DNA of 61,775 nt, counting the filler. It is 3 parts of 3 records of this genome, joined end to end, with 100 filler letters (N's around TTAATTAATTAA, not from the genome) between each part and the next. Parts side by side here need not be neighbours in the genome. Positions count along the whole stretch, not along the records: positions 1 to 31,470 come from DRR378314_370; 2 more parts are not named here. One strand, 5' to 3'. The first letter of the stretch is position 1; every line of letters starts with the position of its first letter. This document shows positions 1-61,775 of the stretch, piece after piece. Below the pieces are notes generated by a model. It saw only the letters and a list, made by a program, of their open reading frames with translations. It was not told the origin of the DNA and did no database searches. The position numbers and the translations under genes were made by a program.

Positions 1-30
1 CGCTGATGAAACGATCCGTGCAACACAGTC
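1..30. repeat. Left copy of a perfect 30-bp inverted repeat bounding contig 1 (probable inner end of an IS)
   Basis: cgctgatgaaacgatccgtgcaacacagtc (1-30) is the exact reverse complement of 31441-31470; identity stops at 31/31440. Confidence 0.9.
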
Positions 31-63
31 GTGTGGAAGCAATGGAAAGGGTGGGCCGTCGGA

Positions 64-1242
64 TTAGGCTGCGACAGAGTTGTCGGCGGGGGGGGTGACG
101 TGTCCAAGCGCGGTCAGGAAGGTGCGCAGTTTTGCAGCGGTTTCGGCATGTTCCTTTTCCGGCTCGGAATCCGCAACGATTCCCGCCCCGGCAAAGACCT
201 GCGCCCGTGCTCCGTCAATCACCCCGCAGCGCAGCGCCAACGCCCATTCACCATTGCCCTCGGCGTCCATCCAGCCGACGAGACCCGCGTAATAGCCGCG
301 GTCAAAGTTCTCCAGCTCTGCAATTGAGCGTTGCGCCGCTTTCTGCGGCCATCCGCTCACTGCCGGGGTTGGATGCAGCGCATAGGTCAGTTGCATCGGA
401 TTCACCCCTGCCCGCAGGCTTCCGGAGATACGGCTGCCCAGGTGCCAGATTACCGGTGTCTGCACCAGATCGGGTGCCGCAGGCACCGATACGGGGGCGC
501 AATAGCGGCGGAATTGCTCGCCCACGGCGCGGACCACAAGTGTATGCTCGTGCAGATCCTTTTGCGACTGCATGAGCCCGAGGCCTAGCTCGTGATCCAG
601 CTTTGCATCGCTGTGACGCGGGATCGAACCAGCCAGCGGAGCGCTTTCGACCGCGCCGCCTTTACTGCTCAGAACCAGCTCGGGGCTTGCCCCCAGCAAT
701 ACCGGTGCGGGTCCCGCTTTGTGCGTGGGCAGATCCAGTTGGTAGATAAAGGCACCTGGGTTCACGGCACAGAGCTTTTGGTAGATCGCATCGACGTCAA
801 ATGCGGCCTCGGCTTCGGCCACCACCCGACGCGCGAGCACCACCTTATCCACCGCCTCTAGCGAGATCCGGCGCAGCGCCTTGGCCACGGCGGCTCGGAA
901 AATGGGGGAATCCTCACCCTGCAGGCGGATCGGTGTTCGGGCTGCGTCGTCAAGGGCAGCCTCTGCAGCCTCTGGCGCGTTCCAGATCACCTGTTTTGGA
1001 ACAAAGAGATGTGCAGGCTGGCGGCTGTCAAAGGGCACCGCGCCGACCAGGATAGGGCGGGTGTGACCAGCGCGGCGCGCCTTGGTAAAGGCTGTGGTCA
1101 TGGCTTCGGCCACCGAAGCGCCATCCCACTGGTGCACTGAAATCGCCTGCTGCACGCCCTTCGTCTCAAGCCGGTAGCGTGGCGTTTGGAACCGGAAGAG
1201 CGTGGGTCGCGCTGTCACTACCGGGTGTTCCTGATCCATCAT
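64..1242 (-). CDS. Isochorismate synthase (EntC/DhbC-like MST enzyme)
   Basis: Motifs DKVVLAR, LLGASPELVL, PLAGS, KDLHEH, WHL, LHPTPAVSG, RGYYAG, FAGAGIV, ETAAK. ATG at 1242 follows the [11 protein letters not shown], so the ORF-track extension to 1380 is not used. Confidence 0.9.
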   Translation of the reverse strand: MMDQEHPVVTARPTLFRFQTPRYRLETKGVQQAISVHQWDGASVAEAMTTAFTKARRAGHTRPILVGAVPFDSRQPAHLFVPKQVIWNAPEAAEAALDDAARTPIRLQGEDSPIFRAAVAKALRRISLEAVDKVVLARRVVAEAEAAFDVDAIYQKLCAVNPGAFIYQLDLPTHKAGPAPVLLGASPELVLSSKGGAVESAPLAGSIPRHSDAKLDHELGLGLMQSQKDLHEHTLVVRAVGEQFRRYCAPVSVPAAPDLVQTPVIWHLGSRISGSLRAGVNPMQLTYALHPTPAVSGWPQKAAQRSIAELENFDRGYYAGLVGWMDAEGNGEWALALRCGVIDGARAQVFAGAGIVADSEPEKEHAETAAKLRTFLTALGHVTPPADNSVAA

Positions 1243-1290
1243 GTCGAGTCCTTTCTCTAATTGGGGCCCTGTGTTAGCAGGGCGAATAAA

Positions 1291-1313
1291 CAGGTCGAAA
1301 TCGTCCAGATTAA
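1291..1313 (-). promoter_or_regulatory. Candidate operator 1 (imperfect palindrome with GGACG-WWT-N4-CC core) between the divergent ICS and TetR genes
   Basis: Minus strand reads TTAATCTGGACGATTTCGACCTG; it shares its core with the sites at 26509-26532 and 27023-27050. Confidence 0.45.
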
Positions 1314-1414
1314 CGGTGGATAAGGCGTTGAAATCCGCCAAGGGCGTATGGGTTCGAGTTGCCCTCCGGCGGCCTTGCACCGAGAATGTTCTAACGACCG
1401 AAGGGAAGAGCTAG

Positions 1415-2107
1415 ATGACGCATCCATTACCTCGCACTACAGTGAAGCAATCAGCACCGGATGCTGCCGTTTCGGAGGTGCCCATGCGCAAGAACCGGGG
1501 CGGGCGCCCGACCAAGGCTGCCACCGAGGCGCTGGAACGACGCATCCTCGAGGTTGCGGCGGAACTCTTTGCCAGCCAGGGCTTTGCCGCCACAACAATG
1601 GAGCAGGTTGCAGCCGAGTGTCAGTCGGGCAAGGATACGATCTATCGCCGCTACAATTCCAAGGCAGCGCTGTTTGCAGCGTTGACCACAAAGGCGCGGC
1701 GCGAGGTGCTGCCGGAACTCGAAGAGATCGCCGCGAGCGAGGGACAGACCCTTGCGGTGCTGCGCCAATTTGCACGCGCGATGTTGTCCGTGAACCTGCG
1801 CCCCGAGCTGCTGGCGCTCAATCGGGTTGCCCTGGCAGAAGCGGTGGATATGGGTGAGGCTGCCCGAACGCCAAGCACCGGTGACCCGATCATGACCCTG
1901 TTTGCCTCGCTTGTGCAGGCAGCGCAGATCGAGGGCAGACTCTGTGATCACGACCCGCTGGACTTGGCCGAGCAGCTGCTCTATGCGACTTCGATCAAGC
2001 CGTTGCTGTCTTCGATGATGGGCAGTCCCGAATTTTCTGAACCGGCGGCCCAGGACGCCTATTTCGACCGGGCTTGGAGCCTGTTTCTGCGCGGCGCGCA
2101 GCGCTGA
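1415..2107 (+). CDS. TetR/AcrR family transcriptional regulator
   Basis: GGRP...RILEVAAELFASQGFAATTMEQVAAECQSGKDTIYRRY is a TetR N-terminal HTH. The true start may be 1484 (MRKNRGG). Confidence 0.9.
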   Translation: MTHPLPRTTVKQSAPDAAVSEVPMRKNRGGRPTKAATEALERRILEVAAELFASQGFAATTMEQVAAECQSGKDTIYRRYNSKAALFAALTTKARREVLPELEEIAASEGQTLAVLRQFARAMLSVNLRPELLALNRVALAEAVDMGEAARTPSTGDPIMTLFASLVQAAQIEGRLCDHDPLDLAEQLLYATSIKPLLSSMMGSPEFSEPAAQDAYFDRAWSLFLRGAQR

Positions 2108-2213
2108 CACCTGAACGCACTGCGTTTCTATCGTTGTCGTCATGTCATGTGGTCCACAAATTTTGAAACACGGTGTTGCATTTAGCGCTGCGACGGACCC
2201 GGCATTCAGGATT

Positions 2214-2248
2214 GGTGCGGGCTCTTCCCCCTAGGAACAGCCCGCACC
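2214..2248. terminator. Stem-loop between the convergent tetR and NRPS genes (possible bidirectional terminator)
   Basis: GGTGCGGGCT-c-TTCC...GGAA-c-AGCCCGCACC inverted repeat; no clear U-tract. Confidence 0.5.
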
Positions 2249-2281
2249 CTCGCCAACCTGTGCAGCCTTTGGCGGAGCGGA

Positions 2282-5200
2282 TTACCCTGCCGCCGTCGAC
2301 CCCTCCGCGCGGCTCTGCGGAGTGGGAAAGAACCCGCTCTTCCTGAAGTAGGCGATGTAGAGATCCAAGATCTGGGCGCTGATCTCTGGCGGCGCTATTC
2401 CGGTTCCGGCCAGCGCCGCCTCTATCTGATCTTGCCCCAGGGCGGATTCGGAGACGGGACCATCATATTTCTGCATGTGATCCGCCAGCAAAAGCGCCGG
2501 TGCCAATGCGGTATCCCCACGCGCTGCCAAGGACTGCGCGCTTTCTCGCAGCCGTTCCAGCCAAGCCTCAAACGGCAGTTCTTCCAGCTGGTAGCCCGCC
2601 CGGCCCAAAGCCGCGACGATGGCGCTGATACTGGTGCAGCTGCGGTTGGACAGGTGATAGGTCGCCCCGGCCTCGCCGTGTTCAAGCAGAGCAACCATCG
2701 CCCGCGCTACATAATCCACCGGAGCCAACGTCAGCTCATCAGCCTGCAGGCGCGGTGCGGCGCCCAATTGCAGCATGGAGCGGATGAAATACCAAAATCC
2801 CACGCCTGGCCCGCAAGCCCCACTGCGACTATGGCCGCTCACCCGTCCGGGGCGGTGGATTGTCACCGGCAGGCCGGCAGCTATGGCGTTGTGCATCATC
2901 TCTTCGGCGACCCATTTGCTGCGGACATAGCCGTTGGTCTCCACTTCGGCGGCCAAGATCCGGGTGTCCTCGCTGATCGTGGCCGGATTTTCACCCCGCC
3001 GTGAGACCACCGAGGCTGTGGAGACGAAATGCACCGGAACAGCCCGTGCGCCGAGCGTGGCCAGCCGCAGGATCTGCACCGCACCGCCGACATTGGTCGG
3101 GGCCAGATGGGCATAGGGCGCCGCCTCGTTGGTGGCCCCGGCGTTATGCAGGATCAGACCATAGCGGTCTGCAAGCGCCTGGAACGCTGTCGCGCTGAGG
3201 CCGAACCGCTCCTGAGACAAATCCCCGGCAAAGACCGTAAGGCGTTGTGCAAACCGTTCCTGCCAGAGCCCGTAGCCCTGCATCGCGGCACGCAAGCGTT
3301 GCGCGGCCGCCGCATCATCCGGTGCCCGCACCATACACTCCACCGCCAGCTGCGTTGTGGTCAGCAATTCCGCAAGCAAATGCGCCCCGAGGAACCCGGC
3401 TGCACCGGTCAGGAACAGAGGGCGGGCGCCGCTCAGATCCGGTTGAGCGGCCGGTGGACAAGGCAGATCCGTCGGCAATGCCGCATCGGCCTCCATCTGC
3501 CGCAAGAGTTCCGCTTCCGCCTGTCCCTCGGCCTGGTCCTGTGCGGCAGCCGATGGCGCCAACGCCGCCGCCAGCGCTGCCGGATTGGGGTGGTCGTAGA
3601 TCTGTCGTACGTTGATCTCGGTCTCCAGACTATCACGCAGCAGCCCCACCAGACGCACCGTCAGCAGCGAATGGCCTCCAGCTTCGAAGAAGTCCTCGAG
3701 CCGCCCCACCTCGCTGCGGTCCAATACCTGCGCAAATGCCGCGCAGATCCGGGCCTCCAGTTCGGTTTCGGGCGCGGAGCATCCCGCCTCAGAGGCCGGC
3801 TCTTCGGGTTCGGGCAACGCCGCAACGTCCAGCTTTCCGTTTTGAGTTCGCGGCAGATCCGCCACATAGACCAGCGCGGCGGGAACCATGTAGACTGGCA
3901 GTTCGCAGCGCAGGTGGTCTCGCAGCTCGGCTGGCGCCGGGGCGCTCTCGGTGCCGACCACATAGGCCACCAGTTGCAGCTCGCCTGAGCCGGCCGCCCG
4001 TCCGATGACTGCTGCGCGGCTGATCCCCGGATGGGCGACAATAACGTTTTCAATCTCTGCCGGTTCAATCCGATAGCCACGGATCTTCAGTTGGCTATCA
4101 GCGCGGCCAAGGAAATCGATCCGCCCATCCGCCTGCCAGCGGGCCAGATCGCCGGTACGATACAGCCGCTCGCCGGGTGCTCCCGTGGGATGAGCCACAA
4201 ACCGCTCGGCAGTGAGCCCGGGCCGCTGCACATACCCGCGCGCCAGTCCAACCCCGCTCAAATACAGCTCCCCCGTCACCCCGACCGGTGCCGGCAGCAA
4301 CCCCGGCGTCAAAATCATCGCCCGGGTGTTGGCGATAGGATGGCCGACCGAAGGTGTGTCGCTATCAGCCAGATCCGCCCCCAAAGCGTTGATAGTGTAT
4401 TCGGTCGGCCCATAGAGGTTATAGCCGCCGACTCCCGGCGCTTCGTGCAATTGGGTCCAAAGCGCATCGCCCACCGCTTCGCCGCCAAGCGAGACAAAGA
4501 CAACCCCGGTGCCAGCCTGCCCTCGCGGGCGCGGGCGTTCCAGCAGCCCGTGTTCAACCAGATAGGACCCATAGGTCGGGGTCACGTCGAAGGCATCAAT
4601 CTCGGCGGCGTCAAACAGCGTCAGCAGACGATCCGGGTCGCGCCGCAGTTCGTCGCTGATCACATGGACCTCGTGGCCGCTCAGCAGCCACAGAAGTTGC
4701 TCCCAGGAGGCATCAAAGGCAAAGGAAGTGGTATGCGCGATGCGGATCCGCCGCCCGCCCTGCGCCGCCAGCGTTGGCGCAAAAATCTCTTTTTGGTGGT
4801 TCTCAAACATATTGGTGAGCCCGCGATAAGGCACCGCAACCCCCTTAGGCATGCCGGTAGAGCCCGAGGTGAAGATCACATAAGCAAGATGATCTAGCCC
4901 ACCGGGCCGATCAACGTCGGGCCGGGTCTCGGGCTGTGCCGCCAGCGCCGCCTGACTCTCTGCGCTGTCGATCTCTACAATCCGGTAGTCTTTGCAATAG
5001 CTCTCAGGCAGCAGTTCACGCATCGCCGCGGTTGTCAGGATCACCGTCGGCTCGGCCTGATCCAGGACCGCTTCGATCCGCCGCGCTGGGGTTTCCGCGT
5101 CAATCGGCACATAGGCAGCATGGGCAGAGAACACCGCAAATAGGGCCACGATCATTACCTCTGAGCGCGGCAGCAGCAGCGCGACGCTATGTTCGGGAGA

Positions 5201-8200
5201 GACCCCGCGTGCCTGCAGCAGATGCGCCAGCCGGTTGGCTTGCCCCGCCAGTTCGGAAAAGCTCAGCTCAGTTTCTCCTGCCACAACTGCGCGCAACTCG
5301 GGGGTTTTCTCCGCCTGTGCAAACAGCAGGTCGGCAACCGATACGGTGCCATAATCCAGATCCGCCCCGGCGTCCGAGGATGGCAGCAGCGCCGGACAGG
5401 GGCGCAGCGCATCAACCTGCAACAGCGGCACCTGCGGCGCGGCGGCAAAGGCTGCCGCCAGATGCTTGTATGCCGCCAGCAGCGCTTCGGCATGGTCTGG
5501 GCTGACAATATCCCGCCGATACATCAACCTTAAGGTGATTCCCCCGGCGCCGGGAGATACCGCCATGCTGAGCGGGTAGTGGGTGGCATCGCGCACCGTT
5601 GCATCGCCAAACTGCAAGCTGGCCTCGGCGTCCCGGTCAAGTCCAGGCAGGTTCTGCACCGCAAACAAAGTATCAAACAGGGCACTGTGTCCGGCGATCT
5701 GCATCAGCCGCGACAAGGGCACATGAGAATGGTGCAGCGAAGCCGCCTTCTGGCTGTGTAAGGCGCCAAGCGCTTCCAGAACCGTCAACCCGCCATCGGC
5801 CCGCACCCGCGTCGGTACTGTATTGAACATCAGCCCAATGATCTGATCCACGCCGGCAATCTCGGCCGGACGGCCGGAGACCACATTGCCAAAGACCACA
5901 TCACTGCTGCCGCTCATCCGCATCAGCAGCGCAGCCCAAGTAAGCTCCAGCACCGAGCTGAGCGTAGTTGCCCCCCGCCGCGCCAGATCCTGAAGCGCGG
6001 CCATATCCTCAGCTGAGATGCAGGCTTCGCATTCCGCGCTCTGACTCACGCTAGCCTCCAGCCCTTGTGCCGAGGGGTAGAGCAACGTCGGCTGTGCCCC
6101 CGAGAGGATCTCGCGCCAACGGGAGTCCGCGCTGGTCTCATCCTGCGCCTCCAGCCAGCTCAGATACTGCCCGAAGTCCGGCGGCGGCGTCACCGTTTCA
6201 GGCGTTTCGTAAAGGTCGAAGATCAAACGGAACAGCAACCGGATTGACCAGCCGTCAAGCAGGATGTGATGGGCGGTCAGATACAGGTAATGACCACCCT
6301 CCGGGTTTGCATTTCGGGCCAGTGCAAAGCGAAGCAGCGGCGGGTGGGCGGTGTCAAAAACGGCGCCATACTCCGCATCCGCCAGTGCCTGCGCCGCCTG
6401 CGGCGTGTTCGCCTCAACGGCACTAAACGGGATCTCGGCATGGTGAGGGCAGACCTGTACCATCCGCCCCTTCACTTCGGTAAACCCGGCGGTAATATTG
6501 GGGATCATGTCCGCCGCGCGCCGGATCGCGGCATGCAACCGCGACGGGTCAACATGACCGCGCAGGCTCAACCGGGTTTGTGAGATATAGACATCCTGCT
6601 CCCCCGCCTTGGTTCCTGCCGCGTGAAACCGCAGCCCCTGTTGCAAGGGGGACAGAGGATACACCGCCCGCAAAGGACCAAATTGCGCCTCCAGTATGCG
6701 CCGCTGCGAAGGCGCCAGCATCACCTGACCAGCGTCATCCGTGCTTTGCGGTGTCAGCGGGACTGCGGGGACCCCCGCCAGCAGCTCCGGCAGTGAGCGC
6801 TGCCAGATTGCAAGCTGCTGCTCTACCTCTTCTTGCGGCTGCCTTGCCCGCAGCGTCAGCCGTGCCCGTTTGCGATGTAGGCAAATATCGAGACACCAGA
6901 CATGGGGCTCACTCTCTGTGAGGCCACTGTCCGGGACGGCAGACAGAGACGTAACTGCATCTCGATCTCCCCAATCTCCCAGTCGGATCACCAGCCGGTG
7001 CTGTGCCGCGGGCAGCGCATCAAAGGCACCTTCGGTCTCCGGGTGGATGTCCCGCGCCAACTGGTATGCGGTTGCGGCATCACCAGTCATCGCGCCCTCA
7101 GCCCCCAAGCGCAATGCCAGCGCCGCCCGGTGCCGCAAGCCCTCCGCGCCCGCCGACTGACCCTTGCCCTGCGGCGGGATCACTACCGGCAGCAGCCGCC
7201 GACAACAGCCAACCAGCGCCATCCCGGCGGCGGGCAGCGGTGTGCGGTCCCGATCCGGCTCGTCGATATCCAGCCTGAACGGCCCCTCGGTGCCTTTTAG
7301 AGCGGGCAACAGCGCCGCCACCGCATTCGTGCGCAGCGATGTCACAGCGGGCCAATCTGCCAATGCGGGCAATGGGATCTCGATGACAGCCTCGCATGCG
7401 GTACCAGACGTGGCCAACGGCGGATTGATTGTCGGCTGTTCCAGATAATCCAGCCAAGTCTCCGCCAGATCCAGGATCCGCTCCGAGCGCGCAAGGTCCG
7501 CTGTCTGGTTCAACCAGCTGTCATAAGACGCGGGCGCTAGAGGCGGCCGCAGCTGCCCGCAAACACGCAGATCCGACAGGTCGGCAAGCAGGACCGCCCA
7601 GCTTTCCGCATCGATACAGGCTGCAGGGGCACTCAGTACCAAACGGTCCGGACCGGCCAGCCAAGCCTGAAAACGGTCCTGGCTGGTCTCCTCGGGTGAT
7701 GTCGCGACAAACAGCGGGCGGGCCAGCTGCTCCGCCGCTGTCATGACCCGCAACCCATGGTCCTCCACCTGCAAGCGCAGCGCCGGGTGACGCGATAGCG
7801 CCCGCACCAGCGCAGCGGCGATTTCAGGACTTGCAATCTCCGGGCGCAGGGCGATCTCGCGGTGCTCTATCCCTGAAGCCACTGATGCAAGCCCCCGCAG
7901 CAACGCCAGCCCTGGTGCCGATAGCGGTGCCGCGGCCAGATCGCCAAGCTCCGACACCCGCAGTTCAGGGTGATGCAGCATCAAACACAGGGCCGCCGTC
8001 ACCATCGAGAGCAGATCAGCGCTGCTGCTGTCGCTGAACAGATCACTGGCATAAAGCAGCGACAGCCCGATCCGCCCCGCCTCACCTTCATCGTGCAGCA
8101 CAAAGGTCAGGTCGAATTTCGCTTGCGTTTGCCTGGGTTCGGCAACCTGCCAAGTCCGTCCGGCAAAGCGCATCTGCGGCCAAGGGCGACTGGTCGTGAC

Positions 8201-9361
8201 CATGACGTCAAACAGCGGCGTCCGATTGGCTTCACGGCGCGGGTTCAGTCGTTCCACGACCTGTTCAAACGGCACGTCGCGATGGTCGAGCGCCTCCAGC
8301 ATAGCCTCGTTACAGCGCAGCAGGACTGTGTTGAGACTGGGGTCTCCGCTCAGGTCGGCGCGCAGCACAACCGTGTTGGTGAAAAATCCCAGGGTGCCCG
8401 CCAATGCCTGATCCTGCCGCATGTCCACCGGCACCCCGAGGCAGAGATCCGCCCCGGCGCCGGAGCGGGACAGCACCGCTGCCACCGCAGTCTGCATCAT
8501 CACCAGCGGCGACGCCCCCTGACTGCGCGCCGCCTCGCGCAGCTGCGCCGATAGGGTCGCGTCCAGCCACTGACGGTGCTGGGCACCTTTGAAACTGGGT
8601 TCTGCCGGACGCGGCTGATCCAGCGCCACCCCAGTGCCTGTGGGCAAGTCGGCGAGGCGCGCGGCCCAATAGCCCAGCTGGTCGCGCGACAGATGCCCCT
8701 CGGCCAGCCGTTCCTGTTCCCACTGGGCGTAGTCGCTATAGCGCAGCGTATCGGGTTCGCCGCTCTCTGACAGTTCTCCGGCCAGCGCGCGCTCCAAGTC
8801 TCGCAGCAGCGTACCAAAGGAGCCACCGTCCCCGGCGATATGCGGCAGGCACAACACCAGCGCGCAGACCTCGCCGTTCCGATGCACCAGCATCGCTCTC
8901 AGCGACGCTTCCCGGGTCAGGTCAAACACCCTGTCTCGTTCCGCCCTGGCAAAGGCGTCAAGTGCCGATTCCGGGTCCGCGCCGGTCAGCGTATGAGCGG
9001 TGACACCGGGCCAGAGCTCAGGCTCAATCACCTGTTGCGGGTTACCGTCCGCGTCCTGCACATAGCGTGTGCGCAGAATATCGTGGCGCCGGGCCACTTC
9101 GCGCAGCGCCACCTCAAGCCGCGCCTGCGTCAGATCCGGTGCCGCTCCTTCACCCTCCGCGCGGATAACGATGCAAAAGTTATAGGCCGCCCCGTCGGCA
9201 AGCTGCGCCTGATACCACATGCGCAGCTGCGCCGCGGACAGTGGCAGCAACCCGGCCTGGGTTCTGCGTTGTGGGCGGCTGTTGGCCGCGCTGCCGGTTT
9301 GTATGCCTGCGCGGGCCAGTTTCTGTTGCAGCAAACGCTGTTTCGGATCGGTAGATGTCAT
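2282..9361 (-). CDS. Terminal NRPS: C - degenerate E-like - C - A - T - thioester reductase (R)
   Basis: C1 LPHIAGDG; decayed E-like PAACIDAESW; C2 PLSPLQQG/AHHILLDGWS; A YVIFTSGSTGMPKG, FDASWE, NLYGPTE, YRTGDL, NGK; T GGHSLL; R LTGAAGFLG, GYVRSKW, HRPG. Confidence 0.93.
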   Translation of the reverse strand: MTSTDPKQRLLQQKLARAGIQTGSAANSRPQRRTQAGLLPLSAAQLRMWYQAQLADGAAYNFCIVIRAEGEGAAPDLTQARLEVALREVARRHDILRTRYVQDADGNPQQVIEPELWPGVTAHTLTGADPESALDAFARAERDRVFDLTREASLRAMLVHRNGEVCALVLCLPHIAGDGGSFGTLLRDLERALAGELSESGEPDTLRYSDYAQWEQERLAEGHLSRDQLGYWAARLADLPTGTGVALDQPRPAEPSFKGAQHRQWLDATLSAQLREAARSQGASPLVMMQTAVAAVLSRSGAGADLCLGVPVDMRQDQALAGTLGFFTNTVVLRADLSGDPSLNTVLLRCNEAMLEALDHRDVPFEQVVERLNPRREANRTPLFDVMVTTSRPWPQMRFAGRTWQVAEPRQTQAKFDLTFVLHDEGEAGRIGLSLLYASDLFSDSSSADLLSMVTAALCLMLHHPELRVSELGDLAAAPLSAPGLALLRGLASVASGIEHREIALRPEIASPEIAAALVRALSRHPALRLQVEDHGLRVMTAAEQLARPLFVATSPEETSQDRFQAWLAGPDRLVLSAPAACIDAESWAVLLADLSDLRVCGQLRPPLAPASYDSWLNQTADLARSERILDLAETWLDYLEQPTINPPLATSGTACEAVIEIPLPALADWPAVTSLRTNAVAALLPALKGTEGPFRLDIDEPDRDRTPLPAAGMALVGCCRRLLPVVIPPQGKGQSAGAEGLRHRAALALRLGAEGAMTGDAATAYQLARDIHPETEGAFDALPAAQHRLVIRLGDWGDRDAVTSLSAVPDSGLTESEPHVWCLDICLHRKRARLTLRARQPQEEVEQQLAIWQRSLPELLAGVPAVPLTPQSTDDAGQVMLAPSQRRILEAQFGPLRAVYPLSPLQQGLRFHAAGTKAGEQDVYISQTRLSLRGHVDPSRLHAAIRRAADMIPNITAGFTEVKGRMVQVCPHHAEIPFSAVEANTPQAAQALADAEYGAVFDTAHPPLLRFALARNANPEGGHYLYLTAHHILLDGWSIRLLFRLIFDLYETPETVTPPPDFGQYLSWLEAQDETSADSRWREILSGAQPTLLYPSAQGLEASVSQSAECEACISAEDMAALQDLARRGATTLSSVLELTWAALLMRMSGSSDVVFGNVVSGRPAEIAGVDQIIGLMFNTVPTRVRADGGLTVLEALGALHSQKAASLHHSHVPLSRLMQIAGHSALFDTLFAVQNLPGLDRDAEASLQFGDATVRDATHYPLSMAVSPGAGGITLRLMYRRDIVSPDHAEALLAAYKHLAAAFAAAPQVPLLQVDALRPCPALLPSSDAGADLDYGTVSVADLLFAQAEKTPELRAVVAGETELSFSELAGQANRLAHLLQARGVSPEHSVALLLPRSEVMIVALFAVFSAHAAYVPIDAETPARRIEAVLDQAEPTVILTTAAMRELLPESYCKDYRIVEIDSAESQAALAAQPETRPDVDRPGGLDHLAYVIFTSGSTGMPKGVAVPYRGLTNMFENHQKEIFAPTLAAQGGRRIRIAHTTSFAFDASWEQLLWLLSGHEVHVISDELRRDPDRLLTLFDAAEIDAFDVTPTYGSYLVEHGLLERPRPRGQAGTGVVFVSLGGEAVGDALWTQLHEAPGVGGYNLYGPTEYTINALGADLADSDTPSVGHPIANTRAMILTPGLLPAPVGVTGELYLSGVGLARGYVQRPGLTAERFVAHPTGAPGERLYRTGDLARWQADGRIDFLGRADSQLKIRGYRIEPAEIENVIVAHPGISRAAVIGRAAGSGELQLVAYVVGTESAPAPAELRDHLRCELPVYMVPAALVYVADLPRTQNGKLDVAALPEPEEPASEAGCSAPETELEARICAAFAQVLDRSEVGRLEDFFEAGGHSLLTVRLVGLLRDSLETEINVRQIYDHPNPAALAAALAPSAAAQDQAEGQAEAELLRQMEADAALPTDLPCPPAAQPDLSGARPLFLTGAAGFLGAHLLAELLTTTQLAVECMVRAPDDAAAAQRLRAAMQGYGLWQERFAQRLTVFAGDLSQERFGLSATAFQALADRYGLILHNAGATNEAAPYAHLAPTNVGGAVQILRLATLGARAVPVHFVSTASVVSRRGENPATISEDTRILAAEVETNGYVRSKWVAEEMMHNAIAAGLPVTIHRPGRVSGHSRSGACGPGVGFWYFIRSMLQLGAAPRLQADELTLAPVDYVARAMVALLEHGEAGATYHLSNRSCTSISAIVAALGRAGYQLEELPFEAWLERLRESAQSLAARGDTALAPALLLADHMQKYDGPVSESALGQDQIEAALAGTGIAPPEISAQILDLYIAYFRKSGFFPTPQSRAEGSTAAG

Positions 9362-10830
9362 AGGTCTGCTCCAGAAGTTGCAGGGGAAGTCAGCAAACGG
9401 TTCTGCTGCGGCGACGGAGGAAGCGCCGGGCGCAGCCGGTGGATTTCGGCGCCGCGGGCCTGTTCCCGGGCTAGCCGCGCGGCGATCTCCGCACTCCAGA
9501 GATCGCCGGGATGTGCCATCGGCACCCCTGGCGGGTAGGCGATGAAATACTCGGCACAGGCCGTGTCAGGTTGCGGCAGGCCCGTCATTGCGGCAGCGGC
9601 GGGCATCGGTTGCAAATGGTCCCGGATCTCTGGTGCGCGCGCCGCCAGATCACGCAGCGCTGCCAGCAGCGCTGCCACATCGCTGTCCCCCACGCCGATA
9701 TGGATCCGCGCCACCAGACGGTCGCCATTCTGGGCCAGCAGGACCCGATGCCGGGCAAAGAGCCAGGCCTGTACCGCTGGCGGCGATCCCGGACAATGCA
9801 GATGCACAACCAGCGGATCCATTCCGTGAAAGGCATCGCGCGGCGGCGGCGGCAGGATTCCCCGCAACAGAGGATCATTCTCCAATTCACGCAGCAACCG
9901 CGCGCGGAGCCGCTTTGCCCGTGCCAGCGCCTCGGAACCGCAGCGCTCTGCATGTGCTCGGGCCAGATCCAGAGAGGCCAGGATCGGCCAGGATGGCGAG
10001 GTCGAATGATTGCGATAAAGCGCCTCGGAAATCCGCGCCGCTGCAGCTGGCCCGCCGAGCAGGTGAATATAACTGCCCTGACGCAACGCGCCCATGGTCT
10101 TATGTGCCGATTGGGTCACCACCACCGGCGCCTGCCGGGGCAGCTTACGCGCCACCGCAAGAGTCGTTGTTGCGGCGGTGTCGAGGCAAAAACCATGGAT
10201 CGCCGACCAGGCTTCGTCCACGATCACGGCGGTCGCCGGCGAAGCCTCGATCAAGATCGGCAGCACATGCTCCAGCCGCAATTGGCGCCCATCATATGCG
10301 CAGGCATTCAGAGCCATTGCCGCAACCGGCTGTCCGATCCGAACCCGTTCGACCAGCAGCCGCACCGTCTCTACCACATCCAGCCGCACCGGCTCGCTGC
10401 CAGCAACGCAGGGCATGCGGATCACGTCGCGTCCCTCGGCTGCAAAAACCAGCGATTGGTGCGCTGTCGGATCCAGCAGCAGACTGCTTCCTGGCGGACA
10501 AAGCGCCTCCAGAACAACGCGGTTCGAAAGCGTTGTGCCAAGACTGCCAAAGAAGGTCTGATCGGCGCCAAAGGCCTGCGCGGCCGCCGCCTGTGCCGCT
10601 GCCAGCGCCCCCTGGGGCGCGAAGAAGGAATCCACGGCCCCGCCGACCCAGCTGCGGTCCGTTTCGGCAAAGCGGCCCCCCAGAAGCTGCCCATAACGCG
10701 CCGCCAGATCCGGCGGCAGATCGCGCAACAGGCCGGACCAGGGGACGGCATGGAAGTCATGACAGGGCACGCCTTCCAGAAGTGCGCCAAGTCGGTCCGC
10801 CAATGGCGTTTCGAACCGGTCAGAATGCAT
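9358..10830 (-). CDS. PLP-dependent Orn/Lys/Arg-type amino acid decarboxylase
   Basis: AAQAFGADQTFF, VDEAW, TQSAHKT (PLP lysine), STSPSWPILASLD, YPPGVP. Its stop overlaps the next gene's start (ATGA). Confidence 0.85.
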   Translation of the reverse strand: MHSDRFETPLADRLGALLEGVPCHDFHAVPWSGLLRDLPPDLAARYGQLLGGRFAETDRSWVGGAVDSFFAPQGALAAAQAAAAQAFGADQTFFGSLGTTLSNRVVLEALCPPGSSLLLDPTAHQSLVFAAEGRDVIRMPCVAGSEPVRLDVVETVRLLVERVRIGQPVAAMALNACAYDGRQLRLEHVLPILIEASPATAVIVDEAWSAIHGFCLDTAATTTLAVARKLPRQAPVVVTQSAHKTMGALRQGSYIHLLGGPAAAARISEALYRNHSTSPSWPILASLDLARAHAERCGSEALARAKRLRARLLRELENDPLLRGILPPPPRDAFHGMDPLVVHLHCPGSPPAVQAWLFARHRVLLAQNGDRLVARIHIGVGDSDVAALLAALRDLAARAPEIRDHLQPMPAAAAMTGLPQPDTACAEYFIAYPPGVPMAHPGDLWSAEIAARLAREQARGAEIHRLRPALPPSPQQNRLLTSPATSGADL

Positions 10831-13800
10831 CGGAGGTCTCCTTCGGCATCAGCAAGTCTTCCCAAAACGTCATGAGGGCATGCAGCTCTTGTGGCTCGGT
10901 ACCGCGCAGGTTCAGTATGATTTCTCCGGCTCTGTTCTGATGCCAGCCGGCACATATCCGATAGAGCGGCGCCACACCGCAGGGCAGCGGATCCGCGCCA
11001 TAAGGCGCCATTGCGGGCTGAAGCAGAACCCCCGGCCCCGCTGCCCCCTGCCTGCGTGTGCACGCATAGCGGTGATAGCTCTCGACAGAGCCGATCAGCA
11101 GCGTCGTGCCTGCCCGCGCGCGCACGGGTACCGGACACAAAGGACCAAGCTCGTCGATCGGGCTTTCAAGGTCGAACACGCAGCTTTGCGCCTGCGACAG
11201 TCGGCACAGGGCGGCGGCGAAATGGCTGATGATCTCCTGCGTCGACCAGCGTGCCGCTGCGAGGCGGCGTGTCACCATTGGCAAAACTGAACCGGATGGC
11301 TGCGGCTCAGGCCTGTGCCACCAGCGGCAGTCTTGCGCCGCGGTCAACAGCGCCTGCCATTCGGTCTCGGAGAACTCGGCAACAGCAATTGGTGCCACTT
11401 GCGGCGGCTGCGTTGCCTCGACCTCCGCCACCGCATGCGCAAGCCCCTGCCCATCCAGGACCGCCGCATGGGCCACCAGCAACGCCTGTTCTGGCGACGT
11501 CACGCCGATGACCCCCTGTCCTTTTGCCAGGTCGATATGGGCCTCTGCCGCCGCAAGCAGCTCTGTCAGCCCGGTCCCGGCGCGGGAGATTACACAGGCC
11601 ATTGGCGGTGTATCACGGTCCTGCAATCGCCATAGGCGACCCCGCTGCGCAATCGGCTGGCTGAGCTGCGAATGCCGGTCCAGAAGCCTCTGCACCCCGG
11701 CCCGGAGCTGCTGCGGATCCGTCGGCTCGTTCAGCGCTGCATAGCTTAGCAGTGCCTGCGGCCCCGAGGTGGCGAACCGGATACGATGCACGATAGGCAT
11801 AAGTCCCGCCCGGGCCGTTACCGCCGCCGCAGCTGGCAGCTCCGTCGGCGCAACCGTGTCGGCTAGGGTCGCCGCCAATGCAGCCACCGTGGGGGCCTGA
11901 AACACCGCCGCTGCGGGCAACGGCAGGCCGGCGGCATTGGCCCGTGCTGAAAGGTTCAGCGCAACCAGAGAGTCCCCGCCCAGAGCAAAGAAGTTATCGT
12001 CCGCCGCAATGTGATCGCGCTCCAGCAGCGCACATAGGATCCCCGCCAGGGTCTCCTCCAAATGGCCTTCCGGCGGCCGTCCCGTCGAAACCACCTCTGG
12101 GGACAGCGCTCGTGCCGCCAGTGCGTGGCGGTCAATCTTGCCGCCGGCAAGACGCGGCAGCGCGGGCAGGATCTCGACCCGAGCTGGCACCAGCGGCCCC
12201 GGCAATTGCCGCGCCAACTCGGTCTTCAGCGCCGCTGCGTCCAGCTCTGCCTCAGGGATGGCGGCGACATAGGCGACAAGCTCCATGCTGCCCCGTGCCG
12301 ACCGTGGCAAAACGGCCGCCTCCGCCACGGATTCAAGTTCCAAGAGTGCCGCCTGCGTTTCCACCGGTTCCACCCGATGCCCGCGCACATTGACCTGATC
12401 GTCGCTGCGCCCGGCCAGTTCCAGCCTGCCGTCGCCGCGCCGCCGCGCCAAATCGCCGCTGCGATAGAGCCGCGCACCGGGCACAAAGGGGCTGGCAACG
12501 AAACGCGCGGCAGTCATCCCGGGCTGGTCCAGATAGCCCCGAGCCAGCTGCGGGCTGTCGATGTAGATCTCGCCCAGAACATCCTGGGGCGCCAACGCTA
12601 GATCTGGTGTCAGCACATAGCAGCGTGATCCCGGCAATGGGGTTCCCACCGGCAGCGCCCCCGCTTCCAGGTCGGTGGTGAGAATCTCCCCGGCCAGCAC
12701 ATCGCCACAGGTCTCGGAGCATCCATAGGCGTTCATCAACGGCAGCTGGGGCGCCCGCGCCAGCATCTTGCCGGCAACCTGCGGCAATAGCGGCTCTCCG
12801 GTCGAAAGCACCCGTGTGCAGTTCTCCAGCACTTGCGGGCGAACCTCTGTCATCGCCGACATCACCCCCGGCACGGCCATCAGATGGGCAATCCCATGCG
12901 TCGCCAGAAGATCGGCCAATGCCTTGGCGTCCCGCGCTTCCGCATCGCTGGCGAGCACCAGCGCATCACCGGCACTCCAGCCCTCGCAGAGCTCCGCAGT
13001 GGCGTCGATCGCTGTCGGTGTGCTTTTGCAGAGTCGCACGCCTTGCGATGCTCCGGCGGGGCGCGACGGCCAATGCTCCGCCACCCAGGCCGTGCGCGCG
13101 CCCAATGCACCATGTGTGGTCAGCACCCCCTTGGGCCGTCCGGTCGAGCCGGAAGTGAAACTCACATGCGCCGCAGCCAACGGATGCGGCGTCAATCCCG
13201 GATCACAATCCGGCTCTGCCGCCCGCGCCCAGATCTCTGCGGGATCAAGACAAACCTCGGCCTTCAGGACTAAGTCCGGCCCGGAAATCAAATGCCGCGC
13301 TCCGGCTTCGGCCAGCAGTGCCGCCAACCGTTCAGGCGGGTGCTCCGTGTTCAGCGGAAAATAAACCCCGCCCGCCTTCCAGACCGCCAGCGGCGCCACG
13401 GCGGCGGCGAGCCCCCGCGGCAGCGCCACCGCAACCAACGTTTCTGCCACAACCCCGGCGGCCAGCAGCGCTTGCGCCAGCCGGTTGGCAAGCCGATCAA
13501 CCTCGCCCCGGCTGATCCGCCGGTTGCCCGCGATCATCGACAGCGCCGCCGGTTCCGCCGCAACGCTGGCGCGCCAGCGCTCCAGCACCGGCAGACTCCC
13601 GCCCGTCACCGTCTGGCCCATGGACTGCGCCAGCAGGGTCTCTGCCTGCGCTACCGGCAAGGCTGCCACCTGCGCACCGCTTTGCTCAGGCGCCGCCCCG
13701 GCTCGGGTCAGGATCACTTCGAGATGATCCAGCATTCGCTCTATCGTATCAGGATCGAACAGCCCGCTGCGGTGGGTGACCTCCACTTTCAGCCGCCCGC

Positions 13801-15022
13801 CGGTCAAAAACCCTTGAAATGTCAGAGCAAAGGGCGAGGCGCCGTTAAAGACATTGTCCCAGCTCACATTGACACCGGGCAGCACCGGCCCTTCGATATC
13901 GCGATCGAGAAACAGGCCCAACACATCGGTGAACAGCCCATGCCCCGCTGCGCGTGGCGGGTCCAGTGCCTCGACCAGCCTTTCAAAGGGAACATCCCCC
14001 TGCCCCAGCGCATTCAGGATCGCCTCCTGGCACCGCTGCGCGAAACCGGCAAAACTCTCGCTGAGGTCCACCTGCAGGCGCAACATCACGGTATTGCCGA
14101 AATTACCCAAAAGCGCCCCCGCCACCGGGTGACGCCGGTTGGATACCATGGTCGCTATGGTCAAATCGTTGCTGCCGCACCAATGCCGCAGCAGCAGCGC
14201 ATAGGCGGCGATAAATACTGCAAACGGCGTCAACGCCAGGTGCTCCGCCAGACGGTGCAACGCGTCAGCACTTTCGGCGGAACAGCCGCGGTCGCTGCGC
14301 GCCGCGGTTTCACCAAGTTCCGGCGTCAGCGACCGCACCCCGGGCAATGGCAACGCGGGCGGCAACGGGTCCAGCTTCGCGCGCCAGGCCTCCAGTTGAA
14401 GCGCCAGTTCCGCTGGCAACTCCCCGACACAGGCAGCGGCCTCATGGGCCGCAAAATCCGCATAATCGAGCGCCAGCGGCTGAGCCTCCAAGCCCTGATA
14501 CGCGCGGCTCAGCTCGGCACAGAAGATCCCAAAACACCCGCCATCCCAGATGATATGGTGTACCGTCAGGATCATTGTCCATTGGTTCGCGGCCTGACGC
14601 AGCAGATGCACCCGCAATGGCCCCCCACGGCGAAGGTCAAAAGGTGTCGCTGCTGCTTCCCGCGCCAGTTCAGCCGGATCGCGGTCCTTGACCAGGATCA
14701 ACTCAAGCGGCAGGCTGTCGTGGATATACTGGCGCGGCGCGCCCGCTTCGTCGCGCCCATAGGTGCTGCGCAGGAGCGCCTGGCGTTCGACGACTTGGTG
14801 CAGCGCCGCCAACAGCCGGGATTCGTCCAATTCACCACGCAAATCCAGCCGGATCGATACGTTATAGGCGCTGCTCTGCGGATGCAACTCCTGATGGATC
14901 CACATCCGATGCTGCGCCGAAGACAGCGGTGCGAAGCTCCGTTCCGCACGCGGGGCAACAGCTTTGCGGACGGCGGAAGATCGGCCCAGCCGCCGCCGGA
15001 GAAGATCAAGTCGTGCAGTCAT
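10820..15022 (-). CDS. NRPS module C - A (beta-alanine-type pocket) - T - degenerate E
   Basis: C VHHIIWDG; A FTSGSTGRPKG, AIDAT, NAYGCSETCGD, YRSGDL, GGK; T GGDSL; C-terminal E-like region (LMPIVH, HAAVLDG) lacks the catalytic His. Confidence 0.9.
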   Translation of the reverse strand: MTARLDLLRRRLGRSSAVRKAVAPRAERSFAPLSSAQHRMWIHQELHPQSSAYNVSIRLDLRGELDESRLLAALHQVVERQALLRSTYGRDEAGAPRQYIHDSLPLELILVKDRDPAELAREAAATPFDLRRGGPLRVHLLRQAANQWTMILTVHHIIWDGGCFGIFCAELSRAYQGLEAQPLALDYADFAAHEAAACVGELPAELALQLEAWRAKLDPLPPALPLPGVRSLTPELGETAARSDRGCSAESADALHRLAEHLALTPFAVFIAAYALLLRHWCGSNDLTIATMVSNRRHPVAGALLGNFGNTVMLRLQVDLSESFAGFAQRCQEAILNALGQGDVPFERLVEALDPPRAAGHGLFTDVLGLFLDRDIEGPVLPGVNVSWDNVFNGASPFALTFQGFLTGGRLKVEVTHRSGLFDPDTIERMLDHLEVILTRAGAAPEQSGAQVAALPVAQAETLLAQSMGQTVTGGSLPVLERWRASVAAEPAALSMIAGNRRISRGEVDRLANRLAQALLAAGVVAETLVAVALPRGLAAAVAPLAVWKAGGVYFPLNTEHPPERLAALLAEAGARHLISGPDLVLKAEVCLDPAEIWARAAEPDCDPGLTPHPLAAAHVSFTSGSTGRPKGVLTTHGALGARTAWVAEHWPSRPAGASQGVRLCKSTPTAIDATAELCEGWSAGDALVLASDAEARDAKALADLLATHGIAHLMAVPGVMSAMTEVRPQVLENCTRVLSTGEPLLPQVAGKMLARAPQLPLMNAYGCSETCGDVLAGEILTTDLEAGALPVGTPLPGSRCYVLTPDLALAPQDVLGEIYIDSPQLARGYLDQPGMTAARFVASPFVPGARLYRSGDLARRRGDGRLELAGRSDDQVNVRGHRVEPVETQAALLELESVAEAAVLPRSARGSMELVAYVAAIPEAELDAAALKTELARQLPGPLVPARVEILPALPRLAGGKIDRHALAARALSPEVVSTGRPPEGHLEETLAGILCALLERDHIAADDNFFALGGDSLVALNLSARANAAGLPLPAAAVFQAPTVAALAATLADTVAPTELPAAAAVTARAGLMPIVHRIRFATSGPQALLSYAALNEPTDPQQLRAGVQRLLDRHSQLSQPIAQRGRLWRLQDRDTPPMACVISRAGTGLTELLAAAEAHIDLAKGQGVIGVTSPEQALLVAHAAVLDGQGLAHAVAEVEATQPPQVAPIAVAEFSETEWQALLTAAQDCRWWHRPEPQPSGSVLPMVTRRLAAARWSTQEIISHFAAALCRLSQAQSCVFDLESPIDELGPLCPVPVRARAGTTLLIGSVESYHRYACTRRQGAAGPGVLLQPAMAPYGADPLPCGVAPLYRICAGWHQNRAGEIILNLRGTEPQELHALMTFWEDLLMPKETSDAF

Positions 15023-15028
15023 ATCAAG

Positions 15029-16402
15029 TCACCAAAGCAGTTGATTGGCATCGGAAATTGTGGCCTCCAGGTGGTCCAGAAGGCGCGTAATACTGTCAGC
15101 GTCGAACCGCTGGCGGGCATAGGTAGCCTCCAACGCAAACCGCGTTTCCGGCCCGCGGCCATGGGTAAAAACTTCCAGCCCCAGCGGCACCAGCGGGAAT
15201 TGCGTGGCGCCGCTATGCAATCGTCGCCACCGGCAGTGGCTGCCCGGCAGCCGCGGCGCCTCGGTGCCGCTGGGAATGAACACCACCAGACTGTCAAATA
15301 AGCGCGGCGGAGCGGTGGGATCGTCACAGCCGAGCAGGGCGCAAAGCTGTTCGTAGGGCAGATCCGCATGTGAAAAGGCAAGGTCGATCTCTTCCCCCAC
15401 CGCCAGTAGCAACTCTGCGGAGGATAGCGCCGACCCGGTTTGCTGCAGCCGCAAGCACAGCGGAATGTGGTTGGCGAAATTTCCGATCAGGTACTGGCTC
15501 CCCGGCATCGTTCGGTCAAGCACGGTCGTCCCGACGCAGACCTCGCTCTGCGGTGCTTGGCTCCAAAGGGCGCGGGCCCAACAGGCCATAAACGCCTTGA
15601 ACGGTGTCACCCGATGCGCCGTCGCGAGTTGCATCAATGCAGCACTGCTGGCCAGCACACGATCCACCCGCCCTGCGGCCTCTTGGGGCGCGCTGGCGTC
15701 GCCGGTGAAAGCCGCTAGGCTCAGCGCGGGTCGCTGGGAGGAAAACCGCGACTGCCAGAAGGCCTCAGTCCGCACCACCCGCGCCGGATCTGCCTGCGGC
15801 AGCTCGGCCAGGTCTCCATATTGGCAAAGCAGATCCGGCAGCACGCCCCTGCTACAGAGCAGTTCTAGCTCGCGACAGATCAGATCGAATGTCGCCCCAT
15901 CCCAGAGAATGTGATGCACCACCAGCGTCAGGATCACCTGCTGCGGTCCAGTTCTGCAGATCAACACCCGCAGCGGTGCGTCCCGGCTGAGGTCAAAGTG
16001 CTGTGCCATCAGCTTTTGCGCCTGGCTACGGGACTCCTCGGCCCCAGCGACGATCTGGTGACAGGAAAACGGCAGCTCTTTATGGATTACCTGCCTGGGA
16101 GGCGTGCCCGAAGCGGAGCCTTCATAGGTGGTGCGCAGGATCTCGTGCCGGGCTACCAAAGCCCTCAGCCCGGTGATCAGCGCCGCCTCCTGGACCGCGC
16201 CCTCGAAAGTGAACTCCAGCCCAAGCACATTGCTCAGGCTGCCCGGATGGACCTGCTCGTATCTCCAAGTGTGCAGCTGCTCCGGTGACAGCGCCGCCTG
16301 GCCCTGATCGGCGCGCCGTGGCACCACCCGCGCCAGCTCTGCGCCGGGTCGTCCCGATGCCTGCAATCGCCGCCGCAGAACAGCCTGACGTACGCCCCTC
16401 AT
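15029..16402 (-). CDS. Stand-alone NRPS condensation domain protein
   Basis: LVARHEILRT, PLRVL, VHHILWDG, IGNFAN, DLPYE; no A or T domain. ATG at 16402 overlaps the upstream stop (ATGA). Confidence 0.88.
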   Translation of the reverse strand: MRGVRQAVLRRRLQASGRPGAELARVVPRRADQGQAALSPEQLHTWRYEQVHPGSLSNVLGLEFTFEGAVQEAALITGLRALVARHEILRTTYEGSASGTPPRQVIHKELPFSCHQIVAGAEESRSQAQKLMAQHFDLSRDAPLRVLICRTGPQQVILTLVVHHILWDGATFDLICRELELLCSRGVLPDLLCQYGDLAELPQADPARVVRTEAFWQSRFSSQRPALSLAAFTGDASAPQEAAGRVDRVLASSAALMQLATAHRVTPFKAFMACWARALWSQAPQSEVCVGTTVLDRTMPGSQYLIGNFANHIPLCLRLQQTGSALSSAELLLAVGEEIDLAFSHADLPYEQLCALLGCDDPTAPPRLFDSLVVFIPSGTEAPRLPGSHCRWRRLHSGATQFPLVPLGLEVFTHGRGPETRFALEATYARQRFDADSITRLLDHLEATISDANQLLW

Positions 16403-18828
16403 GCCACCGGCTCCGACGCAGCGTCTTCGGCTTCTTCCGCCGCCAGCAGCGCTGCAACTTCTTCGTCGGTCATATTGCGGATCTCCAGCGTCAGTGACGC
16501 AATCTCGCAAATGCGAGCGCCATCATCGCCGCGGCGCAGCACGTCGGCCAGCTCGGCGACGGTGGGGTAGCGAAACAGCGCCCGCAAAGTGATTGCGTCA
16601 CTGTCCAAGTCGTCTTGCAGCCGTGCCACCACCCGAGTTGCCAGCAGGCTGTCGCCTCCAAGCGCGATAAACTCTTCGTTGACGCCGATCGATGCCAGTC
16701 CCAGCACCTCTGCCCAGGTTTCGGCCATGAGCTGCTCCAGATCATCGCGCGGAGCCACCAGATCCTGGTTGCCGCATTGCTCGGCAATCCCATGCGCTAG
16801 TGCAGTGTCGTCGATCCGGCCATCCTCTGTACGGGGCAGCGCCTCTGTCACCACGACGCGATGTGGCAGCAGATGGGCAGGCGTGCGGCGGGCCAGTTCC
16901 GCCCGCAGTGTCTTGCCGGTGACATCCTCAGTCCCAGGCTCCAGCACCACCGCAGCGGCAAATCCCAATTCTGCCTCAGCAATAACGGCGACCTCCGCAA
17001 CCCGAGGATCAGTGCGTAGCGCTGCCGCAACATCCTGCGGCCAGACCTTGACGCCATGCCGGATCCCGAAGTCCCCGTCGCTGCCCAGAACTTCCACCGC
17101 GCCGGTCTCATCGGCCCGTGCCCATTGCGGTGCAGTGGAACTCTCTGGCCCGTCCAAGTGGCCGACCACAAACGCGGGACAGTCATTGCCATTCCGATCC
17201 AGGATCCGCACCAATTGTCCGTCCAGCCATCGCTCCGGCGCCCCGGTTTCCAGTGGGCGCAACGGTAGCTGCCAGCTTCCGGGGTGGTCGATCACCGCCG
17301 TAAGCCATTGTTCAAACTGGGCAAACATATCGTCAGCCACATTATTGGCCAGCGCATCCTCGCGAATGTCCCAATTGACCAGCAGGCCGCCTTCGAACTC
17401 GGTCACCTGCGCGTCCAGCAACACCTGCGGCCCTTGCGAAATCACCCAGACCGGGCGCCCAACGCAGGCGCTGACCTCCGGCGCAAACAACTCGCCCAGC
17501 CCCAGCGCACTGGTAAAGACCACCGGTGCCAGCACCGTTTCGCCGCGCACCCGGCCCAGCTCGCGCAGCACGTCAAGCCCACTAAAGGCGGCATGGGCCG
17601 CGTCCTCATGCATCTGTGCCTGCATCTCCCGGACTCGCCCGGCAAAGCTCTGCTCCGTGCGCAGGTCCACCTCTAGCATCACCGAGCTGGAAAAATCCCC
17701 GGCGATCCGGTCAATTTCCGGGTGCAAGGCAGGCCGGTCGAACATCGGCACATTCAACAGGAAATGATCGGTAGCGCTCCAGCGCCCGACCACTTCTGCC
17801 AGCACCGCCGCAACGGTCATAGCCGGCGTGGCGCCCTGCGCGCGTGCCACCTGCGCAAGTGCCGCTTTACGCGCGGGCGTCAGCCACATGTGCCGCCGCG
17901 CCACGCGCGGCGCGGCCGCCGCCTCCGGGCTCAGCAAACGCTCGGGCAGCACCGGCGATCCCGGCAGGCTGCCCATCCGCTCGGCCCAGGCTGCAGCGGC
18001 GTCCTTTGCCTTGGCCGCCGTCTGCGCCGCAACGCCGATCAGATAATCCCGATAGCTCAACTCCAGCGTCGGCAGCTCCCGGCCTGGTTCCTGGTACAGC
18101 GCCACCAGATCCGCCATCAACAGGCGATAGCTCACCGCATCGGCCGCAATCATGTCCATGTCGAGATGCAGCCGCGTCGCGCCCTCTGGCAGAAGGCTCA
18201 AGGCAGCTGTAAACACCGCGCCGCTTTCCACATCAAGTGACTGATGCGAATACCCTTCGCGCAGTGCATCAAGTCGCGCCTGACGCTCGGCCTCGGGCAC
18301 TTCGCGCAGATCATGCACCACAAAGGGCACCGGCAAATCGTTCGCCACCTCCTGATGACCATCTGCCGTCACCCTGCTGCGCAGCGTCTCATGACGCTGC
18401 ATCAGCCGGGCAAAGGCAGTGCGTAACCGCTCTGGCTCCAGTGCGCAACCGCCGTCGTGATCGAATTCCACATACAGATGCGCGGCCACCCCGCCGAGCC
18501 GCTGACCGGGGCTGCGCCCGACCCAATAGGCATGTTGCATCACCCCCAGCGGGGTTGGCACGTCCGCCGGTGCCGGGACCAGGCGAACCGCTTCGGCCGC
18601 CGCCGCCGACCCCAGCAGGCGGTTCCAAGCCATCAGCGTCGGCTCCAACGCGAGGCTGGCGAAATCCACTTCGATCCGGTCCCGCCTGAGCCGGTTTACC
18701 AGCCGCAGCAGACCGATGGAATCAAGCCCCGCCTCAAACAGGTTTTCCTTCGGATCGAGTTTCTCCGCCTCGCTGCCAAGAAAGTCATGGAGCGCGGCGC
18801 GCAACAGAGTGTCGTACGATTGGGTCAT
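16399..18828 (-). CDS. NRPS aryl carrier - heterocyclization (Cy) - truncated A remnant - PCP (MbtB-like)
   Basis: ArCP GLDSI; Cy MQHAYWVGR, DMIAADAVS (DxxxxD), PVVFTS, SQGPQVLLD; only the C-terminal part of an A domain remains (LPRTEDGRID); PCP GGDSLLA. Confidence 0.9.
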   Translation of the reverse strand: MTQSYDTLLRAALHDFLGSEAEKLDPKENLFEAGLDSIGLLRLVNRLRRDRIEVDFASLALEPTLMAWNRLLGSAAAAEAVRLVPAPADVPTPLGVMQHAYWVGRSPGQRLGGVAAHLYVEFDHDGGCALEPERLRTAFARLMQRHETLRSRVTADGHQEVANDLPVPFVVHDLREVPEAERQARLDALREGYSHQSLDVESGAVFTAALSLLPEGATRLHLDMDMIAADAVSYRLLMADLVALYQEPGRELPTLELSYRDYLIGVAAQTAAKAKDAAAAWAERMGSLPGSPVLPERLLSPEAAAAPRVARRHMWLTPARKAALAQVARAQGATPAMTVAAVLAEVVGRWSATDHFLLNVPMFDRPALHPEIDRIAGDFSSSVMLEVDLRTEQSFAGRVREMQAQMHEDAAHAAFSGLDVLRELGRVRGETVLAPVVFTSALGLGELFAPEVSACVGRPVWVISQGPQVLLDAQVTEFEGGLLVNWDIREDALANNVADDMFAQFEQWLTAVIDHPGSWQLPLRPLETGAPERWLDGQLVRILDRNGNDCPAFVVGHLDGPESSTAPQWARADETGAVEVLGSDGDFGIRHGVKVWPQDVAAALRTDPRVAEVAVIAEAELGFAAAVVLEPGTEDVTGKTLRAELARRTPAHLLPHRVVVTEALPRTEDGRIDDTALAHGIAEQCGNQDLVAPRDDLEQLMAETWAEVLGLASIGVNEEFIALGGDSLLATRVVARLQDDLDSDAITLRALFRYPTVAELADVLRRGDDGARICEIASLTLEIRNMTDEEVAALLAAEEAEDAASEPVA

Positions 18829-20456
18829 TGGGTGTTTCCCTCTTTTTTGGGAGCCGGGGCGACAGGAGACGGGTACTGTGCCAAACGGCGGCGCAGCAGG
18901 GTCTCGCGGCTGGGGGCAGATTGTTTTGTGGAACGATCGCTTCGCGGAGCAGGCGTTGGCAGCGCTGTCCGGTCGAGCTTGTTGTTGGGGGTCAGCGGCA
19001 GCTTCGGCAGAGCAACGATATGGGCCGGAATCAGATGCTTCGGCAGCCGTGCCGCGAGATGATCGCGCAGCGCGCGCCGGTCCAGATCAGCCTGAGTGGT
19101 GACCACATAGGCTACCAGGCATTGCTCTCCCGCCGCCCCATCCGGATCGGGTTTCACGGCCACCGCGCTGGCGCTGACATCTGCATGCGCTGCCAAGGCG
19201 GCCTCGACTTCACCCGGTTCGATGCGAAAACCACGTAGCGACAACTGCGCATCCGCCCGCCCGATAAAATCCAACCCCGTGGCGCTGCACCGCACCAGAT
19301 CGCCACTGCGGTACAACCGCCCGCCTCCACCCGCAGGATCCGCGACAAAGCGACTGGCGGTCAGCCCCGCGCGGCGCAGGTAGCCACGCGAAACCTGAGC
19401 ACCGCCCAGATACAATTCCCCAACCGCATCCATCACCACCGGTTGCAGGTCGGCACCCAGAACATGCCCGTGAAACCCGGGCAACGGGTGGCCGATCGGG
19501 CTTTCGCCTGCCGCGCCGTGCTGATCCGGCTTCATGTCATAGGCTGTCACATGCACTGTGGTCTCAGTGATGCCGTACATATTGACCATCCGGGGCCACA
19601 TCGGGCGACGAACAAACCAGTCTCGCAGCCGCGCCGGTTCCAGGGCCTCGCCGCCAAAGATCACCAGCCTGAGGTCCGCCAAAGTGTGTTTGCCCTGCGC
19701 ATCGGCCTTGGCCAGCGCCGCAAAGGCGGTTGGGGTCTGGTTCAGAACCGTCACCGCTTCGCGTTCCATCAACTTCAGCAGATCCTCCGCCGACCAGGTG
19801 GCTTCCTGCGGTACGATCACCGCCTGCCCGCCGGTCAGCAACGGCGCCCAGATCTCCCAGACCGAAAAGTCAAACGCATAGGAATGAAACACCGTCCAGA
19901 CATCCTGCGCAGAGATGTCAAACTGCGGCACCGTCGCATCTAGCAGCCCCAGAAAGGCGCGATGGGACACCACGACCCCCTTGGGCTGCCCGGTGGAACC
20001 GGAGGTATAGATCACGTAGGCGGCACTATCGGGATGAATAACCGGCGCGACGGGTGAGGCATCATCCGTGCGGCTGACGCTGTCCGGCAGCAGGATCCGT
20101 GCCGCATCCTCGTGCCCCTGCGGCAGCTCAACCCCTGCAGTGGTAACGATACTGACAGGCGCGGCGTCCACGATTAGGTGAGCCAGCCGCGCCGCCGGGT
20201 AGGCGGGGTCCAGCGGCAGATAAGCTGCCCCGGTCTTTAGAACCGCCAAGAGTGCCACCACCAGATCGGCCGAGCGTGGCAGCGCCACTCCCACCAGGGT
20301 CTCCGGCCGCGCCCCTTGCGTCAGCAATCTTTGCGCCAGCTGCTCGGACCGCGCATCCAACTCCGCATATGTCAGCCGCTCGGCCCCGTCGCTGACTGCA
20401 CAGGACTCTGGCCGTCTGGCCACTTGCTGGCGGAATCTCTCCACAAGAGTTGTCAC
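18825..20456 (-). CDS. Stand-alone adenylation domain, predicted L-threonine
   Basis: YTSGSTGQPKG, FDFSVWE, VLNQTP, IFGGE, NMYGITETTVH, NNK give the code DFWNIGMVHK (canonical Thr). GTG start follows GGAGG. Confidence 0.9.
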   Translation of the reverse strand: MTTLVERFRQQVARRPESCAVSDGAERLTYAELDARSEQLAQRLLTQGARPETLVGVALPRSADLVVALLAVLKTGAAYLPLDPAYPAARLAHLIVDAAPVSIVTTAGVELPQGHEDAARILLPDSVSRTDDASPVAPVIHPDSAAYVIYTSGSTGQPKGVVVSHRAFLGLLDATVPQFDISAQDVWTVFHSYAFDFSVWEIWAPLLTGGQAVIVPQEATWSAEDLLKLMEREAVTVLNQTPTAFAALAKADAQGKHTLADLRLVIFGGEALEPARLRDWFVRRPMWPRMVNMYGITETTVHVTAYDMKPDQHGAAGESPIGHPLPGFHGHVLGADLQPVVMDAVGELYLGGAQVSRGYLRRAGLTASRFVADPAGGGGRLYRSGDLVRCSATGLDFIGRADAQLSLRGFRIEPGEVEAALAAHADVSASAVAVKPDPDGAAGEQCLVAYVVTTQADLDRRALRDHLAARLPKHLIPAHIVALPKLPLTPNNKLDRTALPTPAPRSDRSTKQSAPSRETLLRRRLAQYPSPVAPAPKKEGNTQ

Positions 20457-20618
20457 GTCATTGCCTCCACAAGGATACCGGCGGCCGATCGCGCCGGGCG
20501 TCAGGTTGCAGGAGATCCCCCCGGGCCCGCGCCAGTCACGGCGGGTCCGAACGGATCAGTTATTCTGGATGAAAAGCTGGCCTACTGCCGCAATGGGCTG
20601 GCGGGCAGAAGCGGCGCC

Positions 20619-22268
20619 TCAGGCCGGTTGCAGCGCGGCAATCTGTTCCAGCAATGCCTTGCGGTCGATCTTGCCAAAGCGGGTCAGAGGAATGCGCGCC
20701 ACCACCTCCAGCCTGTCCGGCAGCTTGTAAGCCGCCACTCCACGCGTGTTGAGATAGCTGCGCAGCACCCGCAAACTCGGCGCTTCGGAGGTGGCCGCGC
20801 AAATCACGACGCAGGTCGCCTGCCCAAGAGCCTCATCCGGCAGGCCGATCACCGCTACATCGCGTAACGCCGGGTGGTCTATCAGATGATCCTCAAGTTC
20901 CCCGGCCGAGAATTTCTCGCCGCCGCGATTGATCTGATCGCCGGCTCTTCCCTCGACCACCAGATGGCCAGACGGCAGGCGCCGCACCAGATCACCGCTG
21001 CGGAAAAAGCCATCAGCGGTGAAGGCCCGGGCGTTGACCTCGGCAGAGGCAGCATATTGACGGATGGTATAGGGGCCGCGGGCCCAGAGCTCTCCGACAG
21101 AACCCTCAGGCACTTCCTGCCCTGCCTCGTCAACGATGCGGATCTCGTCATCCGGCGAGGCGGGCCGACCCTGGCAAATCTCCACAAGCTCGGCCGGATC
21201 GGTCTGCCGGGTGAAATTCAAAAGCCCCTCTGCCATGCCAAAGACCTGCTGCACCCGGGCCCCCAGCAGCGCCGGAATCCGCGCCGCCACCGCTGGCGCC
21301 AGCTTCGCACCGCCCACCTGCACCACTTCTAGGCTCGACAGGTCGCGGTCATCAAATTCCCGCGCCTCCAACCATAGTGCAATCAGCGTCGGCACCGCCG
21401 CCGTAATCGTCACCCGATGTTCGGCAATCAACCCAAACACTGCGCCTGGGCTTGGATCGCGGGCCAGCACCACGGTGCCACCGGCGCTCAATGTGCCCAG
21501 GATACCGGGACAGGCCAACGGGAAATTGTGCTCCGCGGCGAGACAGGCCAGATAGACGGTCTTGGTCGAAAGACCGCAAACCTCCGCCGCCACCCGCGCA
21601 TTATAAGAATAATCATCGTGACTGCGCGGAATCAGCTTCGGAAGACCGCTGGTGCCACCCGAATGCAGATAAAGCGCCACCGTTCCCGTGTCGATCAGGC
21701 CAAACTCTGCGGTCTCCCCGGCACCGGACATAAACCTTTCGTAATCAACAGCCCCCTCCAGGTCACCGGTCTCGCCGACCACCAGGATCTTTTCGAGCGC
21801 AGGCAACTCTGCACGTGCCTGCCGCGCGAGATCGCGGAAATCGAAACTGGCGATCCGATCAGGAATGGCATAAGCCACCGCCCCGGACCCCCGTGCCAGA
21901 TGCAGAACCTCACGGGCACGATGCGTCGGCAGCACCATCACGGGCACCACCCCGGCCCGGATGCAGCCGAAAAACAGCGTCATCAGCTCCAGACAGTTGG
22001 GCAGTTGCAGGATTATCCGGTCCCCGGCCTCCAACCCCCAATTCAACAGTGCTGCCGCGGCACGTTCAGCTTCAGCGTCCAGTTCGGCATAGCTTAGCCG
22101 CCGCCCCTCGCTGTCGATCAGTGCGCAGGCTTCCGGGGCCTCGCGGGCAAAACGGCGCAGCGGTTCGGATAGGTCTTCACCGCGCCAATAGCCCTTTTCG
22201 CGATAGCGGGCGGCAAAGTCTTCGGGCCAGAGCGGCCGCGAAAGCGCCGGTGTCTGCTGCGGGTCCAT
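20619..22268 (-). CDS. Salicylate-AMP ligase (MbtA/YbtE/PchD-like aryl acid adenylation enzyme)
   Basis: SGGTSGLPKLIPR, HNFPLACPG (Cys at the DhbE-S240 position indicates salicylate type), QQVFGMAEGLLN, GPYTI, INRGGEK. ATG at 22268 follows AAAGGA. Confidence 0.9.
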   Translation of the reverse strand: MDPQQTPALSRPLWPEDFAARYREKGYWRGEDLSEPLRRFAREAPEACALIDSEGRRLSYAELDAEAERAAAALLNWGLEAGDRIILQLPNCLELMTLFFGCIRAGVVPVMVLPTHRAREVLHLARGSGAVAYAIPDRIASFDFRDLARQARAELPALEKILVVGETGDLEGAVDYERFMSGAGETAEFGLIDTGTVALYLHSGGTSGLPKLIPRSHDDYSYNARVAAEVCGLSTKTVYLACLAAEHNFPLACPGILGTLSAGGTVVLARDPSPGAVFGLIAEHRVTITAAVPTLIALWLEAREFDDRDLSSLEVVQVGGAKLAPAVAARIPALLGARVQQVFGMAEGLLNFTRQTDPAELVEICQGRPASPDDEIRIVDEAGQEVPEGSVGELWARGPYTIRQYAASAEVNARAFTADGFFRSGDLVRRLPSGHLVVEGRAGDQINRGGEKFSAGELEDHLIDHPALRDVAVIGLPDEALGQATCVVICAATSEAPSLRVLRSYLNTRGVAAYKLPDRLEVVARIPLTRFGKIDRKALLEQIAALQPA

Positions 22269-22269
22269 A

Positions 22270-23130
22270 TCAGGTCCTTTCCTGAAGAGAGGCTTCGGTA
22301 CAAGTTGCAAGAAATGACAACAGCTGGGCGTTCACCGCCTTCGGCTGTTCGAGATAGCCATAGTGTCCGGCATCGGCGATTCCGCGATATATGGCACCGG
22401 GGATCACTTCGGCCACCTCACGGCTCAGGCGCGGGGTTATGGCGGCATCATCGGCAAAGGTCAGCGCCAGATAGGGCCGCGTTACCCCGCGATAGGCATC
22501 GCGACGGTCCCCGAGGTTTGCCGACACCATAAGCTGCGCCCGATGCCCCGGACTGAACGGACCTTCATCAAGCGACAACATGTCGATCCAGTCCTGCGCC
22601 CGCTGGTCATCCGCCAGCGTCGCCGGCGACAGATACTGAAGCGCATTCACCGCTGCCCGATAGGAGATTGGCGCCGGTTCACGCCTATCCGCCATCGCGA
22701 TCTCTCCCTTGATCATGGCCCGCTGGACCGGGTCAAGCCGCGCGTGCGCCGCCAGCGCGATCACGCAACGGACCAGATCAGGCCGCGTCAACGCCACCTC
22801 GGTAACGATGCGCGCGCCCAGTGACGTGCCGATCAGCGCCACCGGCTCGGTACCGAGATGGCGGATCATGGCCACTACGTCGCCGGCCATATCGTCGATG
22901 GTAAATCCCTGCACATCGGTATCGCTCGGAGCGATACCGCGATTGGTCAGGGTCACCACCCGGTAGCCCGCCGCCGTCAGCGCCGGAACCTGATGGAAAT
23001 TCCAGACGCGGCCCGGGCTGCCGGTCCCCATCACCATCACCACCGTCTCGCCAAGAGCAGGGCCGGTCGACGGGAAGTCCTCATAGGCCAGTTGCAGCCC
23101 GTCGTGGCTGAAATACTGCACCGCCATCAT
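22270..23130 (-). CDS. Alpha/beta-hydrolase (siderophore-cluster associated; possible thioesterase or editing enzyme)
   Basis: GTSLG nucleophile elbow, GTGSPGRVW..HQVPAL, DAGHYGYLEQP; translationally coupled to its neighbours. Confidence 0.85.
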   Translation of the reverse strand: MMAVQYFSHDGLQLAYEDFPSTGPALGETVVMVMGTGSPGRVWNFHQVPALTAAGYRVVTLTNRGIAPSDTDVQGFTIDDMAGDVVAMIRHLGTEPVALIGTSLGARIVTEVALTRPDLVRCVIALAAHARLDPVQRAMIKGEIAMADRREPAPISYRAAVNALQYLSPATLADDQRAQDWIDMLSLDEGPFSPGHRAQLMVSANLGDRRDAYRGVTRPYLALTFADDAAITPRLSREVAEVIPGAIYRGIADAGHYGYLEQPKAVNAQLLSFLATCTEASLQERT

Positions 23131-24527
23131 CCCGCCTCCGCCGCGGCGCCCTGCGGCACCAGATGCAGACTAGCACTGCGCAGTTTCTCGTTGGTTTCCT
23201 CCAGCTCCCGCACCGCGTCTGAAGTGGCGATCAACCCTGCCCCCGCCCGCAGCCAGGTCTGATGGCCGCAGGCAAAGACAGAGCGGATCACCAGGGCTGC
23301 GTCCAGCGCGCCGCCCAGGGTTCCGGTCAGCACCGCCCCGCTGTAAAGCCCGCGCGCAGAGACCTCTCGCGCTTGGATCTCCTCCACCGCACGGCGCTTG
23401 GGAATACCGGAAGTGGTGACCGGCGGGAACAAGCTGGCAAAGGCATCCCAGGCGCTCTTGCCTGGCGCCAGCTGCCCTTCGACCGTGGACGCAATATGCT
23501 GCACGCTGCCGCGCTCCACCACCTGCAGGAAATCACGGATCGCGACGCTCTCAGGCCTGCAGACCCGGGTTATCTCGGTCTGCGCGAGTTCCACCGAAAG
23601 CGTGTGTTCGTAGATTTCCTTCGGATCGGATAACAGTTCCGCCCGGAGCGCTGCACGATCCTGCCGGGTCGCGCCAATCGCCCGCGTCCCAGCCAGCGGC
23701 TGGCTGCGCACCCGGCCCGCCTCTGTGACCTCGACGATCGCACCGGGGCTGACACCGGCAGCGGTTTGCCCCGCCATATGCAATAGAAACGACCGCGCCG
23801 GGGTATTTGCCTGCCGCAGCGCCCGGTAAGATTCAACCATATCCAATGGCACCGTCACCGGTACCGGCCGCGACAGGATCAGCTTGCGAAAGCCGCTGCC
23901 GTCGATCTCACGGATCGCCTCGGCGGCGGCGACTTCATAGGCTTTCGCCCCTTGCGTCAGATCCACTGCCGCACGAGCCTGAGGCACCGCCGCCATGGGC
24001 CCCGCCAGCAAACGCCGCCAGATTTCCGACAGCGTCGCATCTGCCACTTGCAGATCGGCCGTGCCAGATCGCAGTATGACCTCGTGCGCCGGACGCATCA
24101 GATGCAGCAGCGGTGCCTGCGCGTCGGCCACCGGCTCCCCCTGCAACAATGCGGCCAGCTCAAACGCCGCCCAGCCGTAAAACCGTGCCTCCGGCGCACC
24201 GCCCAATTGCGCCAGCGCCTGCTGCACCGCCGCCAGGGGATTTTGCCCAAGCGACAAATGCTGCCGCCCCGCGGCCGCGTCCAGCGTGATCCCGCTTGCA
24301 GTCAGCGTCAGGCTCGCAGCCGATCCGGCGGCAAAATGAACCGCGTCCCCGATCTCATAGAGCATATAGTCCGCGCGCGCGCCCAAATACCGCCGGACCT
24401 CGTCCCGCGCCAGGGTCGCAGCCAGCGCTGCTGCGGCTGTGACCGGATCTCCAAGCACGGGCGCCTGACACTGCATAGCGGCTTTCACAGGCTCTGACTG
24501 CATCAGCATCACATCTCTATCCTTCAT
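23127..24527 (-). CDS. Salicylate synthase homolog (MbtI/Irp9-like) with SPE to SPG substitution
   Basis: KLILSR, NTPARSFL, QPLAGTR, DPKEIYEH, RGSVQH, VTTSGIPK, RGLYSG, LRAGAG, RELEETNEK. The start could be 24527, 24509 or 24503. Confidence 0.88.
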   Translation of the reverse strand: MKDRDVMLMQSEPVKAAMQCQAPVLGDPVTAAAALAATLARDEVRRYLGARADYMLYEIGDAVHFAAGSAASLTLTASGITLDAAAGRQHLSLGQNPLAAVQQALAQLGGAPEARFYGWAAFELAALLQGEPVADAQAPLLHLMRPAHEVILRSGTADLQVADATLSEIWRRLLAGPMAAVPQARAAVDLTQGAKAYEVAAAEAIREIDGSGFRKLILSRPVPVTVPLDMVESYRALRQANTPARSFLLHMAGQTAAGVSPGAIVEVTEAGRVRSQPLAGTRAIGATRQDRAALRAELLSDPKEIYEHTLSVELAQTEITRVCRPESVAIRDFLQVVERGSVQHIASTVEGQLAPGKSAWDAFASLFPPVTTSGIPKRRAVEEIQAREVSARGLYSGAVLTGTLGGALDAALVIRSVFACGHQTWLRAGAGLIATSDAVRELEETNEKLRSASLHLVPQGAAAEAG

Positions 24528-24546
24528 ACCGTCCCTCAACCGGCGC

Positions 24547-24774
24547 TCATGCGCCCGCACGCATTTGCTCGCGCAACGTCCTTGGACGCATGTCGGTCCA
24601 GGTCTCGTCGATCCAATCAAGCACCGCCTGCCGCGGCGCCCCATCCGGCCCGCCAAAGGCGATCCGCCACCCCTCGGGCACCGCATGGAACACCGGCCAA
24701 AGAGAATATTGCTCTTCATCGTTGACAAGAGCGAAGAACGCCGCGTCCTCGGCATCAAACGGGTTGCTGCTCAT
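24547..24774 (-). CDS. mbtH: MbtH-like protein
   Basis: NPFD, LVNDEEQYSLWP, VPEGW, WTDMRP, with all three conserved Trp residues. Confidence 0.97.
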   Translation of the reverse strand: MSSNPFDAEDAAFFALVNDEEQYSLWPVFHAVPEGWRIAFGGPDGAPRQAVLDWIDETWTDMRPRTLREQMRAGA

Positions 24775-24810
24775 GAGAAAACTCCTTCGTATTTTTCTGG
24801 GGCCAGGGCA

Positions 24811-26166
24811 TCAGGCTGGCACTGGGCTGGCCTGATCCGCCAACGCGCTGCGCAGGATATCGCTGGCCCGGACGGCAACATTCGACAACAGCGAGGAAGT
24901 CATCCCATGGCTATGTTCAACACCACCGTTGAGGTAGATCCGGCGTTCCAGACCCGGCAATTCCAGGCTGTAATCCCGCGCGACGCGGGGCAGATCACCG
25001 TCATAAGCTGCTGACACGTCCAATGTGGCACCCAGCATTTCGCGCAGGTCGAAGGGGGCAAACCCGGTGGCATAGATCACCGCATCGACCTCCAGATCGA
25101 CCTGATGGCGATCGCCCAGATCGCGCAGCGTTACCGATACCCCATCCGTGCCCACCTGCTCTCGGGCCACTTCGGTCACCCGATGGACGTAAAGCCTGCG
25201 CCGCCCGGTGATCTTCTCGTCATACTCGCGCCGATACAGCGCCTCGATCAATTCGCCGTCCACGGCAGAATAGTTGGTCGCCAGATGGGTCTCGCGCAAC
25301 CGGGTCTTCAAGGGCTGCGGCGCGGTATAAAAGTCATCCACCGAAGCAGGATCGAAAATCCGATTGGCATAGGGAGTATCATCCGAAGGCGAATAGCCAA
25401 ACCGCCGGAATGACGCATGCACCTCGGCCTCCGGGTAACTGTCGTGCAGGTATGCGGCAACCTCCGCCGCACTTTGCCCCGATCCAACCACCAGAAACCT
25501 CCCCTTTGGCCGCGACGGCAGCGCTGTGAGCTGGTCCAACAGCTGATGATTATGGAACACCCGCGGGCCCGGACTCACGCCCCGCGGCAACACCGGCCGA
25601 ATGCCCGCTCCCACCACCAGCCGCTGCGCGCGGATGGTATCTTGGGTCACCAGCGTGCCCGTCCGGTGTTCGGTTGTGATCTCGAAACCGCCGCCGCGCC
25701 ACTCGATTCGCATCGCGCGCGTCCCGTAGGAAACCGGCAGCTGCACCTGTGCCGCGGCCCAGTTCAGATAGTCATGAAACTCCCGCCGGGTGGGAAAGAA
25801 GGTCTTCATATTGATGAAATCCGCCAATCGGTTCCGGGCGTGCAAATAGCTGAGGAACGAATAGCGGCTGGTCGGACTACGCAGCGACACCAGATCCTTG
25901 AGGAAACTGATCTGCATGGTGGTCTCCGGCAGCAACATGCCGTCATGCCAGCCGAACTGCGGCTTTGCCTCGACAAAGGCAGCGCTGGGAACCGCACGAT
26001 CCGGGCTTGCCGCGCGCGCTTCCTCCAGCGCGATCGCCAGCGCCAGGTTGGACGGGCCGAAACCGATCCCCAGAAGGTCCACCTCCTGTCCCGCGGCCCT
26101 CTGCGCCCGAACCGCAGAGCCTGCATGGGTACTATGCGGCTGGTCGATCACTTTTTCTGTCAGCAT
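24811..26166 (-). CDS. L-ornithine/lysine N-monooxygenase (PvdA/IucD family)
   Basis: GIGFGPSNL (FAD), WHDGML, MQISFLKDL, VGSGQSAAE (NADPH), TNYS, ATGF, SSLLS. ATG at 26166 follows AGGA. Confidence 0.93.
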   Translation of the reverse strand: MLTEKVIDQPHSTHAGSAVRAQRAAGQEVDLLGIGFGPSNLALAIALEEARAASPDRAVPSAAFVEAKPQFGWHDGMLLPETTMQISFLKDLVSLRSPTSRYSFLSYLHARNRLADFINMKTFFPTRREFHDYLNWAAAQVQLPVSYGTRAMRIEWRGGGFEITTEHRTGTLVTQDTIRAQRLVVGAGIRPVLPRGVSPGPRVFHNHQLLDQLTALPSRPKGRFLVVGSGQSAAEVAAYLHDSYPEAEVHASFRRFGYSPSDDTPYANRIFDPASVDDFYTAPQPLKTRLRETHLATNYSAVDGELIEALYRREYDEKITGRRRLYVHRVTEVAREQVGTDGVSVTLRDLGDRHQVDLEVDAVIYATGFAPFDLREMLGATLDVSAAYDGDLPRVARDYSLELPGLERRIYLNGGVEHSHGMTSSLLSNVAVRASDILRSALADQASPVPA

Positions 26167-26450
26167 ACAATCCTGCCTTCGCTGTCTGTTGCGCCTAATC
26201 CGCCGCAGCCCTTTCCTTTGGCAGCAGGCGCAGGGGCTCGGGCCAAGGCAGCGCGTCCCGCGCAAGCCTTGGTCTGGAGCCGATGTCATCAGAGAATTGC
26301 CCTGCGCCTTTTGACCGGATCTTACCGGTACGAACAGCGCCTCCTCGAGGTGCCGAATAGGTTGCAGCAGCAGCTGTTTTTCGAACCCTATGCAATCGGG
26401 ACGAGTCTGTCCAGATAGCAAAAAGAAAAACACTCAGAAATTTACGCCTC

Positions 26451-26490
26451 AAATGAGAACCATTGTAACATATTGTTTTATATTAATTAT
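26451..26490. promoter_or_regulatory. AT-rich promoter segment with a Fur-box-like sequence
   Basis: AAATGAGAACCATTGTAAC resembles the AATGAGAATCATT Fur-box core; it lies in an AT-rich patch upstream of the biosynthetic operon. Confidence 0.35.
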
Positions 26491-26508
26491 TTACCAACAG
26501 CGCAGAAG

Positions 26509-26532
26509 GGATCGGCACCAAACGTCCGATCC
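26509..26532 (-). promoter_or_regulatory. Candidate operator 2 (inverted repeat) upstream of the biosynthetic operon
   Basis: GGATCGG-N10-CCGATCC has perfect 7-bp arms; the minus strand contains GGACG-TTT-GGTG-CC. Confidence 0.4.
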
Positions 26533-27022
26533 ACGTGTCACCTAAGTAAGAAATTGCCTATCTGTGCCCTGCAAAGGCAAACCTTTGCCGAGGCGCTGCG
26601 CAGGGCGCGACGCAAACGGTCGGATGAGAACGTTTGAAAGCTATTTTCGATAGCTGGCCAAGGAAGCTTTCCACCACCTCGCCTCAATCAGCGTGAGGTT
26701 TGTGCGAGCTGCTGCATAAGTGAGCGACTGGTTTCGCCATACCCCAGAAGCAAGAGCATTTGTGACCCGAATCGGCCTTTGGCCTCATGCCATGTTCCCC
26801 ATCCCACCCGGCAAAACATCGCTAAGCACGGTTTAACGAGCCAAGCCAAACGCCGGAGCAGATATTGCAATCCAGGCGTGATCTCCATGGGCAGGACATG
26901 CGGCACTGGGCCGGTGGTGGGCGCGGCTGAGACGCCTCATGCGCCGGGTATCGGCCCTTTGCGCCTCACTCAATAATGCCCACTGACGGAGCGCCCTCAA
27001 ATTCTGAGTAAAATAATATACA

Positions 27023-27050
27023 ATTAACTGGACGAATAGTTCCCGTTAAT
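27023..27050 (+). promoter_or_regulatory. Candidate operator 3 (28-bp imperfect palindrome) upstream of the TonB-dependent receptor
   Basis: ATTAACtGGAcgaATagtTCCcGTTAAT ends 38 bp upstream of the ATG and contains GGACG-AAT-AGTT-CC. Confidence 0.55.
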
Positions 27051-27088
27051 GTACCAGAGTTGCGAATTAAGCCGAGTGGAGAAGATAT

Positions 27089-29227
27089 ATGTTCAGAAAG
27101 GCGAGTGTGTTGACCGGGTCGATCCTAGCCGTCACCACACAGTTCTGTCCTTTTTGGGGGAAAGCGGCGGCGCAGGAGCTAGTCATCGAACTTGATCCGA
27201 TTACGGTACAGCGCGATGTAGCGGATACCTCCTCGTCATACGCCCTTCCGGAAATGCGATCAGCCACTAAGACAGACACGCCAGTGGTGGAAACACCCCA
27301 AGCCTTGACTGTGCTGACGCGCAAACAGTTTGACGACCAGAACACCCAGACCGTCGGGCAAGCGTTGCGCTATACCGCCGGGGTTTTGTCGGAGGTGGAT
27401 TCCTCCACTCGCTATGACAGTGTGTACCTGCGCGGCTTTGGCGGCTTTGGGACCTCCTCATCCTTTGTGTCATCACTGGACGGGCTGCCGCTACCGCGAG
27501 GGCAGGCCTTTGCGCAATCTTCAGTAGATCCGTTTCTGCTGGATCGGGTGGACGTGTTGAAAGGGCCTTCGGCGCTGCTTTATGGTCAAAGCAGCCCGGG
27601 TGGATTGGTAAATATGGTCAGCCGTGCACCAGACGGCAGTTCCCGAGGTGAAGCGCGGCTGGAGTTTGGCAGCCACGACAGGGTTATGGTCGGTGGCGCA
27701 CAACAGGGGGTGCTGAACGGGTCCGGCACGCTGCAATACAGCATCATTGGCCTGGCTCGGAATGCGGGCAGCCGTTACGACGATGTCGAGGAAACGCGGT
27801 TTTCGGTTGCGCCGACGCTGGTATGGACACCAACAGAGCAAACCCGCTATACATTTGGGGTCTATTTCCAGCGTGACCCGGACGGGGGGTATTTCAACTC
27901 CACCTTTCCGCGCAGCTTGGCCCCTGCAGTTGCCGGGTATCTGGACCGTGACCTGAATATGGGCGATCCCGGATTTGACCGTTTTGACCGTACCCAATGG
28001 GGCATTTCGGCGGGCGTTGAGCATGCCCTGAACACCAACCTCACCCTGCGTTCGAAAATGCGTTACAGCGGCGTTGATGTCGATATGGACGCAATTCAGC
28101 ATGCCGGTTTCATCAGCCCCTCCGGGGTATTGAGCCGTATGGCGGTACAATCGCGCGAAGATGTCCGCGGCTTTGCATGGGATACGAACCTTGAATACGA
28201 GGTCAGTACCGGCGCTGTAGAGCATCGGATACTGTTGGGGGCGGACGTCAGCCGCAATGATAGCGATTGGCAGTACAACTTTGCAATGGCGCCCGGGCTG
28301 GAGGTGACCAACCCCAGCTACTCCAGGGTGACGGGTCCCTTCATGGCACTGACCGACAACCATCAGGTCACCAACCAAAAAGGGATTTACCTGAGCGATC
28401 AGATGGCTATCGGCAAATTCCGCACGGTTCTGGGTTTGCGGCATGACTGGATCGAAACCGAAAACGAGAACCGGCTTGCGAATTCGACCAGCGAGCAGAG
28501 TTCCGATCAGACCTCCTATCGGGCGGCGGTTCTTTATCAGTTCGATAATGGCGTTGCGCCCTATGTCAGCTATGCGACCTCGTTCCAGCCGGAAATCGGT
28601 GTCAGTGAAAGCGGCAGCGCCTTTGTGCCAACTGAATCCGAACAATATGAGATCGGGGTGAAGTATCGGCCCGAGAGCTTTGATGCGCTGTTCACGATGG
28701 CGGCCTTCGACCTGACCCAGACCAACGTCAAGACGCCCGGGTCCGCGCCCAACACCTTCATCCAGACTGGCGAGATCCGCTCGCGCGGGCTGGAGTTCGA
28801 GATGCGCGGACAGGTGACCCAGCGGTTGGAGCTTATCGCTGCCTTCACGTTGCTGGATACGGAAGTCACCAAATCCACGACCAGCAGCATTATCGGCAAC
28901 AGGCCGCAGGCGGTGCCTGAGCATTTTGGCTCGATCTGGGCGAACTATGCTTTTGACAACGGCCTGGAACTGGGCGGCGGGGTGCGTTTTGTCGGATCCA
29001 GCTATGGAGACGATGCCAATACGCTTAAGGCGGACAGCTATGTTCTGGCAGATCTGGCAATGCGCTACGATCTGAGTCGACTGGGTGGTTTCTTCCAAGG
29101 CACAGAGGCGACGCTGAATGTGCGGAACCTGCTTGATGAAACCTATTATTCCAGCTGCAGCTTCAACGTGTATTGCCAGTACGGCGAGGGCCGCAGCATC
29201 ACCGCCGGGTTGCGCAAGACATGGTAA
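27089..29227 (+). CDS. TonB-dependent siderophore receptor (FhuA-like)
   Basis: Signal peptide, LDPITV TonB box, ATKTDTP..ETPQ, ALRYTAG, RVDVLKGPSALLYG..SPGG, QYEIGVKY, RSRGLEFE, NLLDETY, C-terminal W. Confidence 0.96.
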   Translation: MFRKASVLTGSILAVTTQFCPFWGKAAAQELVIELDPITVQRDVADTSSSYALPEMRSATKTDTPVVETPQALTVLTRKQFDDQNTQTVGQALRYTAGVLSEVDSSTRYDSVYLRGFGGFGTSSSFVSSLDGLPLPRGQAFAQSSVDPFLLDRVDVLKGPSALLYGQSSPGGLVNMVSRAPDGSSRGEARLEFGSHDRVMVGGAQQGVLNGSGTLQYSIIGLARNAGSRYDDVEETRFSVAPTLVWTPTEQTRYTFGVYFQRDPDGGYFNSTFPRSLAPAVAGYLDRDLNMGDPGFDRFDRTQWGISAGVEHALNTNLTLRSKMRYSGVDVDMDAIQHAGFISPSGVLSRMAVQSREDVRGFAWDTNLEYEVSTGAVEHRILLGADVSRNDSDWQYNFAMAPGLEVTNPSYSRVTGPFMALTDNHQVTNQKGIYLSDQMAIGKFRTVLGLRHDWIETENENRLANSTSEQSSDQTSYRAAVLYQFDNGVAPYVSYATSFQPEIGVSESGSAFVPTESEQYEIGVKYRPESFDALFTMAAFDLTQTNVKTPGSAPNTFIQTGEIRSRGLEFEMRGQVTQRLELIAAFTLLDTEVTKSTTSSIIGNRPQAVPEHFGSIWANYAFDNGLELGGGVRFVGSSYGDDANTLKADSYVLADLAMRYDLSRLGGFFQGTEATLNVRNLLDETYYSSCSFNVYCQYGEGRSITAGLRKTW

Positions 29228-30297
29228 GCCGCCGCAACCTGCTGACACTGGGCGCCGCGTTTTTGTCGCTCCCGAGCTTGGGCCGAGCGAGTGACCATGC
29301 GGTCGTGGACGTGCTGGGGCGGGAGGTTACACTTTCGGCCCAGCCGCAGCGGATTGTCCTGCTGGATGGCAGCGATCTCTTTACCGTGGCGGCGCTCCTG
29401 CCGGATCCGGCGGACCGTGTGGTCGGCTGGGCGAGCGCAGCCCGGCTTGACCTTGGCGCAAAAGCCGGGCTGCTCGGCGCGGACTTTCCCGAGGTCGGGC
29501 GTATTTCGCCAGAAACAGTGTCGGTCGAAGCGATCCTCGCTCTGAACCCGGATCTGGTGGTGTCGAGCGCCTATATGCTGCCGCCAGAGGGCAGCGTGCT
29601 TGCAGAGCATTTTGCACAGGCAGGTATCCCGGTTGCCTGGTCCAGCGGCCATGACCGCGCATTTGGCCCCCAAGAGAAACTGCGCCGTGCAATGGGGTTC
29701 TGGGGGGCTGTACTGGGACAGGAAGCCCGCGCCGCGGAGCTTGCAGCCTGGGGTGCAGCGCACTTTGCCCGCCTTGCGACCCGGTCGCTGCCGCAGCAGC
29801 TGCCACGGGTCTATATGGAAGTGATGACCACCTATGACAGCTGCTGCTGGGCCGCGGGGCAATCCTTCTGGTCAGATCTGTTTGCCCTCGCAGGGGGCGA
29901 CCTGATGACCGAGGCCGCAGGCTGGAGCCAGCAGTTAAGTGCCGAGGGGCTGCTCGCCCTCAATCCCGAAGTCTATATCGCCACGGGGGGCAATTTTGCC
30001 CCCGCCCGGCAACCAGGAATCGCCCCGGGGCTGGATACCGAGGCCGCGCGCGCTGGTCTGAAACAGGCGGCGGCGCGGCAGGGCCTCGTCCATACCGATG
30101 CGGTGCGTACGGGCCGGGTGCATGGCATCTGGTCGGGGTTGATTTCCTCACCGCTGCTGCTGGTGGTGCTAACCGAATGCCTGGCGCGCTGGCTGCACCC
30201 CGGACAAGCCGCCGACATAGATCCCGCCGCGACACTGGCCGAGCTGAACACCTATTTCCCAGCCCCTTTGCCGGGGCCGATGTGGGTGACGATTTAA
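29221..30297 (+). CDS. Iron-siderophore ABC transporter periplasmic binding protein with Tat signal
   Basis: MVSRRNLL Tat motif, DVLGREVTL..PQRIVL, SVEAILALNPDLV, CC motif, AVRTGRVHGIW; overlaps the receptor stop. Confidence 0.88.
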   Translation: MVSRRNLLTLGAAFLSLPSLGRASDHAVVDVLGREVTLSAQPQRIVLLDGSDLFTVAALLPDPADRVVGWASAARLDLGAKAGLLGADFPEVGRISPETVSVEAILALNPDLVVSSAYMLPPEGSVLAEHFAQAGIPVAWSSGHDRAFGPQEKLRRAMGFWGAVLGQEARAAELAAWGAAHFARLATRSLPQQLPRVYMEVMTTYDSCCWAAGQSFWSDLFALAGGDLMTEAAGWSQQLSAEGLLALNPEVYIATGGNFAPARQPGIAPGLDTEAARAGLKQAAARQGLVHTDAVRTGRVHGIWSGLISSPLLLVVLTECLARWLHPGQAADIDPAATLAELNTYFPAPLPGPMWVTI

Positions 30298-30318
30298 CCT
30301 GAACGCAAGAGGTGCAGG

Positions 30319-31416
30319 ATGTTTGAAACCCGGGCCAGGATTATGTTCCCAGATATCGACCGGTATTTTGCCACTATTGTGGATGCGATCAATGCCCATG
30401 GCTGGCCAGTGGTGCGGCAGGGCACACGCACCGCCTGGGCCGGAGCAGAACGCGAGGTGACGTTGCGGGCCAGCACCGATGAACTGGCAGTCAGCATCTG
30501 TTGCGAAGACCGGGCGGCGCTCAACGCGATGCGCTACTCGGTGACCAGCCTGATTGACTTCAACGCCCGCGCGGCGGCGCCGGTGATCACTTGGCGCGGA
30601 GACGAAGTCGGCGAGACATTGCCACCGGATTTGCGGCTGTTTGTCGTCAGCAGCACCGAAATGATCACTCCAAAAATGCGCCGCATCTGGTTTTCCGGCC
30701 CCGACGTAGCGCGCTATGACACGTTGGAGCATCTGCATGCGCGGCTGTTGTTCAAACGCGGGCGCGGGGTGCCAGAAGCTTGGCCGCATATGACCGATAC
30801 CGGCCGCATTCGCTGGCCCGGCGGGAAGGCGGAGCTCGACACGCGGGTCTATACTGTGCGCAAAGTGGATTCCGCCGCCGGACGGCTGGCGGTAGATTTT
30901 TTTCTGGGCGATCACAGCGGCCCGGCCACAACTTGGGCTCGGGAGGCCGCGCCGGGCGACGGTGTCGGATTTATCGGCCCGGCCGCGCATGGCCAAGTGC
31001 GGGCGCCTTTCCAGGTGTTTGTAGCGGATGAAACCGGCCTGCCGGGGGTGTTGCGCTGCATGGAGGCGCTGCCGCTGGAAACCCGCGGGGTTGCGCTGAT
31101 CGAAGTCGACGGTCCCGAAGACCGGCAGGAGGTGGCGACACCTGCCAGCATGGTGCTGCGTTGGCTCTACCGGAATGGCGCCGCACCGGGAACCACGCAG
31201 CTGCTGGAACAGGCCTTTGCCGAGATCGACTGGCCCGAAGATCCGACGACAGCGGGATTCTGGTGCGGAGCCGAGCGACAGACCTTTGTCCGCCTGTGGC
31301 GGGCAGTGCGGGCGCGCGGATTGCTCAACGGGCAGATCGTTGCTTTTGCCCATTGGCGCCGAGGGATGAGCGAGCCGGAGATTGCCGCGGCGGGCAGCAG
31401 CTCGGTCCGAAGCTGA
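30319..31416 (+). CDS. Siderophore-interacting protein (ViuB/SIP, FAD-binding ferric reductase) with an N-terminal extension
   Basis: ITPKMRRI, RVYTVR, GPATTWA..A.PGD, ADETGLP, WCGAE, HWRRG. Confidence 0.92.
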   Translation: MFETRARIMFPDIDRYFATIVDAINAHGWPVVRQGTRTAWAGAEREVTLRASTDELAVSICCEDRAALNAMRYSVTSLIDFNARAAAPVITWRGDEVGETLPPDLRLFVVSSTEMITPKMRRIWFSGPDVARYDTLEHLHARLLFKRGRGVPEAWPHMTDTGRIRWPGGKAELDTRVYTVRKVDSAAGRLAVDFFLGDHSGPATTWAREAAPGDGVGFIGPAAHGQVRAPFQVFVADETGLPGVLRCMEALPLETRGVALIEVDGPEDRQEVATPASMVLRWLYRNGAAPGTTQLLEQAFAEIDWPEDPTTAGFWCGAERQTFVRLWRAVRARGLLNGQIVAFAHWRRGMSEPEIAAAGSSSVRS

Positions 31417-31440
31417 TCCGTCCGAAGCTGGCATTAAATG

Positions 31441-31470
31441 GACTGTGTTGCACGGATCGTTTCATCAGCG
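31441..31470. repeat. Right copy of the perfect 30-bp inverted repeat bounding contig 1
   Basis: gactgtgttgcacggatcgtttcatcagcg is the reverse complement of 1-30; the contig ends here. Confidence 0.9.
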
Positions 31471-31570
31471 NNNNNNNNNNNNNNNNNNNNNNNNNNNNNN
31501 NNNNNNNNNNNNNNTTAATTAATTAANNNNNNNNNNNNNNNNNNNNNNNNNNNNNNNNNNNNNNNNNNNN
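31471..31570. other. Artificial contig spacer (N44-TTAATTAATTAA-N44)
   Basis: A six-frame-stop linker sits inside N runs; the identical structure occurs at 51696-51795. Confidence 0.97.
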
Positions 31571-31571
31571 G

Positions 31572-33209
31572 GACGAGGCGCATTGCGTCAGCCAATGGGG
31601 TCACGATTTTCGCCCCGACTACCTGCGCATCGGTGAACTGCGCCGTCATCTGAATGTGCCGCTGGCCGCCTTTACCGCCACCGCAGATGCGGAAACCCGT
31701 GCTGAAATTGTGCAGAAACTGTTCGACGGGACTGATCCGACGGCGTTTCTGGGTGGTTTTGACCGGCCCAATATTCATCTGGCGTTTCAGGCGAAGAACA
31801 AACCACGTGATCAAATCCTGAACTTTGCCGCCGCGCGCAAAGGGCAATCCGGTATCGTCTATTGTGGCACCCGCGCCAAGACCGAAGGGATTGCACGGGC
31901 ACTGCGCGAGGCGGGGCAAAAGGCAATCCACTATCATGGCGGGATGGAGGCCGACGACCGCCGCATCGCTGAACGCCGGTTCCAGCAGGAGGATGGGCTG
32001 ATCGTTTGCGCCACAGTCGCTTTCGGGATGGGCGTGGATAAACCCGATATCCGCTGGGTCGCCCATGCGGATTTGCCCAAGAGTATCGAGGCCTATTATC
32101 AGGAGATTGGCCGCGCCGGCCGTGACGGGGCACCGGCGGAAACACTGACGCTTTATGGCCCTGATGACATTCGCCTGCGCCGCACCCAGATTGACGAGGG
32201 GCTGGCCCCGCCCGAACGCCGTGCGGCGGATCACGGGCGGTTAAACGCGCTGCTCGGTTTGGCAGAAGCACTGGAATGCCGGCGCAAAAGCCTGCTGGGA
32301 TATTTTGACGAGACCGAGGTGACCTGCGGGCGTTGTGATCTATGCGACACGCCTGCGGATGTGTTTGACGGGACTACGGCGGTGCGCAAGGCGTTGTCGG
32401 CCATTCTGCGCACAGAGGAGTGGTTTGGCGCGGGGCATCTGATTGATATTCTACTGGGAATTGAGACAGATAAGGTCAAAGCGCGGGGCCACGCCAGCCT
32501 GCCGACCTTTGGTGTGGGTGGCGAATATGACCGCCGTCAGTGGCAGGCAGTGTTTCGTCAGATGATGGGTCATGACCTGATCCGCCCAGACCCCGAACGC
32601 CACGGTGCATTGCGCATGACCGATGCTGCCCTGCCGATCCTGCGGGATGAGGCCAAGATCAGCCTGCGCCGCGATTCCATCAAAACCGCAGGGGCCAGCC
32701 GCCGCCCTTCGGTGAAACAGATGGTCAGCGAGGAAGACGCGCCGCTGCTTTCGGCGCTGAAAGCCAAACGGCGCGGTCTGGCAGAGGCGGCACGGGTGCC
32801 CGCCTATATCATCTTTACCGACCGCACCCTGATCGAGATGGCCGAAAAACGCCCGCGAGATCTGGACGGGATGGCCGGGATCAGCGGCATCGGGGCAAAA
32901 AAGCTGGACACCTACGGGCTGGCTTTTCTTGAAGTGATCAACGGTGAAGCTACAGGCATGCACCCGACACGGCGTAAGCTGGCGGGGCGTGAGGCAGGCA
33001 ATGTCTATGATCAGTTGTTGCAGGTACAGGCCGACCTGACCCGTGGCGAGGGGGGCGGTGACAAACCGCTGAGCTGTTCCGCCTCGCTTCTGGCCAAGGT
33101 GGCGCAGCTGCGCAATGCGGATGAAATCGCGATTGAACGCCTGCTGGGCGAACGCAGGGCGTCACGGTTTGGCCCTGCGTTTCTGGACGTACTGCGCGAG
33201 GCGGGGTGA
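31572..33209 (+). CDS. recQ: DNA helicase RecQ (5' truncated by the contig edge)
   Basis: DEAHCVSQWGHDFRPDY in frame from 31572; FTATA, SGIVYC, ATVAFGMGVDKPD, YYQEIGRAGRDG, Zn-binding Cys cluster, RQC, HRDC (VPAYIIFTDRTL). Confidence 0.96.
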   Translation, partial: DEAHCVSQWGHDFRPDYLRIGELRRHLNVPLAAFTATADAETRAEIVQKLFDGTDPTAFLGGFDRPNIHLAFQAKNKPRDQILNFAAARKGQSGIVYCGTRAKTEGIARALREAGQKAIHYHGGMEADDRRIAERRFQQEDGLIVCATVAFGMGVDKPDIRWVAHADLPKSIEAYYQEIGRAGRDGAPAETLTLYGPDDIRLRRTQIDEGLAPPERRAADHGRLNALLGLAEALECRRKSLLGYFDETEVTCGRCDLCDTPADVFDGTTAVRKALSAILRTEEWFGAGHLIDILLGIETDKVKARGHASLPTFGVGGEYDRRQWQAVFRQMMGHDLIRPDPERHGALRMTDAALPILRDEAKISLRRDSIKTAGASRRPSVKQMVSEEDAPLLSALKAKRRGLAEAARVPAYIIFTDRTLIEMAEKRPRDLDGMAGISGIGAKKLDTYGLAFLEVINGEATGMHPTRRKLAGREAGNVYDQLLQVQADLTRGEGGGDKPLSCSASLLAKVAQLRNADEIAIERLLGERRASRFGPAFLDVLREAG

Positions 33210-33271
33210 TCCCCCCTTGTGGTCTCGTGCCACGGCGTTATCTCTGAACCAATTCAAAATGGGGGACCAAG

Positions 33272-34051
33272 ATGCTGGTTGTGATTTCACCTGCCAAAAA
33301 GCTGGACTGGGACGCGCGGGATGTAGAGGTAACGCAGCCTGATTTTCAGGAAGATGCGGTGCGGCTGGCGACCACAGCCCGCAATCTGACCCTGGGCAGG
33401 CTGAAAGACCTTATGCATCTCAGTGACGATCTGGCGCGGCTGAACCGGGACCGGTTTCAGGCGTTTGAGGCAGAGCCGTCAGCGCAGATCACACGCCCTG
33501 CCGCGCTGGCCTTTGCCGGGGATACCTATCAGGGGTTGGAAGCGGGCAGTCTGGATGCGGATGAACTGGCTTGGGCACAGGATCATCTGCGGATTTTGTC
33601 GGGTCTTTACGGGGTGTTGCGCCCATTGGACGCGATCCAGCCTTATCGGCTGGAAATGGGCAGCAAGTTAAAGACGCGCCGCGGGGCCAATCTGTATGAA
33701 TATTGGCGCGATGATCTGTCCAAGGCGCTGAACGCGCAAGGTGCCGCGGTTGGAAGTGATGTATTGATCAACTGCGCCAGTCAGGAATATTTCGGCGCTG
33801 TTGCCCCCAAGGCGCTGAAGCTGAAGATCATCACGCCACAGTTTATGGAAGACAAACGCGACGGCAAAGGCCCCAAGATCGTAAGCTTTTTCGCCAAAAA
33901 AGCGCGCGGGGCCATGGCGCGGTTTATCATCCAGAAACGGCTGACCGATGCCGAGGCGATCAAGGATTTTGACACCGGCGGTTATGCCTATCAGCCGGAT
34001 ATCTCGACGCCGGAGAAACCTGTGTTCCTGCGCGACTATCCGTCATCCTGA
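33272..34051 (+). CDS. yaaA: Peroxide stress protein YaaA
   Basis: MLVVISPAKKLD, FAGDTYQGL, LRILSGLYGVLRPLD..PYRLEMG, AKKARGAMAR. Confidence 0.95.
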   Translation: MLVVISPAKKLDWDARDVEVTQPDFQEDAVRLATTARNLTLGRLKDLMHLSDDLARLNRDRFQAFEAEPSAQITRPAALAFAGDTYQGLEAGSLDADELAWAQDHLRILSGLYGVLRPLDAIQPYRLEMGSKLKTRRGANLYEYWRDDLSKALNAQGAAVGSDVLINCASQEYFGAVAPKALKLKIITPQFMEDKRDGKGPKIVSFFAKKARGAMARFIIQKRLTDAEAIKDFDTGGYAYQPDISTPEKPVFLRDYPSS

Positions 34052-36189
34052 GCGGGCAGTAAGGGGGCAAACCTGCCGCCATGCGCGGCCTCTATTTCCT
34101 GCATGATCAAGGCTCTGCGCAGGGGTTTTGTCAGGTATTTGTCCAATCCGGCGGCCAAGATGCCCGCATCATCCCCGTCCATCGCATGGGCGGTCAGGGC
34201 AATGATCGGCGTGGGTGTCCCGACCTCTGAGGCGCGAATGGCGCTGGTCGCCTCCTTGCCGTCCATCTTGGGCATGGAGATATCCATAAAGACCAGATCG
34301 GGTGCGATGTCCTGAAACAGGCGCAACGCCTCTTCGCCATTCCCGGCGAAGGTCAGGTCGACATTCAGATCCTTGATCATCTTGCGAAAAACGAGCTGGT
34401 TGGTTTTGTTGTCCTCGGCGGCGAGGATGCGCATGCGCCGCTGCGCTGTCGGGGTCTGCTGCGTTGCCATGGCAGGGGTGGCAAAGGTTAACCCACCCAA
34501 AGTGTCAAACAGGTTCTGGCGCGCCGGTGGGTGCAGCAGGATATCGTTCACCCGATCATCAAAAGCCTCGATTGCCTTGCTTGGATGCGGGCTTAGCACA
34601 ATGACGGGCAGGGTCAGGCCACGCGCTTGCAACACAGACAACAGCGCCGGCGCAGCGTCCTGATGGGCCAGCAACAGGTCGATGGTGCTGCCAAGCGCAG
34701 CTTCGGCATCGCTGACCTTGGCGCAGGCCGTGACCTTGAGGCCAAGCTGGGTCAATTGCCGCTGTAAGATCGCGCGGTTCACGTCCACATCATCAACGAT
34801 CAGCGCATGGCGCAGCCCCTCTGGCGGGTGCCACTGCGGGACCGCCCCTTCGTCGGTCAGTCCCATTTCCACACGAAAGCCAAAGCAGGACCCAACCCCA
34901 TCTTCCGAGGTTACCCAGATCTCGCCGCCCATCATGGTGACCAGCCGTTGCGAGATGGCAAGCCCAAGCCCGGTGCCGTCAAATTGGCGATTGCGTTCGT
35001 TTTCGACCTGATTGAACTCCCCAAAAATATGGCCAACCATATCATCCGGTATTCCGATGCCGGTATCTTCAACCACCACATGCAGGGACAGCGTGCCAAG
35101 GGCCGGATCGGGCACGCCGGTCACCCGGATCAGCACATGCCCCTTGCTGGTGAATTTGATCGCATTGCCAATCAGGTTGGTCATCACCTGCCGCACCCGA
35201 CCGGGGTCGCCCACCATCATCGTCGGCAGGAACAGGTCGTAATCCAGCAGCAGTGGAAGTCCTTTGTTCTGTGCCGAGGTTTGCAACAGCATCAACACCT
35301 CAACGATGGCCCGTTCCAGATCAAAGGGCTGTGGATGCAGCTCCAGTTTCTGGGCTTCGATCTTGGAATAATCCAGCACGTCATTGATGATCACCAACAA
35401 GGCCTCGCCGGAGTTTTTGATGGTCTCGACAAACAGCTGTTGTTCTTCGTCCAGATCACTTTCTGCCAGCAGATCCGCCATGCCGATCACACCGTTCATC
35501 GGGGTGCGGATTTCGTGGCTCATGTTGGCAAGGAAGGCGGATTTGGCACGGCTGGCGCTTTCCGCCACAGAACGGGCTTCCTTCAACTGCTCCTCATATT
35601 TCACGGTTGCCGTGATATCGAGACCCAGCGAAACCATGTCCCCCTCGGGCCCGCGTTGATCCACCAGTTTGACAAAACTGCCATTCCAAAGCTGGATCAC
35701 AATCGGTTCTGGATCGGGCAGCTGGATGCGGTCCGCCATCATCCGGCGCCAGTCGGCGGTGGACAGATCACCGGTGTTGACGATCCCCTCATCCGTCAAC
35801 ACTTGCAGGATGGTGATGTAATTCACTCCCGGACAGATGACCTCAAGATCCTCGAAAATCGCCAGATAGGCACGGTTTGCCATGATCATTTCATTGTCGG
35901 CATTAAAGAAGGCAAAGCCGTCATTGATGGTTTCGATGGAATGCCAGAGGCGTCGCTCGGCAATTGCGATCTTTTCATTGGCGACGTTCAGGTCTGATTT
36001 GACCCGCTGGTTTTCCCCCCGGATCGTTGCCACCTGTGCGCGGGTTTCGACGATCTCTTCGCTCAGCTGCTGGGCATGTTTGCCCAATTTCCGGTTGGCG
36101 GCAAAGAGTTCCGCCTTTTTCAGCTCAAGCATACGCTCGGCTGCAAGCCGGTTGCGCCGTTCCTCTGTTAATTTGTTGGCAAGGCTCAT
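34036..36189 (-). CDS. Cytoplasmic hybrid sensor histidine kinase (coiled coil, PAS-like, HisKA, HATPase, two receivers)
   Basis: FLANMSHEIRTPMNG, NLIGNAIKFT, DTGIGI, GTGLGLAI; the terminal receiver has DLVFMDISMP...KP. Confidence 0.93.
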   Translation of the reverse strand: MSLANKLTEERRNRLAAERMLELKKAELFAANRKLGKHAQQLSEEIVETRAQVATIRGENQRVKSDLNVANEKIAIAERRLWHSIETINDGFAFFNADNEMIMANRAYLAIFEDLEVICPGVNYITILQVLTDEGIVNTGDLSTADWRRMMADRIQLPDPEPIVIQLWNGSFVKLVDQRGPEGDMVSLGLDITATVKYEEQLKEARSVAESASRAKSAFLANMSHEIRTPMNGVIGMADLLAESDLDEEQQLFVETIKNSGEALLVIINDVLDYSKIEAQKLELHPQPFDLERAIVEVLMLLQTSAQNKGLPLLLDYDLFLPTMMVGDPGRVRQVMTNLIGNAIKFTSKGHVLIRVTGVPDPALGTLSLHVVVEDTGIGIPDDMVGHIFGEFNQVENERNRQFDGTGLGLAISQRLVTMMGGEIWVTSEDGVGSCFGFRVEMGLTDEGAVPQWHPPEGLRHALIVDDVDVNRAILQRQLTQLGLKVTACAKVSDAEAALGSTIDLLLAHQDAAPALLSVLQARGLTLPVIVLSPHPSKAIEAFDDRVNDILLHPPARQNLFDTLGGLTFATPAMATQQTPTAQRRMRILAAEDNKTNQLVFRKMIKDLNVDLTFAGNGEEALRLFQDIAPDLVFMDISMPKMDGKEATSAIRASEVGTPTPIIALTAHAMDGDDAGILAAGLDKYLTKPLRRALIMQEIEAAHGGRFAPLLPAQDDG

Positions 36190-36326
36190 CCGCGCTCCGA
36201 TCGGACCCTTCTTTCGGCGCAGATTGGCGCAAACGGGTGAACAACGCCTTAAACCCGGAGGCCAAGACTTGCCCGCGCCCCCATCAGCATGTCAGGCTGA
36301 GAGGATTAAAAAGAAGGAGATTTCCG

Positions 36327-39300
36327 ATGCGGACGGTTTGGGCGGCGGGACTGGCGTGGGCGCTTTTGACAATTGGTGCAGTAGCGGCATTGGCCGAGGG
36401 GGCCTTGCCCGAACACCGGTATCTGCAAACCCGCGATATGGATTTCTATGGCGAGGATTTGACCAACCTCTTTGACACCACGCAAACGGCCTGCGCCCGG
36501 GCCTGTTCTGCCCAAGACGCTTGCGTCGCCTATACGTTTAATACGCGCAACAATGCCTGTTTCCCCAAATCGGCAATCCGTGAACGCCAGCCCTATGCGG
36601 GGGCTGTTTCGGCGCAAAAGGTTGCGACGGATCCCGGGGTTCTGGGGGCACAGGCCACCCGACAGGATGATTTGGGGTTTCTGGCAGAAGATGATTTTGA
36701 CGCCGCCCGTGCTTTGGTTGCGTCAAACGTTGCCAGCTACAGCTTTAGCGGTGAAACGCTTGAAGATCTGATGGATGCAATGATCCGTGCCGATCAGGCG
36801 CGAGAAACCGCTGCGGCGCACCGCTGGGCGGGCAAGGCCGTGGCCTTATCCGACCGTGCGGATTTATGGACCGCCTATGCGGGCCGGGCGTTGGCGCGGG
36901 CCGGGGACGGTAACAACAACGAACGCCGAAAGCTGCGCCGTGCCGCATTGCAGGCCGCGATCAACGGGTATCTGCGGGCTGATCAGCCGGGGCTGCGTGT
37001 CGAGGCGCTGCGGCTGATGGCGCAAGCGCTTGAGGTCAACAACCGTGGCCGCGACATGATACCGGCCTTGCGTCTGGCGCTGGACATCACCCCGCGCGAC
37101 GATCTGGAAGCCGCGCTTGAGGAGGCCATTGGTAAATACGGGTTCCGCGTCACCGAACACCGCGTTGACAATAATGCTGCCGCCCCGCGCATCTGCGCCG
37201 AGTTTTCCGAGCAATTGGTGCAGGCAGGTGTGGATTACGAACCCTTTGTACGTGTCGAGGGGCGCGGTCTGGTAGTGCAAAGTGATGACAGCCAGCTTTG
37301 TGTTGACGGTGTTGAACATGGCGCACGCTACACTGTGACCCTGCGCGCGGGATTGCCTGCGGCCAGTGGTGAGGTGCTGCACAAGGATGTGACCCTGCAA
37401 CTTTACGTGCGGGATCGCGCTCCTTCTGTCCGATTTGCGGGCCGCGCCTATGTTCTGCCGCGCAGCACAGAGGCGGCTCTGCCAGTCGAGACTGTGAATG
37501 CCACCATGCTTGATCTGTCCCTGCGCCGGGTCAGTGACCGCAATCTGGTGCGTGCCATCCGCGAAAGCTATTTCGGTCGTCCGCTAAGCGCCAATGAGGA
37601 TGAGCGTTTCACGGATGCGTTGGCCAATGAGGTCTGGACCGGTGAAGCCACAGTGCAGAACGAGCTGAATGTTGATATGACCACCCGACTGCCCCTTGCC
37701 GAGGCGCTGGCAGGTCAGCCAGCGGGTATCTATACGCTAAGCGCTGCGGTGCCGGGGCAGGATCGTTACGAGAACCCTGCCGCGTTGCAGTGGTTTGTGC
37801 TGTCCGATCTGGGTCTTTCGACATGGAGCGGGACGGATGGCATGCACATTGCAGTGCGCCGCCTTGGCGATGCAACTGCGGCGGCGGGGATCAAGATCAG
37901 CCTGATCAGCCGCGCCAATGCGGTGTTGGGCACTGTGACGACGGATGCCGAGGGTTTTGCACAATTTCCAGTGGGGCTGACACGCGGCAACGGTGCGGCG
38001 CAGCCTGCGCTTTTGATGGCAGAAGAGGGCGACACAGATGTGGCCTTTTTGCCGTTGGGTGATCCGGCGTTTGATCTGTCCGACAGGGGCGTTGAAGGGC
38101 ACCCGCCCGCCCCGCCGATTGATACTTTCCTCACCACGGATCGCGGGGCCTACCGCGTGGGAGAGGTGATTTATGCCACGGTATTGACCCGCGATGGTCG
38201 GGCCCGCGCCTCAGAGGGGTTGCCCGTCACGGCCATTCTGAAACGCCCGGACGGTGTTGAATACAGTCGCCAGCTGAGCCGCGACAGCAAGGCGGGCGGC
38301 CATGTTTTCGCCCTGCCACTGGGGGCGGATGTGCCGCGTGGCGCATGGCGGGTGGATATTCACAGTGATCTTGAAGCCCCGGCACTGGCCAGCCAGACCG
38401 TGCTGGTTGAGGATTTCCTGCCAGAGCGGATCGACTTTGACATCGGCCTGCCTGATGCACCACTGCGCCTTGATCAAACTCCGCCGCTCAGTGTCGATGT
38501 GCGCTATCTGTTTGGTGCACCGGGGGCGAACCTGAAGGTTGAGGGGGATGTGCGGCTTGCGCCCGCACGTGAGATTGCCGGTTGGGACGGCTACAGGTTC
38601 GGCCGCCACGACACGGGGTTTCGCAGACAGACACAGGTGATTGCCGGTGCCACGACAGATGCGCAAGGGCGCGCCACATTGGCCCTGCGTCTGCCGCAAC
38701 TGGACGAGGTGCCACAAACCCCATTGCGGGCCGCAGTAACCCTGCGTGTCGCCGAAGGATCAGGCCGTCCGGTTGAACGCCGGATTGATAAGGCGGTCAC
38801 GCCTGCGTCAACCATGATCGGGATCAAGCCTGCGTTTGAGAACGTGCTGCCCGAAGCGGCTGAGGCCACTTTTGATCTGATCGCGGTGAACCCCGATGGC
38901 ACCGCCGCCGACATGCCGGTGCGCTGGACCGTGAACAAGGTCGAGACACGCTATCAATGGTATCAGCTTTACGGCAATTGGGAGTGGGAGCCGGTCACCC
39001 GCCGCATCCGTGTTGCAACAGCTGATGTGACATTGGGTGCCGCCGCCACGCGTATCACTGCCCCGACTGAATGGGGCAGTTACGAACTTGTGGTGGAACG
39101 TATCGGCAGCCCCTATGCGGCCTCCTCGGTTGAATTTGCCTCTGGCTGGTATGGTGGGGATGGCGGGACGGATACGCCTGACCGGCTGGACCTGTCGCTT
39201 GATGCGGAAACTTATGAAACCGGCGATACGGCTACCCTGCGTCTTGTGGCCGAGGGTGACGGTGTGGCGATGATCAGTGTCTTGTCCAACCGCGTGATTG

Positions 39301-41762
39301 AACGCCGTGTTGTGCCGGTCACCGCAGGCGAAAATACGGTGGCTTTGACGGTGGGGACGGATTGGGGCACGGGTGCCTATGTCACCGCTTCTGTGCTGCG
39401 CGGTATGGATGTCGCGGCGGAGATGAACCCCAGCCGCCAATTGGGATTGGTTCATGCCGCCGTTGCCCCGGCTGATAAGAAACTGAGCGTTAGTTTCGAT
39501 GTACCGGAACAGGTTGACGGGCAGGCGGGCAGGGTGGCGGCCAGCGTGTTGGTCGAAGGCATTGCCGAGGGGCAGACCGCCTATGTCACCCTTGCCGCCG
39601 TGGACCTGGGCATTCTGAATCTCACCGGTTTTACCGCGCCAGACCCGAGTGATCACTACTTTGGTCAGCGGCGTCTGGGGGTTGAGCTGCGCGATATCTA
39701 TGGGCGGCTGATCGACGGGATGAACGGGGCCTTGGGCACGGTCCGCTCTGGCGGCGATGCGGCGGTCAGCGTGCAGGTGCAATCGCCGCCACCGACCGAA
39801 AAGCTGATGGCGTTTTTCACAGGGCCCGTTGTGGTTGGCGCGGATGGCCGCGCTAAGGTTGAGATCAGCAAACCCGCTTTCAACGGCACGATCCGGCTGA
39901 TGGCCGTTGCCTGGTCGCCGGATGCTGTGGGCAATGCGGCCGTTGATATTGTCGCCAAGGATCCCGTTGTTGTCACCGCGTCTCTGCCACGTTTCCTTGC
40001 GCCGCAAGACAGCAGCCGTTTGTTGCTGGAACTGGTTCATGCGTCGGGCGCAGCGGGTGATGCTGCCCTGCAAATCCATGCGGATGCCGGTGTTGCACTG
40101 GGTGATGTGCCTGCCAAGGTGCGTCTGGATGAGAACGCCAGTGCGCGGTTGGAGATACCCGTCACAGCCCGCGAAATTGGTGACCATCTGATCACTGTTG
40201 TGTTGACCACGCCGGATGGAACCGAGCTGCGCAAGGTATTGAACATGCCGGTGCGTGACAATGATCCAGAGGTGGCGCTGACGCGACAATTCTCGCTGGG
40301 GGCGGGTGAAAGTTTCACCTTTGACAGCAATGTCTTTGCCGGTCTGCGCGCGGGCACGGGCACGGCGACCCTGACCGCCGGTCCGCTGGCGCGGTTTGAC
40401 GTGCCGGGTTTGCTGCAACAGCTTGACCGCTACCCCTATGGCTGCACCGAACAGCTGACCTCCGGCGCGATGCCTTTGCTGTACCTCAGTTCGGTTGCGC
40501 AATCGGCGGGGCTGGGTGAACCGGCGCAGCTCAACGACAAGATCACACAGGCCATTGCGCGGATCCTGACCCGTCAGTCCAGCAACGGGGCCTTTGGATT
40601 ATGGCAGGCGGACTCGGGTGAATTCTGGCTGGATGCCTATGTCACCGATTTCCTGTTCCGCGCGCGCGCGCAGGGCCACGCGGTGCCTGACCTTGCCTAT
40701 TCTCTGGCGATGGACAATCTGCGCAACCGGATCAGCTATGCCCCCGATTTTGATCAGGGGGGTGAAGATATCGCCTATGCGCTGCTGGTGCTGGCCCGTG
40801 CCGGTGCCGCCAGCATGGGGGATCTGCGGTATTATGCGGATACCAAATCACAGGATTTTGCCACACCACTGGCGCTGGCCCAACTGGGGGCGGCATTGGC
40901 CGCTTATGGCGATCCGCTGCGCGCCGATACGATGTTCCGCAAGGCGGGTGTGATGCTGAACGCCCAGACCCCGCACAAGCGCTGGCGCGATGATTTTGGC
41001 ACCCCCCTGCGTGACACCGCTGCTGTGCTGAAACTCAGCGCTGAAGCGGGCAGTGACGCACTTGACCCCGTGGCGCTGACCACCAGCTTACATGCTGGCA
41101 CCAGCCGCCTTTCCACGCAGGAAGCGGCGCAGGTTGTGCTGGCCGCCCATGCGCTAAACGCACCTGACGTGGTGGCGAAGCTCAGGGTGGATGGCGTGGA
41201 TGCCAGCGGTCCGGTGGTGGAACGGCTGAGCGCGCGCACCGGTGGCAGTTCGCAAATCGAGAACATCAGCGCCACTACGATGGATGTCACGATGACGGCC
41301 TACGGTGTGCCAGAAGTTGCCCCCGATGCGGGTGGGTACGGCTATCAAATCACCCGTCGCAGTTTCACAATGGAAGGGGCGCTGGTTGACGGGGCGGTCC
41401 AATCCGGCACGCGGCTGGTTGTTGTGCTGGAAGTCACCCCTTTTGAGGAGGTTGGCGCGCGGCTGATCATTGACGATCCGCTGCCGGCAGGCTTTGAGAT
41501 CGACAACCCCAATCTCTTGCGCAGTGGCGAGATTGGCGCACTTGACTGGCTGCAAACGAAGGAGAGCGAAAACGCCGAATTCCGCAGTGACCGCTTTATT
41601 GCGGCGGTGAACCATCGCGAGGCCAAGCCGTTTCAACTGGCCTATATTGTGCGGGCGGTGACACCGGGGGTTTATCATCACCCCGCCGCCACGGTTGAAG
41701 ACATGTACCGCCCGGAATACCGCGCCAATACCGCAACCGGATCGGTGACTGTCACGCCATGA
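36327..41762 (+). CDS. Bacterial alpha-2-macroglobulin with an N-terminal PAN/apple-like domain
   Basis: Signal peptide after AAGGAG; Cys-rich PAN-like segment; DRGAYR; thioester YPYGCTEQ; PAGFEIDN; VEDMYRPE; directly upstream of pbpC. Confidence 0.93.
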   Translation: MRTVWAAGLAWALLTIGAVAALAEGALPEHRYLQTRDMDFYGEDLTNLFDTTQTACARACSAQDACVAYTFNTRNNACFPKSAIRERQPYAGAVSAQKVATDPGVLGAQATRQDDLGFLAEDDFDAARALVASNVASYSFSGETLEDLMDAMIRADQARETAAAHRWAGKAVALSDRADLWTAYAGRALARAGDGNNNERRKLRRAALQAAINGYLRADQPGLRVEALRLMAQALEVNNRGRDMIPALRLALDITPRDDLEAALEEAIGKYGFRVTEHRVDNNAAAPRICAEFSEQLVQAGVDYEPFVRVEGRGLVVQSDDSQLCVDGVEHGARYTVTLRAGLPAASGEVLHKDVTLQLYVRDRAPSVRFAGRAYVLPRSTEAALPVETVNATMLDLSLRRVSDRNLVRAIRESYFGRPLSANEDERFTDALANEVWTGEATVQNELNVDMTTRLPLAEALAGQPAGIYTLSAAVPGQDRYENPAALQWFVLSDLGLSTWSGTDGMHIAVRRLGDATAAAGIKISLISRANAVLGTVTTDAEGFAQFPVGLTRGNGAAQPALLMAEEGDTDVAFLPLGDPAFDLSDRGVEGHPPAPPIDTFLTTDRGAYRVGEVIYATVLTRDGRARASEGLPVTAILKRPDGVEYSRQLSRDSKAGGHVFALPLGADVPRGAWRVDIHSDLEAPALASQTVLVEDFLPERIDFDIGLPDAPLRLDQTPPLSVDVRYLFGAPGANLKVEGDVRLAPAREIAGWDGYRFGRHDTGFRRQTQVIAGATTDAQGRATLALRLPQLDEVPQTPLRAAVTLRVAEGSGRPVERRIDKAVTPASTMIGIKPAFENVLPEAAEATFDLIAVNPDGTAADMPVRWTVNKVETRYQWYQLYGNWEWEPVTRRIRVATADVTLGAAATRITAPTEWGSYELVVERIGSPYAASSVEFASGWYGGDGGTDTPDRLDLSLDAETYETGDTATLRLVAEGDGVAMISVLSNRVIERRVVPVTAGENTVALTVGTDWGTGAYVTASVLRGMDVAAEMNPSRQLGLVHAAVAPADKKLSVSFDVPEQVDGQAGRVAASVLVEGIAEGQTAYVTLAAVDLGILNLTGFTAPDPSDHYFGQRRLGVELRDIYGRLIDGMNGALGTVRSGGDAAVSVQVQSPPPTEKLMAFFTGPVVVGADGRAKVEISKPAFNGTIRLMAVAWSPDAVGNAAVDIVAKDPVVVTASLPRFLAPQDSSRLLLELVHASGAAGDAALQIHADAGVALGDVPAKVRLDENASARLEIPVTAREIGDHLITVVLTTPDGTELRKVLNMPVRDNDPEVALTRQFSLGAGESFTFDSNVFAGLRAGTGTATLTAGPLARFDVPGLLQQLDRYPYGCTEQLTSGAMPLLYLSSVAQSAGLGEPAQLNDKITQAIARILTRQSSNGAFGLWQADSGEFWLDAYVTDFLFRARAQGHAVPDLAYSLAMDNLRNRISYAPDFDQGGEDIAYALLVLARAGAASMGDLRYYADTKSQDFATPLALAQLGAALAAYGDPLRADTMFRKAGVMLNAQTPHKRWRDDFGTPLRDTAAVLKLSAEAGSDALDPVALTTSLHAGTSRLSTQEAAQVVLAAHALNAPDVVAKLRVDGVDASGPVVERLSARTGGSSQIENISATTMDVTMTAYGVPEVAPDAGGYGYQITRRSFTMEGALVDGAVQSGTRLVVVLEVTPFEEVGARLIIDDPLPAGFEIDNPNLLRSGEIGALDWLQTKESENAEFRSDRFIAAVNHREAKPFQLAYIVRAVTPGVYHHPAATVEDMYRPEYRANTATGSVTVTP

Positions 41763-43777
41763 TCCGCCGGCTTGTCCCCTTTGTGCTGGTGTTGGCCCTT
41801 TGGGGTGCTGCCGCCCTGCGCGATGGTTTGGATCATTGGGTCGCCGCAACTGTTCTGCCGCCCGTATTGGTCGAAACCTCGGTAGAGGTGCGCGACAGGC
41901 ATGGCAGTCTGGTGCGGGTGTTCCCGGTTGAGGATGGTCGCGTGCGATTGGCACTGCGGTTGGATCAGGTGGACCCTGCCTATCTGTCGATGCTGATCGC
42001 ATATGAGGACAAGCGGTTTTACCATCACAGTGGCGTTGACCCGCTGGCACTGCTGCGGGCCACGGGGCAGGCGGTGTTGTCGGGACGTATTGTTTCCGGC
42101 GGGTCGACCCTGACCATGCAGGTGGCGCGGCTGCTGGAAAACTCCGGCACCGGACGGTGGACGGGCAAGCTGCGCCAGATCAGGCTGGCGCTGGCATTGG
42201 AACAAGAGCTTGGCAAGGATGAAATCCTGACGCTTTACCTTGCCCATGCGCCTTACGGCGGGGCGATGGAAGGGGTGCGGGCGGGGAGTCTGGCATGGTT
42301 CGGCAAAGAGCCACGGCGCCTGACCACGGCAGAGGCGGCTTTGTTGGTTGCCCTGCCGCAAGCGCCCGAAGCCCGCAGGCCTGACCGTCATCCACAGGCC
42401 GCAGAAACGGCCCGTGCGCGGGTTTTGGCACGGGTCATGGCCCCTGATCAGCTTCGCATGGCGGCAATCCCGCAAAAGATGCGGCCCCTCGTGCGCCTTG
42501 CCCCGCATCTGACGGATCATCTGCATGCGCAGAACCCCGTGGCCTTGCGCCATGACCTGACACTGGATGCGCATTTGCAAGCGCAGATGGAATCCCTTGC
42601 CGCCCGCGCGGCACAGGGACAGGCGGCAGGTGTCTCTGCCGCGATTGTTGTGGTGGATCACCGCAGCGGGGAGGTTTTGGCCTCGGTCGGCTCACCTGCT
42701 TACGAAGGCAGGGGCGGCACCTTGGGCTTTGTCGATATGACACGCGCGCTGCGCTCTCCCGGATCAACCCTAAAACCGTTCATCTATGCCATGGCATTTG
42801 ATCAGGGGCTGGCGCACCCCGACACATTGATCGACGATTCCCCCGTGGCCTTTGGCCGCTACGCCCCGCAGAATTTTGACGGTGCCTTTCGCGGTGAAGT
42901 GACGGTGCGCGAGGCGTTGCAACTGTCACTGAACATCCCGCCAGTGCTGTTGACACAGGAGTTGGGGCCAGCGCGGCTGATGGGGATGATGCGCAAAGGT
43001 GGGGCGAAACCAAAGCTTGCCGGCAAGGCGGGGTTGGCCGTGGCGCTGGGTGGTGTGGGGCTGACCCTGAACGATCTGGTGCAGCTTTATGGCGGGCTGG
43101 CGCAGGGTGGTGTGGTACATCCGTTGATCTGGGAACGCGGCGGGTCAGAGCCGCCAAAACCCATCTTTTCGCGGGCGGCAGCCTGGCAGGTGTCGCATAT
43201 CCTAGCCAGTATCGCCCCACCGAAAGGTGCGGCTGATGCACGCAATATTGCCTATAAGACCGGCACATCCTACGGCCATCGTGACGCATGGGCGGTGGGG
43301 TTTGACGGGGCGCATGTGATTGGCGTTTGGCTGGGCCGGCCCGATGGCACGCCGGTGCCGGGGGCCTTTGGCGGTGCACTGGCCGCGCCTGTGTTGTTCG
43401 AAGCCTTTGGCCGTCTCACCCCGACACCCGCACCCCTGAAAGCACCGCCACCGGAAACCCTGATTGTCAGCACAGCCGCCCTGCCACTGCCGCTGCAACG
43501 TTTCCGCCCTCGCGATGCGGTGTTTCGCAAGGCCGCAAACGCGCCCGAGGTGCGTTTCCCCCCTGATGGTGCCGTGTTACGGGCCACAGGCGACAGCCTG
43601 CCGCTGAAACTGGCGGCTGGCGTCTTTCCGCTGATGGTTCTTGTTGATGGCGTGCCGGTTCTGACCGGGCTGAACCGCCGTGATGTGCAACTCCCGCCGC
43701 TTGTTCAGGGCTATTCACGGATATCGGTGGTTGACGCACGGGGACAATCGGCAAGTGTTCAGATCAGGATGCAGTGA
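41759..43777 (+). CDS. pbpC: Penicillin-binding protein 1C
   Basis: EDKRFY.H.GVD, GGSTLTMQVARLL, SPGSTLKPF (SxxK), SLN, KTGTSYG; coupled to the alpha-2-macroglobulin gene. Confidence 0.95.
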   Translation: MIRRLVPFVLVLALWGAAALRDGLDHWVAATVLPPVLVETSVEVRDRHGSLVRVFPVEDGRVRLALRLDQVDPAYLSMLIAYEDKRFYHHSGVDPLALLRATGQAVLSGRIVSGGSTLTMQVARLLENSGTGRWTGKLRQIRLALALEQELGKDEILTLYLAHAPYGGAMEGVRAGSLAWFGKEPRRLTTAEAALLVALPQAPEARRPDRHPQAAETARARVLARVMAPDQLRMAAIPQKMRPLVRLAPHLTDHLHAQNPVALRHDLTLDAHLQAQMESLAARAAQGQAAGVSAAIVVVDHRSGEVLASVGSPAYEGRGGTLGFVDMTRALRSPGSTLKPFIYAMAFDQGLAHPDTLIDDSPVAFGRYAPQNFDGAFRGEVTVREALQLSLNIPPVLLTQELGPARLMGMMRKGGAKPKLAGKAGLAVALGGVGLTLNDLVQLYGGLAQGGVVHPLIWERGGSEPPKPIFSRAAAWQVSHILASIAPPKGAADARNIAYKTGTSYGHRDAWAVGFDGAHVIGVWLGRPDGTPVPGAFGGALAAPVLFEAFGRLTPTPAPLKAPPPETLIVSTAALPLPLQRFRPRDAVFRKAANAPEVRFPPDGAVLRATGDSLPLKLAAGVFPLMVLVDGVPVLTGLNRRDVQLPPLVQGYSRISVVDARGQSASVQIRMQ

Positions 43778-43823
43778 AGGTGATCTTGTTGACGGCGCTG
43801 CAATGCCCTATTTCGGAGACATC

Positions 43824-44465
43824 ATGAGACATGTTCTTGCCTTTGCCCTTGCCCTGTTGTCAGCCGCGCCGCTTGCGGCGCATCCGCATATCTTTGTGGA
43901 TACCGGGCTAAATCTGCAATTTGACGAAACAGGGCGGCTTCGTGAGGTGCGCGTCACCTGGGCTTATGATGAATTCTATTCCCTGCTGATCACCGAGGAC
44001 CGCGGCCTTGACCCGGATTTCGACGGTGTCCTGACCGAGGCGGAACAGGCTGACCTGCAAGGGTTCGACATGCAGTGGACAGAGGGGTTCAACGGTGATC
44101 TGGTGATCACTCAGGATGGGCGTAACCTGACGCTATCCGCGCCGATGCAGGCCACCGCTGTCTATGAAAACGCGCGGATCACCACGACCCACGTGCGGCA
44201 GGTGATACAGGATCAGGCGGCGGGTGCCCCGATAGAGATCAAACCCTATGATCCGACTTATTACAGCGCCTATGACGTCACCCTGCCTGTGCGGATTGAA
44301 GGCAACGCTGCCTGCGCAAAGTCATTTGACGTCCCCGACGTTCAGGCACAGATACAGAAGCTGAGTGATCAACTGGCCGCGATGGATGAAATGTCTGATG
44401 AAAATACTCCCGACATCGGGATCTTGCTGGCGACCACGGTACGGGTGACATGCGATTTATCTTAA
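43824..44465 (+). CDS. DUF1007 family periplasmic protein
   Basis: Signal peptide followed by AHPHIFVD; YDPTYY; adjacent to a Ni/Co transporter. Confidence 0.8.
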   Translation: MRHVLAFALALLSAAPLAAHPHIFVDTGLNLQFDETGRLREVRVTWAYDEFYSLLITEDRGLDPDFDGVLTEAEQADLQGFDMQWTEGFNGDLVITQDGRNLTLSAPMQATAVYENARITTTHVRQVIQDQAAGAPIEIKPYDPTYYSAYDVTLPVRIEGNAACAKSFDVPDVQAQIQKLSDQLAAMDEMSDENTPDIGILLATTVRVTCDLS

Positions 44466-45382
44466 GTTTTGCGGCCTGTGCGGTTTTTGTCGCCTTGGGC
44501 TGGTTTTGGTATGCGGGCGGTTTTGATCAGCTGGGGTTTTGGGCCGCCAGCCAGCAACGCGAATTTCAAAACGCCATTGCCCGCGCGCTGCGCCTTGTAC
44601 GCTCTGGCGAAACTGCGGCGGTTGTTGGTGTTCTGACAGGATGCTTTGCCTATGGTCTGGCCCATGCGGCGGGGCCGGGGCACGGCAAGGTGTTGATTGG
44701 GGGCTATGGTTTTGCCCGTAAGGTGCCAATGCTGCGCCTGTCGTTGATTGCCCTGGCGGCCTCCTTGGGGCAGGCGGTTACTGCGGTGGTGCTGGTCTAT
44801 GCCGGTGTGCTGGTGTTGAACATCGGTCAGGAAGCGATGGTTAATCTGACCGAGGCGATTATGGCACCGGTCAGCTATGGTGCCATTGCCCTGATCGGGC
44901 TTTGGTTGATGTGGCGGGGCCTGCGCAAACTATCGCCGCGGCCCCAAGCCCACGATCATGACCACGATCACCACAGTCACACGCATGATCATACCCATGA
45001 AGGTCATGACCACCACTGCGCAAGCTGTGGTCACGTCCATGGCCCCTCGCTGGATCAGGTGGAAAACGTGTCAAACCTGCGCGAGGCTTTGGTGTTGATC
45101 GCGGGGATTGCTGTGCGCCCCTGTACCGGCGCGCTGTTTGTTCTGATCATCACATGGCAGATGGGCATCGGGGGTCTTGGTATTGCGGGGGCCTTTGCCA
45201 TGGCGTTTGGGACTGCGTTGGTCACGATATTGGTCGGCCTTCTGGCCAGCGGATTGAGCGGTGGCATCCTGGCCAGCCTCAGCGGCTCGCCGAAGATGGC
45301 CAAAATGGTGGCCGTGCTGGAAGTCCTGGCCGGGCTTGCCGTGGCTTTCCTTGCCGGTGGTTTGTTGCTGCGCGCGCTTTAG
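44450..45382 (+). CDS. Nickel/cobalt transporter (RcnA/HoxN-NixA-like) with a His-rich loop
   Basis: YGLAHAAGPGHGK, HDHDHDHHSH...CGHVHGP, RPCTGAL; several TM segments. Confidence 0.88.
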   Translation: MRFILSFAACAVFVALGWFWYAGGFDQLGFWAASQQREFQNAIARALRLVRSGETAAVVGVLTGCFAYGLAHAAGPGHGKVLIGGYGFARKVPMLRLSLIALAASLGQAVTAVVLVYAGVLVLNIGQEAMVNLTEAIMAPVSYGAIALIGLWLMWRGLRKLSPRPQAHDHDHDHHSHTHDHTHEGHDHHCASCGHVHGPSLDQVENVSNLREALVLIAGIAVRPCTGALFVLIITWQMGIGGLGIAGAFAMAFGTALVTILVGLLASGLSGGILASLSGSPKMAKMVAVLEVLAGLAVAFLAGGLLLRAL

Positions 45383-45457
45383 CCTGGCCCCTTCCCTTAC
45401 CGTTGTTTCCAAATGACAGAGCGGCATGTGCGTTCACCGCTTTGGCCTGTCCTGCGT

Positions 45458-47500
45458 CTAGCGGCGTCCCTCGCGCAGCCATGCGGCAGTGATCAGACCG
45501 GCGGACAGCAGTAAAACCAGCCATCCCGGCAGGATCGCCGTCTGGCGAATATCGCGGGTTTCATAGGCCCCGCGCGGGGTGATCCCCAGCCAGCCGCGCC
45601 CTGCTGCCGGGCGCCCCGGGCGCACGTTGCGCAATCGGGGCAAGCCTTCTTCAAGCCGCGCCACCCCCCCCCGCAGGGAGGTCACCAGCGGTGCCAGTGC
45701 CTCACCGCTGGCAATGGTTTCGATGAATTCGCGCGGTGCCGCAGGGCCAAGGCCGATCACCGAGGTCTGATCGCCATTATCAAGCCGGTAAAGCCCCATT
45801 TCCGGCCCTTCAAACGCCCCTTCAAATATGCCCGCTGCCCCTTCCTTCAACGGCACTTCAACGGTACGACCATCCGGTGTTGTCACCGTCACGGGCGGCA
45901 CTGTTTCGCCAAGGGTGCGGCGGGTGATCCGCATGCTTTGCCCCTCGGCGGTGGCAACCAGTGCCTCTTCCTCAAGTTCGGGCTCTTTCATCATCCAATG
46001 GGCCAGACGGCGCAGCAATTCCAACTGCGGCCCGCCCCCTTCATAGCCGCGACTCCACAACCATGCATGATCAGAGGCCAGCAGTGCCACGCGCCCTTCA
46101 TCGACGCGGTTCAGCACCAGTAAGGGGCGCCCGTCGATGCCTTCCATCACCACATTGCCCTGCGGTTCGGCCACTTCAATCTGGCGCAACCAGCGGCCCC
46201 AATCGCCATTGTCCGGCAGATTGGTGGTCACCGGATGCCGCTGGCCCAGATCAGTCACTGTCGGGCTGTAGGGTTCTTCCAGCACGCGTGCGGTAGGTGT
46301 GGCCGGAATGACCGACCCCAGCGGTGAGCGGTAGATGCTGTCGGCACTCGCGAAATCGGGGCCGGCAGCGACCAGAACCGCGCCCCCCTGACGCACGTAA
46401 TTCGCGACATTATCCAGATAAAGCGCGGGCAGGATGCCACGCCGCTGATAGCGGTCAAAGATGATCAGATCGAAATCCTCGATCTTTTCCATGAACAGCT
46501 CGCGTGTGGGGAACGCGATCAGCGACAGTTCTGTCACCGGCACGCCGTCCTGCTTTTCCGGGGGGCGCAGAATGGTGAAATGTACCAGATCGACAGAGCT
46601 GTCCGATTTTAACAGGTTGCGCCATGTGCGCCCGCCGGGGTGTGGTTCCCCGCTGACCAGCAGCACGCGCAACCGGTCGCGCACCCCGTTCATCTGGATC
46701 AGCGCGGCATTGTTGCGATCGGTCAATTCCCCCTCTGCTTCGGGCAGGGAGAAGCGGATCACATTGCGCCCGCCGTGGGGCAGGGTGACGGGCAGCTCAA
46801 GATCCTGACCAATTGGCACACGAAACGTCTGTGCCGGTTCGCCATCGATGGAGATATCCAGCGGGGCAAGCGTCTCACCCGCAGGGGCATTGCCCAGATC
46901 GTCAATGCGCAGGGTCAGGGTGACCGGCTCGCCGATGATCGCAAAGGCGGGCGCGTTGCTGACCGTCAAACGGCGGTCCCAGTCGGCGTCTTTGCCTGTC
47001 ATCAACAGATGCATCGGCGCGGGCAGATCGACGGGCAGATCAGCGTCATGCACACGCCCGTCGCTGATCGCCAGAATGCCGGCGATCCGTGCTTGCGGTT
47101 CCTCGGCCAGTGCATCGGTGATGGCCGTCATCACCCGCGTGCCTGCGTCGCCGGTACCATCGGACACCGCAATCCGGCGGATTTCGGTATTTGGGCGCCC
47201 CGTGATCTGTGCCGCCAGCACTTGCGCCGCTTCGGCGGTTTGATCCGCCCGCCCGCCCAATTCCTGACTTGCGCTTTCATCCTCGACCAACAGCACAATA
47301 TCGCTGAGCGGTGCACGGTCTTCCTGTTGATATGACGGGTTCGCCAAGGCACCCAGAACAACCGCTGCTGCCAGCCCGCGCAAGGCCCAGCCGTTCAGCC
47401 CGCGCAGAATCGCAAGGATCAGCCCAATCAGCGCGATGATGGTCACGACAATCAGCAGGGAAACCGGGATCAGTGGATCATATACAAGCGTTGCGGTCAT
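45458..47500 (-). CDS. Membrane protein with vWA-like and class I glutamine amidotransferase-like domains (MoxR operon)
   Basis: N- and C-terminal TM helices; LRVLLVSGEPH, VDLVHFTILRPP, FDLIIFD; last gene of the MoxR/DUF58/BatA operon. Confidence 0.7.
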   Translation of the reverse strand: MTATLVYDPLIPVSLLIVVTIIALIGLILAILRGLNGWALRGLAAAVVLGALANPSYQQEDRAPLSDIVLLVEDESASQELGGRADQTAEAAQVLAAQITGRPNTEIRRIAVSDGTGDAGTRVMTAITDALAEEPQARIAGILAISDGRVHDADLPVDLPAPMHLLMTGKDADWDRRLTVSNAPAFAIIGEPVTLTLRIDDLGNAPAGETLAPLDISIDGEPAQTFRVPIGQDLELPVTLPHGGRNVIRFSLPEAEGELTDRNNAALIQMNGVRDRLRVLLVSGEPHPGGRTWRNLLKSDSSVDLVHFTILRPPEKQDGVPVTELSLIAFPTRELFMEKIEDFDLIIFDRYQRRGILPALYLDNVANYVRQGGAVLVAAGPDFASADSIYRSPLGSVIPATPTARVLEEPYSPTVTDLGQRHPVTTNLPDNGDWGRWLRQIEVAEPQGNVVMEGIDGRPLLVLNRVDEGRVALLASDHAWLWSRGYEGGGPQLELLRRLAHWMMKEPELEEEALVATAEGQSMRITRRTLGETVPPVTVTTPDGRTVEVPLKEGAAGIFEGAFEGPEMGLYRLDNGDQTSVIGLGPAAPREFIETIASGEALAPLVTSLRGGVARLEEGLPRLRNVRPGRPAAGRGWLGITPRGAYETRDIRQTAILPGWLVLLLSAGLITAAWLREGRR

Positions 47501-50268
47501 TGGCCCAACCGTTCCAGCAGAGCAGGCACATGCACCTGGTCCGACTTATAATTTCCTGTCAGCACATGCATGATCAGGTTCACCCCGAACCGGTTGGCCA
47601 GCTCGCGCTGGCGTTCGCCGCCATAGCCGCGCCCGATGGGCACAAGTGGCGCACCGTCGGGGCGCACGGCCCAGGCGGCGGCCCAGTCGTTGCCGCCAAT
47701 CACCACGGGCGTCACACCGTCATTCAGATTGCGAAACGGCATGCCCTCGATCTGTTCGGCATTGGGCGGAGCGGCCTCGACCCAGATGTCGCGGCTGGTG
47801 TGGCGGCCGGGAAAATCACGCAGCAGATAGAAGGTGCGTGTCAAAACATGATCATCGGGCACGGGTTCCAGCGGTGGAATGTCCAGAGGCGCGGCAAGGT
47901 CTTGCAGCTTGCGACCATTGGGGCTGGCGGCGCCGAAACCGGCGATATTGCCGTCACGGGTGTCAAACAGGATCAATCCACCAGAGCGCAGATAATCGTT
48001 CAATTTGACATAGGCCTCGGCAGAGGGGCGCGGTTGATCGGGTGTGACCGGCCAATAGAGGATCGGGAAAAACGCCAGCTCATCGGTTTCCAGATTAACA
48101 GAGGTTGCCGGTGCGGGTTCGATGGAGGTGCGGAAGAACAGCGTATCGGACAGCCCTTCCAAACCCGCCGCCGCGATTTCATCAACCTGTGGGTTGCCGG
48201 TGATGACATGGGCCAGCGATACCTCGGTGGTGGCGGCAAGGGCGAAACTGTCAGCATCGTTTTGCGCCTGTCCGGGGCTTGCGACACCAAGGAAAGGCAG
48301 TGCCAACAGGACAGCCATCGCCGCATTGCTGCGGTTCAACAGCCGCCCCGAGAGGGCAAGAGAGGCCACAATATCGGCCAAAAGCAACAGGATCGACAGG
48401 CTTAGCAGCCATCCCGCGATCGGTTGCTCAGGGGCCACGGCAAGACCACGCACCGGCACGTCCAGCGGCCAGCTTGCCGGGATCAGACTGCTGTCAGCAG
48501 TAAAGACATTCCGTGCCAGCCGTCTTTCGCCGCTGCTGTAGATGCCGGGGCGCAGGGAAGGACCGGCAGGTGCGCTGACCAGATCACCACCATCCACACC
48601 GGGAAGGTTGCCCGCATCCGACAAGGCACCGTACCCGTCCATGACCAGCTGTGGTATCCATGTGCTGCCAGCCAGATCACCGGCTTCCGGCGTGGCCGCA
48701 GCAGACGACAGGGCAAGCCGCTCAAGCATCTGCACAAACAAGCCGGACAGCGGCAGCGTCGACCATTCCGCCGTCGCGGTGACATGAAACAGAATGATCT
48801 GCCCTTGCCCCAGATTTTTGCGTGTGACCAATGGGGTGCCATCGTTCAGTGACGCAATCACACGTGCGGCCAAGGTTGGATCGGGCTGTGCCACAACCTG
48901 CGCTGAGACAACAACATCATCGGGAATGGGCAGGCCAAAGAACGGGGATGTGTCCTTGAAGGTATCCAGTGATTTCGGCTCGCCCCAACTCATCGCGCCG
49001 CCCACGCTGCGGCCCCCGACACGCAGGCGCACAGGCATCAACGGGTCTTCGTCAAACCGGCTGATGTCACTGGCGGCGATCCGTGGACCGGCAAAGCGCA
49101 CCAGCATACCGCCCTGATCGATCCATTCCAGCAGCGGGGTCGCTTCTGCATCGGCCAAGGTCGCCACATCGGCCAGCACAATCACATCAGGATTGGCTGG
49201 CAGCACATTGGCAATGGAACCGTCAATCAGATCCGCGGTCGGGGCCAAGGCCTGTTCGATGTAATGCAGCGGCGACAACAATTGCAGGCCCTCGCGGTCA
49301 CTGTCACTGCCGATCAGGGCAACCTCTCGGCGGCGCAGGGCGTCATCGACCAGCGTGATTGCCCCAGCCGAGCGTTGTCCGGCAATGGCAAATCCGGTGA
49401 TCCGCGCGCGCAGCTCTGCGGGCAGGGACAGTTCAGCACGGGCCGTGGTTGCGCCGCTTTCAAACACCGCCTCGGCAGTCGCCAGAATACGCGCATTGCC
49501 AGCGGGGTCACGCCCTTCGGCCTGAATTACCGCGGCCCGTTCCGGGCCGGGTATCGCGCGGGCCAGCGAGAGTTTGACCACACTGTCCTCATAGGTTGCA
49601 GGTGCAATGGCCAGCACATTGGCAGCCGTCTGATAGACCTCAACCGCGCCCTGAGCCTGCATCGTGTCCAACAGCGCATCACGCCCCTCAAATTCAAGCG
49701 CATCGCTGAACCAGAGTGTGTCAAACCCGCCAAGACCTTCCATGATCTCAACAGCTTTGGTGATATCGGCGGAGGAGGGCTGCCATGCAGCAGGGGCCAG
49801 ACCGGCCAACCGGGAACGCCAGACATCCGCTGATTGGAATGCAGGTGCATCGGGCTGGGTCAGGGTCAGGAAACCAACGGTGCGTTCGGCGCGGCTTGCG
49901 CGGGTCAGCTGTGCCTCTATCGCGGCGGTTTGTTCGGGCCAGCGCGTTGCCCCTGCCCATGATCCATCCAGCACGATCAGCAAGGGACCGTTCCCGGACG
50001 TCTGATCGGCCTGCGGGTTCAGCACCGGTCCGGCCAGCCCCAGAATGATCGCGGCCACGGCCAGGATACGCAGCAGCAACAGCCACCATGGCGTGCGGTC
50101 TGACACGGTTTCATCATCATTCAGCCCGAGCAACAGCGCTACGCCGGGAAAGCGGCGGCGGATCGGGGCAGGCGGTACCGCGCGCAGGATCAGCCAGAGG
50201 ATCGGTAGCGCCAAAAGCGCCAGCAACAGCCACGGCGCGGTAAACCCGATGCTACCCAGAACCGTCAC
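47497..50268 (-). CDS. BatA N-terminal / DUF4159 domain protein
   Basis: F.APWLLLALLALPILWL..P.RRRFP (BatA), RTPWWLLLLR; C-terminal LTGNYKSDQVH (DUF4159); GTGA start/stop overlap. Confidence 0.8.
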   Translation of the reverse strand: MTVLGSIGFTAPWLLLALLALPILWLILRAVPPAPIRRRFPGVALLLGLNDDETVSDRTPWWLLLLRILAVAAIILGLAGPVLNPQADQTSGNGPLLIVLDGSWAGATRWPEQTAAIEAQLTRASRAERTVGFLTLTQPDAPAFQSADVWRSRLAGLAPAAWQPSSADITKAVEIMEGLGGFDTLWFSDALEFEGRDALLDTMQAQGAVEVYQTAANVLAIAPATYEDSVVKLSLARAIPGPERAAVIQAEGRDPAGNARILATAEAVFESGATTARAELSLPAELRARITGFAIAGQRSAGAITLVDDALRRREVALIGSDSDREGLQLLSPLHYIEQALAPTADLIDGSIANVLPANPDVIVLADVATLADAEATPLLEWIDQGGMLVRFAGPRIAASDISRFDEDPLMPVRLRVGGRSVGGAMSWGEPKSLDTFKDTSPFFGLPIPDDVVVSAQVVAQPDPTLAARVIASLNDGTPLVTRKNLGQGQIILFHVTATAEWSTLPLSGLFVQMLERLALSSAAATPEAGDLAGSTWIPQLVMDGYGALSDAGNLPGVDGGDLVSAPAGPSLRPGIYSSGERRLARNVFTADSSLIPASWPLDVPVRGLAVAPEQPIAGWLLSLSILLLLADIVASLALSGRLLNRSNAAMAVLLALPFLGVASPGQAQNDADSFALAATTEVSLAHVITGNPQVDEIAAAGLEGLSDTLFFRTSIEPAPATSVNLETDELAFFPILYWPVTPDQPRPSAEAYVKLNDYLRSGGLILFDTRDGNIAGFGAASPNGRKLQDLAAPLDIPPLEPVPDDHVLTRTFYLLRDFPGRHTSRDIWVEAAPPNAEQIEGMPFRNLNDGVTPVVIGGNDWAAAWAVRPDGAPLVPIGRGYGGERQRELANRFGVNLIMHVLTGNYKSDQVHVPALLERLGQ

Positions 50269-51149
50269 GCGGCCACCCCTGCGCGGGCGTCGAGCGCCCC
50301 ATATAACCACAAGAGTGCCGATTGCGCAGAGTTATTGGTGTGGTGCAGCCCGTATTGCCAGCCGGTCAGGGCGCAGAGGCGTTGCAACTCTGCCTTGCGG
50401 GTCGCCAGACGCTCCAAGTACCGCGCTTTGAGGTCATTTGCCTTCAGGGTTTCATGGCGCAAGGTGCCGCCGACACTTTCGAAGATTGTGCGGCCAGTGA
50501 AGGGAAACATCTCCTCCGAAGGGTCAAGCAGGTGATAGATCACCCCGCGCACACCCCTGTCTGCCGCCTTGGTCAGCGCGGTTTGCACCCCGTCAAGATC
50601 GCCCATGAAATCGGATATGAAAACCGCGCGGGCATGCGGGATCATGGCGCGATGTTCCGGCGGGCTGTAGTCGGTGTCATCATCCTGACAGAAGATTTCC
50701 GCCAGCCGCAGCACCTGCGGATTGCCACTGCGCGGGGGCAGCCGGGTGCCGGTCAGGCCGACCCGTTCGCCACCACGCAAGAGCAGGATGGCCAAGGCCA
50801 GGCCCAGCACACGGGCACGATCCGCCTTTTCCGGCAGACCCTTATCAGAGGTATACCGCATGGAGGCCCCCTGATCGACCCAGAGCATCACCGATTGCGC
50901 AATCTGCCATTCGCGTTCGCGTACGAATTCCTGATCCCCCATGGCCGAACGGCGATGGTCGATCATCCGCCGGCTATCGCCGTGCTGTGCCGGGCGGTAT
51001 TGCCAGAAATCATCGCCCACACCTGACCGCCTGCGCCCATGTGCGCCCAGCAGAACCGCCCCAGCCAGATGTTCGGCACGGGCCAGCAGCGCAGGCAGGC
51101 GGGCGGCCTGATCCTCGGCGGTGGCGCGAAGAGTGACGGGGGTATTCAC
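50265..51149 (-). CDS. DUF58 domain protein
   Basis: [39 protein letters not shown]; downstream of MoxR. Confidence 0.9.
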
Positions 51150-51695
51150 GCGGCTGCTTTCGTTCCGGTCAGGCTGATGGCGGTTTCATCAATCAACCCT
51201 TGCAGGCTGTCACCCCGGGCGCGCGCGGCAAAGTTCAACGCCATGCGGTGTGACAATACAGGGCGTGCCATGTCCAGCACATCTTCGGCGGAGGGGGCCA
51301 GTCGCCCCTGCAACAGGGCGCGTGCGCGGACCGCCAGCATCAGCGCCTGTGCCGCACGTGGGCCGGGGCCCCATGCAACCGTGTTGCGCACCCGCTCGCT
51401 GGCCCCGTCTTCTTCGGGGCGGAACGCGCGGACCAGATCAAGGATCAGCTCTACCACAGAGTCACCCACCGGCATGCGCCGCAGCAGGCGCTGCGCGTCC
51501 AGCAGCTCCTGCGCGGTGAAGACCTGTGTGGATTGCGCATCGGTGTCACCTGTGGTCGCCAGCAGGATGTCACGTTCTGTATCGCGGTCAGGATAGGCCA
51601 CGTCGATCTGCACAAGGAAGCGGTCCAGTTGCGCCTCTGGCAGGGGGTAGGTGCCTTCCTGCTCAATCGGGTTCTGGGTGGCCAGCACGTGGAAC
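51146..51695 (-). CDS. MoxR family AAA+ ATPase (3' part; 5' truncated by the contig edge)
   Basis: [38 protein letters not shown]. Confidence 0.93.
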
Positions 51696-51795
51696 NNNNN
51701 NNNNNNNNNNNNNNNNNNNNNNNNNNNNNNNNNNNNNNNTTAATTAATTAANNNNNNNNNNNNNNNNNNNNNNNNNNNNNNNNNNNNNNNNNNNN
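51696..51795. other. Artificial contig spacer (N44-TTAATTAATTAA-N44)
   Basis: Same linker as 31471-31570. Confidence 0.97.
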
Positions 51796-51800
51796 GCACG

Positions 51801-51822
51801 CACACACACACACACACACACA
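51801..51822. repeat. (CA)11 microsatellite at the start of contig 3
   Basis: Read directly from the sequence. Confidence 0.95.
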
Positions 51823-52101
51823 CCAAACCTTTCACAACCGTCCCGCATACCCTATACGGCACCACGGCTTCCAATCTCCAAGCTCTTTCTCGAAACGAAG
51901 CAGCGATTCAACTTGCGTCTTCTTCAGATAGTAAATTGTGCAGATCAACGTAAGCTGCATACTTCCCATGCACGCAGAGCCCCGGGAGTGAGTAAACACG
52001 ACGAGTCCCCAGCTGCCCATCAACATTTAATCCTGGCAGAGAGAGCTCCCCAACGAATCGCTCGTGCGGTGGCATGCAAATCGTTGCTTCTACGATACCA
52101 G

Positions 52102-54017
52102 GCGTTTGCTCGCTTTCTCGCCGAAGGGTGTATCCTGACCCACATCGATCTTTCTGACAACGAGATCAAAGAGGTAATTTGCCTGCCTCACGCGGAGAGG
52201 GAGCGGGAAGGGAACACGCATCCTGCGAACAGCCCCTCCATCCCAGCGGGGACATGAAATCCCCAAGCCACCCTTCCTCGAAAACTCAATCCATGGATGT
52301 TACGAACTCTTATTCATCGCGCCAAAGTGTTATCGGGGGGGGCGGGCTGTGCTTTTCTGAGAGCAGGACGGCGCCAAAGCGCTTGCGAAAGCGCTCTATC
52401 GCAACAAAACCTTGCTCGTTATGCGACTTCGCCTGAATCGAATAGGCAACCAGGTATGCGCAGCACTCTATGAATGCACGCGCGACATAGACCCGCACAT
52501 ATCCCTCTACATTAGAAAATTAGAAACAATTTCATGCCATGCAGTGCCACATGTCACGAGTGCCCTTGCAGGCATGCGTACACTCAAGGACACCAACATA
52601 TCTACGATCGGTTGCCGTATCACACCGCGCCGCAATAGTGCAAAAATCAGAGCGGGCACAAGAATACTTCATACCTTTGCACCCCTATTTCTATAGAAGC
52701 CGAAAATATATCATTCCTTGATAAAATGCATATTGTAAAGACGTTCAATTGTCGCTTCGAATCTTGTTGGCGTTCTCAAAGAAAACAACGCTTGTGCGCA
52801 AGAAGAAGCCCGGGCGATTCCTTCTTCACCCCGGCTACACTGTGGACACAACTGCCCGCACGAGCGTGTACCTGTTTCGAGCGTGCTCCCCTTCCCCCGT
52901 GTACACGGGAGCTACCTAAACCCAACACTATGATCACGTGCATCTACGGGGGTATATGCAAATTTCCTCCATTTGTAGGGTGGAGTGTGGATATTTGATG
53001 GCATGAAGTCGAACAACACGCTCATGGAGCTGAGTCTCTCCGCCAATGGTCTTGGCTACGAAGCAGCGCAGAGCTTTGCATCGACATGCAAAGGTGCGCC
53101 CGCGGGATTCCATCCTCCCGCCTCCCTCGCACAATACCTCTTTCTCACTCGTTTACTTCTACGGAACGCCCGCCGCGACCCCGCAGCACAGAAGTATGAC
53201 CCGAAGATAGTAAACATGAGCTCAGCACCCCACGCATGGTGATACCCCGTCACCCTTCGTACTGCTGACGGACGAATCTGCACATGTGCGGCCCTGCCCT
53301 GCCCGCGTGGACTTGCAATCTCGTACACCTCTTCGTGCACGCATGTACGATATCCAACACCCAGTGAACCCGGCACTTGCTTTGCAAAGAATTGATTTTT
53401 CGTGTAATGTATTCGGAGAGGACGGAATTCGGGCTGTAATCCAAGGTTTGGAGGTGCGTTACACCCAGCTGGGAGCTCAGCAGTGAAACACGCGCAGAAA
53501 GCATAACGTTTGTTCAGCACCGGTGTGCCGAATTGGTTCGGTTGGCGGTAGGCGCAGCGCTGTCCTCCAAGTTCCTCGGAGGAAGGCATATGAAACGGGT
53601 CTTGCTTCTGTTCGGCTCTACCACAGGAGAGATCGGTTCTATTCGGTTGCACTGTGGTCAGCTTCTTACGCATGCGTGCGCGTCGAAGCGCAAACTGTCA
53701 GAGAGAACGAAGACTAAGCGCATGTCGTCGCCTTGTCAGCACGTCAGAGGACTCGCGTATCCAGCCTTGCGGCCGCGCTACAACGCCCTACAATGCCCTG
53801 CCAAAATTCCCACAAAAGTGAATGTTCCACTACTACGTACGCCATGCGCGTCCGTTGCTCGCATTTTGGTGCTTCTCAGGTGAACACCAAAATACACACA
53901 ATGGATATTCGCGAAAATGGGATTGACGACGAGTCACTGCGAGCTATGCTCGAAGACCAAGTTCTCGACAACCTCGCTGCCGACATCGCGCTTGCAAAAT
54001 TTGAAAAGAGCTCTTAG
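52102..54017 (+). CDS. Eukaryotic leucine-rich-repeat (RNI-like) gene, last four exons: 52102-52173, 52979-53093, 53365-53453, 53880-54017
   Basis: Each exon encodes an LxxLDLSxNxI-type repeat (LTHIDLSDNEI, LMELSLSANGL, LQRIDFSCNVF, IHTMDIRENGI). All three introns are GT-AG and preserve frame (phases 0, 1, 0). Confidence 0.85.
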
Positions 54018-54299
54018 ATGCCGCAACTATCCAGAAGGTGTCTGATTCCATAATAAAAGAGACTGCTGGTTGGAAAGGCCATCAAGCGGAGTATAGCATC
54101 ATGTATTGATCTGCAGCGTGGGATAGAAGTGGGCCACCGGCGCCCCACGCAGCCACTGTTTCCCATCGAGCCACGTACGAACGCACGCGGTTTAGTACGC
54201 ACCTACACGCGAAAATGTGAGCTCACCTTATCACTGGAAATCCACGCATTATTTCGTTTGCAGAAATAGTATCGCGTGCCTTTGCATTACGAGGGAATT

Positions 54300-57200
54300 T
54301 CTTCAAGGACAGAGAGCACAAGAGGGATGGAGAGCGTTGCGCGCAACGCGTCTTGCAAGGCGCTAGCGACAGGAAGCTTCCCCCAGACACGGTTCAACTC
54401 GCCGCGATAGACAACAACACGACCATCGCCGTCCACCGCGATCCGGATACGCGTGCGAAGCGCTATACCGATTGAGAAACGCAACCATCCATTCACAAAG
54501 TATCGTAAGTGAAAGAAGAACACAGCTCGCAGTTTCCTGAAGCTCTGGTGAGAGTAGTGCCATAGGAGCCGAAAACAAAACGCACTCGTGCCACCAACAA
54601 AAAGGCGTTGCGTGTGCCAGCGCAAGGTGGAAAGGCAGCACGTGCCAACGCTGACAATACGCAATTCAGAGAAAATTAAGCCATACATACCTTCTGGCTC
54701 ACGTACTTCCACATGTATACTGTACTCCTCCATCACAGACCCATGGACTTCCATCCAAGCCGAAAGGGCCGGAGCTCCATGAACACTTGGGCCCGAGGCA
54801 GCACTGCCCGCCACACTCAGCAGCAGCTCGTTCAGCGTCAACTGGCGCCGCAGCAACTGCGCCGCGTCCGAAAGCATCCGCGATTCAAGCCAAAGGTTGT
54901 GGCACCATGAAAATACAACGCAAAGAATCAATCGGAAATTGGTTTTGCGCTACGATTACCACGGCAGTTTCACCTGCTTGGCAACCTCGTGGTCTCGTCC
55001 AGTGGAGCAAGGTGCGAAACCCACAACGTGCAGAAGGGTTCCAGGGCTGGAGCCCCCATACAGAGTCAAGAGTGCCGCCCACACTGATGTGCCAGTAGCA
55101 TTCTGCACAACGTTACAAAACCCGAATACATCGCAACGTAGCTGCTACGTACCTGTAGCGCAGGCGCAACGTGCTGCGGACACGTGCAAAACACGCGCGA
55201 CACCGTATACAGACGCTGACGCTTCTCTGGCACGGAAACAGTCATGCTGCACAAAAATAGTATCAACAGAATCCCCATCCCCAGTAGCCAGCCAATAAAG
55301 CATGCGCAGCCTCAAGTCAATCAAAGTGGAAAGGACACGTGCCAGTCGGGGTGAATCGCCCCCTACGTTCAACCAAAATGTGTAGGGGGCGTCGATAGGG
55401 CAATCCCATACTGGTAACGTGCTTTGCAGTCCGCGGGCGACGCAAAAAGGAACTTCGGGCCTGCGACCGCTCCTGGGGGTGCTCCGCCACACCTGATCAA
55501 GGCTTCCGAGCCAGGCGCTTGACAATAGAACCGAACCTGGTTCTCAGCAATGCGCTCCGGTTGCGAGCTTTCCAGTATTGCCAGCGCATCGCTGGCGTCT
55601 TCGCGCGGCTGTGGCGAGCCAGAGCGCGTCGCTGCTCTCCGACCAGCCTGAAACGCGCACGATGCGCACCGCGAGCCCAAAAATACATACATACATAAAT
55701 AAATAATCAAACAAGAATACAACTTGCAAACACGGAAACACAGTAGCAGACCAAAAACCTCTGGTATACCATCATGGACCCCAGCGAGCATTATGTAACT
55801 ATGCACCCAGATACTTGTGACACGCGTTACAAATCCGAAAAAGTAGTACAAAGCAACCATTGGCGCAAATACCCAATCATTAGCGGAAACGAGGTCGCTA
55901 TCGTCCGCCGCGATTTCGCACTCGCGACGCTGCCCCTGTCAGCCGTGCACGCAGAGCTGCATACGCAGAAAGCACAGGGCCGGCCCTGCCCAACACCGCA
56001 CATGGCGAACCATGCCCCCACCCGATATACCTGAACAATCGTCGACAATTTACGCGCAATGCTTTCACAGCAGCGAACACTGGGTGAAAGAAGAAGCACT
56101 CCGCACACTGGAATCGGCTCGGTAAGCGTCGTTGGCACGGGCTTTGTGGCCGCAAAGAGCGCTTTCGGATTTCGCGGCGCTCCAAACGCCTTGCATACGC
56201 ACGCAACGGCCCAAAATATTCAGAGTCTCGTCAGTAATCGCCGCAACCGCTGACGACCGCATTCACAGACGCAGTTGCTTTCCGCGATCTGCGGAATGTA
56301 AATCGCCTCGGTCGCGCACAGACAGTCTTTGCTTTTCTGGGCTCGCCGAACAGTGTGAGGGTACGCTCAGTACGTGCGAGGACGCAAATTCTCGTTCGGA
56401 GCTGCCAGGGAACGTGCATTTCCACTTCCCACCGTCAAAATCACGGGAACATCGGAGCAATTCAAAGATATACACTACACCGCCGCATGCTCATTGCTAT
56501 GTCTCACGAGTTAGCTCCATCGACACACCCATTCGCACGGCATGCTGTGCTGCGCTACAGTGCAGCCCCACCAAGCACAATGAGTCACCCCATCCCAATA
56601 CCACGCATAACATAAGCGCACGTACAGTTTCGGCCCTACAGCGGCAGGACCAAACCGCACACATCCCGATAAACATTCTTCTAAACAAGCGGTACCGTGC
56701 GCACGACAGGAAAGGACTCCCGAAAAACAAGAAAGTGACCCTGACGTACAATCGTAGATCCTGCACCCATTGTATCGACGGTGGTAAGTTGCGTCTGGTT
56801 CGAGAGTCTACGATGCGTTGCAGACCACTCAAATCGCAGCTCGGCACAAAATGCAGATCTGCCGAAAGTAGAATTCAATGACAGCCAACGCAGTATCGCA
56901 TCAGGCATTTGTGAGAAATATCTTAGCCACGCTGCACAGAGGCAGCAACTTGGCAGCCTCGCGGCTGACAACAGGAATCGCGTCTCGCCACGAAACTCGT
57001 CCCTGCGCATTCACATTACGCAATCTCTCGCGTTTCTGGAAGGACTCTGTACCCACATTTTCATAGTGAATCGCAACCACAATCGGATTCCGATTGATGT
57101 AGGAGATACAGACGAGTGCAAGTGACAAAAGTGCCCGATCTACAACCTGTGCATCTCTGCGGCGGGCGCCATGCCAAAACCGATCCACGTCTGAATGCCT

Positions 57201-60200
57201 CGCATGTCCTTACGCGTACCGCACATCTGTCGCTCCCGCAAGAATAATGTGCCTTGGTCGGTAATATCGCAGCGATAGCGAATATGCACAGGGGCGCACA
57301 ACGATCCCGTGACCGAGGAGTGCAGGGTCTTCATCGGGTGTGGCGAGCGCGCTCAGCGCGCCCCCCGCGCGCGCCTCCCGCTCGCGCTTCGACACCTCCA
57401 CCAGATCGTCTTCAAACGCCTTTACTGCCACGGAAAACTCTTCCAGCTGAGGGGTCGCAAATATCGCAAAGAGCATCTGTATACCAATAGGAGACCCGGA
57501 AGTGAGACATATTTCATAAGCAGCGTGAACACCAGGCAAGCGTACCTGCACCGTCCGCGAACGTACAGCAGCACCCACAGGACGCCCAATACCACTCGCG
57601 CAAAGCATTCCGCGTACAAACCATACACACGGAAAAAGAAACTTTTCATTGTTATTGCTGGAAAAAACCGACAACAAACGGATACGATCACAGCCCCGCA
57701 CATGCGCTACGCTCTACGCAAGACCTCTCCTCTATTCAACGCAGAGAGATACAGTCTGAAATTCCAGAGTTGGCGCCGGAGGAACATCCATTGTGACAGC
57801 GCCACAGAGAGACTGCGGTCGCCTACGACGCTAGCGGACGCGCCGCAAGCACGGTGCACTCTTTGTACTGCAAGCAGGACACGCAGTTGGCAGCGATACG
57901 CACGGACTCTCACCGCAGCGCGCTGAAGCACACCGCGCTAGTCCACTCACGTCGGGTCGAGAAAAGTCTTAGGCTTGCAAAATATAGCACACCTGCAAAT
58001 AGCGAAGTCTCGACGCAAAATCGTCAAAACGGCCCATCCGCAGCGCGTAGGATAGCGCCCCGTCGTCAAAGTGATCCGCAAGAGATCCATCCTCGAGCGC
58101 ACGCGAGATCTGCACGCGCATACGCCATGCATAGGCAGATCCCATGAGAATGGAACCCTCCGCATAGAACCCGCTGTGTATACCGGCTTTCGCACAAATA
58201 TTCACCGCGTTGCTTCATTTGGTTGACACAGGTCTTCCTTTCCGCAGACGAGACAATAATCTTGCAACCGATAACTGTGGAATTTTTCCCCGCGAAAGAG
58301 CAAAGTGGCCGACGGTATTTCCCTCTCCTCATGTCCGTGTCTGAACACAACTACAACAGTACCTCATCACCAGGGAAAACACAAACTAATAGCGCATAGT
58401 TAGGCGTCCCGTTACACAGGAGGAAGAGAAATTCATTGCGCGGATATTGCACAGCATACCGAGAGCTTCTTGATCCTTCCTTCACGCGACAGCCGGACTT
58501 CGGCAATCAAAGCAGCGTCGGATATAATGACAGATGTTTCATCGCCACTGGCTGTTTGCCGAGACTGCGCACACACAGAGCGCCACACAGCGAGAGCACA
58601 TAGCTCTTAGATCTGGATTTGCGGAGCCAATCATGACCTACATATATGTTGAGCAACACGCACATGACTTATCCAATGCGACCCCGCGCGAGGATGAGCT
58701 CGACGTGCTACATCACGCCCTTCGTTTTCAAGCCCCAGCCTCACTCATCCGGCGAGCGTGCTGCCTCCTCTTTGCACTGCAGCTGTACAAGCGTGCGCAC
58801 TCCACGATTCGAATCGTGCAAGCAGACTAGCGCAAACGAGGAGCGCCTTCTTCTCAGCACATGAAACAGTCGATTCACAGTACCGAGCAACGCGTTCGCT
58901 CAACAACAAAAAAAAACCAAATGAATGCGAGGCGTACCGGTGTGGTTCTTCCAGGCGTCGGGGTCCGCCTGGGTGTCCACGTCGGCGTGAAGCGCGGACT
59001 CGATAGCGAAGGCGAAATTACTTGCGTGGGAGTCCACTCGTTTCCTTCCCCGTCCGTCCCGCGCCGAAGGCGAAAAGGCGGCTCGACAAAGCATTGCATT
59101 CCAAGCTTCACCCGGCATTCCGGTATTCCGACACCAGAAAATACAAATGCTCACAAGTCAGGCCCGCAGTGGAGGTATGCAAGCGCGCACGCTTACGGAT
59201 GATGGCAACGTCGCCCGACGAGGCGCAAACTACCTACCTGCAAGCTGCGACACGCCCACTCCTCCACCCCACCTCACGTACCGAGTCAGCTATATCGCGA
59301 ACACATACAAACATATTAAAAAGCATGCGTCGGCCGTCTGCTTCAACGGCCTGTCGATCAAGGTACTGTAATGAAACAAAACCCAGCGCCGCGATGCGGT
59401 GTTAGCGCGAGTGGCGACGCCGCGAGATGTAGTGTGCAAAAAACGAGAGAGAGAGTTCGGCAACGGCAAGCAGAACAAGCTTGGCATGGGGGCAAACCCA
59501 CTCGAGGCACCTACAAACTTCGCTCCTCTCCCCCGAACAAAAATCCCGTTGCGCAATTATAATCATTGACACTTCCATGACCCCTGCATTAACCCTGGAT
59601 TCATACGCATGACATACAACTTCCCGCTGATCTCGTGAATCGGCTGGTTAGCTGCATCAGTGTGGCGAGCACGCTTCAGCAGGAGGCACAAAGACAGAAA
59701 GTTGCCGACCGCTACGTGATACGAGGAGCATCTCCAGCCCCACAGCACTCCGTAATCCAGCGTACTTCTCCCACTCGAGCTTGCGAAGTAGAGATCTTGC
59801 GCGTTACATCCAGATACAGTCGATGCTCTTCGTGCAAAACACGGCCCGCCCGAATGAAACGGCCTGCAGTCTCGCCGTCGAGGTCTGGCAGCGCTGCGCC
59901 GTAGCCTGGACGCGTGCGGGAGCCCGTGCGGCGTCAGCATCACGGCTCACACCAACAGGCTCATGAAACACAACATTCATACACGTATATACGTACAACT
60001 ATTCATGTAAATGACGATGTAAAGCAGATTGCGACCATCGCCTGCGCTCATTATGGTGGGACGGTCCGAAACACAGCGAGAGAGCAAAAGAAAGTGGTGG
60101 CCCGCAGCGATTTGCCTGCAGTCTGGACGTACGAGCACCTGCAGGGCACACGCAACCACAAATAAAAACTGGACACCTTGCGACTTAATTTACACTCTGC

Positions 60201-60468
60201 TCATGATTTGATCGTCCCTAATCGATCCAGACACACCTGTAACAGCTTCTTGAAGCTTCCGGAGCGCACGCTGCAGCCGATACTGTACAGCGTGAACGTT
60301 TACTGGCCCAAGCTCGTGCACATCGTCCGTGTGCACACTGGACGCGCTTGTGCTTGGCGAAGTTAGCCCACGCGCTTGGCCACGAGCAACAGCCGCAAGA
60401 AGTCGCCCCGCCTCTTTCGCCTCCGCCAGACACATTTCCACGGATGCTGGAACATCTGTTGTCTCCAT
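54300..60468 (-). CDS. Probable multi-exon eukaryotic gene of unknown function (boundaries approximate)
   Basis: Protein-like minus-strand segments are flanked by splice signals: 60468-60237 (ATG...ACAG|GTGTGT), one starting at 57446 (TCAG|CTGGAAGAG, LEEFSVAVKAFEDDL), and 55647-55493 (TTTCAG|...ATCAG|GTGTGG). The full exon chain is not resolved. Confidence 0.45.
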
Positions 60469-60870
60469 CGCGTTGTTGGTGACCGCTGCGTCGGGAGAAT
60501 CCGGTTCTGGAGCGTGCAGCGGCGCCAGGCCGGCGGTGCTTGGCTCGCGCTCTCACCTGCTCTCGGTAGGGTCGCGTATAGGGATAGTCAGATTGGACGC
60601 CGCGCGAGATCAAGCGCTCGCGGCGAGGGCGCTCTCGCAACTCCAACCTCGCCGCGCGCGCCTGCCTGGATGTTTGCTCTGCCTTTTTTTGTTCAAAGGG
60701 CCCAAGAATAGGAGACTGATAATCGAACACAAGAATTATCGTCTGTCTAAATCTGTTCGTGCACCTATAGCGTAATTTCCTTATGCCCGTTGTCGCGGGA
60801 ACGAGCTGAGCTCCACTGCCGACGTCGGCGCACGCTTGCGTTCGGGGAAACGCACAGTATCCGCGGCGCG

Positions 60871-61054
60871 ATGCCTCTGCAGAGTCGCGGGCGCGCGCCA
60901 TGGGGCCTGCTACGCCTCCCGCTCTCGTTTGTTGGGTTTCAGACGTTTATTTTCTGCTTCACATTTTTGAGCTATTCAGCATACCACGCGGCGCGAAAGG
61001 GATTCACAAACATCAAGGCCGATCTTGCAGACCAGCACGTCTTCGGCAGCAGCG
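60871..61054 (+). CDS. First exon of an MFS sugar-phosphate/glycerol-3-phosphate transporter (SLC37-like)
   Basis: MPLQ...FIFCFTFLSYSAYHAARKGFTNIK resembles the SLC37 TM1 TF..Y..YH..RK motif; donor G|GTGCGT at 61055. Confidence 0.65.
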
Positions 61055-61775
61055 GTGCGTCCGTTCCCGGCAAAGCGTGCCGCGCCCGACCAGCTGCTCC
61101 CGCGGTGCACCATCATCGTTCGGGTAACTCCTTCACCATGTTCCCACGTCGTGTAGGTGACGAAACCCTGCAGTATCGAGTCACCCTATAGGAGAAATAG
61201 CAATATATCGGACGGCTTGCCCAGAACGCCGCATCGCCGATTATCGTTTTTGCCACCACATTGTATCCCCGGGCCCACTTGAACGACTGTTTTCTGGGGG
61301 TTTTGCCTTGGCGTGCAGCGGCGCCGATGCTGCATAAAAACGCGACATCTCGCAAGCGCTGTGCTGCGCCTCGCTCTGTCCCCTTACCCCCTCCACGCAT
61401 GGATCACTTGTCTGGTGAATCCTTGCATTTCCGACTATGCGATATATAACATCTACTTGCGTGGTTCGCATATGTGGCCCTTTGGAAAGCGCTTAGTTTG
61501 CCGCACCTCCTGCGTGCAACGTACAACGTATGCGCTGGCGTTGTGCGCCCACGTCGTCTGGGAGCCGCGAGCCAAGTGCGAGTCCCCTGCACGCGCTGCG
61601 CTTGCCAAGTAAGCGATCTGATCCGCATCCTACTCTTCGTTTTCGCGGTACAATCGTCACCTCCATCACAGGAAATACAACAAACTTTCTCTCGCTGATG
61701 GATTTTCTTTTTCTCCTATTTTACGCGATTGGTTTGTTTGCGAGCGGCCGACTGGCGGACAGATACTCGCTCCGA

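Follow-up and report, generated by a model that had tools for sequence, protein, structure and literature searches.

The siderophore segment of contig 1 is strain-specific, being present here and not in the closest relative, and it is very likely flanked by two insertion sequence (IS) copies in inverted orientation, in a Tn903-like layout. Judging from its sequence, the 30-mer at each end of the contig comes from the terminus of an insertion sequence of the IS903 group (IS5 family). Whether a segment bracketed by IS copies moves as a unit is a separate question.

Terminal inverted repeat of contig 1

The window, i.e., the whole stretch of DNA analyzed (61,775 nucleotides, filler included), consists of three contigs, separated from one another by artificial N44-TTAATTAATTAA-N44 spacers, with contig 1 occupying positions 1–31470. 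As reported in the first-pass annotation, bases 1–30 are the exact reverse complement of bases 31441–31470. The repeat is located at both physical ends of contig 1, which stops at the outer edges of the repeats, and the tight spacing described for the terminal genes also held: the stop codon of the isochorismate synthase ICS (TAA, minus strand, 64–66) is 33 bp (31–63) from the left repeat, and that of the siderophore-interacting reductase SIP (TGA, 31414–31416) is 24 bp (31417–31440) from the right repeat. The match ends at exactly 30 bp: the bases that follow are different, and the two inner flanks agree at only 9 of 30 positions. When up to 3 mismatches were allowed, the 30-mer matched just two sites in the window, both ends of contig 1; at least two matches were found in none of 100 shuffles. 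Contigs 2 and 3 had no such terminal repeat, and the inner 9-mers (GTGTGGAAG and CATTAAATG) did not occur again within the window. The features of contig 1 are summarized in Table 1.

Table 1. Features of contig 1 (positions in the window)
Feature	Position	Strand	Basis or remark
Left stub of flanking IS	1..30	-	Terminal inverted repeat, IS5-family/IS903-group, based on terminus matches; outward from cargo on minus strand reads GACTGTGTTGCACGGATCGTTTCATCAGCG; contig end
Spacer, 33 bp, IS tip to ICS stop	31..63	.	Homology of relatives begins at base 31
Isochorismate synthase ICS, 438 aa	64..1380	-	Pfam Chorismate_bind; TIGR00543, 264.5 bits (cut-off 224.75)
TetR-family regulator, 230 aa	1415..2107	+	PF00440 and PF14246
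NRPS, 2359 aa: two condensation stretches, A and T domains, terminal reductase domain	2282..9361	-	
PLP-dependent Orn/Lys/Arg-type decarboxylase, 490 aa	9358..10830	-	PF01276
NRPS C-A-T, 1400 aa	10820..15022	-	
Stand-alone condensation protein	15029–16510	-	Within 15029..18828
C/T-T protein	16399–18828	-	
Amino-acid adenylation protein	18825–20456	-	TIGR01733, 418.5 bits
Aryl-acid (DHB-AMP-ligase-like) adenylase	20619–22310	-	TIGR02275, 584.9 bits, below cut-off of 723.55
Alpha/beta hydrolase	22270–23130	-	
Salicylate synthase	23127–24758	-	TIGR03494, 370 bits (cut-off 325.15)
Lys/Orn-type N-monooxygenase, 540 aa	24811..26433	-	PF13434
TonB-dependent siderophore receptor	27089–29227	+	Uptake operon 27089..31416
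Periplasmic binding protein	29173–30297	+	Uptake operon
Siderophore-interacting reductase SIP	30319–31416	+	Uptake operon
Spacer, 24 bp, SIP stop to IS tip	31417..31440	.	
Right stub of flanking IS	31441..31470	+	Same IS end as left, inverted orientation; contig end

The 30 bp are not a complete repeat; they are the stub, i.e., the retained part, of a longer, collapsed repeat. Their exact length was presumably set by the assembler rather than by biology, through the collapse of a multi-copy IS (30 = k-1 for k = 31). A contig-terminal inverted repeat of k-1 bases may be regarded as the footprint that an assembler leaves of a collapsed IS. The ends of contig 2 are single-copy in G001, the nearest genome, and carry no repeat stub, which counts against the k-1 reading.

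A location exactly at the contig ends and a length of k-1 for k = 31 also fit a technical artefact, whether the sequence of an adapter or linker, the product of a chimeric or hairpin read, or an error in the assembly graph, and the 30-mer was found in no other genome searched. However, natural IS termini match it at 18 of 19 bases, an independent Logan contig of run X1 also joins the 30-mer to the right inner flank (CATTTAATGCC...), and the homology of relatives from two other studies breaks exactly at the inner edge of the repeat. The 30-mer is not known to resemble any common sequencing adapter. We consider an artefact to be very improbable.

Probable identity of the flanking IS

The IS903-group assignment had been guessed from the 30-mer, and it was supported by matching termini and by the transposases adjoining them in plasmid relatives. 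A blastn search of the 30-mer against 72,556 plasmids matched 14 records, seven of which (six from Microvirga and one from Roseomonas) matched from query base 1–3. These matches are individually non-significant (E = 0.4–5); what speaks for an IS is that they are located at IS termini. We inspected four of the seven records: L002, a 1097-bp IS5-family element on the Roseomonas mucosa plasmid NZ_CP147882, and L003, L098, and L099, on Microvirga plasmids. At all four loci, an IS5-family transposase gene or gene fragment reads toward the motif and ends approximately 40–60 nt before it. In these relatives and in L124, described below, approximately 40–60 nt separate the transposase stop from the end of the element. 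The two intact transposases exceeded the NF033579 cut-off of 140, with 277.5 and 291.4 bits, contained PF13737 and PF01609, and were 38% identical to that of IS903B over 96% of their length, while L003 and L099 had only transposase fragments beside the same motif.

The window 30-mer agreed with the right ends of the Roseomonas and Microvirga elements at 18/19 and 21–24/30 positions and with the terminus of L124, an element from the same genus as G001, at 16/19 and 23/30. The similarity to these five elements amounts to 16–18 of the first 19 bases and 21–24 of 30 overall, and the sequences diverge past base 19–22. L124 itself has close counterparts on Leisingera plasmids, IS5-family elements with 95–97% identity. 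Agreement over the first 19 bases was lower with the 313-aa-type elements of the genus (14–15/19) and with the IS903B terminus read from L100 (12/19). The window tip is GGCTTTGTTG-like and has the conserved TGTTGCA/TGTTGAA core of IS903-group terminal repeats, and the plasmid and genus relatives are 1050–1099 bp long with a 313–325-aa DDE transposase. The window terminus belongs to a sub-group with 321–325-aa transposases (GNNNGTGTTGCACGGATC) and not to IS903 itself (12/19). In this case, 30 bp sufficed to type an IS. The comparisons disagree on which IS end points toward the cargo: among the plasmid relatives, the 30-mer is most similar to the transposase-3' end, but in L124, it is most similar to the 5' end.

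A 22-mer of the window IS had no match in genome_contigs or metagenome_contigs; allowing up to 3 mismatches, neither the 30-mer in 101 genomes of the genus nor a 26-mer in 401 genomes of the family gave a match. Based on these searches, the window IS is an undescribed variant. IS903-group transposases as such are common in the host genus, occurring in 46 of the 101 genomes at E≤1e-20, with 36 of these above the cut-off.

The termini had also been likened to those of the IS6 family, and copies of IS6/IS26-family elements could form a pseudo-compound transposon. The core TGTTGCA is common to the 30-mer and to the IS6-family terminus quoted in the first-pass annotation, and the GGCTCTGTTGCACAAA termini of the IS903-group copies in the genus show that the tips of both families look alike. 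However, none of the 14 plasmid records matching the 30-mer was annotated with an IS6-family transposase; among five inspected loci, four had an IS5/IS903-group transposase at the motif and the fifth was an internal match in IS481. Identities of 18/19 and 24/30 were reached with IS5_2-type elements only. We consider the IS6 suggestion to be extremely unlikely.

Evidence for two flanking copies

Both junctions use the same IS end, which argues for two IS copies in inverted orientation. The first-pass annotation had proposed such a pair; the identical inverted tips at both ends of contig 1 fit it, and full-length copies are an inference from the 30 bp seen of each. The window contains no transposase, outer IS end, or flanking host DNA. 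That IS copies bracket the segment at all is considered very likely. The orientation would not follow if the two ends of the IS were identical over at least 30 bp; the ends differ in every relative examined.

The stubs may instead belong to an IS903-group derivative without a transposase (MITE) or to a solo remnant of the terminal repeat of such an element. Several copies of such a sequence would suffice to break the assembly, the terminal 30 bp alone is seen, and degenerate relatives exist, as illustrated by the transposase fragments beside the motif in L003 and L099. On the other hand, the element is intact in two of the four inspected relatives and in many copies of the genus. The two stubs also show no difference along their 30 bp, as would fit copies that were active recently. 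We regard a MITE or remnant as improbable.

Gene content

The genes of contig 1 fill positions 64–26433 and 27089–31416. Pfam and NCBIfam searches identified the components of an NRPS siderophore cluster: NRPS modules, aryl-acid supply and activation, an N-hydroxylase, a receptor, a binding protein, and a reductase. No permease, ATPase, or PPTase was found among these genes. The locus had been described as a self-contained module, which was not borne out: contig 1 lacks the ABC permease, ATPase, and PPTase that are present in the nearest related cluster.

This cluster belongs to an uncultured Rhodobacteraceae bacterium (G501, the record behind L012). It has homologues of all 15 cargo proteins, with 54–72% amino acid identity, and shares with the window the order of the central block from the first NRPS to the N-monooxygenase. 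Compared with the window, the TetR-ICS block and the receptor-binding protein-SIP block both lie in the opposite orientation. The additional genes in G501 adjoin TetR-ICS and encode a PPTase, another binding protein, a FecCD permease, and an ABC ATPase; contig 1 has no counterpart to any of the four. On the left side of the G501 cluster, betaine-utilization genes come next, and no IS was found at its borders within the stretches read.

Distribution in related genomes

G001 is the nearest genome, at the same-species level, and agrees with contig 2 along 20 kb at 99%. It contained neither the contig 1 segment nor the 30-mer and gave no match to NF033579. The insertion point of the missing cargo and IS was not located in G001 because the outer flanks lie outside contig 1. 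ICS was detected in none of the 101 genomes of the genus at E≤1e-60.

Metagenome relatives (X2 and X3) were approximately 95% identical to the segment, and the IS tip was absent from them at base 30/31. In X2 record 9 (3406 nt, 126 differences), positions 893–3406 align to window positions 31–2544, and 892 unlike bases stand where the window has the IS tip. In the examined part of the X3 metagenome contig, homology also begins at window base 31. A near-identical copy of the unit in another context was not found in plasmids, genome_contigs, metagenome_contigs, or the 101 genomes of the genus.

Proposed origin of the bracketed segment

We propose that contig 1 represents a horizontally acquired, strain-specific siderophore segment, both ends of which run 30 bp into the same IS end. 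The bracketed DNA lacks the PPTase, ABC permease, and ATPase of the nearest related cluster, and a binding protein probably does not make a full uptake system when its permease is missing. We therefore consider it most likely that the IS copies landed in, or trimmed, a larger island that had already been acquired, or that they sit in an IS-rich accessory replicon; the contig edges would then simply mark the nearest IS copies. We give this explanation as a whole, history included, an even chance of being correct.

The other history of interest is that of a true Tn903-like composite, in which a pair of IS903-group elements in inverted orientation picked up the cluster in a donor, after which the resulting unit of approximately 33.6 kb transposed into this strain by way of its two outer IS ends and can move again. 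Precedents may be found in Vibrio, for which PMC5294582 describes a Tn903-like composite with inverted IS903 copies (pirAB-Tn903 of Vibrio plasmids), and in IS1-flanked aerobactin, reported in PMC4707298 to transpose in experiments. The same IS end at both inner junctions, the short distances (33 and 24 bp) at which the cargo is cut beyond its intact terminal genes, the absence of both the cargo and the IS type from the 99%-identical G001, and the relatives of approximately 95% identity that lack the IS tip at base 30/31 are all consistent with a composite. However, no outer ends, target-site duplication, or transposase were seen, the unit was found in no second context in the plasmid, genome, and metagenome collections searched, and the permease, ATPase, and PPTase of G501 are missing from the cargo. 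In addition, the frequency of composite transposition drops steeply with length, and a unit of approximately 34 kb would move rarely. We regard this history as possible, though doubtful. The layout is transposon-like, and mobilization through the two outer IS ends or IS-IS recombination could in principle occur; this is not the likeliest history. The position of the IS copies in short spacers just beyond intact terminal genes is at least as compatible with a compact mobile unit shaped by selection as with chance insertion.

It is only tentatively suggested that a Tn903-type composite of approximately 34 kb, built from a previously unseen variant of the IS903 group, transports an entire NRPS siderophore pathway and its receptor between marine alphaproteobacterial genomes. 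If true, this would be among the largest IS903-group composites known, and a 'public-good' iron-scavenging trait would spread without a plasmid or ICE. A mobile segment would mean that a simple IS pair can shuffle a complete NRPS siderophore pathway among environmental alphaproteobacteria, with a bearing on the rise of siderophore producers and cheaters in aquatic communities. IS-flanked siderophore loci have already been documented (aerobactin with IS1 or ISKpn78), and the conceptual gain is, therefore, small.

Comparison with known systems

The window and Tn903 have the same IS group, termini resembling GGCTTTGTTG..., and the same IS end facing inward on both sides. In contrast to the small resistance or toxin cassettes of Tn903 and pirAB-Tn903, the cargo here comprises 31.4 kb of NRPS siderophore genes. 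The target-site duplication of the IS903 group is 9 bp according to PMC5294582; relative to Tn903, only 30 bp of each IS is visible here, and the 9-bp duplication and outer ends would lie beyond the contig.

Aerobactin loci resemble the window in that siderophore synthesis and receptor genes are placed between two copies of one IS and are interpreted as composite transposons. These are the inverted IS1 copies of pColV-K30 and related plasmids (PMC4707298) and the truncated ISKpn78 copies flanking the iuc3 composite transposon (PMC9997749). The flanks are IS1 or IS3/IS407 (ISKpn78) rather than IS903-group, and the loci are NRPS-independent operons of approximately 16 kb or less on enterobacterial plasmids, whereas the window cargo is of the NRPS type. 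The IS1 aerobactin unit is reported in PMC4707298 to be experimentally transposable.

Terminal inverted repeat of contig 1

Rather than a single molecule, the window comprises three contigs with an artificial spacer (N44-TTAATTAATTAA-N44) between each and the next; no feature should be read across the joins (Table). The two ends of contig 1 are exact reverse complements of each other over 30 bp, and no further copy occurs in the window at up to 3 mismatches; two or more matches of the 30-mer were obtained in 0 of 100 shuffles. The repeat ends at exactly 30 bp, with the inner flanks beyond it agreeing at 9 of 30 positions, and reads GACTGTGTTGCACGGATCGTTTCATCAGCG from the siderophore genes outward. 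It is separated by 33 bp from the stop codon of the isochorismate synthase (ICS) gene on the left and by 24 bp from that of the siderophore-interacting reductase (SIP) gene on the right. The repeat comparison and the gene coordinates agree in every detail with what the first-pass annotation, made from the sequence alone, had described. A terminal repeat was not found on contig 2 or contig 3.

In de Bruijn assembly, a contig that enters a collapsed multi-copy repeat retains k-1 bases of that repeat. The length of the stub, 30, equals k-1 at k = 31. A Logan contig (k = 31) of sequencing run X1 covers bases 1-30 and then continues with 131 nt of the right-hand inner flank (CATTTAATGCC...). The terminal 30-mers of contig 2 are single-copy in G001, the nearest genome, and carry no repeat stub, which speaks neither for nor against the idea that the 30-bp stub arose from k = 31.

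Table. Features of the window and genes of contig 1, annotated with Pfam and NCBIfam
Feature	Position	Remarks
Contig 1	1-31470	
Contig 2	31571-51695	
Contig 3	51796-61775	
Artificial spacers	31471-31570; 51696-51795	
Left repeat copy	1-30	
Right repeat copy	31441-31470	
ICS-TetR block	64-2107	
Isochorismate synthase (ICS)	64-1380	stop codon 64-66
TetR regulator		in ICS-TetR block
NRPS		2359 aa, terminal reductase
Orn/Lys-type decarboxylase		
NRPS		1400 aa
Free condensation protein		
C/T-T protein		
Two adenylases		one DHB-AMP-ligase-like
Alpha/beta hydrolase		
Salicylate synthase	23127-24758	370 bits, over cut-off
N-monooxygenase		
TonB-dependent receptor, binding protein, SIP reductase	27089-31416	opposite strand; SIP stop codon 31414-31416

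Identity of the 30-mer

A sensitive blastn search of 72,556 plasmid records with the 30-mer returned 14 records, each non-significant when taken singly (E 0.4-5). The alignment begins at query base 1-3 in seven of them (6 Microvirga and 1 Roseomonas mucosa), two Agrobacterium vitis records match over bases 1-27 (24/27), and the remaining five (H7, H11-H14) are 17-19-nt internal matches to unrelated genes, starting from query bases 11-14. We inspected the loci of four of the seven Microvirga and Roseomonas records and of one of the two A. vitis records.

In all four inspected Microvirga and Roseomonas loci, the motif forms the extreme end of an IS5-family element. A transposase gene, or a fragment of one, reads toward it, with its 3' end approximately 40-60 nt before the motif. 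The R. mucosa locus (L002) matches exactly (18/18), and its element of 1097 bp agrees with the window at 16 of 19 positions at the other end. The Microvirga ossetica locus (L098) carries an intact 321-aa transposase at the motif, and the other two loci (L003 and L099) carry only transposase fragments. The intact transposases at the motif reached 277.5 and 291.4 bits against NCBIfam NF033579, which has a cut-off of 140; they contain Pfam PF13737 and PF01609 and align with IS903B at 38% identity over 96% of their length; IS17 and ISPam1 also align. An annotated copy of IS903B has the ends GGCTTTGTTGAATAAATC..., with 57 nt from the stop codon to the end, and 12 of its first 19 bases are common with the window tip. 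These results support the assignment of the contig 1 terminal 30-mer as the tip of an IS5-family, IS903-group element, which was one of two suggestions in the first-pass annotation. The other suggestion, an IS6-type element, was not borne out by the transposases at the motif, and we regard it as the least probable of the explanations considered for the flanking repeat.

An IS481 element was also considered as the identity of the 30-mer on the basis of the A. vitis match (E = 5). This candidate was rejected as a chance match because the matching bases (L001 2501-2526, plasmid CP146241) are inside an IS481-family transposase gene, in its 3' coding part and 11 nt before the terminal repeat, and the terminal-repeat arms of that element are elsewhere (L001 1553-1580 and 2537-2564). 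The 15-mer CGGATCGTTTCATCA, which is common to the window 30-mer and the A. vitis IS481 gene, is notable even though the match was judged to be due to chance.

The presence of the same IS end at both inner junctions implies two IS copies in inverted orientation, given that DNA is double-stranded, whatever assembler was used. The sole exception would be an element with two ends identical over at least 30 bp, and this was not so in any relative examined. We infer two full inverted IS copies in a Tn903-like layout; whether the inward-facing IS end is on the 5' or 3' side of the transposase is ambiguous. Both intact transposases and fragments accompany the motif in the inspected loci, and it appears improbable that the flanking repeat is a MITE or a solo-end repeat. 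The IS copies very probably bracket the siderophore segment.

Search for the same element in other genomes

An exact 22-mer of the repeat was absent from genome_contigs and metagenome_contigs. Allowing up to 3 mismatches, neither G001 nor any of 101 genomes in its genus contained the 30-mer, and a 26-mer was missing from all 401 genomes searched in the family, which represent 400 genera. Of the 101 genomes, 46 encode IS903-group transposases at E≤1e-20 (L101-L130), and in 36 of these a match exceeds the cut-off; a single genome has as many as 12 matches, and G001 has no NF033579 match. The termini of these elements are GGCTTTGTTGCACAAATCG in the type with a 313-aa transposase (approximately 1050 bp) and GNNCGTGTTGCACGGATC in the type with a 324-325-aa transposase (approximately 1080-1100 bp). 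The terminus closest to the window 30-mer in the genus, at locus L124, agrees at 23 of 30 positions, and Leisingera plasmids carry IS5-family elements with 95-97% identity to the one at L124.

Strain-specific segment and its left breakpoint

The siderophore segment is strain-specific. Contig 2 is 99% identical to G001 over 20 kb, and contig 1 has no counterpart in G001 beyond short matches to NRPS motifs. None of the 101 genomes of the genus contains a close ICS homologue (E≤1e-60), and a near-identity search of plasmids with bases 1-25000 of contig 1 revealed only two 54-bp NRPS matches. An ICS scan of metagenome_contigs did not reveal a close relative; among 27 loci, the two best matches, at 57% and 48% identity, cover only C-terminal parts of the query (residues 329-425 and 297-425, respectively), and longer ones do not exceed 43%. 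The G+C contents of contigs 1 and 2 are 63.8% and 61.6%, and the tetranucleotide correlation is 0.93 between the two contigs and 0.97-0.98 between the halves within each. Word depth in X1 over contig 1 ranges from 83 to 161.

A 3406-nt contig of X2, an aquatic metagenome, aligns its bases 893-3406 with window positions 31-2544 at 95% identity (126 differences) and has 892 unlike bases where the window carries the IS tip. In a contig of a separate study (X3), the aligned part likewise begins at base 31. Since homology begins at the same base in both relatives, base 30/31 marks a biological breakpoint, with an IS junction that is derived relative to X2 and X3. We regard an artefactual origin of the flanking repeat as very unlikely.

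Comparison with the nearest related cluster

The nearest related siderophore cluster is that of G501, an uncultured Rhodobacteraceae bacterium (the genome behind L012), in which all 15 of the 15 cargo proteins have homologues at 54-72% identity. In G501, TetR-ICS is adjoined by genes for a PPTase, a second periplasmic binding protein, a FecCD permease, and an ABC ATPase (L012 4797-9073), followed by betaine-utilisation genes. In contrast, contig 1 has no counterpart of these four genes. The absence of the PPTase, permease, and ATPase contradicts the proposal of the first-pass annotation that the 31-kb module is self-contained. Since contig 1 encodes a binding protein without a permease, the partner genes are expected elsewhere, possibly just past an IS copy.

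The ICS-TetR block and the block of the TonB-dependent receptor, binding protein, and SIP are both inverted with respect to the central NRPS block relative to G501 (L012 9113-11185 and L135 14578-18886). The X2 relative has the left arrangement of the window without the IS tip; therefore, at least the left inversion predates the IS junction, and IS-mediated inversion was rejected as its source. The inner breakpoint regions of the inverted blocks contain no IS-end motif.

Siderophore loci between IS copies are already established. IS1-flanked aerobactin on pColV-K30-type plasmids lies between inverted copies and was reported to be experimentally transposable (PMC4707298), iuc3 is a conserved 16.2-kb composite with truncated ISKpn78 on both sides (PMC9997749), and Vibrio plasmids carry Tn903-like composites with inverted IS903 copies, together with 9-bp duplications of single IS copies (PMC5294582). 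For the present segment, the window contains no transposase gene and no outer end of the flanking IS copies, no 9-bp duplication was seen, and a second context of the unit was not found in plasmids, genome_contigs, metagenome_contigs, or the 101 genomes of the genus. We see about an even chance that a larger acquired island or an IS-rich accessory replicon received the IS copies or was trimmed by them, in which case the contig edges would just mark the nearest IS copies. A smaller probability attaches to the unit having entered the strain as a composite transposon and still being one, the mobile cassette proposed in the first-pass annotation. Any novelty would lie in finding an undescribed IS903-group variant together with a 31-kb NRPS cluster in an environmental alphaproteobacterial host; IS903-group composites that carry NRPS clusters may already have been published.

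Siderophore genes

The genes occupy 64-26433 and 27089-31416 of contig 1, which leaves no room for more. Two chorismate-utilising enzymes are encoded, ICS and the salicylate synthase, and neither an isochorismatase nor a 2,3-dihydro-DHB dehydrogenase was found among the contig 1 genes.

The contigs of the X2 relative (approximately 95% identical) skip 163 nt (2854-3018) and 2347 nt (6900-9248) in the large NRPS gene, reflecting either a real difference in domains or modules or the collapse of internal NRPS repeats in k = 31 contigs. The X1 Logan contigs differ from the window by 1-2-nt indels at a dozen places within 3800-19492 (e.g., 3800, 3988, 4293, 5971, 10238, 14621, and 14798). Since the long ORFs of the window are intact, these indels look like errors of the homopolymer type on the side of the X1 contigs and not of the window.

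Contig 3

Contig 3 is unlike a part of the same bacterial genome. Its G+C content is 54.4% (vs 61.6-63.8% in contigs 1 and 2), and its tetranucleotide frequencies correlate with theirs at 0.54-0.58. It matched neither G001 nor plasmids, and no Pfam match was obtained for any of 7 tested ORFs. The contig opens with a (CA)n run and has only 13 ORFs of at least 120 aa in 10 kb; contaminant or eukaryotic DNA is a possible explanation, as is a highly foreign element.

Follow-up and report, generated by a model that had tools for sequence, protein, structure and literature searches.

Siderophore pathways with an aryl-oxazoline start have been described from several bacterial groups. The pseudomonine, acinetobactin and fimsbactin systems employ histidine decarboxylases of group II. 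In the bifunctional salicylate synthases MbtI and Irp9, a Lys and a Glu act as general base and general acid, respectively, roles that we take from the literature on these enzymes. The actinomycete kasichelin line is given, in a section of PMC12305651, as PCP-Cy-A-PCP-C-A-PCP-E-C-A-PCP-E, and within that section it includes no reductase, decarboxylase or free-standing C domain. Here we describe a cassette that probably encodes a complete NRPS pathway for a salicylate-capped 5-methyloxazoline peptide with one or more N-hydroxylated basic residues and thioester-reductive release, the product most likely being a siderophore that is re-imported via the adjacent receptor. A siderophore-type NRPS locus with a salicylate/Thr/Cy start and a reductase end had been proposed in an initial annotation, and domain scores and motifs bear this out.

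Linkers of N/TTAATTAATTAA at 31471-31570 and 51696-51795 connect the three contigs that make up the window, i.e. the whole 61,775-nucleotide stretch that was analysed. Because these linkers join separate, unrelated contigs, genes after 31570 are not neighbours of the cluster. The first contig (31,470 bases, window 1-31470) is filled entirely by the siderophore cassette, the genes of which run from 64 to 31416 (Table 1). The span flagged initially (2282-26166) lies inside this unit but is too short, since the isochorismate synthase gene (64-1380) and the TetR gene (1415-2107, plus strand) also belong to it, as do the uptake genes. The minus strand carries a twelve-gene operon plus the outlying isochorismate synthase gene beyond the divergent TetR gene, and the uptake genes are on the plus strand. 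Most genes are translationally coupled; for example, the decarboxylase gene overlaps both flanking NRPS genes (by 4 and 11 nt), and the start of the free-standing C domain gene overlaps the stop of the gene upstream (ATGA). The two terminal arms of the contig (1-30 and 31441-31470) are 100% complementary. Their 30-nt length equals the overlap in a k=31 assembly graph, which means that both contig ends connect, in inverted orientation, to the same repeat, the arms giving no full length for that underlying repeat. Within the 31.5-kb contig we found no PPTase, exporter or ABC permease/ATPase, no EntA- or EntB-type genes (ORF map and Pfam) and, among the ORFs, no KS/AT or GNAT-type gene.

Table 1. 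Features of the predicted siderophore cassette, with positions in the window.
Feature	Position	Strand	Basis
Terminal inverted repeat, left arm	1..30	.	Perfect 30-nt, start of contig
Isochorismate synthase	64..1380	-	PF00425 E 1.5e-71; true start possibly further in
TetR/AcrR-type regulator	1415..2107	+	Read from translation; divergent from NRPS operon
2359-aa NRPS	2282..9361	-	C1, His-less C-like, C3, A, PCP, R (domain searches)
PLP-dependent decarboxylase, Orn/Lys/Arg family	9358..10830	-	PF01276 E 1.3e-32
1400-aa NRPS: C (29-464), A (485-970), PCP (991-1053), cryptic C/E-fold tail (aa ~1078-1395)	10820..15022	-	Domain search
Free-standing condensation domain (HHILWDG)	15029..16402	-	PF00668 E 7.8e-47
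809-aa ArCP - Cy - remnant A C-terminal subdomain - PCP	16399..18828	-	Two PP-binding stretches, Condensation, AMP-binding_C
Free-standing adenylation domain, Thr-type	18825..20456	-	TIGR01733 418.5 bits
Aryl-AMP ligase, salicylate-type signature	20619..22268	-	PF00501 E 4e-70
Alpha/beta hydrolase, Rv0554 (BpoC)-like	22270..23130	-	Abhydrolase_1 + Abhydrolase_6
Salicylate-synthase-family enzyme, Gly replacing general-acid Glu	23127..24503	-	TIGR03494 370 bits > cutoff 325
MbtH-like protein, 75 aa	24547..24774	-	Separate ORF; NPFD...SLWP...PxGW read from translation
Flavin N-monooxygenase, Lys/Orn amino-acid type	24811..26166	-	PF13434 E 5.5e-97; first operon gene
TonB-dependent siderophore receptor, FhuA/FoxA-like	27089..29227	+	TIGR01783 394 bits > cutoff 223.5
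Periplasmic siderophore-binding protein, ferrichrome/ferrioxamine-type	29173..30297	+	PF01497
Siderophore-interacting (ViuB-type) flavoreductase	30319..31416	+	PF08021 E 7e-26, PF04954 E 3e-24
Terminal inverted repeat, right arm	31441..31470	.	30-nt, contig end

The dedicated synthesis of an aryl acid from chorismate that is typical of aryl-capped oxazoline NRPS pathways is represented by two enzymes scoring above their model cutoffs (TIGR03494 and TIGR00543). The isochorismate synthase reaches 264.5 bits on TIGR00543 (cutoff 224.75), has an intact SPE motif in its translation and is kept in the clusters of relatives. The second enzyme departs from the bifunctional MbtI/Irp9 pattern: alignment to two solved salicylate synthases (MbtI-type and Irp9-type chains) shows that the general-base Lys of KxxLSR is retained, but that SPE is changed to SPG, replacing the general-acid Glu. 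This Gly is present in the window and six alphaproteobacterial loci, i.e. in 7/7 members of the cluster family, whereas 43 other loci have Glu. The hydrolase encoded next to it has M. tuberculosis Rv0554/BpoC as its top PDB matches (184 bits, full length), with the next match at 54 bits.

The aryl-AMP ligase scores 585 bits on TIGR02275, under the DHB cutoff of 723, and its signature NFCAQGVLNK is identical in the window and all seven relatives (8/8). Phe236/Cys240/Leu330 mark salicylate, and Tyr/Ser/Val at these positions mark DHB. The ligase is accompanied by an aryl carrier domain, the N-terminal PP-binding stretch of the 809-aa protein, in which GLDS can be read. This protein is MbtB-like without an A core, and its longer named homologues are mostly called 'phenyloxazoline synthase MbtB'. 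At aa 225 it has the Cy motif DMIAADAVS (DxxxxDxxS), so that a Cy domain with DxxxxD replacing HHxxxDG is combined with a Thr-type A domain, one of the Ser/Thr/Cys class. The hand-read signature of the latter, DFWNIGMVHK, is also shared by the window and 7/7 relatives (8/8). In PMC12283262, the part on domains that activate Thr/Dhb includes DFWNIGMVHK with the signatures selective for modified Thr moieties. The MbtH-like protein is 66-76% identical in relatives and is annotated as MbtH in R. etli 8C-3.

All parts listed in the initial annotation (ligase, Thr A domain, Cy, a C-A-PCP module, C-A-PCP-R, N-monooxygenase, PLP decarboxylase, MbtH, hydrolase, receptor, SBP and SIP) are present with scores far beyond chance, but the list omitted three condensation-type domains, namely the free-standing C domain (15029-16402) and two cryptic C/E-fold domains in the tail of the 1400-aa NRPS (10820-15022) and in the middle of the 2359-aa NRPS (2282-9361). 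The free-standing C domain is kept in all relatives and has ordinary C domains as PDB matches. The 1400-aa tail gave no match in a Pfam search; its AF2 model (pLDDT 76.6, pTM 0.79) has Foldseek matches exclusively to C/E domains (best E 1.6e-14), and its HxxxDG motif is invariant (H130, D135 and G136 in 7/7 sequences). In the 2359-aa NRPS, C1 (aa 37-472, xHxxxDG) is followed by a His-less C-like domain (aa ~495-900), C3 (aa ~900-1340, HHxxxDG), A (1347-1843), PCP (1871-1934) and R (1983-2344). The His-less domain has a C/E superfamily fold (Foldseek E 7e-12), as judged from a low-confidence model (pLDDT 61.8). The terminal C-A-PCP-R stretch scores 288 bits on TIGR01746 (cutoff 213), and GxxGxxG and YxxxK of the R domain are intact, as are the catalytic motifs of the Cy domain, four C-type domains and four carrier domains.

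What the middle module activates is less clear. Its signature, (I)DAEMLT(A/S)GDK, is kept in the window and relatives (8/8, with one A/S and one L/I change). Beta-alanine-activating A domains have their signature Asp shifted to position 236, together with Asp331. In the motif AIDATAE either of two registers is possible, Asp falling at 235 (DAEMLTAGDK) or at 236 (IDAMLTAGDK), and the spacing from the motif to the next Gly is that of the canonical FDAS in the terminal module. The earlier 'beta-Ala-type' label relied on this single ambiguous A4-motif register and is therefore not established. The terminal signature DAEDSGLINK is kept in 5/5 sequences (window and relatives) and agrees with the N-hydroxy-Orn signature as well as with that of Arg. 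In a part of PMC12283262, the published Arg consensus matches it at 7/10 positions. The terminal module reads, from its predicted pocket, as activating a basic, Arg/Orn/Lys-like residue. The acidic groups in the pockets of both further modules suggest cationic or N-hydroxy side chains.

For the N-monooxygenase, PDB scores are 417 bits for MbtG, 334 for KtzI and 265 for PvdA, and 104 and 90 bits for a DfoA-type enzyme and putrescine N-hydroxylase. These scores place it with the hydroxylases of amino acids and not with those of amines, and, at variance with the initial Orn designation, closer to the Lys N6-hydroxylase MbtG than to the Orn hydroxylases KtzI and PvdA. The decarboxylase has the lysine motif SxHK (SAHK); its PDB matches are headed by a 'probable amino acid decarboxylase' (96 bits), followed by Lys/Arg/Orn decarboxylases, and PF01276 (Orn/Lys/Arg decarboxylase major domain) is the sole matching model, at odds with a group II histidine decarboxylase. 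Together with the 149 bits of the monooxygenase on the histamine N-monooxygenase model TIGR04439 (cutoff 700), this undermines the analogy to pseudomonine, acinetobactin and fimsbactin drawn earlier. A search of the R. paknamense genome with the decarboxylase of the window did not find the gene, and its role can therefore not be essential in that carrier.

In a related, somewhat unlikely possibility, the logic is that of pseudomonine, acinetobactin and vibriobactin. Cadaverine, putrescine or agmatine would be formed by the decarboxylase and might be N-hydroxylated; a VibH-like free-standing C domain would use this soluble diamine to take the salicyl-oxazoline off its carrier, and the remaining C domains would acylate the second amine. 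Such a scheme would suit the position of an Orn/Lys/Arg-family decarboxylase gene between NRPS genes, the conserved free-standing C domain with its intact HHxxxDG, and C1 of the last NRPS, which has no A-PCP of its own, as expected for a soluble acceptor; loss of the decarboxylase in R. paknamense would be tolerable if the diamine were a common metabolite. The much lower scores of the hydroxylase against diamine hydroxylases and on the histamine model argue against it, however, as does the free-standing C domain, which matches ordinary elongation C domains (VibH is not named among its 39 listed PDB matches). Moreover, a full C-A-PCP-R module would be left without an obvious role.

The uptake genes are of the hydroxamate type, in line with the siderophore reading. 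The receptor scores 510 bits on the FhuA and 468 bits on the FoxA model, each under the respective equivalog cutoff, and the binding protein 162 bits on NF010649 (cutoff 374). Homologues of the TetR gene adjoin the cluster in three relatives (L085, L086 and L087), with a TetR/AcrR annotation in R. etli 8C-3. In the 920-nt divergent promoter region there is no significant Fur, Irr or RirA site; the best match to the Fur consensus (12/19) is reached by 32% of shuffles. With no significant iron box, an Arg-like terminal pocket and an intact reductase behind it, one might ask whether the product is primarily something else, such as a salicyl-oxazoline peptide aldehyde (e.g. a C-terminal argininal) acting as protease inhibitor or antibiotic, the uptake genes being merely co-located. 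We consider this very improbable: all complete relatives, although rearranged, have receptor, binding protein and SIP alongside the biosynthetic genes, the cassette bounds enclose both sets of genes, and an N-monooxygenase with a phenolate-oxazoline start is a hallmark of iron chelators. A ~97% identical copy of the locus is found in RNA-library contigs of one seawater study (word depth 160-530). These contigs are compatible with expression of the locus, DNA carry-over being another way to account for them, and are silent on regulation.

Judged by sequence, a few Alphaproteobacteria, marine and plant-associated, carry the same cassette. MAGs of Rhodobacteraceae and Rhodospirillaceae, as well as genomes and plasmids of Rhizobium and Agrobacterium, keep its gene set together with the signatures of all four A domains, and the cassette is absent from one genome of the same species and from 401 sampled members of the class. 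Gene order is rearranged among the Rhodobacteraceae, Rhodospirillaceae, Rhizobium and Agrobacterium loci, and conservation of the whole set despite this argues for one functional unit. The R. etli 8C-3 version carries a PPTase. Given its occurrence in genera as well studied as Rhizobium and Agrobacterium, the cluster or a counterpart might already have been characterised, in MIBiG or in a paper beyond the literature covered, and its product be a known compound. A siderophore report does exist for A. rhizogenes K84: Penyalver et al. in 2001, as cited in PMC8205166, reportedly found an iron-repressed hydroxamate siderophore in this strain. We regard prior characterisation as improbable. The K84 locus is reportedly of the NRPS-independent type, which speaks against it. 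Neither full-text literature searches (subscription journals being outside coverage) nor the source names of homologues yielded a characterised cluster with this gene set, in agreement with the initial view that the combination was unrecognised; homologues are called 'condensation domain-containing protein', 'non-ribosomal peptide synthetase' and similar, with no product-specific name.

In the pathway that we favour, salicylate would arise from the joint action of the isochorismate synthase and the salicylate-synthase homologue without Glu, and the aryl ligase would load it onto the N-terminal ArCP. The free-standing A domain, assisted by MbtH, would load Thr in trans onto the PCP of the 809-aa protein, and the Cy domain would then form 2-hydroxyphenyl-5-methyloxazolinyl-S-PCP. 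Two more modules would add residues, the second being a basic Arg/Orn/Lys-like residue on the MxcG-like C-A-PCP-R. N-hydroxylation of Lys or Orn would fall to the MbtG/KtzI-like monooxygenase, and the decarboxylase may provide an amine or omega-amino building block that cells could also obtain otherwise. The contig ORF map has no room for an acyl- or formyl-transferase gene, and the annotation of the R. etli 8C-3 cluster lists none; any hydroxamate would therefore need a surplus C-family domain, candidates being the free-standing C domain, C1 of the last NRPS and the tail with HxxxDG in the middle NRPS. Release by the R domain would yield an aldehyde or alcohol. Since reductive release destroys the thioester that related pathways use for a cyclic hydroxamate, the origin of the hydroxamate is speculative. 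More tentatively, and with rather less confidence than in the pathway itself, we suggest that the scaffold has not yet been described, combining a salicyl-methyloxazoline head, hydroxamate bond(s) made by surplus C domains instead of acyltransferases and a reduced (aldehyde/alcohol) basic-residue end, with a split salicylate route in which the Glu-less enzyme acts as lyase only, transposon-like transfer between marine roseobacters and plant-associated Rhizobiaceae plasmids, and expression in seawater. The 'new scaffold' proposed at the outset accordingly stands as a prediction. Overall, the gene content identifies the cassette as an uncharacterised, mobile variant of aryl-oxazoline/hydroxamate siderophore pathways, with a product predicted in outline.

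How does the cassette compare with known systems? With pseudomonine, acinetobactin and fimsbactin it shares an aryl-oxazoline start, one decarboxylase, one flavin N-monooxygenase and a C domain potentially capable of direct hydroxamate formation; it differs in its fold-I Orn/Lys/Arg-family decarboxylase (PF01276), its amino-acid-type hydroxylase, and two additional NRPS modules plus a reductase. Kasichelin and the madurastatin, cahuitamycin and amychelin-type systems of actinomycetes have in common with it salicylate, a Thr/Ser oxazoline, N-hydroxy-ornithine logic and a spacer between ligands, in Gram-positive hosts. The myxochelin synthetase MxcG (C-A-PCP-R on Lys) resembles the terminal module in combining an A domain for a basic residue with a thioester reductase of the SDR type, and the full length of its model NF038078 aligns with aa 899-2347 (~1450 residues). 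At 706 bits against an equivalog cutoff of 2300, however, the protein has this architecture without being an equivalog; the aryl acid is salicylate cyclised with Thr rather than 2,3-DHB, the module follows two additional C-family domains, and there is no MxcL-type aminotransferase. Mycobactin/nocobactin (MbtA, MbtB, MbtG, MbtH, MbtI) shares a salicylate-synthase family enzyme, a salicylate-type aryl ligase, MbtH, an MbtB-named counterpart of the ArCP-Cy-...-PCP protein, MbtG as the best solved relative of the hydroxylase, and a C/E-like domain after a carrier domain. Unlike a mycobactin cluster, the contig has neither PKS genes (MbtC/D) nor an MbtK-type acyltransferase; a free-standing A domain supplies the A core that the MbtB-like protein has lost, the salicylate synthase, here with an isochorismate synthase at its side, has no general-acid Glu, and release is reductive instead of by lactam formation. 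Further additions relative to mycobactin are a decarboxylase, a C domain that stands free and, at the head of the last NRPS, C-C'-C; the cassette resides in a Gram-negative host with a TonB receptor.

ORF mapping combined with Pfam and NCBIfam scans resolves the cassette into an uninterrupted minus-strand operon running from 26166 down to 2282, with additional genes beyond both ends. Several junctions within it are ATGA or short overlaps of the ORF coordinates, fitting the expectation for a single operon. The initial annotation had listed an aryl ligase, NRPS modules with a terminal reductase, an N-monooxygenase, a PLP decarboxylase, an MbtH protein, a hydrolase and adjacent uptake genes, and with the ORF map and profile scans in hand all of these items are real.

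Genes of the cassette on the first contig, with window positions
Feature	Position	Strand	Remarks
Lys/Orn-type flavin N-monooxygenase	24811-26166	-	Pfam/NCBIfam; first transcribed
MbtH protein	24547-24774	-	75 aa, own frame
Salicylate-synthase-family enzyme	23127-24503	-	TIGR03494, 370 bits, above cutoff
Alpha/beta hydrolase	22270-23130	-	
Aryl-AMP ligase	20619-22268	-	
Free-standing A domain	18825-20456	-	
ArCP-Cy-(remnant A C-terminal subdomain)-PCP protein	16399-18828	-	809 aa
Free-standing C domain	15029-16402	-	
C-A-PCP protein	10820-15022	-	1400 aa, with 340-aa tail
PLP decarboxylase	9358-10830	-	Orn/Lys/Arg family
NRPS ending A-PCP-R	2282-9361	-	2359 aa
TetR gene	1415-2107		Divergent, beyond operon
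Isochorismate synthase	64-1380		Beyond operon
FhuA/FoxA-like TonB receptor, ferrichrome/ferrioxamine-type binding protein and ViuB-type reductase	27089-31416	+	

An important question is what the assembly line activates. We aligned the A domains of the cluster with one another and read their signatures manually. The aryl ligase has the signature NFCAQGVLNK and scores below both DHB equivalog cutoffs of NCBIfam; Phe236, Cys240 and Leu330 are the marks that distinguish salicylate from DHB enzymes. The free-standing A domain reads DFWNIGMVHK, which PMC12283262 gives in a section devoted to Thr/Dhb-activating domains, together with others that select modified Thr moieties. For the middle module, the A4 motif AIDATAE can be read in two registers, with Asp at 235 or at 236. 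The Asp-236 register resembles the beta-Ala signature via conservative changes, and the Asp-235 register is favoured by a spacing identical to that of the terminal module's canonical FDAS. The terminal module itself carries DAEDSGLINK, which fits an N-hydroxy-ornithine signature about as well as the Arg consensus. Seven of its ten positions agree with the Arg consensus published in section 11 of PMC12283262, and the substrate reads as a basic residue, with no finer call. Conservation of the signatures across the family is 8/8, 8/8, 8/8 (with two conservative changes) and 5/5. Judged by sequence, the start of the line, in which salicyl and Thr would yield an oxazoline, is a secure prediction: salicylate would be loaded onto the ArCP and Thr in trans onto the PCP, after which the Cy domain would form the hydroxyphenyl-methyloxazoline.

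The supply of salicylate may itself be unusual. In the salicylate-synthase homologue, SPG replaces the SPE of two solved salicylate synthases and the upstream Lys is kept. Among 49 salicylate-synthase matches in 81 loci, the general-acid position is Gly in the six from the alphaproteobacterial cluster family and Glu in the other 43; with the window included, Gly replaces the general-acid Glu in all seven cluster-family members. An isochorismate synthase is also present in the fully inspected Gly-type clusters. Salicylate may thus come from a split route in which the salicylate-synthase homologue acts solely as a lyase. The Gly variant is always accompanied by the separate isochorismate synthase and by the hydrolase, for which Rv0554/BpoC of M. 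tuberculosis is the sole strong solved relative (184 bits).

Two stretches of the NRPS proteins are silent in Pfam or give merely a 17-bit Condensation match. We aligned both with six relatives, predicted their structures and searched the PDB for similar folds. For the tail of the 1400-aa protein (model pLDDT 76.6), the matches are exclusively structures of the condensation/epimerisation superfamily, with a best E of 1.6e-14, and its HxxxDG motif is invariant in 7/7 sequences. In the last NRPS, the region that separates the two recognisable C domains gives a weaker model (pLDDT 61.8, TM about 0.3), but its fold likewise matches C, E, Cy and X domains only (best E 7e-12), and it is without the catalytic His. 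Assignment of both stretches to the C/E fold brings the predicted total for the line to seven C-family domains, Cy included, versus three amino-acid A domains, one aryl ligase, four carrier domains and one reductase.

What could the surplus domains do? The monooxygenase scores highest in the PDB against MbtG, a Lys N6-hydroxylase (417 bits), followed by the Orn hydroxylases KtzI (334) and PvdA (265); its scores against diamine hydroxylases, 104 and 90 bits, are far below those of the amino-acid types, and against the histamine hydroxylase model it reaches 149 bits with a cutoff of 700. Acyl- and formyl-transferases are missing from both the contig and the R. etli cluster. Given this lack of a transferase, the hydroxamate-type uptake genes and the Lys/Orn hydroxylase, the most economical reading is that a hydroxylamine is N-acylated by at least one of the surplus C-family domains. 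The line ends in a thioester reductase of the SDR type, intact and carried on a module resembling MxcG. By analogy with known systems, two topologies may be envisaged: a linear chain that, in the manner of myxochelin, has its side chain acylated while bound to the last carrier, or capture by the free-standing C domain of a soluble amine made by the decarboxylase, as in vibriobactin and acinetobactin. The decarboxylase has the Orn/Lys/Arg family as its sole family match. A search of the whole R. paknamense genome with the window's protein as query did not find it; this carrier keeps all other cassette genes and represents a natural 'knockout' for its role.

The cassette also occurs elsewhere. 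Full-length homologues of the 809-aa ArCP-Cy-PCP protein measure about 800-830 aa and are 50-97% identical to it, those with names coming from Rhizobium tumorigenes, Rhizobium spp., Agrobacterium burrii, an Azospirillaceae MAG and Pseudonocardia spinosispora, and full-length C-C'-C-A-PCP-R proteins of about 2350-2400 aa (C' being the His-less domain) are found under the name Agrobacterium rhizogenes as well. A scan of one genome per species gave seven alphaproteobacterial loci. By tblastn, the gene order is the same in a Rhodobacteraceae MAG, which is the closest named relative, Rhizobium sp. P38BS-XIX, A. burrii and A. cavarae, and the gene set is rearranged in a Rhodospirillaceae MAG and R. 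paknamense. Eight plasmid records carry the cassette; the annotated R. etli 8C-3 plasmid has the same order plus a PPTase, and its annotation has no product-specific names. With the His-less domain as a family marker, none of 401 genomes sampled across the class matched (positive control: 5/5 known carriers), and the Cy protein was found in 0/25 genomes of the genus to which the nearest genome compared belongs. In a genus-level search, the sole match among 41 relatives is a 36%-identical domain of another NRPS outside the cluster family and was rejected.

The window consists of three contigs joined artificially by N/stop-codon linkers at 31471-31570 and 51696-51795, with N runs flanking TTAATTAATTAA, so that adjacency across the linkers is meaningless. 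A proposed island boundary inside recQ at 31571 was rejected, as two contigs are simply joined there by an N linker; the recQ ORF (31656-33209) appears 5'-truncated only because its contig begins there. The cluster fills the entire first contig, at whose ends lies a perfect 30-nt inverted repeat (1-30 and 31441-31470). This is the overlap length of a k=31 graph, which means that one and the same repeat adjoins both ends, inverted at one relative to the other. Over the second contig (31571-51695), identity to the nearest genome compared is 99%, and in that genome 1-31470 finds nothing beyond two short weak matches. In other runs, the match to contigs of a relative breaks off at 34 and 31426, near the repeat arms. 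The inverted repeat, these match ends and the absence from the 99%-identical genome point to a transposon-like or otherwise mobile cassette. The second contig encodes, unrelated to the cassette, the usual pairing of a bacterial alpha-2-macroglobulin (1911 aa) with a downstream penicillin-binding protein of the PbpC type (36027-43777). At 45458-51688 lie BatA/DUF4159, DUF58 and MoxR-like AAA genes, an aerotolerance-type operon, and a 680-aa ORF at 45458-47500 gives no Pfam match. The third contig (51796-61775) starts with a (CA)n run, has a much lower G+C, 0.53-0.55 versus 0.60-0.66 elsewhere, and matches nothing in the nearest genome compared.

To look for iron control, we scanned the first contig with a 19-nt Fur consensus and the intergenic region 26167-27088 with Irr (ICE) and RirA (IRO) patterns. 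For Fur, the highest intergenic score is 12/19 at 26449, which shuffles equal 32% of the time, and the region yielded no ICE or IRO match and no sigma-70 promoter; the iron-box scan supports neither side. In three RNA-seq libraries of one seawater study, contigs share about 97% identity with the locus (one of them has 277 differences in 8764 bases); their word depth is 160-530 in two runs, and they span 34-26318 or 34-31426. These contigs are compatible with expression of the locus, DNA carry-over being conceivable. The small-share runs X5 and X6 (wastewater, aquatic) do not enter into this reading. In run X2, contigs cover the operon and leave 26812-30813 uncovered; strand- or operon-specific transcription was considered on this basis and dropped, as a contig hole proves nothing.

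New siderophore clusters are common, and phenolate-oxazoline siderophores have so far come mostly from actinomycetes, vibrios and pseudomonads. An older paper, Penyalver 2001, reportedly on the hydroxamate siderophore of K84, is possibly relevant. The initial annotation did not recognise the combination as a characterised cluster, and the full-text literature searched yielded no description of it; passages of the Tritonibacter mobilis AK171 paper and of the metallophore genome-mining paper PMC12971057 do not describe it. Clearly mobile and unusual in several of its enzymatic features, the cassette would contribute a new structural type among phenolate-oxazoline siderophores. It raises the questions of how a hydroxamate is formed without an acyltransferase but with several extra condensation-family domains, what the job of a thioester reductase is at the end of such a line, and whether a salicylate synthase minus its general-acid residue has become a dedicated isochorismate-pyruvate lyase. 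Since it resides on conjugative Rhizobium plasmids as well as here, and is missing from a genome of the same species, the cassette cleanly illustrates how a capacity for iron acquisition is traded horizontally, and its culturable carriers (R. etli 8C-3, R. paknamense DSM 100301 and Agrobacterium burrii) put the chemistry within reach. By the defining membership tests of the mycobactin-type, myxochelin and pseudomonine/acinetobactin pathways, the cassette falls outside each of them, although it has the start of its assembly line in common with mycobactin-type pathways and the end with myxochelin, and its decarboxylase-plus-hydroxylase idea recalls that of pseudomonine and acinetobactin.

Follow-up and report, generated by a model that had tools for sequence, protein, structure and literature searches.

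A salicylate synthase-type family without its general-acid glutamate, encoded with a separate isochorismate synthase: a possible two-enzyme route to salicylate

Gene content of the cluster

The window, meaning the whole stretch of 61,775 nucleotides that was analysed, carries an entire NRPS siderophore cluster on one assembly contig. The following features were recognised.

1-31470, no strand: single assembly contig with the entire cluster, ending at an artificial N/TTAATTAATTAA linker (31471-31570)
64-1242, minus: EntC/DhbC-type isochorismate synthase (ICS), TIGR00543 score of 264.5 bits against a cut-off of 224.75
1415-2107, plus: TetR-family regulator, divergent from the ICS gene, convergent with the last NRPS gene and retained beside the cluster in relatives
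2282-20456, minus: NRPS assembly line (Pfam scan), made up of the next six entries
2282-9361, minus: C-C-A-T-reductase
9358-10830, minus: Orn/Lys/Arg-type decarboxylase
10820-15022, minus: C-A-T
15029-16510, minus: free C
16399-18828, minus: C/T protein
18825-20456, minus: A
20619-22268, minus: aryl-AMP ligase with N/F/C/V/L at DhbE positions 235/236/240/329/337, salicylate-type
22270-23130, minus: alpha/beta hydrolase, Rv0554/BpoC-like, between synthase and ligase
23127-24527, minus: MST enzyme of the salicylate-synthase type without the general-acid Glu (P0001), 466 aa, translating without stops
24547-24774, minus: MbtH-like NRPS accessory protein, presumed from the MbtH motif in the ORF translation, with MbtH annotated at the same position in Rhizobium plasmids
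24811-26166, minus: SidA/IucD-type N-monooxygenase, first gene of the operon (Pfam scan)
27089-31416, plus: uptake genes (TonB-dependent receptor, periplasmic binding protein, siderophore-interacting reductase)

The best PDB match of the aryl-AMP ligase was the salicylate-AMP ligase 5wm2 (606.7 bits). It shares with the salicylate enzymes 5wm2, 5kei and 7tyb a C at DhbE S240 and an L at V337, and its specificity code is predicted from these positions to be of the salicylate type.

The two ends of the contig, 30 bases each, are reverse complements of each other. The nearest genome (G001) matches the window at 99% only from position 31571 onward and lacks the cluster; neither the synthase-like gene nor an ICS was found in it, only TrpE. 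A 5'-truncated RecQ at 31656 was considered as a sign of island insertion and rejected, as it marks an assembly joint. Part of the synthase-like gene was present in two seawater RNA-library runs of one study (share 0.31). Contigs from these runs are ~97% identical to the window and cover positions 1-20000 evenly, intergenic DNA included, so that transcription is indistinguishable from DNA carry-over.

The salicylate synthase-type protein

P0001 was assigned to the MbtI/Irp9 type with the NCBIfam profile TIGR03494 (salicyl_syn), whose cut-off of 325.15 it exceeds with a score of 370.7 bits. Its AF2 model (pLDDT 86.9, pTM 0.87) was compared with solved structures using Foldseek; the top matches were M. 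abscessus SaS, MbtI and Irp9, with TM-scores of 0.79-0.91, and the fold is predicted to be intact and of the MST type. Apart from a weak chance match to FhuF, Pfam detected only PF00425 (Chorismate_bind). The CM_2 domain (PF01817) of the AroQ fold that defines the PchB class is missing from P0001, which may function like PchB yet is not a PchB-family member.

Three codons are central to the comparison with characterised synthases.

23742-23744, minus: GGT, Gly262, aligned with MbtI E252 and Irp9 E240
23883-23885, minus: AAG, Lys215, the general-base Lys (MbtI K205), invariant in the family
23415-23417, minus: ACC, Thr371, the salicylate-synthase Thr (MbtI T361; Ala in ICS enzymes), invariant in the family

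A preliminary description of this DNA had reported AGVSPGAIV where MST enzymes have SPE, and had called for an alignment with MbtI and Irp9. In phmmer searches against PDB chains, GVSPGAIV of P0001 paired with GYSPELVT of MbtI and GFSPELVM of Irp9, and counting positions in these alignments placed Gly262 at E252 and E240, which agrees with that report. P0001 thus has Gly262 in place of the general-acid Glu of the class. The DNA at the site reads GCC GGT GTC AGC CCC GGT GCG ATC GTC GAG; the letters bear out that the codon is GGT and that two changes would be needed to reach GAA or GAG. The argument that the Gly is no read error also held, since Gly occurs in the closest homolog (80% identity) and in 14 further clusters.

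The remaining catalytic residues are those of a salicylate synthase. Alignment verified the retention of the Mg-binding Glu residues, general-base Lys, His, Thr (VTTSGIPK) and terminal Lys that had been noted from the sequence: P0001 has K215, E304/E307, H344, T371, Y395, R415, E441/E444 and K448. Within the family described below, the Mg-binding glutamates (E304, E307, E441, E444), the substrate-binding Y395, R415 and K448, and T371, where ICS enzymes carry Ala, are all invariant.

Variation and selection at the acid position

The acid position was surveyed in the window protein and 119 listed homologs, with P0003 left out as a near-copy. The 26 nearest sequence clusters form one family, drawn from alphaproteobacteria and metagenomes, in which column 262 holds G in 15, Q in five, S in two, A in one and E in three. 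All of the remaining salicylate synthases have E there (94/94). Of 81 columns that are invariant or nearly so in these 94 non-family synthases, 61 are also invariant in the family, among them K215, E304, E307, H344, T371, Y395, R415, E441, E444 and K448; at least four states occur in the family at column 262 and at no other of the 81.

The family came out as an unresolved polytomy in a first quick tree of 69 rows, which was rooted with distant ICS proteins. The tree was rebuilt without the long branch of the ICS outgroup, and in this quick tree of 48 rows the family formed one side of a branch (SH-aLRT 98.4), with at least seven changes of column 262 inside the family and none outside. Related loci use all four Gly codons at the acid position. 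In four pairs of Glu-less genes with dS < 1, dN/dS was 0.13-0.18; the Glu-less genes are under purifying selection. Loss of the Glu is a trait across the family and not a single case. It may have occurred elsewhere too: when the best 150 representatives were aligned with the window protein (151 rows), eight further synthase-like representatives lacked the Glu, five of which belong to one divergent group below the family cut-off.

The invariant parts of the active site raise the question of whether the protein is still a complete salicylate synthase, in which water, D209/E383 or the substrate itself replaces the Glu as proton donor and the ICS does no more than boost flux. The family has gained acidic residues at 209 and 383, and its general-base Lys is invariant (26/26). 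In the accepted mechanism this Lys is needed solely for the water attack, and a pure lyase has no obvious need of it; its conservation would suit an enzyme for which chorismate is still the starting substrate, or could mean that the Lys merely holds the C2 hydroxyl of isochorismate. Against a complete synthase, MST variants with Glu changed to Gln or Ala are reported to lose the isomerase step, and the Glu is kept in all 94 non-family synthases and in 32/32 partner ICS proteins. In the family its place is taken by G, A, S or Q, and no residue substitutes for it consistently. The positions mapped to MbtI active-site residues named in PMC8008425 are all unchanged in the family, and none has turned acidic. 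That a separate ICS constantly accompanies the Glu-less genes also speaks against salicylate formation from chorismate by this protein alone. We consider a complete synthase unlikely.

Changes fixed across the family flank the lost Glu (F259V, T263A, V264I, G237L/M and V201A) and are present in the Glu-bearing members as well. They hint at a remodelled pocket, and hence at a product other than salicylate or another chorismate-derived substrate with a leaving group that can depart without an acid. This is difficult to reconcile with the salicylate-type residues of the adjacent ligase and with the Thr and mapped first-shell residues, which are all of the salicylate-synthase type; the Pfam scan of the large window ORFs also found no tailoring enzyme for a different aryl acid. 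A different product is therefore quite improbable in our view.

The isochorismate synthase and its linkage to the Glu-less state

The preliminary description held that the gene at 64-1242 keeps GASPEL, and this was upheld. The protein is intact at K179, E234 (in GASPEL) and the Mg-binding Glu residues, and Ala340 occupies the site where salicylate synthases have Thr. In its profile score, its Lys base and Glu acid, and the Ala at this lyase position, it is an ICS. Its start at M47 is consistent with homologs of 392 aa. Each of the 32 cluster ICS proteins examined keeps the K, the E and the Mg-binding Glu residues and has Ala at the Thr position. Full-length alignments of the window ICS to EntC (249.7 bits) and DhbC (229.8 bits) show every catalytic residue in place. 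Unlike these enzymes, the window ICS has no EntB or EntA partner, which indicates that 2,3-DHB is not the destination of its product.

Other consumers of isochorismate were sought in the cluster and in related genomes. As previously claimed, the cassette has no PchB-type lyase, isochorismatase or DHB dehydrogenase: the Pfam scan of the 24 large window ORFs found no CM_2/PchB, isochorismatase or short-chain dehydrogenase, and the gaps between these ORFs hold only the MbtH gene (24547-24774). The isochorismatase and DhbA/EntA expected beside an ICS of the 2,3-DHB pathway are thus missing from the window cassette. In the five cluster-bearing genomes of relatives, all CM_2 (PchB-type) genes lie on other contigs and no isochorismatase was found inside the clusters. 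DhbA scored above the cut-off in one of the five (G005), where it belongs to a different operon that also includes a second ICS.

Homologs were surveyed for co-occurrence of the Glu-less state and an extra ICS gene, as had been suggested. Six of 80 genome loci lack the Glu. At four of these six an ICS ortholog (53-55% identity, >370 bits) lies in the operon, in the order synthase, hydrolase, ligase, ICS; at the other two it shares the contig with the synthase-like gene and lies at the cluster edge, at distances of 21 and 29 kb. An R. etli plasmid, an R. tumorigenes plasmid and a metagenome contig (L099) carry the same ICS-containing operon. With the window included, the ICS is in the same cluster at 10/10 Glu-less loci with enough context, as against 0/74 genome loci at which such an ICS lies within ±10 kb of a Glu-bearing synthase; eight of these 74 gave weak ICS matches only (50-80 bits). 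None of three Glu-bearing plasmid loci has a second MST gene within ~20 kb. Contigs L101 and L102, which are Glu-less and too short to place the ICS, were left out of the linkage count, and L153 and L154 (apparent frameshifts) and L155 (site not covered) were dropped. Among 400 scored Rhizobiaceae genomes the gene was found in the seed genome only, and no Glu-bearing alphaproteobacterial controls were obtained; the metagenome scan gave no contig for Glu-bearing family members.

Three family clusters have the Glu, and two such lineages carry the ICS (Brucellaceae bacterium D45D and P0026). The presence of an ICS alone is accordingly no mark of a crippled synthase, and the role of the ICS may be independent of the Glu state, which is a point for the complete synthase discussed above. 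The same two lineages imply that the ICS was recruited first and that the Glu was afterwards lost or free to vary; on this distribution the ICS does not appear to have been added as a rescue for a broken enzyme. Pairwise identities of the synthase-like proteins and of their ICS partners correlated at r = 0.94 (11 pairs, 0/5000 permutations as high), which fits joint inheritance and is expected of any two linked genes.

The earlier pairing of the two genes therefore stood in that they share a cluster in 10/10 cases, and needs amending for the window, where the ICS lies outside the operon at the end of the cluster contig as its own transcription unit, divergent from the TetR gene. No common upstream motif of at least 10 bases was found between the ICS and operon promoters. 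As a separate unit beside a TetR gene, the ICS is only a candidate for co-regulation with the operon. Its separate unit would suit an ICS serving another pathway (DHB or quinone), with the synthase-like gene as a decaying relic, and G005 does have a true DHB operon in addition. In Rhizobium and Agrobacterium, however, the ICS is located within the siderophore operon; four of the five genomes have no DhbA above the cut-off, no cluster has an isochorismatase, and purifying selection acts on the synthase-like gene. An ICS for another pathway beside a decaying relic is extremely unlikely.

The hydrolase adjoins synthase and ligase at all six Glu-less genome loci. This could be taken to mean that the synthase-like protein has no catalytic activity and serves as a scaffold or regulator, and that salicylate arises from isochorismate through the Rv0554-like hydrolase or spontaneously. 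According to PMC3097144, Rv0554, the closest solved relative, had been assayed for pyruvate elimination of the MenH type and was inactive on the MenH substrate. The hydrolase is also present at 13/74 loci with a Glu-bearing synthase and so is not tied to the Glu-less state, and invariant Mg- and substrate-binding residues and Thr, together with the low dN/dS, are unexpected for a dead site. We regard a dead enzyme as very improbable.

Discussion

The reading that we consider moderately probable is that the ICS makes isochorismate and that the MST-fold protein is an Mg-dependent isochorismate-pyruvate lyase. It draws on the family-wide loss of the Glu, the constant ICS in 10/10 Glu-less clusters, the lack of another isochorismate consumer in the clusters, the salicylate code of the adenylating enzyme, and purifying selection on the remainder of the active site as well as on the entire gene. 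This division of labour was proposed in the preliminary description, and all comparative tests support it; the activity itself is deduced from them. We infer that isomerase activity was lost and lyase activity retained in the Glu-less protein, and that one bifunctional enzyme was probably split into a two-enzyme salicylate route.

In the first step, the EntC-type ICS (64-1242), with its Lys base and Glu acid intact and Ala for the lyase Thr, would convert chorismate to isochorismate. P0001, without the Glu that protonates the leaving C4 hydroxyl, would be incapable of this step. With its Mg site, substrate-binding residues and Thr it would, in the second step, convert free isochorismate to salicylate and pyruvate, after which the adjacent ligase would adenylate salicylate and load the NRPS. 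Historically, an ancestral cluster with a complete synthase may have acquired the ICS, which would have made the first half-reaction of the synthase redundant; the acid position would subsequently have drifted, nearly neutrally, among E, Q, G, A and S. One gain could be that the Glu-less enzyme would be unable to reverse isochorismate to chorismate. On balance, we lean slightly towards a salicylate-synthase lineage turned dedicated, Mg-dependent MST-fold isochorismate-pyruvate lyase that relies on a cluster-encoded ICS.

P0001 resembles MbtI, Irp9 and Mab-SaS in its TIGR03494 membership and predicted fold, in the same Lys, Mg-binding Glu, His, Thr, Tyr, Arg and terminal Lys residues, and in its setting, a salicylate-capped NRPS siderophore cluster with a salicyl-AMP ligase adjoining. 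It differs from them in having Gly for the general-acid Glu and in being predicted to catalyse the second half-reaction only, and its cluster adds a separate ICS, which the Glu-bearing synthases lack within ±10 kb at 74/74 genome loci. The logic is that of PchA and PchB (pyochelin) and of PmsC and PmsB (pseudomonine), where a free-standing ICS feeds a separate lyase for an NRPS siderophore. PchB-type lyases are small proteins of the AroQ chorismate-mutase fold (PF01817) and are not known to need a metal, whereas the lyase proposed here is a 466-aa MST fold with a complete Mg site; unlike in those systems, neither the large ORFs of the cassette nor the cluster contigs of the five relatives yielded a CM_2 domain. 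PchA is known as a synthase-like ICS without lyase activity, which kept the isomerase and has Ala at the Thr position. It would be the mirror image of the Glu-less family, which keeps the Thr and is without the isomerase acid.

Two bacterial routes to salicylate are recognised in reviews and in the rules used for genome mining (PMC12971057, PMC8150894): an ICS with a PchB-type lyase, or a single bifunctional synthase. Our literature search, which covered papers other than the primary enzymology of MbtI and Irp9 variants, turned up no description of a Glu-less synthase that is paired with an ICS. Annotation pipelines label the Glu-less gene as salicylate synthase and its partner as a menaquinone-type ICS, and probably misstate both.

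If the proposed lyase is confirmed, the cluster would represent a third genetic route to bacterial salicylate, and would show by natural example that the lyase half-reaction can do without both the general-acid Glu and the isomerase step. The question of whether the acid/base pair is required for pyruvate elimination in salicylate synthases is thereby made testable, and enzymologists would have a lyase-only MST scaffold ready at hand. The family would then be a natural experiment in which the two half-reactions of a much-studied enzyme have come apart, and an example of a bifunctional enzyme unbundled once a helper gene arrives.

Gene cluster and contig structure

The following features were recorded, with the isochorismate synthase (ICS), which is divergent from the TetR gene, constituting its own transcription unit in the window.

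64-1242, minus strand, ICS of the EntC/DhbC type
1415-2107, plus strand, TetR gene, beyond the NRPS genes
2282-9361, minus strand, protein with a terminal reductase domain
9358-10830, minus strand, Orn/Lys/Arg-type decarboxylase
15029-16510, minus strand, free-standing condensation protein
down to 2282, minus strand, five NRPS genes plus the decarboxylase
20619-22268, minus strand, aryl-AMP ligase
22270-23130, minus strand, alpha/beta hydrolase
23127-24527, minus strand, synthase-like gene, third from the operon head
24547-24774, minus strand, MbtH
24811-26166, minus strand, SidA-type N-monooxygenase, operon head
27089-31416, plus strand, uptake genes
31656-33209, 5'-truncated RecQ, cut by a contig joint
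51146-51688, truncated MoxR-type ATPase, cut by a contig joint

The window is a chain of at least three contigs, with runs of N around TTAATTAATTAA at 31471-31570 and 51697-51795 (artificial joints), and the truncation of RecQ and the MoxR-type ATPase is a product of these joints, not biology. Since the contigs were joined end to end, genes past 31570 are no real neighbours of the cluster, the whole of which fills one contig (1-31470). The ends of this contig (1-30 and 31441-31470) are exact reverse complements, which suggests that a single repeat, in inverted orientation, lies at both and bounds the 31.5-kb cluster, perhaps as an IS pair. The ICS stop codon lies 63 bases from the contig end, and therefore the window does not cut off a partner gene downstream of it. 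The nearest genome (G001) was 99% identical from 31571 onward and lacked both the synthase-like gene and the ICS. Contigs from two seawater RNA-library runs were ~97% identical to the window and diverged at position 34.

The gene content suggests a salicylate-capped siderophore, for which an N-hydroxylated diamine end is suggested by the combination of decarboxylase, N-monooxygenase, free condensation protein and terminal reductase. No described product was found for this cluster. The best match of the N-monooxygenase was to histamine N-monooxygenase, below threshold.

Replacement of the general-acid glutamate

The synthase-like gene has an open reading frame for 466 aa, in which the site reads GCC GGT GTC AGC CCC GGT GCG ATC GTC GAG, the second GGT (23742-23744, minus strand) encoding Gly262. 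The nine best distinct matches among all PDB chains (phmmer) were salicylate synthases, led by M. abscessus SaS (248.5 bits), Irp9 (237.3) and MbtI (235.7). The preliminary description had placed the glycine at the general-acid position; the phmmer alignments, with window GVSPGAIV against MbtI GYSPELVT and Irp9 GFSPELVM, confirmed this, Gly262 falling on MbtI E252 and Irp9 E240 when counted along the printed alignments. Every residue described there as kept was likewise present. According to PMC8008425, this Glu protonates the departing C4 hydroxyl and Lys205 activates water. The protein passed the NCBIfam salicylate synthase model (370.7 bits, cut-off 325.15), and an AlphaFold2 model built from 17 family sequences (mean pLDDT 86.9) had the same solved synthases as best Foldseek matches (TM 0.79-0.91). 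By profile, fold and context it is a salicylate synthase, yet one defining catalytic feature is missing.

Glu loss across the family

Among the 120 best homologs from a collection of 5.8 billion proteins, the 24 closest (49-100% identity; Rhizobium, Agrobacterium or Azospirillaceae where names were given) were all Glu-less at column 262. P0003, nearly identical to the window protein, was left out and three next relatives with the family's other fixed changes were added, which defined a family of 26. Column 262 was G in 15, Q in five, S in two, A in one and E in three of its members, and E in 94/94 remaining synthases. Of the 81 columns (nearly) invariant in these 94, 61 were invariant in the family too, every other catalytic or binding residue included; three were replaced family-wide (V201A, G237L/M, F259V), and of the 81 only column 262 took four or more states. 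In a quick maximum-likelihood tree (48 rows) a branch with SH-aLRT support of 98.4 set the family apart, and column 262 required at least seven changes within the family and none outside; in an earlier tree, for which the distant ICS served as outgroup, the family was not resolved. Gly codons in related loci were GGT, GGC, GGG and GGA, the Gln codon was CAG, and dN/dS was 0.13-0.18 for four pairs with dS < 1. These patterns indicate a gene that is maintained, with column 262 alone released; the Glu loss is a family trait.

The 150 best matches of a profile search across 1.84 billion representatives were also aligned with the window protein. The 151 rows comprised 136 with Glu, four of this family, three gapped and eight other Glu-less proteins (P0323, P0352, P0353, P0358, P0361, P0365, P0367 and P0390, with Q, G, S, K, G, A, G and A, respectively). 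The Lys was kept in all eight and the Thr in seven (Ser in P0367). One is a Streptomyces protein (Gln) above the family cut-off, five, with G, S, G, A and A at this column, form a divergent group with scores of 241-308 bits, under the TIGR03494 cut-off, and the last two carry Lys and Gly. Fusions of 760-1670 aa with a salicylate-synthase domain, mostly C-terminal, were also seen (P0247, P0248, P0253, P0254, P0257, P0282, P0287, P0293, P0306, P0322, P0332).

Linkage with ICS

With each species represented by one genome, a scan yielded 80 loci, six Glu-less (all alphaproteobacteria) and 74 Glu-bearing (almost all actinobacteria). Four Glu-less loci had an ortholog of the window ICS inside the operon (53-55% identity, >370 bits), where the synthase-like gene is followed by hydrolase, ligase, ICS and A domain. 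In the other two (62% and 57% identity) a distance of 21 and 29 kb separated it from the synthase-like gene on one contig, and it occupied the cluster edge, next to TetR or transcribed divergently from the NRPS genes, as in the window. The same operon was found in two annotated Rhizobium plasmids (among eight matching plasmids), where PGAP names the products 'salicylate synthase' and 'isochorismate synthase', and with ICS on metagenome contig L099, two further contigs being too short to show ICS. A metagenome scan gave 57 loci (Glu 51, Gly 3, unreadable 3).

A co-occurrence of the Glu-less state with an extra ICS, raised earlier as a survey question, was thus borne out: ICS was present in 10/10 informative Glu-less loci versus 0/74 Glu-bearing loci within ±10 kb, where only weak MST matches (50-80 bits) occurred, in eight; as the cases are related, these counts are not independent events. 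No second MST gene lay within ~20 kb in three Glu-bearing plasmid loci (Pseudonocardia, Vibrio lentus, Ralstonia).

On the Rhizobium plasmids L097 and L098 the cluster ICS carries a PGAP GO term for menaquinone biosynthesis, and one record calls it 'isochorismate synthase MenF', labels that are probably wrong inside an alphaproteobacterial siderophore operon. The hydrolase adjoined the aryl-AMP ligase in 19/80 synthase loci (6/6 Glu-less, 13/74 Glu-bearing).

In the Glu-bearing Brucellaceae bacterium D45D, synthase MGU3401174.1 and ICS MGU3401177.1 share a contig of 32,764 bp and differ by three in accession number, the spacing expected from the operon order. Glu-bearing P0026 and ICS P0150 each come from a single 41,027-bp contig of the same sources, presumably one shared contig. 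Because Glu-bearing members also have it, ICS is a feature of the entire cluster family, and Glu would have been lost, or toggled E/Q, only after ICS joined. Identities of 11 matched synthase-like/ICS pairs were correlated (r = 0.94; 0/5000 permutations as high), which fits joint descent.

Fate of isochorismate and proposed pathway

The window ICS gave full-length alignments with EntC and DhbC. Lys, Glu, the Mg ligands and, at the Thr position, Ala were kept in it and in all 32 cluster ICS proteins examined. Five cluster-bearing genomes each held one or two CM_2 domains, all on other contigs, and no isochorismatase-family gene inside a cluster; DhbA exceeded the curated cut-off only in G005, on another contig beside a second ICS and an isochorismatase. 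The aryl-AMP ligase most resembled salicylate-AMP ligase 5wm2 (606.7 bits). At DhbE Ser240 and Val337, specificity positions in the DhbE literature, it has Cys and Leu, as do salicylate enzymes 5wm2, 5kei and 7tyb; Ser and Val occupy these positions in DHB enzymes 1md9 and 6e8o.

A division of labour is, on this comparative evidence, the most economical reading and a moderately probable one. ICS would supply isochorismate; the synthase-like enzyme, unable to protonate the chorismate C4 hydroxyl, would therefore bind isochorismate instead and eliminate pyruvate, and the ligase would then take the salicylate. The invariant general-base Lys speaks against this; D209, E383 or a water might also donate the proton in place of Glu. 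Less probably, the lyase would be the alpha/beta hydrolase, but it also stands beside 13 of the 74 Glu-bearing synthases. Among solved proteins this hydrolase is nearest to M. tuberculosis Rv0554/BpoC (184 bits), and Rv0554 was once tested as MenH without activity, as stated in PMC3097144.

Passages from a genome-mining paper of 2026 (PMC12971057) name two salicylate routes only, by IPL or by a bifunctional synthase, and those from a 2021 review (PMC8150894) the same two. No description of a Glu-less synthase with ICS was found in full-text searches with sparse coverage of subscription enzymology, and an older report is possible.

Under a division of labour, the synthase-like protein would share its lyase function with PchB, but its fold is unrelated; it would be the mirror image of PchA. 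The Glu-less enzyme may also be unable to send isochorismate back to chorismate, a possible advantage.
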